30,421 bases of DNA from IMG/VR virus record IMGVR_UViG_3300009634_000151, positions 1 to 30,421 of that record. One strand, written 5' to 3'. How positions within the stretch are numbered: the stretch's first letter is position 1; each line of letters opens with the position of its first letter. The notes beneath the pieces were generated by a model. It saw only the letters and a program-made list of their open reading frames with translations, was not told the DNA's origin and searched no databases. Of the stretch, positions 1-30,421 are shown piece after piece. Both the position numbers and the translations under genes were made by a program. The stretch is from a virus. Its lineage: Duplodnaviria; Caudoviricetes.

Positions 1-288
1 CTCTGTCCCGATGTGGACAACATACGGCGAGTCGCTCCTGTCCTCGAACAGGATCTCTATCGCATCCGCCCGGCCTTTTTCCGGCCACGGGCCGCGCGAG
101 ACTATCACCTCCCGGGCAGTCCTCCATTCCTCGATCTCACCGACGAGCGCCGGAGGGACGAGCAGACGGAACGTCCCGGCATTAATGGAGAGGTAATAGG
201 CGCCCCTCGCCGCGTTCTCTGTCTCCCAGTAGTCGGTAGAAACGATGTCGGCGGCGTCATTGACAATGGAGATAAAGGCGGGTGTCAT
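1..288 (-). CDS. Hypothetical protein of the accessory cassette (truncated at window edge)
   Basis: ATG at 288 overlaps the upstream TGA (ATGA). Frame is open to position 1: MTPAFISIVNDAADIVSTDYWETENAARGAYYLSINAGTFRLLVP...VSRGPW... Translated by hand; not in the ORF track. Confidence 0.75.
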   Translation of the reverse strand, partial: MTPAFISIVNDAADIVSTDYWETENAARGAYYLSINAGTFRLLVPPALVGEIEEWRTAREVIVSRGPWPEKGRADAIEILFEDRSDSPYVVHIGTE

Positions 289-461
289 TTGTCTTCCCCC
301 TTGCCCTTCCGCGGCTTGGCATGCAGGTCATGCATCCGGAAGGCCATTTTCCGCGCCTCATCGGATGAAAGGGTGCGTTTTGACCGGCGCCCCTGGATCC
401 GGGCGGCCTCGGATATGATCAAGTGCTCGGCGATGTCTTTACTGCAATGGGGACATTTCAT
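285..461 (-). CDS. Small basic protein with N-terminal CxxC (possible DNA-binding regulator)
   Basis: MKCPHCSKDIAEHLIISEAARIQGRRSKRTLSSDEARKMA...; ATG lies 4 nt after the IbrB-like stop and its stop is coupled to the next gene. Confidence 0.7.
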   Translation of the reverse strand: MKCPHCSKDIAEHLIISEAARIQGRRSKRTLSSDEARKMAFRMHDLHAKPRKGKGEDK

Positions 462-465
462 CGGT

Positions 466-1110
466 TCACTCCCATGCCCGGGAATATTCGTGATCTTTGA
501 ACAATTCCGGAAGGCCACTCGATTGTTTGAATCTTAGCACTTCGTCGGCGTCCATGCCAAGCTCTTTTGCTATCTCGCCGTCGGTCCACCCTTGCCGAAT
601 GAGCATTGCGACGATATCGACCATGGGGATGACGCCGTGCACGCCGCGCGCCCGGTTGTGGCGGATAGTGGCCGCCATGCGGTCCTTGATGTCATGCCGC
701 CGGTCGTTGATTGTGGACACGGGGATGTAGTCGTAAAGGCGTTCCCGGAGCTTGCGGCATTCCTTGCAGACGCGGGTGCGGTGGAAGCCGTCGATCACCG
801 TGTAACCGGCGGCGGCCGCCTCGGCGTAGGCTACAATAGGTTGCGTTATTCCATCCGCGACCATTGAATGCTCCAGCAGGCGCATCTCCGGGGGCGCGAC
901 GCGGTTGGGGTTGTAGTCGTTGCCCCTGACGCTGTCCGCCTCGACCCAGAGCACGCAATCCACGGGCTCATCGGCAAAAGGGCTGGCATCGTGCAGCCTC
1001 TGCCTGATCGCGTTCAGGGCCTCCACGCGGTCTTCCAGCGGCATCAGGTCCAACAGGCTGCATATCTTCTCCAGGTGCTCTGAGATGGCCGATTCGAAAA
1101 GATTGTTCAT
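466..1110 (-). CDS. ibrB: IbrB/YbdM-like ParB/Srx-domain protein
   Basis: Motifs NDYNPN.VAPPEM.LL, DGITQPIV, VIDGFHR, RMAATIRHNRARG and a C-terminal HTH-like segment. True start is probably ATG at 1110 (ATGA overlap with the upstream gene). Confidence 0.85.
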   Translation of the reverse strand: MNNLFESAISEHLEKICSLLDLMPLEDRVEALNAIRQRLHDASPFADEPVDCVLWVEADSVRGNDYNPNRVAPPEMRLLEHSMVADGITQPIVAYAEAAAAGYTVIDGFHRTRVCKECRKLRERLYDYIPVSTINDRRHDIKDRMAATIRHNRARGVHGVIPMVDIVAMLIRQGWTDGEIAKELGMDADEVLRFKQSSGLPELFKDHEYSRAWE

Positions 1111-2315
1111 AGGTCCGCGTACCTCTCTTTTATCTCCATTAGGCGGTTCGTATCGCCCCGGTGAAAACCGAAACTGAGACCTTTTCCCATATCCATCTTC
1201 AGGATCGAGACTGCTACCCGGCGCCATGAGGGCTGCAACTTCTTTCCCTCCAGCTCGCGGTCGCCATCGTCGGGGACCGCGCTCAAGGGGTAACCGTGCT
1301 CCGCCCACCAGCCAAAGAAAACATCGATGCGGCGCTGGAACACGGCCGCCAGGTCGGGAGGCATGGTGCGCAACAGGAATTCTGCATATTGCTGCCAGGT
1401 CGCGAATGTCGGCGGCAGGCCGAGGCCCCCCTTATAACCTAGGAATTTCTGCCGCGCGTAAAGAGCGCCCCAGTTTGCGCCCTCGACGCGCTGGACTATG
1501 CGGAACCACGTATCGGGCTCGATTTTATGGAACATATCGAGGCCTTTGCGCTGGTCGTCGCCGTAGGGCTGGCAAATGCGCATCTCGGCCGGGGGCGTGC
1601 CGGCGAGGTACATATAATCGTAAAGCTTGTTGTACGGCAGCCCGCGCTTGCCGATATAGGCCCAGATGTCCTCAAAACGCCAATCGTAGATCGGATAGAA
1701 AGTGACCGCGCGGCTTTTTGTCTTGTGCATGGAAGACCAGTAGATGTCCTTATAAGCGCACTTCTTCTTGGCGGCGGATTTGCGGACCGCCTTGAACCTG
1801 TTAAGGCTTTCATCCGCCCTGATGGCCACCACCGTGGCGCCGCCCTCGTCGCCTGCGAACCACTCGTTGAATTCCGGCACGAACTCTTCAAATTCCATTC
1901 GGTATTTGTAAAAGGGGAAATAGCCCTGGTCGCTGATGACCGATGGGTGGTCGGGCATGTCGCGCACCCAATCCGCCTCGCGGCCGGGCTCCCAGGCGCA
2001 CCAATAGGGGAAGTACGCGGATACGGCGTTGCGCAGGTTGAGAGGCAGGCACATCCAGTAAGAAACGAGATCCGGCAGGGCGAACATTTCCCTGATGTGG
2101 TCGATCGTGCTTTTGTACTGTCCCTCCAGGTCGAGGAACATCGCATAGACGGGTGCAATGTTGCGGCGGCGGGCGACCTCGAGGGCGAGGTGGAGCAGCA
2201 CGGTCGAATCCTTGCCGCCGGAGAAGGCGACGCAAACGCGGGGGAACTCATCGAACACGAGATTCAGCCGCTCGATTGCCGCGTCGTAGACGTTTTTGGT
2301 GAGGTACCGTTTCAT
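1107..2315 (-). CDS. ibrA: IbrA/YbdN-like PAPS-reductase family protein (DUF3440-type C-terminus)
   Basis: PP-loop SFSGGKDS-type motif (AFSGGKDS), IRADESLNR, YPIYDW, MRICQPYGDDQR, C-terminal PSWRR...GLSFG; adjacent to the IbrB-like gene. Confidence 0.85.
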   Translation of the reverse strand: MKRYLTKNVYDAAIERLNLVFDEFPRVCVAFSGGKDSTVLLHLALEVARRRNIAPVYAMFLDLEGQYKSTIDHIREMFALPDLVSYWMCLPLNLRNAVSAYFPYWCAWEPGREADWVRDMPDHPSVISDQGYFPFYKYRMEFEEFVPEFNEWFAGDEGGATVVAIRADESLNRFKAVRKSAAKKKCAYKDIYWSSMHKTKSRAVTFYPIYDWRFEDIWAYIGKRGLPYNKLYDYMYLAGTPPAEMRICQPYGDDQRKGLDMFHKIEPDTWFRIVQRVEGANWGALYARQKFLGYKGGLGLPPTFATWQQYAEFLLRTMPPDLAAVFQRRIDVFFGWWAEHGYPLSAVPDDGDRELEGKKLQPSWRRVAVSILKMDMGKGLSFGFHRGDTNRLMEIKERYADL

Positions 2316-3727
2316 AGGCTTTTTATGAGGTCCTTTAGCTTGCCCTTGCCCTTCACCCGGTCGATCTCCGCCTTGAATTGTTGCACGATATTGCCCTTGG
2401 ATGCAAGGGCGTCGTCGATGCGCGTGTCAATCGAGTCCGAGCAGATGATATCGATGTAGGTGACCGGCGCGGCCTGGCCGATGCGGTGACAGCGGTCCTC
2501 GGCCTGGAGGCGCTCCGAGTATTTGAAGCCGTTATTGTAGAAGATCACCTGGTGCGCCTCGTTCAGCGTGAGGCCATGGCCGCCGCAGCTCTGCGTGGCG
2601 AGGAAGAAGCGGGCGGAGGCGCGGAAAAGGGCAACTTGGGCGGGACGCTTCGCCTCCGGGATGTCGCCGTAGAAAAGCGCGGCGCAGCCTTGGCCGAAGC
2701 GGGCGGTAAGCTCGCGGGCGATCTCCTCTATGTCGTGCCGGTACTTCGCCCAGATAATGATCTTCTCGCCCTCCGGGACGCGGCCTATCAGATCCATGAG
2801 CATATCGATGCGGCAATGGCTAAATTCCTCAGTCGTCACGGCGCGGGTCTTCGGGTCGATATGGTTGAGGAAGCCGCAGACGATCTGCTGCAGGGCGGTG
2901 AACAGGCGGAAGATCGTATACGAATTCCAGTCGTCCTCGGAGATGGAAGCAAGGATCTCGTCCTTCGCCCGCTCGTACGCGTCGCGCTGCTCCCAGGTCA
3001 TCGAGAAATAGCGCGAGGAATAGAGCTTGTCCGGCAGGTCCAGGCATTCTTTCTTGGTGACCTGGTAGACATAGGGCTTGATCTTTGCGGCGAGATAGGC
3101 CGTGTTGTGACTGCGGACGATCAGGCCGGGGAATTTCTCGGAATATTCCAGGTGGTTCGCCGCGAAAGAATAAAAGGAGCTGTAGCCGAGTATCTTTGGA
3201 GAGAGGAAGCGCATCTGCGCGAACAGATCGACCACGCCCTGGGAGAGGGGCGTACCAGTCAGGATGAGCCGGTAGCGGGCGCGCTCGGCGATGCGCGTTA
3301 TCCAGTCCGTACGGGCCGACCGGTGGCCCTTGATGTAGCTCGATTCGTCGACTATGACCATGGAAGCCTCGTCAACGATCGCGTTCACCGTCAGGATCAC
3401 GCGGCGCGAGGCGCTCATAGATTCTATCCCGACGATGTACCAGAATACGCGCGGGACGGTGCGCTCGTTTGTCTTGTCGGTAAAGACGTGGATTTTATCG
3501 GGGGGCGCGTCCGTGTGCTTCAGGATCTCGTGGCGGATGGTCTCCTTGAGGGATACCGGGCAAAACCAGATGACGCACGAGATGCGGCCCTGGCGGCGGG
3601 AGATCAACTCTATGGCCGTGAGGCTCTTGCCGGTGCCCATCTCCATGAAGGCAGCGCCTATGCGGGCGGGCAAGAGGCGGGAGACCGCGGCGGCCTGGTG
3701 GGGCAGGAGGGGCGTGAGAACGGTCAC
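2312..3727 (-). CDS. SNF2-family (SF2) helicase/ATPase
   Basis: Walker A MEMGTGKS, Walker B VDES, motif III LTGTP, GGHGLTL, QAEDRCHRIGQ. Confidence 0.9.
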   Translation of the reverse strand: MTVLTPLLPHQAAAVSRLLPARIGAAFMEMGTGKSLTAIELISRRQGRISCVIWFCPVSLKETIRHEILKHTDAPPDKIHVFTDKTNERTVPRVFWYIVGIESMSASRRVILTVNAIVDEASMVIVDESSYIKGHRSARTDWITRIAERARYRLILTGTPLSQGVVDLFAQMRFLSPKILGYSSFYSFAANHLEYSEKFPGLIVRSHNTAYLAAKIKPYVYQVTKKECLDLPDKLYSSRYFSMTWEQRDAYERAKDEILASISEDDWNSYTIFRLFTALQQIVCGFLNHIDPKTRAVTTEEFSHCRIDMLMDLIGRVPEGEKIIIWAKYRHDIEEIARELTARFGQGCAALFYGDIPEAKRPAQVALFRASARFFLATQSCGGHGLTLNEAHQVIFYNNGFKYSERLQAEDRCHRIGQAAPVTYIDIICSDSIDTRIDDALASKGNIVQQFKAEIDRVKGKGKLKDLIKSL

Positions 3728-4869
3728 GGCTCCTCCTCCATAAATTCATCGGCTATACCGACGTCGGCGGGCACGGCGAGCTCGGACGGGACCTCCCCGG
3801 GCGCGGGTAGGCGGCGGGCGGAAGGGACGGAGGGAGAGGCCGTGAGCGCCTTCTCGCGGACCTGGCGGGCCGCAGCGATAACTCTTTGAGCACCGGCGCT
3901 TATCCCGAATTTGTACATCTCCGCGAAATCAAGGACTTCCGCGAACTGCTCGGGCGGGACGATGATGGAGGGTTTTGCATAGCGGGCGCCGTGGATGCGC
4001 TTGGCGGCCTTGTAGAAGTCCTCCTCCCTGGGCCACTTGATTATAAACCAGCCGACATGCGAGCCGGATGTAAGCGCCATCACCCAGCGCTTCGCCTCGG
4101 GCTCGTAGGTGCCGTAGACGGCACGGACACGAAGGCTGTCATCGAAGATGCGGATGGAAAAACCTCCCGCCAGGAGGCGGTTGCCGGCCTCGGCCGCACG
4201 GTCCTCGGGAGTACCGTTGATGAGCTCGATCTGACGGCGCCAGCGCGTCTCTGCCCATGTGTAGCCGAGCTGAAAACGCACGATCTGGCGAAAATCTTCG
4301 CGCTTCTCAGAAAAAAGGATCTCCACGACGGGGCCGGAGATGCGGATCTCCGCGACGGTCTCGGTGACAGGTTTCGGCGGCCGGACCGTGGCCTCTGCCA
4401 GGGCCTCGGCCTTTGCTTCCTCTGCGGCCTTCTTATCCTCGGGCGGAAGGGGCTTTTCCGTGACGGCATATTCTTCCCGGAGGAGCTGTTCGACGTGGCG
4501 GTCACGGTTGTCAATCCACCAGCGGGCGGATGTGCGGTTTTTCAGGCCGCCAATAGCGGCTTGCAGCCGCTCATCCAGGGGATGATGTCCGGTGTATCGC
4601 TCGATGTAATCATCGATGGTGATGATTTTCTGCTTCCGGATGGTCTCCGCCCAGGCGATCATTTTTTCCGAACCGGTGAGCGCGGGAAGGCCGGAAGCGG
4701 CGTTTGCCGCGCTTGCTGCAGCGTTCTCCTCGGCCTGGGCTTTCTCGCGGCATTCGTCGCAGGTCCAATCGAAATTGTCGAGCTTCCATTCACGGTCGCG
4801 GGAAGGGCCGATGAGATCTACCCGGTAATCTGTTTCACATCGGGGGCAGGTGACGGTGTATTTAGCCAT
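3724..4869 (-). CDS. Hypothetical protein with N-terminal Cys pairs and GLPALTGSEK.IAWAE.IR motif
   Basis: 381-aa ORF, translationally coupled to the helicase; CxxC...CxxC at the N-terminus. Confidence 0.75.
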   Translation of the reverse strand: MAKYTVTCPRCETDYRVDLIGPSRDREWKLDNFDWTCDECREKAQAEENAAASAANAASGLPALTGSEKMIAWAETIRKQKIITIDDYIERYTGHHPLDERLQAAIGGLKNRTSARWWIDNRDRHVEQLLREEYAVTEKPLPPEDKKAAEEAKAEALAEATVRPPKPVTETVAEIRISGPVVEILFSEKREDFRQIVRFQLGYTWAETRWRRQIELINGTPEDRAAEAGNRLLAGGFSIRIFDDSLRVRAVYGTYEPEAKRWVMALTSGSHVGWFIIKWPREEDFYKAAKRIHGARYAKPSIIVPPEQFAEVLDFAEMYKFGISAGAQRVIAAARQVREKALTASPSVPSARRLPAPGEVPSELAVPADVGIADEFMEEEP

Positions 4870-4878
4870 GGCGCACCC

Positions 4879-5550
4879 CTACGCGAGGTATATCCTGCCG
4901 CCCTTGATAGCCGCGGCCTGATCGAGCCATGAATTATCCATGTAAAAGCGCTGCCAGGTACCTCCAAGGTGTGCATCCGAGAGGGGGACAAGCCGCTCTA
5001 CCCTCTCATGCTGTTTCCTCAGTTTGGACAGGGCATATCCTGCCCGTCCGGTGAGGCCGCGCCACCATGCGGGCTTCTTGTATTCCGAAAGACACCATGC
5101 GAAATCCAACGTCCTGGAATAGTCGTTCCATGCGTCCCCGACGTCTCTGAGAACATCCCGCATGCCCCTTTCTCGCCGGCAGCGGCTATCGGCTATCATC
5201 TTGTCATCGCTCAATACCTGGAGGTCGCCGGCGAAGTAATGCGTGTTGACGCCTTTTATCATCTCCACCATTTCCAGGGCCTCTTTGTGTCGGTAACCGA
5301 CTATGGGGGCGTGAGGATCGGTCTCTAAGTCGCGGACAATTGATTCCGTGTCGATGTGCAGGTACCCGTCCACAACGGACTGGTACGGGCGCTGCCGGTC
5401 GGTATCGATGCCGATGTCGATTACCTCGGGATGGCCTATTGTCACCCGTACCGTCGCTCTTCGACCGCTGTTGTAGACGCAGGGGATGCAGACCCTGTGC
5501 AGATATCCGTCATTGCTCTCGTGTTTTGGAAGTCTGTCGAGTGAACCCAT
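4879..5550 (-). CDS. Hypothetical protein, first gene of the accessory cassette
   Basis: AAGGAG Shine-Dalgarno precedes ATG at 5550 (ORF track starts at TTG 5574); lies directly downstream of a predicted promoter. Confidence 0.7.
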   Translation of the reverse strand: MGSLDRLPKHESNDGYLHRVCIPCVYNSGRRATVRVTIGHPEVIDIGIDTDRQRPYQSVVDGYLHIDTESIVRDLETDPHAPIVGYRHKEALEMVEMIKGVNTHYFAGDLQVLSDDKMIADSRCRRERGMRDVLRDVGDAWNDYSRTLDFAWCLSEYKKPAWWRGLTGRAGYALSKLRKQHERVERLVPLSDAHLGGTWQRFYMDNSWLDQAAAIKGGRIYLA

Positions 5551-5601
5551 GATTTTCTCCTTGTCTGAGGCCAAGGCGGCCTGTATTTTGTATCTGTATA
5601 T

Positions 5602-5631
5602 AGTGTATGCCTAACAGTTACGCATTGTCAA
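5602..5631 (-). promoter_or_regulatory. Sigma70-type promoter for the accessory cassette
   Basis: TTGACA (5631-5626), 18-bp spacer, TACACT (5607-5602), with an A/T-rich UP-like tract upstream. Confidence 0.65.
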
Positions 5632-5726
5632 GAATTATTTTTTGGTTTTTAGAAAGAAAGTGCGGCTGGAGGAAATTCCGATGATAGGCACCTACGTTGC
5701 CGGTAAAACAGTAAGGTATGTCAAGT

Positions 5727-5777
5727 ATATCCTTTCAGATATATTACTTCAGGGTATATTACTTCAGGGTATATTAC
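5727..5777. repeat. 15-bp tandem direct repeat ATATTACTTCAGGGT
   Basis: Two perfect copies (5741-5770), a partial third copy and a degenerate preceding copy, in an AT-rich intergenic stretch. Confidence 0.85.
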
Positions 5778-5808
5778 CACAACGTAAAATAGCGGATATC
5801 CTGCCCTT

Positions 5809-5833
5809 GCTCCATGCTCTACGCTCTATGCTC
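5809..5833 (-). repeat. Heptamer element, unpaired family-B 5' arm
   Basis: Minus strand GAGCATA GAGCGTA GAGCATG GAGC; supplies the stop of the frameshifted tail chaperone; no partner arm in the window. Confidence 0.75.
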
Positions 5834-6238
5834 AGCCGGCCGCCTTCGCGCCGGGTTTTCTTCGCAGTGCTCGCATGTCCAGTCCAAATAACTGCCGTAT
5901 TGAAAGGCGCAGGCCTTGCGCTTTGCCGGCGTGCAGCGCTTCGTGCCGCCGTCGGCGAGGATGGAGACGACCTCGGCCTCGAACGTCCGGAGGTTGCGGA
6001 GGAATGCAGGGCCGGCAACGATGCCCAGGGAGCGGGCGGCGGCGAGCGCGGCGGGCAGATCGAAGCCGAGATAGCTCGTGCGGACCTCGACAAAGCCCTG
6101 CCCGGCGACGGCCTGGACTGCGGTCCTCCACTGGCCGGCGCAGATCTCGATGACGGACCAGACTTCCGCGTTGCCCGGGAGGACTTCGACCGGCTCTCCC
6201 TCACCGCAAAAACCTGCGGCGAGGGCTAGGAGTTTTTT
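5819..6238 (-). CDS. Tail assembly chaperone, -1 frameshift extension (gpGT/DUF1799-like)
   Basis: The -1 frame after the slippery A AAA AAC reads LLALAAGFCGEGEPVEVLPGNAEVWSVIEICAGQWRT...LGFDLPAA...LRTFEAEVV...CEHCEENPARRRPAEHRA*. Translated by hand. Confidence 0.8.
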   Translation of the reverse strand, partial: KKLLALAAGFCGEGEPVEVLPGNAEVWSVIEICAGQWRTAVQAVAGQGFVEVRTSYLGFDLPAALAAARSLGIVAGPAFLRNLRTFEAEVVSILADGGTKRCTPAKRKACAFQYGSYLDWTCEHCEENPARRRPAEHRA

Positions 6239-6627
6239 GTTTCTTCCTCCTGGACGATGAAGGCTGCCTGGTTGGCGCGGTCGAAGACCCAGACGAAGTT
6301 CGACTGCTCGCCGAAGGGGACCTCCATGAAGAGGATCTTCTTCTTGGTCTCGAGATTGACATCGAAGGGCTGGACGGATTTGTCGGGCAGCTCCTCGCCG
6401 AAGCCTTCGAAGTCCTGGAGGATGGTGTCCAGCACGTCGTCGGAGATCTTCTCTTCGTCGTAGACATCACGGCCATTGATCTTCTTCTTGTGCGCGTTGC
6501 GGATCTTCTCGACGAGGGCCTGCGTGCGGGCCCTGATCCTGAAGCGCACCTTCGCGCCCCATATCTGGCGCTCGTACCACTCGCCGTCCGGCGGCGTCTC
6601 CACATTAATGTCGCGGAATACAAGCAT
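6226..6627 (-). CDS. Tail assembly chaperone (gpG-like)
   Basis: 133 aa, follows the tail tube gene, AAGGAG SD, ends ...EETKNS with a slippery site. Confidence 0.8.
   Translation of the reverse strand: MLVFRDINVETPPDGEWYERQIWGAKVRFRIRARTQALVEKIRNAHKKKINGRDVYDEEKISDDVLDTILQDFEGFGEELPDKSVQPFDVNLETKKKILFMEVPFGEQSNFVWVFDRANQAAFIVQEEETKNS
6232..6238 (-). other. Programmed -1 ribosomal frameshift slippery site A AAA AAC
   Basis: X XXY YYZ heptamer one codon before the chaperone stop (GAA ACA AAA AAC TCC TAG); canonical position after the tail tube gene. Confidence 0.8.
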
Positions 6628-6643
6628 ATTCGCTCCTTTTGTT

Positions 6644-6852
6644 GTTCAACGTTCAATGTTCAAGGTTCAATGTTGCCCCCTTTGGGGGCGTTCAAGGTTC
6701 TATGTTCAATGTTCAATGTTGCCCCCTTTGGGGGCGTTCAATGTTCAAAGTTCAAAGTTCAATGTTGAAAACCTCCCAAGCCCTGAACCCTGAACCTTGA
6801 ACCTTGAACAGCCCTTTGTTGAACCTTGAACATCCTCTATGCTCCCTGCTCC
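6644..6852 (-). repeat. Heptamer palindromic element (A arms plus B arm, two GCCCCCTTTGGGGGC mini-hairpins)
   Basis: Plus strand (GTTCAAT/G)n - loop - (CTTGAAC)n between tail tube and chaperone genes. Confidence 0.9.
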
Positions 6853-6856
6853 CCGC

Positions 6857-8140
6857 TTATCCTGCCGCCGTGGCTATCTTGTTCCCTATATTGACCATAA
6901 TGCTGCCATACGTCGAGTCCTGGAGCACCTGGATGTCGCCTTCCTCGCCCAGGAACTTGTTGTCTATCTTGACAGGCGCCTTCAGGATGTTGCAGCGGGG
7001 GAAGATCAGCTCGACGTAGTAGCTCTTGCCGGCCTCGAAGGTCGAACCGGTAGCCTTGATGTGGACGCCGAAGTACTCGTTGTCCGCGATGGCCTGCTGC
7101 AGGATGTACTCGCGGGCCTGCCGGTCGAGCTTGAGGCTCTGCTGCCTGCCCTGGCGCTGGGCGAAGTTGGCGTAAGTGCCGGTGCCCCCGGGGCGGTACT
7201 CCACGTCCACCTGGTTCTTGAAACTGTGCTCGATGGTGGTGATCTCGCTGTCGATCGTACGGCCGCCGACGAAGGCACTGCCGCTCCACATGCCGCCGAG
7301 CGTCACGACGAGGTCGGTGACGCGGAGCGGCGGTTCGACGACGTAGACGGGGAATGAGCACCAGGCAGGCTCGACGGGCGTGTAAAGGACCTGGTAGGTG
7401 GTGCTTGTCGCGGGAACGCCGGGGGGGGTGATGGTGATGACGGCCGGGACCGCGCCGGAGACTACCGAGAAGGAGACTTCGTCCCACTCGTTCGGCGCTG
7501 ACGGGTTTACCACCCTTATGCGGTGGACGTTCTGGAGCCTGGTGGGCGCGTCGGCGCCCTGGACCCCGTTGGCCGCGAGGGTCAGGGTCGCCGCGTCGTA
7601 AGCGGCCGTGATTGTCTCCTCCGTCATGTTCGCGGTATATTTCCCGGTGCCCTTGAGGGCGGTGACGCACTTGGCCCAGGAGTCCTTGGTGAAGGTGGAG
7701 GTGATCGAGTCGACGAACATGGAGGCCATGCGCCACTTCCAGATCGTCTTGCCCATGCGCTGGGCGACGGTCATGGAGGGCAGGTTCATCTGGGCGGTAG
7801 GCATGATGGCGTGCTGGTAGCCTCCGCCCCAGGCGGCGGGCGTGTCTATCCCAAGGCCGTAGGCGTAGGAGAGGAGAAAGTCCTGGGCCTTCGCCTTGTT
7901 GAAGGTGAGGTTCATGGAAGACTCTGCGCCGAGGTTGTAGACGATGTCGGGCTCTTCCATCCCCGTCAACTCGCCCGCGTCTGTCTCGCGCTTGGGCGTC
8001 AGGACCATCAGGTCGCCCTGGTCGACCATCATGGTGTGGGAAAGGGCCTGCTCCGTGTTAAGGGCCGTCTCCTGCAAAAGCAGGGAGACGGCGAGGAGGT
8101 TAAAATCGGGCTTGTAGATGCGCTGGGTGTCATAGCTCAT
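6857..8140 (-). CDS. Major tail (tube) protein, putative
   Basis: 427 aa, Thr/Val/Gly-rich beta-type sequence directly upstream of the frameshifting chaperone; GAGGT SD. Confidence 0.7.
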   Translation of the reverse strand: MSYDTQRIYKPDFNLLAVSLLLQETALNTEQALSHTMMVDQGDLMVLTPKRETDAGELTGMEEPDIVYNLGAESSMNLTFNKAKAQDFLLSYAYGLGIDTPAAWGGGYQHAIMPTAQMNLPSMTVAQRMGKTIWKWRMASMFVDSITSTFTKDSWAKCVTALKGTGKYTANMTEETITAAYDAATLTLAANGVQGADAPTRLQNVHRIRVVNPSAPNEWDEVSFSVVSGAVPAVITITPPGVPATSTTYQVLYTPVEPAWCSFPVYVVEPPLRVTDLVVTLGGMWSGSAFVGGRTIDSEITTIEHSFKNQVDVEYRPGGTGTYANFAQRQGRQQSLKLDRQAREYILQQAIADNEYFGVHIKATGSTFEAGKSYYVELIFPRCNILKAPVKIDNKFLGEEGDIQVLQDSTYGSIMVNIGNKIATAAG

Positions 8141-8158
8141 GGGTCACCTCTCTTTTTT

Positions 8159-8304
8159 GTTCAAGGTTCAATGTTCAAGGTTCAAAGTTGCCCCCTTTGG
8201 GGGCGTTAAAACCATTCAAGGTTCCATGTTCAACGTTCAATGTTAAATTCCTCTCTTTCCTCAACTTTGAAACTTGAACCTTGAACATCTCTATGCTCCT
8301 TGCT
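8159..8304 (-). repeat. Heptamer palindromic element (family A)
   Basis: Inverted heptamer arms around the loop GAGGAAAGAGAGGAATTT (minus strand). Confidence 0.9.
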
Positions 8305-8620
8305 CGGCACCCGGCGCTTCCTGACCCGTCGCTTTCGTCTCGGGCGTAGGAGGCGGCGGAGGAGGCTCCGGGGCTGCCCCCGCTCCCTGCTCCATGCTCC
8401 GTGCTCCCTGCTGCTTTTGCTGCCCCTGCTCCTTGCTCTCTGCTCCATGCTCCATGCTTCCGTCAGGGGGATCGGGCACCTGCTCGAAGCGGCGGGCCTC
8501 TTCGGGCGGGATATCGGCCGGCGCGTATGTCCGGTCGAGATGGTACTGCCTGTTGGCGAAAGGTCCGTCGACGACCCGGAAGTTCTCCTCGTTGGCTTTG
8601 AGCCTGTAGCGCGTCTCCAT
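8291..8620 (-). CDS. Small hypothetical tail-region protein whose C-terminal half is encoded by family-B repeats
   Basis: METRYRLKANEENFRVVDGPFANRQY... followed by SMEHGAESKEQGQQKQQGARSMEQGA from repeats at 8382-8458; GGAGGA SD. Confidence 0.7.
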   Translation of the reverse strand: METRYRLKANEENFRVVDGPFANRQYHLDRTYAPADIPPEEARRFEQVPDPPDGSMEHGAESKEQGQQKQQGARSMEQGAGAAPEPPPPPPTPETKATGQEAPGAEQGA

Positions 8621-8623
8621 CTG

Positions 8624-9088
8624 CTATCCTCCCGGAATGTCCCGCAGGGCGTCTATCTCGACGCTCTTAACGAGAAAATAGACGGGGGCCTGCGTGCCCT
8701 CGTCGTTGATCGCATCTGCCGGTCTTATGTCCTGGACGCCGTCCGGGAATACCCCCGAGATGCGGAAAGAAAGGAGGGCGTTCTCGATCAGCTCCTCGAA
8801 GGCCATCAACTGCGACTGCGCGGCGTACGGGTCCTTCTGCTGGAAGCCCGCGTAGAGCATGGCCGTGTACGCTTCCTCGATTTGAAAATCCATGTAGCGC
8901 CCCGGCACCTTCTTCGGGCAGGTGAGCAGGCAGATCGGCAGATCGGCCGTCGATATCTCCACCCTGCGGCGGAAGGTGCGCAGGACAGTGAGGGCCTTCC
9001 CCCACGCGGCCTGGCAAAAGGCGGAAAGGGGGGCGTCCGACCCGAGGGCCGTAACTACGGCGTCAAGCGCCGGGTTGATGCTGGTCAT
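8624..9088 (-). CDS. Tail terminator/completion protein, putative
   Basis: About 154 aa starting MTSINPALDAV; size and position two genes upstream of the tail tube; LP.C.L motif. Confidence 0.55.
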   Translation of the reverse strand: MTSINPALDAVVTALGSDAPLSAFCQAAWGKALTVLRTFRRRVEISTADLPICLLTCPKKVPGRYMDFQIEEAYTAMLYAGFQQKDPYAAQSQLMAFEELIENALLSFRISGVFPDGVQDIRPADAINDEGTQAPVYFLVKSVEIDALRDIPGG

Positions 9089-9112
9089 CGCTGCCCCGGC
9101 AGCGAGCAAGGA

Positions 9113-9310
9113 AGCATGGAGCCCGCGCCTCCGGCGCTCTGGAGCATGGAGATGTTCAAGGTTCTATGTTCAATGTTCAATGTTGCCCCCTTGGGGCGTT
9201 CAAGGTTCGAGGTTCAAGGTTCAATGTTAAATTCCTCTCTTTCCCCAACTTTGAACCTTGAACCTTGAACATCCGTAAGCCTTGAACCTTGAACCCTGAA
9301 CCTTGAACAT
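9113..9310 (-). repeat. Heptamer palindromic element (A plus B)
   Basis: A arms with purine loop, GCGCCTCCGGCGC mini-hairpin and AGCATGG units. Confidence 0.9.
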
Positions 9311-9312
9311 CA

Positions 9313-9462
9313 TTACTGCGCGGCGTTCGCCTGATCGGTGATTGCCTTGAGCGCATCCGCCGTAGGGGCTGCCGCAAGCTGGTCTTTCAACGTCTGGTTT
9401 TCGGCCTTGAGCGCGTTGAACCTTGCGATCAAGCCCTGTACTGCCTGAGTTAATTCGTCCAT
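9313..9462 (-). CDS. Small coiled-coil protein (49 aa)
   Basis: MDELTQAVQGLIARFNALKAENQTLKDQLAAAPTADALKAITDQANAAQ*; AGGAGG SD. Translated by hand. Confidence 0.7.
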   Translation of the reverse strand: MDELTQAVQGLIARFNALKAENQTLKDQLAAAPTADALKAITDQANAAQ

Positions 9463-9475
9463 GATATATGCCCTC

Positions 9476-9751
9476 CTATTGGGTTTGGTTTACTGCGTCC
9501 GTAAGCGCTTTCATCGCCTGGTCGGCGGGAGCGGCGGGAGCGGCCGGTATGGCCGGCTGCTTAGGCTGCGCCCACATCTCGATGAGATCCCGGACCTTGT
9601 CCGTCTTCACGCTCGGGTGATAGATCGCGATGATCTTGAGGATGAAAAGGACGGCGCCGGGGATTGCCGCCATGAACAACGAATAGTTGGCTGCCACGTA
9701 GCCCATCCACTGGTTTGTAAAGAGGGCCGGTAAGGCCGCTACGGGTGGCAT
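9476..9751 (-). CDS. Small membrane protein (holin-like candidate)
   Basis: Hydrophobic segment YSLFMAAIPGAVLFILKIIAIY; lies in the lysis region. Confidence 0.55.
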   Translation of the reverse strand: MPPVAALPALFTNQWMGYVAANYSLFMAAIPGAVLFILKIIAIYHPSVKTDKVRDLIEMWAQPKQPAIPAAPAAPADQAMKALTDAVNQTQ

Positions 9752-9755
9752 GGGA

Positions 9756-9920
9756 CTACACCGGGTCCGTCGGCACGGCGGCCTGGGCTTGCTGTATCTG
9801 CGCGATGAGCTGGGCCTGCGTCTCGGCGGTCAGGTTCTTGTTGTTCTGGATCTCCGTTACTATGGCCTGTGTCAACTGCACAAGCCCTCCCACTGCGATT
9901 GCTAAGGTTGCCGGATCCAT
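9756..9920 (-). CDS. Small hydrophobic/coiled-coil protein (54 aa)
   Basis: MDPATLAIAVGGLVQLTQAIVTEIQNNKNLTAETQAQLIAQIQQAQAAVPTDPV*; AAAGGAGG SD. Translated by hand. Confidence 0.7.
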   Translation of the reverse strand: MDPATLAIAVGGLVQLTQAIVTEIQNNKNLTAETQAQLIAQIQQAQAAVPTDPV

Positions 9921-9953
9921 AATACGGTCCTCCTTTAAAGTGCCCCGAAGGGC

Positions 9954-10154
9954 TTAAAACGCATAGTCCATGCTCGACGATGCCGTATTGTTGATGATGT
10001 CGAGCTTGATGGTAATGAATTGCGTGCGCTGGTCCTCTCCTACCTCCGCTTCCTTAAGAGCCTGGACGAGCGCCTTCAATTCGGGAGAGAGGATCACCAT
10101 TCTCGCCAAGGCGTTTAGCGCATCGCTGTACTTCATCACCGCCGCTCCGTCCAT
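9954..10154 (-). CDS. Hypothetical protein
   Basis: 66-aa ORF abutting the lipoprotein stop; fills the operon gap; start uncertain. Confidence 0.55.
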   Translation of the reverse strand: MDGAAVMKYSDALNALARMVILSPELKALVQALKEAEVGEDQRTQFITIKLDIINNTASSSMDYAF

Positions 10155-10538
10155 TCACTTCACCCCTTGAATAAACGTTGCTACCTGGGTCACGAGCGCC
10201 GCGAGTTGCATAGTCAGTGTCCCGATGTTGGCCTGAATCTGGCCCTGCTTCGCCGCGTCGGTCGTCTCGATGGCGAGTATGAGCGCGTCGCCGAGGGCCT
10301 TGTAGGCCGTCACCGCCTGGGCGTAGATCGTGTTGAACTGCGCCTCCTGCGCCGCGCTGAGCTTCCCTGCCGCCTTCAGTGCCACGGCGCTTGCATGGAC
10401 CTGGGAGAGCACGGAGCCCGTCGCCTGGTAGGAAGTGACGGCTACGCTCTCCGTCTGCTGGGTCGTCGCGCACGCCGAGAGAAAAGCCATGCTAAAAACG
10501 ATGAGCACGAACACTGCACAAAATCTAAATAGTCTCAT
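10155..10538 (-). CDS. Lipoprotein (spanin-like candidate)
   Basis: MRLFRFCAVFVLIVFSMAFLSA-C lipobox, then an Ala/Gln-rich helical body; AGGAGG SD; inside the lysis cassette. Confidence 0.7.
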   Translation of the reverse strand: MRLFRFCAVFVLIVFSMAFLSACATTQQTESVAVTSYQATGSVLSQVHASAVALKAAGKLSAAQEAQFNTIYAQAVTAYKALGDALILAIETTDAAKQGQIQANIGTLTMQLAALVTQVATFIQGVK

Positions 10539-10546
10539 AAATCCTC

Positions 10547-11041
10547 CTATAGTTTGATGGGCGGCCCGAAGATCGCCAATTTTGAAAGGTCGCCCGGTGT
10601 CAGAATATCCCCCTGGATTCCGTAACATCTTTGAAGCATTTCCGAGCATACGGTATTCTTGGGATTAATTTTTACCCGCTCCACGGCCAGCTTGAAAAGG
10701 TCCGTGTAGTCGTAACTCATGCCGAGGAATTTCAGGGCACAAAGCCCTATCTCGTGTCGCTTGGCTTCGTATTCGGGCTTCAGCGGAAAGACCGTACACT
10801 TCTTCGTCTCCCTGGCCAGCTTCCCGGCGAGGTCATACATCACAACGCCCGTTGCTTCGGCCTCCACGGTGAGAACAATGTCAGGGTATTCCGAAAAGAC
10901 CATCACCATCCCGGCATGACAATACTCGCTGTGCGAGAGCTTTTCTATTGCTTCGGACAAGAGGTCTTTGCCGCTGTAGAGAAGGCAATCGCCAGCCCGA
11001 AGGGTGGATTTAATGCGGTTGAAGGTTGTAAGGTCCATCAC
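10547..11041 (-). CDS. Permuted papain-like amidase (YiiX/YebB-like NlpC/P60)
   Basis: GDCLLY, HAGMV (His), YDY and VCSEM (Cys) in the circularly permuted order. Confidence 0.8.
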   Translation of the reverse strand: MMDLTTFNRIKSTLRAGDCLLYSGKDLLSEAIEKLSHSEYCHAGMVMVFSEYPDIVLTVEAEATGVVMYDLAGKLARETKKCTVFPLKPEYEAKRHEIGLCALKFLGMSYDYTDLFKLAVERVKINPKNTVCSEMLQRCYGIQGDILTPGDLSKLAIFGPPIKL

Positions 11042-11046
11042 TTCTC

Positions 11047-11213
11047 CTCGCTACGCTCGAAGCAGCATGGAGCACGCTCGCTGTGCTCGCTCTGGAGCAT
11101 AGAGCATAGAGCAGAGAGCAAAAGGCCGTTCAAGGTTCGGTGTTCAATGTTAAAACCCCGTCTGTTTTTAAACCTTGAACCCTGAACCTTGAACATCTCT
11201 ATGCTCCATGCTG
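11047..11213 (-). repeat. Heptamer palindromic element, nested B-A-loop-A'-B'
   Basis: AGCATGG/AGCATAG arm, GTTCAAG arm, loop, CTTGAAC arm, CTCTATGCTCCATG arm. Confidence 0.9.
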
Positions 11214-11224
11214 CCTTTGCTGTT

Positions 11225-11731
11225 CTATCGCCCGCGATAGAACAAATGCTTGCCGATCTGCGCCGGCGATGCCGGCTGCAACTTGTCCGCCCAGGAAGGC
11301 TTCGGGCTGCCCTGGGCGTAGTACATGAAAACGTCGCCGGTCGAGAAGGGGCTCGGGATCCTGCCGGCCCAGACATCCCGGAAAACCGCGAGACACTGAA
11401 AGAGTGCGCCGGCGTCTGCGGGGCCCCACTTGAACGGCGTGAGGACGTGCGTCTTCGGGTCGGCAAAGGCGTCGAAGTTCTGGGCGATGGCCCGGGCCTT
11501 GAGATACTCGGGGTTGTCGACCGAGAGGTAGCAGCTGAAGGCCGCCTGGTGAAAGCAGACCGTAGCCACGTCGTTGCCCTGAAAGCTCGGATGGTCGACG
11601 CGGTTCTTGACTACCCAGGCCACGGCGACTTTGCCTTCCGTGCTCTCCCCGCCGGCCTCGAGGAAGACCGTCTCCCCGCCGATTCGGTCCGCAGAAAGCG
11701 CATGGAAGTATTTCATATCTTCCGGTCTCAT
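11225..11731 (-). CDS. Cell wall hydrolase (SleB/Hydrolase_2 family), probable endolysin
   Basis: VFLEAGGESTEGKVAVAWVVKNRV, AFSC, C-terminal PSWA...QIGKHLFY. Confidence 0.85.
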   Translation of the reverse strand: MRPEDMKYFHALSADRIGGETVFLEAGGESTEGKVAVAWVVKNRVDHPSFQGNDVATVCFHQAAFSCYLSVDNPEYLKARAIAQNFDAFADPKTHVLTPFKWGPADAGALFQCLAVFRDVWAGRIPSPFSTGDVFMYYAQGSPKPSWADKLQPASPAQIGKHLFYRGR

Positions 11732-11746
11732 AACGCCTCCGGCGTT

Positions 11747-11880
11747 AGCATGGAGCAGAGAGCATGGAGCAGAGAGCGTGGAGCTTTAAAAACTCTATGC
11801 CCTATGCTTTCTTTGCTCTTTGCTGCGCCTTTGGCGCGGGCTCCATGCTCTATGCTGTCTCTGCTGTCTCTGCTGCTTCT
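11747..11880 (-). repeat. Heptamer palindromic element (family B)
   Basis: AGCATGG/AGCAGAG arm versus CTCTATG/CTCCATG arm, with a GCGCCTTTGGCGC mini-hairpin. Confidence 0.85.
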
Positions 11881-11894
11881 CGCGTCGGAGGGTT

Positions 11895-12173
11895 TCATTT
11901 CGTTAACCTCTGCAGTACCTTGTCTATCTTGCCGTCGAGCTTCTCCAGGCCGTCTTTCATATCCTTTCTCAGTTCCCCTACCTGGCCGACCCAATTACCC
12001 TTACATTCTGTGCAAGTGTCCTTAAACACGACCTTAGCTTCCATTTTCTCTTTCCACTCCTCCAGGGCCTCGACCTTAACCTTGAGGATGTTAATGGTGA
12101 TCAGAGATCCTATTGCCCCGCCAAAGATTGCTACGAGAAAACCAACCGCTATTTCTACGATCACCGTTGCCAT
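11895..12173 (-). CDS. Single-TM coiled-coil protein (holin-like)
   Basis: MATVIVEIAVGFLVAIFGGAIGSLITI followed by a charged coiled coil; directly upstream of the endolysin; GGAGGA SD. Confidence 0.65.
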   Translation of the reverse strand: MATVIVEIAVGFLVAIFGGAIGSLITINILKVKVEALEEWKEKMEAKVVFKDTCTECKGNWVGQVGELRKDMKDGLEKLDGKIDKVLQRLTK

Positions 12174-12214
12174 CTCATCCTCCGCGTGCCGCTTCAAGGG
12201 TGGTCATGGGGGCC

Positions 12215-15016
12215 TTATCCTGCCGTCCCTGCTATCAGTTCATCCGGGGTCACAAACTGCGCGTCCCCACTGTTGACCATCGAGGCGAAAGCATCGGCGT
12301 CGAACATGCCGTTTGCTAATGAGTTAGTTGAGTTGACATGCCCGCCCCAGGACCACAAGCCCCTGCTCTTAATCAATGCATAGACCCTCTGCCCCCATGC
12401 CGGGTCGGGTGTCGAAGTAACCGAAACATTTGTGCCCGCGCTGGCAAACGTCATCATGTTCGTGCCGGCTACCGCGTCATGCGCCGTAGGGTAGATATTA
12501 CAGGTCTGGTTGGTGAGCATTTCGGCCCAGTATATCGCGCCTGCCGTAATCCCCGTAGGCATCACATCCCCGCTGAATTTGACGGGCTTCGGATAGCCGA
12601 TTGTCCATGTAACGGTAGAGCCGAGGGTGACGACATTCGTTGATGTGTTGACCGTCGCCGTTAAGGTTTGGAGACCGGCAGCGGAATAGACCCATGAAGC
12701 GAAAGGGGCATACCGCTGGTCCCAGAGAGACGTTATGTGAGTAGACCCGCCGAAGTTCTGATGGCCCACAACTATATCGGCATACTGGCCGAGGAAGGTA
12801 TAATGGTCATAGGAGGTCCACCCGTAGTCACCCACAAGGCTCATCACCCGCGCTCTCGGCAGGTTATTTGCGGCAAAATAGTTCTGTGCATAAGCTATGG
12901 CCGCAAGTTTTTGCGAGGCCGTGAGGCTTATCCAGTTTGTCGAGCTTGGCTGCGCCGTGTAGAGGCCAAGGCTGTGACCCGATGCAATGAGGTCTTGAAA
13001 CTGCGCGAGCGTCAGATGGCTCGCCACACCCACTTCCAGCGGGCAGGTGTTGAACGTTACGGACGCCTTGCCGTGAGCGCCGGATGCCGTAAGCGGCAGG
13101 GAGCGCAGATAGGCCGCGAATGCATATTGTTGAGAATACGTGCCGTCCGTATAGGCAAGGACGTACCCGGTAGAGTTGCGGCTTTTGAAGGCAAGTAATT
13201 CATCGAACGTGACCGATGGTATGTCGCCTATCGCGTTGACGGTGAGATAGTAGTCTATCTTTGAGACGGTTGTAAGTGTAAACCCCGAATCCTGAGAGTC
13301 TGGATCATCGAAAACAATAGGCGCTTCGTACCAGGAAACACCCGGCGTGTGAGTCGAGTCCCAGAGAATGTACGTCGCGGTCTTTGCTCCGCCGTCCGTC
13401 AGAATGACTTTAATTCCCGTGATCCTCAAAAAATCTGTAGTCTGCCCTGTAGTGCCCGGCCAGATGTAAAAGCGGAGCATTCCCTGGCAGCCGCTAAGAT
13501 TTGTTGCCGAGATGGTCTTGTAAAAATGGTTGTTAGTCGCCGTCCCGTCAGGCGTTGCCTCTAATGCCTGTGTGCCGACCTTATAATTGGTCGCGTCTGC
13601 CGCAAGGGTCGTCGTGGCAGCCGTCCAGCCACCCGTAGAGGAAAAGGTTTCCTGATAGATTTGCTGGCCGACATAGTTGTACCGGGAGGTAAGGGTTTTG
13701 CGATCCATGAGAGGCTGCACGTCATAGCCCATGGCTTCCGTGCCGACGAAGAAATAGCCGCCCCCGATCCAAGCCGTCACAGTGGCGTTGTTCCGAAAAG
13801 CGAGGCCACCCGTCGATGTGCCTTCACGGTATATTTGGCTCGTAAAGCTGTCAGTCGAATAGAAGGTCAGACCGCCCCCGCCGTCATTTGAGCCTTGCTG
13901 AATAAGTAATTGGCCAGCAGAAGCACTCGGGATTATGCCTACGCCCACCTGCCCGTTGAGGATGTAAAGGGTTTCTGTCGCGTTATTTCTGAAGGTCAAT
14001 GCTCCGGAACTTGTCGCCTTGCGGTATATCTGCGCTGTGTTGCCGCTGAGGGACTGGAGGACGATACCACCGTTGCTATCATCGGAAGGCTGGACCTGCA
14101 AAAGACTGTAGCCGCCGACGCCCCAAGTATGGGAGCCGGTAGACTGAAGGGGGCGGCCCGCCGTGGTCCCTGAATCGGGGACCGTGCCGGAAGGGGGAGC
14201 TTGCCAAGACGAGTTTCCGTTGCTATCGGACGTCTGAACTTTTCCTGTGCCTGCGCCCGTCGCTAAATCAAGTGTTGCACCGCCTGATGGTGCCGTCAGG
14301 GTAAGCGCCCCGCCAAGAAAAGTAAACGTCCTTGGTGTCGTGCCACCGGCAAGGGAAAAGCCATCGGCGTTGGATGTCAAAGTAAGACCGCTAACCGTTG
14401 TCCCGCTTATCGTCCCTCCAGTGATGGCGACATTTGCCGAATTGTTCACCGGCTGCCCGTTTGACCAGCCGCCGACAGAGGCAGAGACAGGAAAATCGGC
14501 CGAGGTGAAATACCCGAGGGCGGCCTTGAGCTGGGCGGCGTTGAGGAATGACCAGGTGCCGGCGGAGAGGGAAGGATAGCCGGAGAGCGCGGAGGAATCT
14601 ACGCCAATCCCGCCCTGGGCGGGCGTCACCTGGGACTCCCACGTGGGGGGTGCGGCAGGGCCGTTCGAAGTAAGCACCTGTCCCGCTGAGCCGGCCCAAT
14701 TCCCGTCAAGGACCTCCCAATCGGCCCCTATCCAGTCCGGATCGGCGACAACAGCGGCGGGGAACAAAAAGAGCAGAGAGAATAAAAGTAGCATGGAGCT
14801 CGCGCCTTTGGCGCTCCGGAGCAAACGGCTGTTCAATGTTCGATGTTCAACGTTCAATGTTGCCCCTTCGGGGCTGTTCAAGGTTCTATGTTCAACGTTC
14901 AATGTTGAAACCCTCGTCTTTTTCCCAACCCTGAACCCCGAACCTTGAACCTTGAACAGTTCTTGGGAACTTTGAACTTTGAACCTTGAACTTTGAACAT
15001 TCCTTTTAGCTTTCAT
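12215..15016 (-). CDS. Large fibre/adhesin-like protein with signal peptide and degenerate polysaccharide-deacetylase-like domain
   Basis: 933 aa, Gly/Ser/Thr-rich; fibre-like motifs GQVLTSNG, GKVQTSDSNGNSSWQ, NGQVGVG; NodB-like segment LAYTDG...HLTLAQFQDLIASGHSLG; element inserted after MKAKR. Confidence 0.65.
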   Translation of the reverse strand: MKAKRNVQSSRFKVQSSQELFKVQGSGFRVGKKTRVSTLNVEHRTLNSPEGATLNVEHRTLNSRLLRSAKGASSMLLLFSLLFLFPAAVVADPDWIGADWEVLDGNWAGSAGQVLTSNGPAAPPTWESQVTPAQGGIGVDSSALSGYPSLSAGTWSFLNAAQLKAALGYFTSADFPVSASVGGWSNGQPVNNSANVAITGGTISGTTVSGLTLTSNADGFSLAGGTTPRTFTFLGGALTLTAPSGGATLDLATGAGTGKVQTSDSNGNSSWQAPPSGTVPDSGTTAGRPLQSTGSHTWGVGGYSLLQVQPSDDSNGGIVLQSLSGNTAQIYRKATSSGALTFRNNATETLYILNGQVGVGIIPSASAGQLLIQQGSNDGGGGLTFYSTDSFTSQIYREGTSTGGLAFRNNATVTAWIGGGYFFVGTEAMGYDVQPLMDRKTLTSRYNYVGQQIYQETFSSTGGWTAATTTLAADATNYKVGTQALEATPDGTATNNHFYKTISATNLSGCQGMLRFYIWPGTTGQTTDFLRITGIKVILTDGGAKTATYILWDSTHTPGVSWYEAPIVFDDPDSQDSGFTLTTVSKIDYYLTVNAIGDIPSVTFDELLAFKSRNSTGYVLAYTDGTYSQQYAFAAYLRSLPLTASGAHGKASVTFNTCPLEVGVASHLTLAQFQDLIASGHSLGLYTAQPSSTNWISLTASQKLAAIAYAQNYFAANNLPRARVMSLVGDYGWTSYDHYTFLGQYADIVVGHQNFGGSTHITSLWDQRYAPFASWVYSAAGLQTLTATVNTSTNVVTLGSTVTWTIGYPKPVKFSGDVMPTGITAGAIYWAEMLTNQTCNIYPTAHDAVAGTNMMTFASAGTNVSVTSTPDPAWGQRVYALIKSRGLWSWGGHVNSTNSLANGMFDADAFASMVNSGDAQFVTPDELIAGTAG
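14789..15000 (-). repeat. Heptamer palindromic element, in frame in the 5' end of the 933-aa gene
   Basis: Encodes NVQSSRFKVQ...TLNVEHRTLNSPEGATLNVEHRTLNS without a stop. Confidence 0.9.
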
Positions 15017-15504
15017 TCGCAGCTCAACTGGATGGACGTTATCGAGCCGGAGGTGATCGCGCTCGTCACGTAGAGCGACGTGATGTGGTGCATCGTCGCC
15101 AGCTTGGTGGCTCCGGCGCTCGTTATCGTCAGGTTCTTCGTTGCCGCGCCGTTCGCGTCCTCGTTGACGGTGACCGCGATATTGACCGGCGAGCCGGCGG
15201 TATCGATCTCCAGGACCTTCGACCCCTTGCAGTACTGGACGTTGACGGCGGTCTCACTCGCCCCGGATGACGTCTGGTTCGTGGCCAGCACCCAGGAGTA
15301 AGAGTACGTGTCGTGCCGCTGGACCTCGGTCATGGAGACGTTGCCGGCGAGGGCGGGGCAGAGAGCCAAGAGCAGCAAAAGCAGCATGGAGCAGGGAGCA
15401 AAAGCCTGTTCAATGTTCAACGTTCGACGTTCAAGGTTAAAACCGCTCTTTTCCCAACTTTGAACTTTGAACCTTGAACCTTGAACATCCCCTGACCTTC
15501 TCAT
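15013..15504 (-). CDS. Small beta-rich protein with signal peptide
   Basis: MRR + element + LLLLLLALCPALA, then a Thr/Ser/Val-rich domain; ATGA-coupled at both ends. Confidence 0.7.
   Translation of the reverse strand: MRRSGDVQGSRFKVQSWEKSGFNLERRTLNIEQAFAPCSMLLLLLLALCPALAGNVSMTEVQRHDTYSYSWVLATNQTSSGASETAVNVQYCKGSKVLEIDTAGSPVNIAVTVNEDANGAATKNLTITSAGATKLATMHHITSLYVTSAITSGSITSIQLSCE
15383..15488 (-). repeat. Heptamer palindromic element, in frame in a gene 5' end
   Basis: Encodes DVQGSRFKVQSWEKSGFNLERRTLNIEQAFAPCSM. Confidence 0.9.
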
Positions 15505-16025
15505 TTCGTCTCCTTTTCGATCTCTTCCTCAAAAATCGCCTTTATCGCGCCGCCTGAGTCGAAGCGCGTGAGGCCGTCCGTGAGGTAATCCCTGGGACCG
15601 TACTTGCGGGACGAGCCGGTGCCCTCGCGGATGACGCGGGCATAGAGGGCGGAATCGAAGATGACGGTCTCGAAAGGCCCGGCGGTGAACGAGCCGGCAG
15701 GACCGGATTTCGCTTCACCCGGATGGAGCCAATCGAGGAGCTGCCTCAGGAAGCCTGTCCGGGCAGGGACAGGGTAGGCGCCCGCGCCTTCGTAACTTCG
15801 GAACATGACCTTATCGCCGGATTTCTTAGTGAAGCCGACATAGTCCGTGCGCTGGTCTTTCGATGCGCCGCCTGCCCCGCTGAGCCAATACTGGGCGTTT
15901 TCGAAGACGCCGGTGCCTACGCGCGTGAGGGCGCGGTCTATGGCGGCGGGGATCCTCGCGGCGTGGGCATCGAGGTTCTCGATCACTACCTTGTCGCCTT
16001 CGACGGTCACGCTTATGTCGAGCAT
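15501..16025 (-). CDS. Neck/tail-completion protein (HK97 gp10-like), putative
   Basis: PVPARTGFLR, YARVIREGT...YGPRDYL motifs; position after head-tail adaptor. Confidence 0.65.
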   Translation of the reverse strand: MLDISVTVEGDKVVIENLDAHAARIPAAIDRALTRVGTGVFENAQYWLSGAGGASKDQRTDYVGFTKKSGDKVMFRSYEGAGAYPVPARTGFLRQLLDWLHPGEAKSGPAGSFTAGPFETVIFDSALYARVIREGTGSSRKYGPRDYLTDGLTRFDSGGAIKAIFEEEIEKETK

Positions 16026-16034
16026 CAGGGTTCC

Positions 16035-16157
16035 TCGCTGCGCTCAAAACCGTTCAAGGTTCGATGTTCAACGTTCAAAGTTGAAAACCCCCTGTTTCAT
16101 AAAGCCGTTCAATGTTCAAAGTTTCTAACCTTGAACCTTGAACCTTGAACATTGAAC
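16035..16157 (-). repeat. Heptamer palindromic element (family A)
   Basis: GTTCAAG and TTGAAC arms, plus CGCTGCGCTC sub-motif. Confidence 0.9.
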
Positions 16158-16160
16158 GCC

Positions 16161-16619
16161 TCATCGTCCCCATAAAAACCCTTCACGCCGGCGGAAGTGC
16201 GTCGTCACGAGCACGCCGGAGGCGAAGTCGCCCGATTCGGTGCCCCTGCTGGTGGTCAGCACGAGCAGGTTCTGGTTGATGATCCTCTCCGCCTCGGCCC
16301 GGTAGTCGTCCCGCTGCTTCGTTTCGGATTTGACATCGAACTCCTGGCCGGCGGCGAGGACGTTCACCAGGCGCTTGTTGATGCGCCTGTCGAGCAGCTC
16401 GGCGGCGGTAAGGCATTTTTCCACCCGCGCGACCTGCGTGGGCGTCGGAGCGACCGTCGAGTTATAGACCAGGTCCCCGACCCTGCCTTCGAGCAGGGTG
16501 GACTGTTCGGTAATGACCCCGAGGACGAACGTGGTAAAACCGTCGTCGTCGGGGATATCGAATATCTCCTTGGTGAAGCCCATACCGCTCGGGCCGATGA
16601 TGTCGGATGCGTTAATCAT
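16161..16619 (-). CDS. Head-tail adaptor protein, putative
   Basis: 152 aa, helical character, two genes after the major capsid gene; synteny only. Confidence 0.5.
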   Translation of the reverse strand: MINASDIIGPSGMGFTKEIFDIPDDDGFTTFVLGVITEQSTLLEGRVGDLVYNSTVAPTPTQVARVEKCLTAAELLDRRINKRLVNVLAAGQEFDVKSETKQRDDYRAEAERIINQNLLVLTTSRGTESGDFASGVLVTTHFRRREGFLWGR

Positions 16620-16620
16620 T

Positions 16621-16737
16621 CGCTTCGCTCACCCGCGCCTGCGGCGCGGACAATGTTCAAGGTTCAATGTTCAGGGTTCAAGGTTGAAACCGCCCTCTTT
16701 CCCAAACTTTGAACCTGGAACCTTGAACTTTGAACGT
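16621..16737 (-). repeat. Heptamer palindromic element (family A)
   Basis: Arms around loop GGGAAAGAGGGCGG; CCGCGCCTGCGGCGCGG mini-hairpin and CGCTTCGCTC. Confidence 0.9.
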
Positions 16738-16739
16738 CT

Positions 16740-16913
16740 CTATTCGTCGTCGGTGCCGTCGTCCGTCCCGTCGTCTCCGCCGTTATCCCCGCCGTTGTCC
16801 TCGGGGTCCGTGCCGTCGCCTTCGTCCATGTTGCCGTCCGTCACGTTAGGATAGTCGACCGTTCCGGGGGCCCCATCGCCATAGCCGTCGATATCAGTTC
16901 TCTCGCCTTCCAT
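16740..16913 (-). CDS. Very acidic small protein (57 aa)
   Basis: MEGERTDIDGYGDGAPGTVDYPNVTDGNMDEGDGTDPEDNGGDNGGDDGTDDGTDDE*; AAGGAGG SD. Translated by hand. Confidence 0.7.
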   Translation of the reverse strand: MEGERTDIDGYGDGAPGTVDYPNVTDGNMDEGDGTDPEDNGGDNGGDDGTDDGTDDE

Positions 16914-16930
16914 AATCCCTCCTTAAGGGC

Positions 16931-17064
16931 TGTTCAATGTTCAAAGTTCAAAGTTCAACGTTAGAACCTTTCTCTTTGCAAACCTTGAACCCTGAACCTT
17001 GAACCTTGAACATCTCCATGCTCCAGAGCGAGCACAGCGAGCGTGCTCCATGCTCCATGCTGCT
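16931..17064 (-). repeat. Heptamer palindromic element (A plus B arm)
   Basis: Immediately after the capsid gene stop. Confidence 0.9.
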
Positions 17065-17069
17065 TCTGC

Positions 17070-18041
17070 TTACGCCAGCGCGCACCTCTGGTGCTGCAGC
17101 GCCTCTCCGATGATGCCGTTGTATGCGCCGGTCCAGACGTAGGCGGCGCCCAGCACCAGCTCGTTCCGCTGCGGGGGCCTCAGGTTCAGGTCCTCCCACT
17201 CGCCGCGCTTGTTCTTCCCGCCGGGCAGGGAGACGTAGTATGACGTGTTCGCAATCTTCGTCGTGGTGATCACCGTGCCGATGTTGTAGACGACCTGGTT
17301 GGCGTTCACATTCGGCATCGAAAAGCTCGATGCCATGGCCCGGAGGACCCGGCCTCTCAGCGTCGGGTTGCAGGTGATCGTGAAGATCGAGTTCTCGTCG
17401 ACCGGGTAGCCGGCGGCCTGGAGGTTGACCAGGATGTTGGCGCAGGCGGTGTTGATCGTGGTGACATCGTCCGTAACGTAAGCCTGGTTGATGCCGGCGG
17501 CGAGGGCCGCCAAAAGCCCGTAGAAGATCACGGCCTTCTTGTCGAACCACCTGCGGACGGTATCGGCGGCCAGGTCGTCGATGAGGTAATACTTATTGAA
17601 GCGGATCCAGTCGTCGAGCAGGTTGTAGCCCCCGATGAACCGGAGCATGCCGACGTTCGTGAGGGCGGAGGTCGGGATGTTCGACAAGCTCGCTTCCTCG
17701 CCCGGCTGGCGCTGGTAGAAGGTCACGCCGCCCGTCACGTCGAGCATGTCGAAGCTGTCGATCTGGCTCGCCCGCATGTCGACCTCGTCGAAGAGCATCT
17801 CGTACCCGCGATCGGGGAACTTGATCGTATCGCTCATGACGAGGATGACAGGGACCGGCCCCATCAAGTTCGGGTCGGCGGCGGAGATCTTCTGGCCCTG
17901 ATAGGCCAGGCCGGGCACCTTCGAGGCCTGAATCCCCTTGATGAACGTATTCAGCGCGGCGACGATCGCGTCCCTGCGCTCCGTCTGCGGGATGCCGTCA
18001 ATCTTTTTCCAGTCGAAAATTTTCTTTCCGTAGAGTTCCAT
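17070..18041 (-). CDS. Major capsid protein, putative
   Basis: 323 aa, AAGGAGG SD, downstream of protease/decoration genes and upstream of neck genes; no diagnostic motif verified. Confidence 0.7.
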   Translation of the reverse strand: MELYGKKIFDWKKIDGIPQTERRDAIVAALNTFIKGIQASKVPGLAYQGQKISAADPNLMGPVPVILVMSDTIKFPDRGYEMLFDEVDMRASQIDSFDMLDVTGGVTFYQRQPGEEASLSNIPTSALTNVGMLRFIGGYNLLDDWIRFNKYYLIDDLAADTVRRWFDKKAVIFYGLLAALAAGINQAYVTDDVTTINTACANILVNLQAAGYPVDENSIFTITCNPTLRGRVLRAMASSFSMPNVNANQVVYNIGTVITTTKIANTSYYVSLPGGKNKRGEWEDLNLRPPQRNELVLGAAYVWTGAYNGIIGEALQHQRCALA

Positions 18042-18084
18042 GGCCTTCTGTGCCCTCCTTTGATCGATTTCGCGTTTATGCGCT

Positions 18085-18214
18085 GTTCAATGTTGCCCCT
18101 TCGGGGCTGTTCAAGGTTCTATGTTCAACGTTCAATGTTGAACCTCGATCTTTTTTAAAACCTTGAACTTTGAACCTTGAACTTTGAACATCCCTGAACC
18201 CTGAACCTTAAACA
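18085..18214 (-). repeat. Heptamer palindromic element (family A)
   Basis: Arms plus GCCCCTTCGGGGC mini-hairpin, upstream of the capsid gene. Confidence 0.9.
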
Positions 18215-18278
18215 TGTTGCGGTGCCATTCCTCGAAGAGGTGTGGCTCCGTTCCCGGCTTGCCGTTTATGTCAGGGCC

Positions 18279-18324
18279 AAAAAAAGGAAGGCTGCGAGAG
18301 GTTGGGCTCCCAACAGCCTTCCTT
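18279..18324 (-). terminator. Intrinsic terminator-like / attenuator hairpin
   Basis: Minus strand AAGGAAGGCTG...CAGCCTTCCTT (11-bp stem, inner GTTGGG/CCCAAC hairpin) followed by a T run. Confidence 0.6.
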
Positions 18325-18378
18325 GATTTATCCTCGGGTTGATCAGACCTTCAGATGGCCCGGTTTTCTTCTAGGTCC

Positions 18379-19044
18379 TCATATGATCTCCTCTTCGTTC
18401 ACGAGTCCCCTGACCCGCCCTGGAGCGCCATAGACGACCGCGAAGGGCGGCACGTTTTTCGTCACGATCGCGCCGGCGCCGACCACCGCATTTTCCCCTA
18501 TGGTCACGCCCGGCAGTACGAGGACCCCTATCGCGATCCTGGCGCCCCTTTTGATCGTGTAGCCTTTCGGCACGAACTCTTTGAGGTGGCGCCGCTGGTG
18601 GAGCATGTCGGGGTCGTTCGCGCCGATGAAGCCCGGGGCGATGAAAACCTTGTCCCCGATGGTCGCGCCTTTCGTGATGTGGCACTGGGCGTGGATGAGG
18701 CAATCGTCCCCGACCGAGCATTCTCCCTCGAAGACGGTCAGGTGGCCGATGACGGTCCTGTTGCCGATCTTCGTCCCCGGCCGCATCACGACGTAATGGC
18801 CGATGAAGCAGTCTTCGCCTATTTCGCAGCCTTCCTGGATGACGGCCGTGGGCTCGATGCGCGTCCCCCGGCCGATCTTTGCGGGCCGATAACGGTTGTG
18901 TGCGGATTCGACGTTACCAGAATTACCGGCGGGCGTCCCATGAGATTCGGGTCGGCCCCCGAAGATAACCTTGAGTTTTTCATTCAGCACCTTCAAAGGA
19001 CTGTTCAATGTTCGATGTTCAACGTTCAATGTTAAGACCCTCAT
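18379..19044 (-). CDS. Hexapeptide-repeat (left-handed beta-helix) acetyltransferase
   Basis: IGRGTRI, IGEDCFIG, IGDKVFIAPG, IGENAVVGAGAIVTKNVP...YGAPGR; the ATG lies in the loop of an element. Confidence 0.9.
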   Translation of the reverse strand: MRVLTLNVEHRTLNSPLKVLNEKLKVIFGGRPESHGTPAGNSGNVESAHNRYRPAKIGRGTRIEPTAVIQEGCEIGEDCFIGHYVVMRPGTKIGNRTVIGHLTVFEGECSVGDDCLIHAQCHITKGATIGDKVFIAPGFIGANDPDMLHQRRHLKEFVPKGYTIKRGARIAIGVLVLPGVTIGENAVVGAGAIVTKNVPPFAVVYGAPGRVRGLVNEEEII

Positions 19045-19089
19045 CCTCTCTCCCGAACCTTGAACTTTGAACTCTGAACCTTGAACCTT
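19003..19089 (-). repeat. Heptamer palindromic element whose loop contains SD plus ATGA stop/start
   Basis: Loop GGGAGAGAGG-ATGA-GGGTC. Confidence 0.9.
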
Positions 19090-19090
19090 C

Positions 19091-20068
19091 TCATAGGATC
19101 TCCTGATACACCTGGATCATTGCCGTGGCCGTCGCGCCGATGTCGGGGACCGTCTCTTTCTGCCTGGGCTCGACATCGCCTTTGAGTATCGCAACGAGCT
19201 CTTTGGCCATCTCCCGCTGGTCGCCTTCGGAGATCCAATAATCGGAATAGGGATTGCCGCGGTAGGAGATCGTCTTTGCGCCCGAGGCGTTCGCCTCCAG
19301 GCAGAGGCGGTTGAAATCGCCGTACCTGACGAGGCCGATGAAATAATCGGTCGAGCAGAAGGCGTTGCGCAGCTCTTCCGGGCTGAAATAGATGCCGCTC
19401 ACCACGGAATGGAAAGCCGCACCGTTGCGGTTGATGAGGGGAAAGAACCAACGGTGCAGATTGTTGGGAAGATAGGCGACGTGGAGGAAGCTGCCGGGTA
19501 CCTCGGGCCATACCCACGGCCACGCGATAAAGAGGTCGAGGGGCCACTTCATGTAGTGGCAATTCTCCGCCGTGAAGAGGCTCACGTCCCCGAGGTATTT
19601 GCCGCGGCTCTCGACGGGCTTCCAGAACGTCTTTTCCACGCCCATGGGGATGAGGCGCACCGTCATATTTTTGTCGCAGAGGGACTGCCATATCGCCGCC
19701 TGGCGGTCCCAGAACGTCACTGCCGCGTCCGCGTGCTGCAGCCAGTATTGGTTGAGCATCCAGCCGTCGCCGGCGCCGTAGCCTTTGTTGCTCGTGGCCT
19801 CGACGGAGGACTGGAAGGAATGCTCCACGGAGCCGTGGGCGACCCATACCAGCCTGAGGGGCTTCGAGATCCTCTTCCTCATCGCGTCCGGGAAATGCGT
19901 GTGGATCACGTGGACGTCCGCGTCTTCGGCGATGTCGTAGCCGGACTGGGGGCCCTGGGGATCGACAAGGCACGAGTGCATGCCGGCCAGGAGCTCCGCC
20001 TTCATCAGGGATGCGGCTACGTGATGCATCCCTGAGTTGTTCGTAATCGTCCAGTGGGCTATCTTCAC
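19091..20068 (-). CDS. Glycosyltransferase, GT-B (GT4-like)
   Basis: MKIAHW...SG, DVHVIH, IPMGVE..FW, GDFNRLCLEANASGAKTI, ends MIQVYQEIL. Confidence 0.75.
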   Translation of the reverse strand: MKIAHWTITNNSGMHHVAASLMKAELLAGMHSCLVDPQGPQSGYDIAEDADVHVIHTHFPDAMRKRISKPLRLVWVAHGSVEHSFQSSVEATSNKGYGAGDGWMLNQYWLQHADAAVTFWDRQAAIWQSLCDKNMTVRLIPMGVEKTFWKPVESRGKYLGDVSLFTAENCHYMKWPLDLFIAWPWVWPEVPGSFLHVAYLPNNLHRWFFPLINRNGAAFHSVVSGIYFSPEELRNAFCSTDYFIGLVRYGDFNRLCLEANASGAKTISYRGNPYSDYWISEGDQREMAKELVAILKGDVEPRQKETVPDIGATATAMIQVYQEIL

Positions 20069-20213
20069 CGCTGCGCTCCAAAAGGCTGTTCAAGGTTCAA
20101 TGTTCGATGTTCAACGTTAAAACCATCCTCCCTTTCCTGAACCCTGAACTTTGAACTCTGAACCTTGAACATCTCTATGCTCTATGCTCCATGCTGCTCT
20201 TGCTCTATGCTGC
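20069..20213 (-). repeat. Heptamer palindromic element (A plus B arm)
   Basis: Arms around loop GGAAAGGGAGGATGG. Confidence 0.9.
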
Positions 20214-20215
20214 TT

Positions 20216-20974
20216 TTAAAACCCGCTCCATGTGGCGGACTTGGCCGCGCTGTCCAGCTTGCTCATGGCAGCGGAGGCAACGAGGGCCGTCGATATGGCT
20301 GCGGACACCTGTGCCGCCAGCGAGGCGGCTGCCGACGCGGCGGCGCTTGCGTTGGCAGAATTGCCGGCGGAATCCTGGGCCACGACGGAGGCCGCCTCGG
20401 ATAGCGCGGCAGAGTTTCCGCTTGAGACCTGAGTTGCCACGGATGCGGCTTCCGAGAGCGCGGCGGAGTTCCCGCTTGAGACCTGAGTTGCCAGAGAGGC
20501 CGCCTTGCTGTCCGCGATGCTCTTGTTCGTCGACTCGGTCGTCGCGACGGATACGGCCTGGCTCTCGGCCGTGGAGACGAGGGCGGCGGCGCTTGTCGCC
20601 TTGGACTGGGCGACGGCGTCGGTGCCGAACACGGCGTAGGGGTAAAGCATCATCACGATCTCGGTGTCCGCGTTCTGGTTCTGCAGCAGGCATATGCCGC
20701 AGAGCGTGTTGCCGGCGGGCGTGGTCGTTATGTTGCTCGCGTTGTTGTCCCAGTAGCAATCGTCGCCGGGGGCGAAAGAAACGCCGGTCGCCTTCGGGAA
20801 CCCTACTTTCCCGAAGTACATGTAGCCGATCTCCACGCCTGCGCCGGCGGCGAGCAGGGCGACCAGGACAATTGCGTTCTGGAGGACGATCTGGTTGGCG
20901 ACTACGGCCGATCCATTAGCCAGGGCCAGGGTCCGCACGTTCCGCATTTCATCTTTTATTATCGCAAGGCTCAT
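20216..20974 (-). CDS. DUF2190-like capsid decoration/cement protein with Ala/Ser-rich C-terminal extension
   Basis: FPKATGVSFAPGDDCYWD...TTT..GNT.CG motif; tail with 18-aa repeat AASxATQVSSGNSAALSE. Confidence 0.75.
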   Translation of the reverse strand: MSLAIIKDEMRNVRTLALANGSAVVANQIVLQNAIVLVALLAAGAGVEIGYMYFGKVGFPKATGVSFAPGDDCYWDNNASNITTTPAGNTLCGICLLQNQNADTEIVMMLYPYAVFGTDAVAQSKATSAAALVSTAESQAVSVATTESTNKSIADSKAASLATQVSSGNSAALSEAASVATQVSSGNSAALSEAASVVAQDSAGNSANASAAASAAASLAAQVSAAISTALVASAAMSKLDSAAKSATWSGF

Positions 20975-20999
20975 GTTCTATCCTCCTTTATTTTCTTTG

Positions 21000-22619
21000 T
21001 TACGCGGTCGTCACCGCTTCTTTCGTCTCTTTCGGGACGAGCGGGTTGTCTTCCTTCCAGCTCTTGGCCTCGCCGCCCTCCCCGGTCTTGTCCTGCCGCA
21101 TGTCGCCGTTCAGCTCGCCCTTGGTCTTCGGGAATTTCTCGTTTACCCGGGCCTGGAGGTGGGCGACCTCGGATTTCAGGAAATCGACGGGGTAAGCGAC
21201 GATCACGTCCTTGACGACCTTCTGGGCCTCCGGCGTCTCCGCGCATTCTCCGAGCTTCGCCTTATACATCACGTACGACGTGACGAGGCCGTCGCGGTAG
21301 GCCTTGCCGTCATCGGCCAGCGGGGTAAGCGCCGCGATGCGCGCCTCGAACTCGGCGATTCTCGTTTTCTGCGTGCCTACCTCGGTGTCCTTCGCTTCAA
21401 CGAGCGCCTTTATTTCGCCAAAGAGTTTTTCCTCGTCTTCGGTGAATGCCTTGCCGAAAGCTGCCGCTAGTTTTGCGACCAGGTTCTTCATGGTTCCGGT
21501 CCCTCCTTTGTCGGGATTTTTGTATTCTTCGCCCCAATCCTCAAAATCGAGTCCCTTTGGAGGAGGGGTCTGTTTGAACAGCGCATATTCTTTGGACAGG
21601 TGATTGTAGACGCCGTCCTGGTCGGCGGCCGGGATGTCGACGCCTCCCCTGCCGCCGTGAAGGGCGGCCATGGCGCCGTGGACGCCGTTCCAGACGACCC
21701 GGAGCTCCCCGCTGACGACGTCGTGATGGGGGAGCTTGTAAGAGCCGAAGGCGTGAGGGTTCTGGTCGTCGAACCAGGCGAAGGCCTTCGCATACTTCGT
21801 CCAGTCGACCTTGTCTTTGTCGCCGGAGCCGTCGGAAGATGCCCACTTCGCGACCGCTGCCCGGGAGGCCGCGCCGTCCCATGCAGTGCGGGGGTCCGCC
21901 ATTGGCGTCGTGTGAAAGGCGACGACCCTTTTCTCGTAAAGCGGATGGGGGGACACGCCTCTCGCCTCTTGTCCTTCGGAGGGGTTTCCCCCCCCCAATT
22001 CCTTGGACGATGCGCCCTGCTGGGCCCCGAGGTAGACGTAGGACCCTTCGGTCATCTCGCCCCTGCCCCGGTACTCGCAATAGAGGTGGTTGCCCATGTC
22101 GTCGCATACGGGCACGAGCGTCTCCGCGCGGAAGCCGATGGAGGTAAAATCGAAGACGCCCGCGTCGATCTTCACGATCGTCTGCTTGTCGACGGCGGCC
22201 CTGGGGATGTAATACCACGGGCTGAGGAACATGACCTGGTCGACGGTAGGGGGGAGCCTGAAGGTCTCCCCGGTCGCCTTTTCGGCTTCCGCAGGAGACA
22301 TTTTCTCGATCTCGACGTCAAAGAACTTGCCCAGGGCGCTCCGGGAGGTATCGTACTTGTCGTGGTCCATGAGGAGCGTCTTTCTAACGGCGGTCGCCGC
22401 AAAGTTCGCGATCATCCCCTCGGTAAACCGCTCCTCGTCCCTGTCTATGGCGTTGTGGGCGAGGCGCATCTGGCGCACGTAAAGCTCGTCTGCCGCGAAG
22501 GCGCGCTTGGTGAGCAGGTTGATCTTCGCGAGCTGCTCGGCGGTGGGGGTGGTATCGGCGCCGGCGGCGCTGTCCTGCTTCGACCCCATAAAGCGAAAGG
22601 TCTTTATCCCGGTTTTCAT
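21000..22619 (-). CDS. Prohead protease / scaffold fusion
   Basis: HK97-type protease motifs LMDHD, TSIGF, EGSYVYLGAQ; central WDG...YKLPHHDV...GGRGGVDIP domain; C-terminal coiled coil. Confidence 0.75.
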   Translation of the reverse strand: MKTGIKTFRFMGSKQDSAAGADTTPTAEQLAKINLLTKRAFAADELYVRQMRLAHNAIDRDEERFTEGMIANFAATAVRKTLLMDHDKYDTSRSALGKFFDVEIEKMSPAEAEKATGETFRLPPTVDQVMFLSPWYYIPRAAVDKQTIVKIDAGVFDFTSIGFRAETLVPVCDDMGNHLYCEYRGRGEMTEGSYVYLGAQQGASSKELGGGNPSEGQEARGVSPHPLYEKRVVAFHTTPMADPRTAWDGAASRAAVAKWASSDGSGDKDKVDWTKYAKAFAWFDDQNPHAFGSYKLPHHDVVSGELRVVWNGVHGAMAALHGGRGGVDIPAADQDGVYNHLSKEYALFKQTPPPKGLDFEDWGEEYKNPDKGGTGTMKNLVAKLAAAFGKAFTEDEEKLFGEIKALVEAKDTEVGTQKTRIAEFEARIAALTPLADDGKAYRDGLVTSYVMYKAKLGECAETPEAQKVVKDVIVAYPVDFLKSEVAHLQARVNEKFPKTKGELNGDMRQDKTGEGGEAKSWKEDNPLVPKETKEAVTTA

Positions 22620-22897
22620 ATCTTCATCCCTTTTTGCCGCAGTGTTTTAATGACGTCCTGGCCGCGGACGGCGCCGGAGCTGGCGGCGGGGAGGGGCACT
22701 TCCTTCTTCGCGGCCTCCTTGGCCTCCAGGGCCGCGAGGTCCCGGGCGTCCTGTTTTTTCCGGTCTTCCGCGTCAATGGCGGCCACGATGTCCGAGCCGC
22801 TGACGGCGCCGGAGCGAGGAGCGGCGGGGGAGCGGGGAGGGGCTGCAGCAGTTGCCCTGGTAAACTTCCCTGTCTTGTCCTTCGCTTTGGTCGCCAT
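22616..22897 (-). CDS. Small basic Ala/Lys-rich protein
   Basis: 93 aa, GGAGGG SD, ATGA-coupled to the protease; internal repeat SGAV.G.D. Confidence 0.7.
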   Translation of the reverse strand: MATKAKDKTGKFTRATAAAPPRSPAAPRSGAVSGSDIVAAIDAEDRKKQDARDLAALEAKEAAKKEVPLPAASSGAVRGQDVIKTLRQKGMKI

Positions 22898-22900
22898 CTG

Positions 22901-23026
22901 TCAACCCTCCGTTTTCGCGGCGGTGGCTGCCTTCTCGCCTTCTACGGCGAGACCGGCAAACTGTTTCTTCTTGCCGGTGGTCACCTTCCCGATTTTCTCC
23001 GTTTTACCCTTGGCCTTAGTCGCCAT
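22901..23026 (-). CDS. Small basic protein (41 aa), N-terminus paralogous to the next gene
   Basis: MATKAKGKTEKIGKVTTGKKKQFAGLAVEGEKAATAAKTEG*; GGAG SD. Translated by hand. Confidence 0.65.
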   Translation of the reverse strand: MATKAKGKTEKIGKVTTGKKKQFAGLAVEGEKAATAAKTEG

Positions 23027-23039
23027 CTATCAACGCTCC

Positions 23040-23097
23040 GTTCAATGTTCGATGTTCAATGTTCAACGTTAAAACCCCCCTCTTTACCAAACCTTAA
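23040..23097 (-). repeat. Heptamer element, 3' arm plus loop (5' arm decayed)
   Basis: Plus strand GTTCAATGTTCGATGTTCAATGTTCAAC followed by a pyrimidine-rich loop. Confidence 0.8.
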
Positions 23098-23162
23098 GCT
23101 ATGTTAAAAATCACTGTAGCGCGGAAGAGTGAAATGGGCTGGTAAATCGTTGCAATATTTTT

Positions 23163-23294
23163 GCCCCTTCGCGGGGCGGTTCTATGTTCGATGTTCAAGG
23201 TTGCCTCCCTTGGGGGCGTTCAAGGTTCTATGTTCAATGTTCAAGGTTGGACGCCTTGGGGGCGTTCAAGGTTCTATGTTCAATGTTCAAGGTT
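23163..23294 (-). repeat. Heptamer element, family-A 3' arm downstream of the bracketed gene
   Basis: Three blocks of GTTCTATGTTCAATGTTCAAGGTTG-like units separated by GC mini-hairpins. Confidence 0.85.
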
Positions 23295-23306
23295 GGACGC
23301 CTCGCA

Positions 23307-23636
23307 TTAAGTCCATTTTTGCCAGCTCCAAAACTCCTTTGATCGGAGCGTCAAGGTCGTCCCGAGCGAAACCACAATCTCCACCAGGTTGCAGAAATAA
23401 TGGGAGAGATTGCAGCAGACGGACCAAATGCAACGACCTATTTTGTGGATGAGGACGTATTCGACGGCTTCGTGCGTGATCGCTCCGGCCCGTTGAAGTG
23501 CCAGCCGGTTCTCGGGAGCCGGCGCGTAGAGATAAATCGTACCGTCGGGCATCCACGCGGCGGTCTGCTCTGCCAACCATAAATTCTGGTACTGGTCGAC
23601 GAGATGAAGGTTTTCCTCGGTGATGATGACTCTCAT
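23307..23636 (-). CDS. Hypothetical protein with THEAVE (HExxE) motif, lying between the two arms of an element
   Basis: ATG at 23636 preceded by AAAGAGG; MRVIITEENLHLVDQY...GTIYLY...ITHEAVEYVL... Confidence 0.6.
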   Translation of the reverse strand: MRVIITEENLHLVDQYQNLWLAEQTAAWMPDGTIYLYAPAPENRLALQRAGAITHEAVEYVLIHKIGRCIWSVCCNLSHYFCNLVEIVVSLGTTLTLRSKEFWSWQKWT

Positions 23637-23640
23637 CCTC

Positions 23641-23746
23641 TTTACCGAACCTTGAACCTTGAACTTTGAACCTTGAACATCCGTAAGCCTTGACCCCTTT
23701 CTCTTTACCGAACCTTGAACCTTGAACTTTGAACCTTGAACATCCG
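23641..23746 (-). repeat. Heptamer element, duplicated family-A 5' arm
   Basis: 43-bp direct duplication (23641-23683 and 23704-23746); supplies the C-terminus and stop of the ATP-grasp gene. Confidence 0.85.
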
Positions 23747-25069
23747 GGATCTCTGGTGGCGCGGGCCGAAGTTCAAGAGGTCGGAGGCGTTCTTCGCCGG
23801 CGGCGCCGTCGACGGTCCGCCGAAAGCAAAGTCCTTTCCGAGCGTGTTGAGCTTCTCGACGGTTTTGTTCATCTCCCGAATAAAATCGCCGTCGAAATAA
23901 ATGTTGTTGCACTGGATCTCCCGGGCCACCCGGCCGGCCGAGTCGAGGGAGGCTTGGTACGTGTCGCCCTGGCCGAGGGCCGTCGCCACGACCGTATCCC
24001 CCGGGACGAACCAGTAATCATCTTCCTTGAAAGCGCAGCGGCGGAAGCCGACCTGGGGCTTCAGTTCCTTCGGGAAGCGGATGGCGCGGAAGAGCTTATC
24101 GTCGTCGGTCGCTACCGTGATCTGGCTGGCATAATCATAGCCGCCTGAGATCTGGACCTCCACGTCCTCACCGTGCGCGACCTTCCAGACGAGCTCGTTG
24201 TAATTCGAGATGTAGTGCGCCTGCAGGCTCGAGCAGGGGAAGGGGAGGCGCGCCGTCGGGTCGATGGCGTAGACGCGCTCGCCGTCCCAGAGGAACTCCA
24301 TCGAGATGTTGCCGCGATAGCCGGAATCGGCGAGGGACTTCTGCATCTTCTGAAAAAACTCTGTCTCGATGCCGTTCGTGTCGATCCAGTGGGCCGTGGT
24401 CCCGGAGCCCTTGATCTCGATCGTGTAGGCGAAGGGGCGGATGAATTCCCTGCCGTTGAAAAAGGCGTCGAAGCCTACTTCGATCCCCGGGGACATCAAG
24501 TTGATGAGGAACCAGAGAGAGTCGAGATACGGGCCGAAGTTCGCCTGGGTGAGGGCAGTTTGGGCCTCGAGGACGGTTGAGACGTCCTTGGTCGGGAAGT
24601 TGCCGCGATATTTGCCGACCTTGAGGAAAAAGCGGAGCTTCTTGAGAGGGTCCTTCTCGTCCTTGTCCTCGTGGGCTTCGATGAAGTCGAGGACGCCTTT
24701 CATCCCGGTGACGACCTCGCCGTCGGGCACGCCTATGCCCATGCCCTTGAGGGCCTTCCAGCCGTAAACGCGGTCGTTCTCGATGCGCGTCCACTCGGCG
24801 GAGGGTCCGAATACCGCGATGCCCTTTTTGCGCAGGCTGTCCGCGAGGCCCCCGAGGAAGCAGTCGACGATATAGACCATGTCGACGTCGTAGAGGACCG
24901 AGCCGAAGTCTTCCACGTAGGTGAGCGGGAAGCCGTCGCCCGATATCTGGTCCTGGAGGTATGGGTAAGCGCCGGAGCCGCCGGGGCAGTGGAAGACCTT
25001 GTAATCCTCGGCGAGCTTGACGGCGTGGTCGAGGGCGAGGTTGTTGTCGATGAAGAGTATGCTTTTCAT
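23705..25069 (-). CDS. ATP-grasp ligase, PurD (GAR synthetase)-like
   Basis: LADSLRKKGIAVFGPSAEWTRIENDRVYG..., GIEVGFDAFFNG, GYRGNISME, IDPTARLPFP. Confidence 0.75.
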   Translation of the reverse strand: MKSILFIDNNLALDHAVKLAEDYKVFHCPGGSGAYPYLQDQISGDGFPLTYVEDFGSVLYDVDMVYIVDCFLGGLADSLRKKGIAVFGPSAEWTRIENDRVYGWKALKGMGIGVPDGEVVTGMKGVLDFIEAHEDKDEKDPLKKLRFFLKVGKYRGNFPTKDVSTVLEAQTALTQANFGPYLDSLWFLINLMSPGIEVGFDAFFNGREFIRPFAYTIEIKGSGTTAHWIDTNGIETEFFQKMQKSLADSGYRGNISMEFLWDGERVYAIDPTARLPFPCSSLQAHYISNYNELVWKVAHGEDVEVQISGGYDYASQITVATDDDKLFRAIRFPKELKPQVGFRRCAFKEDDYWFVPGDTVVATALGQGDTYQASLDSAGRVAREIQCNNIYFDGDFIREMNKTVEKLNTLGKDFAFGGPSTAPPAKNASDLLNFGPRHQRSRMFKVQSSRFKVR

Positions 25070-25087
25070 GTTATGTCTCCGGTGGGA

Positions 25088-25202
25088 AGCAGAGAGCAGA
25101 GAGCAAAGGGCTGTTCAATGTTCGATGTTCAACGTTGAACCCTGAACCTCGAACCTTGAACATCTCCATGCTCCATGCTGCTTTTGCTCCATGCTCCATG
25201 CT
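25088..25202 (-). repeat. Heptamer palindromic element, nested B-A-A'-B'
   Basis: Fills the portal / ATP-grasp junction. Confidence 0.9.
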
Positions 25203-25207
25203 GCCGT

Positions 25208-27514
25208 TCATTCCGCCACCGGGGCGGTGCTGCAGCGACAGCGGGGATGCGTGCCAATGCCGGGTATCGGGCAGGAGTCGATGTCGTACTCTCCGGCGAG
25301 GGCCTGACATTCTTCGCAGGCGTCGGGCGAGGGGACGAAGTCAACCCTCTTCGTGCCTTCCTCGCCCCATTCGTCGAGCTTGGCGCCTTCCGCCGCGGAG
25401 GTCATTTCCGTGCGGGCGAGGCGCTCCCAATCGGAGTTGGCGGAGCCGAAAAGGGATTCGAGCCTGGTGGCGACGTGGCGAGGGTTCGTGCCGGCCAGGG
25501 TCTGGGCTTCCATCTCGGGGAGGATCCTCTGGACGATGGATTTCGTCGCGTCGTCCTTGACGAGGGCAAAGCCGTCGGTGCAGAGTTGATCGTAGACCTG
25601 GCTGTTCTTGATGAGATCGAGGATCGGGCGCTCCTTGCCGGCAAGCGTCGCCGCCTGGATGAGCCCGAGCGAGTATGCCTGGCCGTAGTATTTGCGCACC
25701 GGCGAGTCGGCATCGTCGCTATCGTAGCGGCCGATGAATTGTCTCATGGCCTGCATGATGGCCGAGCGCTGCTCCTCGGTGAAGGAGAAGAGGTCGTCGT
25801 CTGCTTTAGCCGAGGAAGCATGGAGCATGGAGCATGGAGCAAAGGACTGTTCAAGGTTCAAGGTTCGATGTTCAAGGTTGAACCCTGAACCCGCGCCTTG
25901 CGCCCGGACAGCCAGATCGCCCGAGGACGTGCGGGTGAGCGGCAGGACGGCCTCAGTCTCCGCCTCGCCCATGACGCCCACCGCGCGGCCATTTCCATGG
26001 GGAGACTTGGAAGCGGGAAGCTCAAGGATTGTGAGGACCTGCTTGTGCAGGTCGGACCAGTCGGAGGCGAGGCGATCGGCATAGGCGTTCTCGACCTTGT
26101 CCAGGGCCGGCCAGGCAACGGAGCGGCGAAGTTCCTTCGCGTGAGAGCATTGAGCAGAGAGCAGAGAGCATAGAGTTTTAGAGCCCTTTGCTCCATGCTT
26201 CCCTTGCTCCATGCTCTCTGCTGCTTTTGCTCTATGCTCTATGCTGCCTTTGCTGCTTTTGCTTGCGGGCGCGCTCGCGGGCGACATCATGTCCGCCTGT
26301 GCATTCAGGAAACGCGCGCGGGCCTGTTTTTCGATGTCGACCAGATTGACCTGCGCCCACTCCAGCCACCAGTCGCCCCTCTTCCAGGTGCGGCCCCGGA
26401 GGAGAAGCAAGTTTCGGACGAGGTTGTGGAAGTGCGGCATCTTCGCCGCCTGGCGCGTGGCGATGTCCGACTTGAGTACTTCTACCTCGACGCCGGCGAG
26501 GGCCTGGGTGGAGCTCCAGTGCATGCCGAGCATCCAGGGAGGCAGGCCGGACTTTGCGATGATCTGCTCGAGGACGTGGCGGGCCGGCTCTTCGACCGAC
26601 ATGATCTCGCCCTTGGCGCCGATGACATCTATCTCGATTTCTGAATTGGTGTCGATGGCGCGGACGAAATCGGCGGAGCGGCCCTCGCGCTTCGCCCTGA
26701 CCGCCGTATTGAGGTCGGTCTCGAGCGTCTTGCGGCGGGCCTCCAGGTCCATGCCGTCCTTCTTCGAGGTCTTGTAGATCACCGAGAATGAAGGGTCCCC
26801 GAACCTTTCCCACTGGTTCCCGAGGGCGTTCTGCATGGTGGCGAGGATCTTCGCGACGAACTCGCAGGACCGGAAAAGGGGACAGCCGTAGGGGTTTTGG
26901 TTTTCGTTATCGATCGAGAAATAGATGAGCTGCTCCCGGCGCAACTCGCGGAAGCTGACGTCCGTGTCGGACCGCTGGAAGATGTTGACGCCTTTGGGGG
27001 TGCGCTGGAACCTGACGAATTTCGAGTCGCCGGTGCGCAGGCCGGTTATGTCATCGCGCTCCTCGTTGACCACCCATTCTCCGAGGGCGAAGCCCTGCTC
27101 GAAAGCCTCGTTCGTGAGGCTCTGGTGGAACGCCTGGAGGCCCGTCTGGATGTCGTTCACCTTGACGTTGTGCATCCATTCCCGGATCTCCTCGACGAGG
27201 GCGGCATTGTTCCCCTTGACGACGAGGTGGCCGTCGAGGCTGACGAGCCGCCTGATCGCCGCGTCGATAACAGGAATTGCCTCGCGAAGGAATTCATAGA
27301 ACCAGGGCTCGACCTTCCGGGCAATATAGTTGGCGAAATAGGGGGTGAGGAGGCCCTGGCCGTCGTTGGGCCGGAGCTGCCAGCCGCCCTGGGGAGAGAG
27401 CGCCCCGGCCGGTATTACCGGCATCACGTCGCCGGGGAAGACAGGGAGTGCCTTGCCAAGGGCGCGGAGGACGCGGCGGACGAAACCGTTCAAGGTTCGA
27501 CGTTCAATGTTCAA
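25208..27514 (-). CDS. Portal protein fused to MuF/SPP1 gp7-like minor head protein
   Basis: Follows TerL; portal-like NPYG.P.F, SGLPPWMLG; C-terminal RLARTE...CEEC...HPRCRC of the MuF family; start uncertain (TTG inside an element). Confidence 0.85.
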   Translation of the reverse strand: MNIERRTLNGFVRRVLRALGKALPVFPGDVMPVIPAGALSPQGGWQLRPNDGQGLLTPYFANYIARKVEPWFYEFLREAIPVIDAAIRRLVSLDGHLVVKGNNAALVEEIREWMHNVKVNDIQTGLQAFHQSLTNEAFEQGFALGEWVVNEERDDITGLRTGDSKFVRFQRTPKGVNIFQRSDTDVSFRELRREQLIYFSIDNENQNPYGCPLFRSCEFVAKILATMQNALGNQWERFGDPSFSVIYKTSKKDGMDLEARRKTLETDLNTAVRAKREGRSADFVRAIDTNSEIEIDVIGAKGEIMSVEEPARHVLEQIIAKSGLPPWMLGMHWSSTQALAGVEVEVLKSDIATRQAAKMPHFHNLVRNLLLLRGRTWKRGDWWLEWAQVNLVDIEKQARARFLNAQADMMSPASAPASKSSKGSIEHRAKAAESMEQGKHGAKGSKTLCSLLSAQCSHAKELRRSVAWPALDKVENAYADRLASDWSDLHKQVLTILELPASKSPHGNGRAVGVMGEAETEAVLPLTRTSSGDLAVRAQGAGSGFNLEHRTLNLEQSFAPCSMLHASSAKADDDLFSFTEEQRSAIMQAMRQFIGRYDSDDADSPVRKYYGQAYSLGLIQAATLAGKERPILDLIKNSQVYDQLCTDGFALVKDDATKSIVQRILPEMEAQTLAGTNPRHVATRLESLFGSANSDWERLARTEMTSAAEGAKLDEWGEEGTKRVDFVPSPDACEECQALAGEYDIDSCPIPGIGTHPRCRCSTAPVAE
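25818..25891 (-). repeat. Heptamer element, in frame inside portal-MuF
   Basis: Encodes GSGFNLEHRTLNLEQSFAPCSMLHA. Confidence 0.85.
26143..26262 (-). repeat. Family-B element, in frame inside portal-MuF
   Basis: Encodes SKSSKGSIEHRAKAAESMEQGKHGAKGSKTLCSLLSAQCS. Confidence 0.85.
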
Positions 27515-27617
27515 CGTTGAAACCCCCCTTTTTCCCCGAACCTTGAACCTTGAACCCTGAAGGGACTGTTCAATGTTCGATCTTCAACCTTGAACCCTGA
27601 ACCTTGAACCTTGAACA
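27488..27617 (-). repeat. Double family-A element at the TerL/portal junction
   Basis: Two consecutive arm pairs; second loop GGGGAAAAAGGGGGG. Confidence 0.9.
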
Positions 27618-27626
27618 ATTGTTGCA

Positions 27627-29717
27627 TCATGCGAAGAGGTCCTCTGTCTCCATAGATAAAAGCCCGGCCAGTTTCTGGACGCGGTCGCTGTCGATCAGGT
27701 GGTCGTCCGTTTTTTTGTAGATCCTGTGCTTCTCGCCCGCGTGGCATGTATGGTTCGGATACATGAAGACGTAGTCGGGGTCCGGAGGATACTCGAGCTC
27801 CTGGCGCTGCATCTTCTTGACGAGGAGGTCCGTCGCCAGCTCTTTGAGGGTGATCTTGACGGGCTTGTTCGTCTTCGCGTCGATGATGGGGTTGCCGTCC
27901 TCGTCTACGTTGTCGGAGGTCGATTCGAACATGAAGCCGCGCAGGCGGTCCTCGTAGTGCTTGTGGGCATACTGGGGGAGGCCCTGCAGGTCGTGGGCGA
28001 CGGCGGAGCCGGCGTTGCCGAAGTCCGTGCCCCAGATGATGTCGGAGGCGGCCTGGGGGGGCGCGGGGGAGACGGAAGGGGCGCCGTAGAGGTCGTCGAG
28101 CGCGTCTAAAGCCTGGCACTGCTGGTCGTAGGTGACGTGCTTGAGGTAGAGGCGCGCTACCTTGCGCTCGCGGCGGCCGAGGACGAGAGTGACGGTGATC
28201 TCTGAGGGGTCGCCCGAGAAGCCGAGGTCTGCCCCGCCGCGCTTGAGGCCGGGGACATAGAGGAAGAAGCCCTTGATGAGGCGGCGGAACTCGGACTCGC
28301 CATCATCGCCAAGGTTGAAGAAGGTCGATTTGCGGTAGACGGTCTCCAGAAGGAATATCTGTTTAGGTACTATATCCTCGGCAGAGGAGACAATCTCGCA
28401 CCGGTACCCGGTGGCCATCACCTCATTGTTGGCGGAGTCGACGGTGATCTTGAGGCAGTGGTAATCGGGGACCTCTTTTATACATGCTCTGAAGAGGTGC
28501 CACGGAAAGACAGTATCCTCCGGATCGCCGTCGAGTCCGAGCACGTTGTGCTTGTATTCCGGAGAATCCTCGCCACCGAATTGCTCGATGTAAAATCTCT
28601 TTCGCTCCGGGGTCCAGAAAGGACTCGGCATAAGGCTTTTTCCCCACTGAAAAAGTCGAAATTTGAGCGATTTAATATGTTTTGAAACGCCCTCGAAGGA
28701 TTCAACTTTGACCTCCTCATCAAGATTTGATGGACAACACTCCTCTCGCACTCTTGTCTTCGGAGGGGTGTCGCCCCAGCCATTATCGACTGCGGTGCCA
28801 TAGGGCTGTTCAATGTTCGATGTTCGATGTTCAACGTTAATACGATCCTCTCTTTCGGAACCCTGAACCTTGAACTCTGAACCTTGAACATCCGTAAACC
28901 CTGAACCTTGAACCTTCCGTGGGCTTGCCGGTTGCTGACGGGCGGCACGTTCGGCGAGCTTGTAGAACTCGCAGGAGCGGTCTCCGTCCGGCACGGAGTA
29001 GATGCGGGCGGCGCAGCCGGGCTTGAGCGCCCTCCAGAATTCCGACCACTGGCGCTTGTGCTTGTCCTTGGCAGCCTCGTCTCGCCATGCCAGCGTGCGG
29101 ACGTGGACGCCCCTGTAGGCTACACCGTCGTGGCCCGAGGGGCGGAAGTCCATCTTAAAATGATTAGAGAAATAAAAGGCGTGGTGCGGGTGCTTCTTCC
29201 AGCGGACGAGGGATTTCTTGAGGTCCGGGTTCCAAAGCATCTGGTCGTACATGCCCTCGATGATCTCGTCCAGGTGCGTCTGGAGCGGAGCGCCTCCAAG
29301 ACCCGAGCCGTTGGCCGTGATAAAGGCGTAATAGAGGGACAGGGCGACGATCTCGCGCGTCTTGCCTATCTCGGCCGCGTCCTTGTGGACGACACTGCCG
29401 CGCCAGCGGAGCGATTCGATCTGAAAGGTCCAGAAGTTGTACGGCTCGTCATGGTCGGGGTCCTCAGGCTCGCGCAGGAACATGGTGCACCAGAGATAGG
29501 GGTCCGCGCAGATGCAGCCGAGCTGGAACTCCTCGAGGGAGGAATAGGGGGCAGGGAATTCGGCGCGGGCGAGCTGGTGATACGTCCAGTCGTGGCGGGC
29601 GAGCCACGCCTCGAAATCGGAGCGGGGGACCATGATAGAGCGGTGCAGGTCGCGAAGCGCCAGGGGCTCTATGGCATCGTCCGCGGCGTGATGGGCATAG
29701 GCGACGGAACCGGCCAT
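27627..29717 (-). CDS. terL: Terminase large subunit
   Basis: Walker A-like AAEIGKT, Walker B WRDEAA, nuclease GADLGFSGD and DDHLIDSDR; upstream of portal; likely start ATG 29717. Confidence 0.85.
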   Translation of the reverse strand: MAGSVAYAHHAADDAIEPLALRDLHRSIMVPRSDFEAWLARHDWTYHQLARAEFPAPYSSLEEFQLGCICADPYLWCTMFLREPEDPDHDEPYNFWTFQIESLRWRGSVVHKDAAEIGKTREIVALSLYYAFITANGSGLGGAPLQTHLDEIIEGMYDQMLWNPDLKKSLVRWKKHPHHAFYFSNHFKMDFRPSGHDGVAYRGVHVRTLAWRDEAAKDKHKRQWSEFWRALKPGCAARIYSVPDGDRSCEFYKLAERAARQQPASPRKVQGSGFTDVQGSEFKVQGSEREDRINVEHRTSNIEQPYGTAVDNGWGDTPPKTRVREECCPSNLDEEVKVESFEGVSKHIKSLKFRLFQWGKSLMPSPFWTPERKRFYIEQFGGEDSPEYKHNVLGLDGDPEDTVFPWHLFRACIKEVPDYHCLKITVDSANNEVMATGYRCEIVSSAEDIVPKQIFLLETVYRKSTFFNLGDDGESEFRRLIKGFFLYVPGLKRGGADLGFSGDPSEITVTLVLGRRERKVARLYLKHVTYDQQCQALDALDDLYGAPSVSPAPPQAASDIIWGTDFGNAGSAVAHDLQGLPQYAHKHYEDRLRGFMFESTSDNVDEDGNPIIDAKTNKPVKITLKELATDLLVKKMQRQELEYPPDPDYVFMYPNHTCHAGEKHRIYKKTDDHLIDSDRVQKLAGLLSMETEDLFA
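28808..28916 (-). repeat. Family-A element, in frame inside TerL
   Basis: Encodes KVQGSGFTDVQGSEFKVQGSEREDRINVEHRTSNIEQ. Confidence 0.9.
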
Positions 29718-29734
29718 CACGGCGCCCACGGCGG

Positions 29735-29924
29735 AGCAAAAGCAGCATGGAGCATGGAGCATGGAGCAAGTGCAGCATGGAGCATGGAGCCCGCGCCTGC
29801 GGCGCTCCGGAGCAGAGAACTGTTCAAAGTTCTATGTTCAATGTTCAACGTTAGAAACATCTCCATGCTTCCTCTGCTCTATGCTCCAGAGCGAGCGTAG
29901 CGAGCGGGCTCCATGCTCCATGCT
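29735..29924 (-). repeat. Heptamer element (B arms enclosing an A 3' arm) at the TerS/TerL junction
   Basis: (AGCATGG)n ... (CTCCATG)n with GCGCCTGCGGCGC and GAGCGAGCGTAGCGAGC sub-motifs. Confidence 0.9.
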
Positions 29925-29939
29925 TCCTTTGCTCGCTCT

Positions 29940-30421
29940 TCATTCGTCGTCACCCTCGCCGGAGGGTTTCTTGAAGACCCTGCCGGCCCGGCTCATCATA
30001 TCGGCGAGCGTCTTAGGCAGCTCCTCTTCCGCGTTCGCTTTTTTCAGGGAGCGCGGGGTGATGAGGAACTCGGCGGCGGAGAGGCCGAGATCGGCGAGCA
30101 GTTTCGGCAGGGCGAGAAGGGACGGGTGCGTGACGTACTCGATGACCAGGTTGTCTTTGGCGTCGTGCTTCTCGCGCTTGACTACGGTGCCGTCGCGGAG
30201 CAGGTCTTCCATGAGCATGTCTATCACTTTGATGGCGTTGCCGATCTGGAGGGCCGCAAGCTCGTTGAAGGCATCGTACTTCTTTTCGGCGATCGCATCA
30301 TGGACCGCCCGGTAAAACCTGAGGACTTCCGCCTTGTCGAGGCAGTCCTCGCCCGGGGCCGTCTCGCCCTCTTCCACGAGCTCGCAGGGGTAATGGGGGC
30401 AGGTCGATAGACAGGGCCGCA
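29940..30421 (-). CDS. Terminase small subunit, putative (5' truncated by window edge)
   Basis: Upstream of TerL; DGTVV...HPSL...LADLGLS...TP resembles P27-type TerS; frame is open to the window end. Confidence 0.55.
   Translation of the reverse strand, partial: RPCLSTCPHYPCELVEEGETAPGEDCLDKAEVLRFYRAVHDAIAEKKYDAFNELAALQIGNAIKVIDMLMEDLLRDGTVVKREKHDAKDNLVIEYVTHPSLLALPKLLADLGLSAAEFLITPRSLKKANAEEELPKTLADMMSRAGRVFKKPSGEGDDE

Follow-up and report, generated by a model that had tools for sequence, protein, structure and literature searches.

Open frames crossing heptamer-repeat hairpins at phage gene junctions end on downstream start codons more often than expected by chance

Hairpins built of 7-nt repeats occupy spacers that separate head, tail, and lysis genes in the phage DNA analyzed here (a stretch of 30,421 nt, hereafter the window), and the frame that ends on the downstream start codon is the long open one, crossing the hairpin, beyond chance. 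This arrangement was observed at 11 of 39 junctions, 16 from the window and 23 from further phage records that share the repeat, versus 4.9 expected (p = 7e-4). Judging from the sequences, it is probably explained by gene-less repeat cassettes that came to lie on stop/start overlaps and of which selection retained the readable copies, a tolerance similar to that proposed for the MIRU elements.

The window includes 24 repeat copies and 16 element-bearing spacers; all features described below are located on the minus strand. The arms are formed by inverted tandem 7-nt units (GTTCAA/TTGAAC), and the loops are short and purine-rich or, in one case, hold an unrelated 109-aa ORF; the length of loops and linkers varies freely. 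In this last, cassette-like copy (23179..23776), 5′ arms at 23776-23645 and 3′ arms at 23290-23179 surround the complete ORF 23636-23307, for which no Pfam match was found. The 5′ end of the element reads GGAG-N7-ATG TTC, where the ATG arises because it is the complement of CAT in the opposite arm. The 5′ arms are free of stops when read, and one frame of the 3′ arm (LNVEHRTLN) is open in most copies. The elements show the MITE traits of terminal inverted repeats, a stable stem-loop, and the absence of a transposase; an Rfam search of the window gave no matches at the gathering score. They cluster in the late operon, with none at positions 1-5800 of the window and none in the 9.3 kb of upstream sequence in L114. 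All intragenic copies leave the reading frame open. These include a hairpin element inside terL (28808..28914), at a position that is occupied by other in-frame inserts in several relatives, two elements inside the portal/head-morphogenesis ORF (25817..26245), and elements within the N-termini of the 163-aa gene (15486-15383) and the 933-aa gene (14998-14771), both of which overlap the upstream stop with their ATGA (14771..15504).

In the null model for the 3′ end, nothing but the frame was shifted, and the arm sequence and both end motifs were left intact. Over eight settings, 3′-end coupling was found in 4–8 of the 16 window spacers versus 1.7–4.2 expected (p = 0.008–0.05), and in 11–17 of the 39 pooled junctions versus 4.6–8.9 (p = 5e-5 to 9e-4). 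Outside the window, 7 of 23 junctions were coupled (p = 0.008; 7–9 of 23 over the settings, p = 0.002–0.014). The test was designed after the window had been inspected, several definitions of coupling were tried, and the p values are uncorrected; for records other than the window, the gene starts come from visual inspection of ORF lists rather than from homology. The 23 junctions exclude G001 5453 and 10807, where the upstream gene or start was unclear, and the in-frame copies inside genes; L004, in which the portal frame breaks after approximately 29 codons, was dropped from the relay counts.

The sequence-only reading had claimed more, namely that mini-ORFs relay translation from stop to start at nine junctions. 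All 12 mini-ORFs it listed proved to be open at their coordinates, with the ends described; however, the number of relays was overstated. A single ORF overlapped both the stop and the start exactly in 3 of the 16 window spacers (1.6 expected, p = 0.18), in 4 if a +1 spacing was allowed, and in 7 if chains restarting on TTG were accepted (4.8 expected, p = 0.06). Against the frameshift null proposed in that reading, stop-to-start relays in the window alone were not significant (p = 0.06–0.27), while the coupling of the 3′ end exceeded it. Pooled over the 39 junctions, exact single stop-to-start ORFs numbered 7 versus 3.3 expected (p = 0.015).

The terL–portal insert (27488..27630) consists of the ancestral portal ATGA, a nested hairpin, and a 39-codon ORF ending TTGA at 27514. 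This ORF, 27630-27511, runs singly from the upstream stop to the downstream start (−4/−4), onto a TTG. In the element-free relatives L119 and L130, the same junction reads ...cttcgcATGAA(C/T)GT. The empty site ATGAAC is thus matched by ATGA...TTGAAC in the filled one, with ATGA to the left of the insert and TTGAAC to its right, and 29 of 73 loci have a terL–portal spacing of −4. By this comparison, the ATGA remaining at the terL stop is evidently the ancestral portal start, and the element-free relatives likewise identify the 5′ ATGA of the mini-ORFs as what must have been the start of the downstream gene. The portal frame now opens on TTG 27514, and TTG 27493, which aligns with the Met of the relatives, has no SD sequence and 86% paired bases. 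The hairpin has a folding energy of −63 kcal/mol (z = −4.5). The insert has deprived the portal gene of its SD and ATG, and what is left is a TTG within the hairpin; this gene fits well with the idea that ribosomes cross the hairpin and reach the start beyond it. ATGA also occurs at both insert ends at 19094/19044 and 11898/11731, and for most other sites there is no empty site.

Three further listed ORFs are candidates for single-ORF relays. Between the glycosyltransferase and hexapeptide-repeat genes (19003..19094), the 17-codon ORF 19094-19041 opens on one ATGA and closes on another, located in the loop, and the 3′ arm is in frame with the gene; the ORF is a −4/−4 relay provided that 19044 is the start of the hexapeptide gene, a start that homology leaves unsettled. 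The native overlap at this junction in L033 is −4. Before the endolysin gene (11728..11898), the 56-codon ORF 11898-11728 crosses a GGAGCAT/ATGCTCC-type hairpin from ATGA to ATGA on the endolysin start (−4/−4), and in G007 the insert preceding this lysin is a different one and likewise ends on a lysin Met. Between the portal and 454-aa genes (25069..25211), the 46-codon ORF 25211-25071 extends from ATGA to a TAA at +1 from the next ATG (−4/+1), which has its own GGAG; the junction is uninformative because any of the three frames would couple.

Two listed ORFs are coupled at the 3′ end only and did not hold up as stop-to-start relays, since no start is located at the upstream stop. In the cement–glycosyltransferase spacer (20065..20211; native gap of +2 in L033), ORF 20172-20065 begins at the GGAG-ATG of the repeat, 44 nt after the stop, and ends GTGA on the glycosyltransferase start. 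In the spacer between endolysin and the C92 peptidase (11038..11227), ORF 11196-11038 begins at the repeat's own ATG, 29 nt after the stop, and ends GTGATG.

The remaining relays are chains. In the terS–terL spacer (29717..29943), which contains repeat hairpins, ORF 29866-29717 (or from TTG 29848) ends TGATG on the terL ATG and starts 74 nt past the terS stop; the junction closes solely via ORF 29943-29851, which opens on that stop and was absent from the earlier list, and a TTG at +2. Of 81 loci remaining after deduplication, the window included, 63 have this junction overlapping or with a gap of ≤4 nt. The junction of the 152-aa and 174-aa genes (16025..16164), which is overlapping or ≤4 nt in 35 of 48 loci, has a two-ORF chain (16164-16025; ATGA, TTGA, TGATG), and a three-ORF chain leads onto the 154-aa gene (9085..9313; TAATG, +2 TTG, TTGA, ATGA); both close through TTG restarts, as listed. 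Seven element-bearing spacers were missing from that list: one closes as a three-ORF chain, before the 427-aa gene (8140..8298; 8291 to 8140; +2 ATG, TTGA, TTGA, +3), and six do not. No stop-to-start relay is present in the three element-bearing spacers before the 323-aa gene, the 57-aa acidic ORF, and the 152-aa gene (16619..18207) or in the spacer at 6627..6857, where the downstream gene has AAGGAG. The chains say little because they survive 44–98% of random indels at six of the seven chain junctions. The TTGA units would pass any frame to a TTG, which makes the middle of a relay trivial; the caveat to this effect in the sequence-only reading was right and strips the multi-ORF chains of most of their value.

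In the favored explanation, the hairpins would be gene-less copies of a heptamer-armed repeat family known from bacterial chromosomes, and several may have landed on former stop/start overlaps of the phage. Purifying selection would have kept copies that are traversed by an open frame, whether this frame is continuous with the downstream gene or terminates at its start codon; unwinding of the hairpin by ribosomes would then be followed by reinitiation at the downstream gene. The 5′ end would represent a fossil start or, where the upstream stop has no overlapping start, the GGAG-ATG of the repeat. We infer that selection, rather than the insertion step, lies behind the 3′-end bias. The mini-ORFs would be translated and may be relevant to expression, and their peptides are probably waste. 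The earlier proposal of ribosomes traversing the hairpin to the next start thus has statistical support at its 3′ end, whereas its 5′ ATG is an ancestral start.

This behavior would resemble that of MIRU (mycobacterial interspersed repetitive units), a repeat of operon junctions described by Supply et al. (1997), as cited in PMC12548453 and PMC3184786; in the portions of these sources considered, the MIRU ORF overlaps its neighbors at −4, a tetranucleotide is repeated at both ends, and the element is proposed to spare downstream expression. Both are short multicopy repeats in operon junctions, and at some junctions here an ORF overlaps the neighboring genes at −4. However, the present elements have tandem 7-nt units, inverted arms, and variable loops and linkers in place of the fixed MIRU unit, which measures 40–100 bp in mycobacteria; the ORF often starts at the ancestral ATG of a gene; and MIRU-type ends (−4 or −1) at both stop and start occur in a minority of copies (3 of the 16 spacers in the window and 4 of the 23 that carry the repeat in other records). 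The carriers are also phages of a different phylum, with relatives in Desulfobacterota/Nitrospirota-type MAGs, versus a mycobacterial host. The elements may therefore be said to work like MIRU, not to be MIRU.

A less probable, though not negligible, explanation is that the coupling is an unselected by-product: the overlap motif is kept at both ends, the arm frame is stop-free, TTGA offers restarts, and initiation relies on each gene's own SD. The robustness of the chains to indels agrees with this, as does the arm unit itself, since TAGA/TCGA is the usual form in five chromosomes (approximately 127 matches versus 12 for all-TTGA). SD-like sequences precede most downstream starts, so coupling is perhaps unneeded there. 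In addition, relays were not in excess among relatives whose natively coupled junctions hold different inserts (2 of 33 versus 1.7 expected), and the 3′-end coupling there gave p = 0.06–0.35; an excess suspected by eye was rejected by the systematic test (5 of 38 versus 3.8 with the window's three junctions included). On the other hand, the null retaining end motifs and arms was still exceeded approximately twofold, outside the window as well, and at the portal and terL starts the SD is absent or weak.

It is improbable that the element is built to be silent, delivering ribosomes anywhere through its own SD-ATG, stop-free 5′ arm, and single open 3′-arm frame. Its GGAG-N7-ATG TTC does open the ORFs at 20172 and 11196, and the arm frames are open as described above. 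However, the ATG is merely a complement of the other arm's CAT, inverted copies exist, and loops and linkers are of freely varying length. In chromosomes, most copies consist of a lone arm within a wide spacer, and gene pairs with the same arms gave 0 of 13 exact and 1 of 13 permissive relays. With these counts, the ancestral 5′ ATG, and an arm frame that is usually stop-free in the chromosomal copies too, the earlier suggestion of an element harmless by design is not supported.

Genes for four-helix-bundle proteins (PF05635, 23S rRNA intervening-sequence proteins) are enclosed by these arms in chromosomes of what is probably the host class: at 2 of 20 loci examined (L274/L380 and L371), inverted GTTCAA/TTGAAC arms of the window's heptamer family were found, and they share its TAGA unit. 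Unlike these cassettes, the window copies carry no PF05635 gene between their arms. A protein of this kind from the host might bind cognate hairpins in late mRNA and control ribosome passage to the head and lysis genes, gating head assembly, because in that reading the portal and other genes would be reachable solely by relayed ribosomes. We consider such a gate very unlikely. The identical arms and the concentration of elements in the late operon would accord with it, but most relatives are element-free at these junctions and those with inserts have unrelated repeats; copies also occur inside genes and, in G001, among non-structural genes; and no PF05635 match was found in the window and four other phage records, all five incomplete. 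Nothing was found in favor of a regulated gate, which the sequence-only reading had offered as an option. Least probable of all is that the hairpins are excised from mRNA or bypassed by ribosomes, rejoining the old ATG to the gene: the long stems and the link to intervening-sequence proteins are suggestive, but every intragenic copy keeps its frame open, which excision would make needless, and removal of the portal stem, checked by eye, fails to restore the frame.

Multicopy 7-nt arrays, often as inverted pairs near gene ends or starts and sometimes intragenic, are known from Geobacter metallireducens (paired inverted heptamer/octamer sites; PMC2700814), Xanthomonas (GGGAATC; PMC4692102), and Beggiatoaceae (TAACTGA; PMC4679880). 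Their unit sequences differ, and stop-to-start mini-ORFs do not appear in the portions of these descriptions considered. Among MITEs, too, there are stem-loop elements that carry no gene and have become part of host ORFs in frame (PMC3184786, in part); for the present elements, no transposase and no consistent target duplication were identified. A search of open papers yielded no description of relay ORFs crossing heptamer hairpins and none of four-helix-bundle genes enclosed by heptamer arms, and the part of a bioRxiv preprint considered (10.64898/2026.10.21.760802) had no relevant passage on such repeats. If the favored explanation is true, it shows how an essential phage gene such as portal can survive the landing of a 100–200 nt hairpin on its start codon, and the MIRU idea would cover an unrelated repeat family as well, here with evidence from empty sites and a frame-shift null. 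It would also be a warning for annotation, the starts and N-termini concerned being repeat-derived. The movement of heptamer-armed PF05635 cassettes and their gene-less copies has been less studied; for this question, 24 copies are available in the phage, together with clean empty sites.

With respect to the insertion step, long target duplication was rejected as a general cause. No such duplication was found at the relay junctions of the window; duplicated junction sequences of 12 and 41 nt flank two inserts in other records (2 of 39 junctions), one junction has a 46-nt duplication of the element itself, and the others are at background. The view that the TCGA/TAGA units came about as a means of opening the relay frame was mostly rejected as well, the stop-free arm frame being the usual form in chromosomal copies too. 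In a few copies, such as G002 12371 and G007 2490, the unit is shifted to the relay frame.

The linear virus record (30.4 kb) carries its genes on the minus strand in the order small terminase candidate, terL, portal, cement, glycosyltransferase (GT), hexapeptide-repeat gene, 323-aa gene, endolysin, C92 peptidase, helicase, PAPS reductase, and ParB. The terminase labels (terS, terL) were taken from the sequence-only reading and gene order, and terL (29717-27627, minus strand) had no library match. The portal (minus strand) is of the Mu type, fused to a head-morphogenesis domain, and the 323-aa gene, of unknown function in PHROGs, was taken to be the major capsid protein from its position. The window contains 24 clusters of 7-nt units (GTTCAAG/TTGAACA and GGAGCAT/ATGCTCC), spanning 5812 to 29924, most of which fold as long hairpins. 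Elements occupy 16 spacers, and others lie in frame within genes; one TCGA or TAGA unit in most 3' arms leaves a single frame open (LNVEHRTLN). In one case the two arms enclose a 109-aa ORF that is unrelated to PF05635, a layout also seen in two other records. A small GC hairpin (GCCCC...GGGGC) recurs between successive 3' arms (9197-9185, 8200-8188, 6735-6677, 14872-14860, and 18105-18093).

The stop-to-start arrangement of reading frames across these hairpins is real but smaller than first claimed. All 12 mini-ORFs listed in the sequence-only reading translate as described there. Among the nine junctions said to be relayed from stop to start, four are bridged by single ORFs, exactly at terL-portal, GT-hexapeptide, and 92-aa gene-lysin and at +1 from the downstream start at portal-454-aa gene. 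Two more are bridged by chains through TTG restarts, and terS-terL depends on an ORF missing from that list (29943-29851), while at the mini-ORFs of 20172 and 11196 the upstream stop is not overlapped by any start. The list also omits seven element spacers; a loose closure exists in one of these and none in the other six.

Coupling was compared with a null in which the frame was shifted by a 1- or 2-nt deletion in the spacer, both ends being retained; the independent set comprised 23 spacers, their starts assigned by eye, in five further virus records that carry the same repeat, including one that continues this phage. Exact single stop-to-start ORFs numbered 3/16 in the window against 1.6 expected (p = 0.18), 4/23 in the other records against 1.7 (p = 0.04), and 7/39 in the pooled set against 3.3 (p = 0.015), all p-values being uncorrected; relatives with other inserts gave 2/33 against 1.7. 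Permissive chains, which admit TTG restarts, closed at 7/16 window spacers against 4.8 expected (p = 0.06) and at 8/23 in the other records against 7.2 (p = 0.42). The middle of the relay is uninformative. In a TTGAACN run each frame stops on a TTGA, and the TTG within it starts a new frame, so that at six of the seven junctions closed by chains 44-98% of random deletions of 1-2 nt left the chain intact; this bears out the earlier caveat that TTGA supplies overlapping starts and stops and that some coupling is therefore expected by chance.

The clearest signal among the chance tests is at the 3' end. With the minimum ORF length set at 15-30 codons, an ORF whose end falls at -4 or -1 relative to the downstream start was found at 11-17 of the 39 spacers, where chance predicts 4.6-8.9 (eight settings, p = 5e-5 to 9e-4), and at 7-9 of the 23 outside the window (p = 0.002-0.014); the test was designed after the window had been seen, and its p-values are uncorrected. 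For stop-to-start coupling, the window taken by itself was not significant (p = 0.06-0.27). In relatives, natively coupled junctions gave no significant excess (p = 0.06-0.35), and natively spaced ones reached p = 0.02 in one of eight settings. A convergent case was found in the window and in record G007, which have a common lysin gene (91% identity) but differ in the gene upstream of it and in the insert; in both, an ATGA-started ORF ends on a lysin Met. The suggestion that the elements act as a translational gate found no support.

The 5' end of the mini-ORF is a fossil of the downstream gene's start. Among deduplicated loci of relatives, terL and portal overlap by -4 in 29/73, and terS and terL overlap or lie within 4 nt in 63/81. 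In the nearest element-free relatives, L119 and L130, the junction reads ...cttcgcATGAA(C/T)GT and the portal begins MNVF; in the window, the same ATGA stands at the terL stop, followed by the hairpin and then by TTGAAC, read as LNGF and aligned to the relatives' Met. The insert has thus cut the portal off from both its ATG and its SD. The TTG left to the portal lacks an SD and is 86% paired in a stem of -62.7 kcal/mol (z = -4.5). In relative L033, genes overlap or nearly overlap natively at the junctions cement-GT, GT-hexapeptide, 152-174, and 109-427, and native spacing is found ahead of the capsid gene and behind the 427-aa gene, two places without a relay in the window. Four records that form one lineage (L004, at 2258-2400, L005, L030, and L049) show a shift of the portal frame about 29 codons in; just upstream of the shift, a 57-codon ORF runs from ATGA to GTGA across terL-portal.

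Of 96 genomes from the likely host class, 14 contain the arm pattern, with up to 51 occurrences in one, and the TCGA/TAGA unit is the usual arm form in five chromosomes (89 + 38 matches with it against 12 without, overlapping matches unmerged). Chromosomal copies are mostly lone arms within wide spacers, and 13 co-directional chromosomal gene pairs yielded no exact relay and one permissive relay. At the chromosomal loci L274/L380 and L371, a PF05635 four-helix-bundle gene lies between the same arms; inverted flanks scoring at least 16, mostly of other units, accompany 8 of 20 PF05635 loci examined, and a search of five phage records, none of them complete, did not turn up the gene. Junction sequence is duplicated beside one insert in G001 (12 nt) and one in G007 (41 nt, from the tail of the upstream gene), and was not found duplicated at the remaining ones. 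Other 7-, 8-, and 9-nt repeat families occupy the same junctions in relatives L010, L015, L018, L019, L026, L120, and L193, which suggests that each prophage acquires the repeat family of its host. MAGs holding relatives are titled Syntrophorhabdales (best segment 71%), Desulfobacterales, Geobacteraceae, and Nitrospirota.

Most likely, the elements, of which the host has many, insert close to places in phage operons where a stop and a start overlap, and copies would persist where translation can pass: as an in-frame N-terminal or internal extension, as a throw-away ORF that terminates on the start of the following gene, or in a spacer whose next gene has a strong SD. Both the translation of the mini-ORFs and the need for it are inferred. 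MIRUs offer a parallel: according to a 2025 review (PMC12548453), they insert at start codons, with the MIRU's own ORF coupling to the gene at -4, and coupling is efficient from -4 to +3; a 2011 review (PMC3184786) also mentions repeats of four nucleotides and an overlap with the gene on either side. The window elements would work like a MIRU but are not classed as one. Paired heptamer arrays are known from Geobacter (PMC2700814), Xanthomonas (PMC4692102), and Beggiatoaceae (PMC4679880); unlike the window elements, they appear without relay ORFs in the descriptive passages of these papers. For MIRU-like tolerance as the mechanism, here in another repeat family, the statistical support is moderate.

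Several further features were observed. Within terL, 28940-28720 is an insertion hot spot, with unrelated in-frame inserts in the same column range in at least five relatives. A 3' arm lies in frame at the N-terminus of two tail-region genes, at 1403-768 in G005 and 12973-13434 in G007; the first 50 codons of the former contain no ATG, and a repeat TTG may be its start. G005 extends the window onward into the tape-measure region, and a block of helicase, PAPS reductase, and ParB lies between tail genes (window 5574-1; G005 12972-19046). A very acidic 57-aa ORF (16913-16740) between two hairpin elements is absent between the matching genes of L033. A 350-codon open frame (20093-19041), whose tail is the 19094 mini-ORF, covers the entire glycosyltransferase gene in another frame, probably as a shadow frame of high-GC sequence. 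A non-coding stretch that precedes the 323-aa gene (18345-18265, minus strand) had no Rfam match and is nearly identical to L033 6872-6950, with identical blocks of 16 and 22 bases followed by a hairpin and U-run, in a relative otherwise 77% identical at the protein level; it is possibly a cis-regulatory RNA or terminator.
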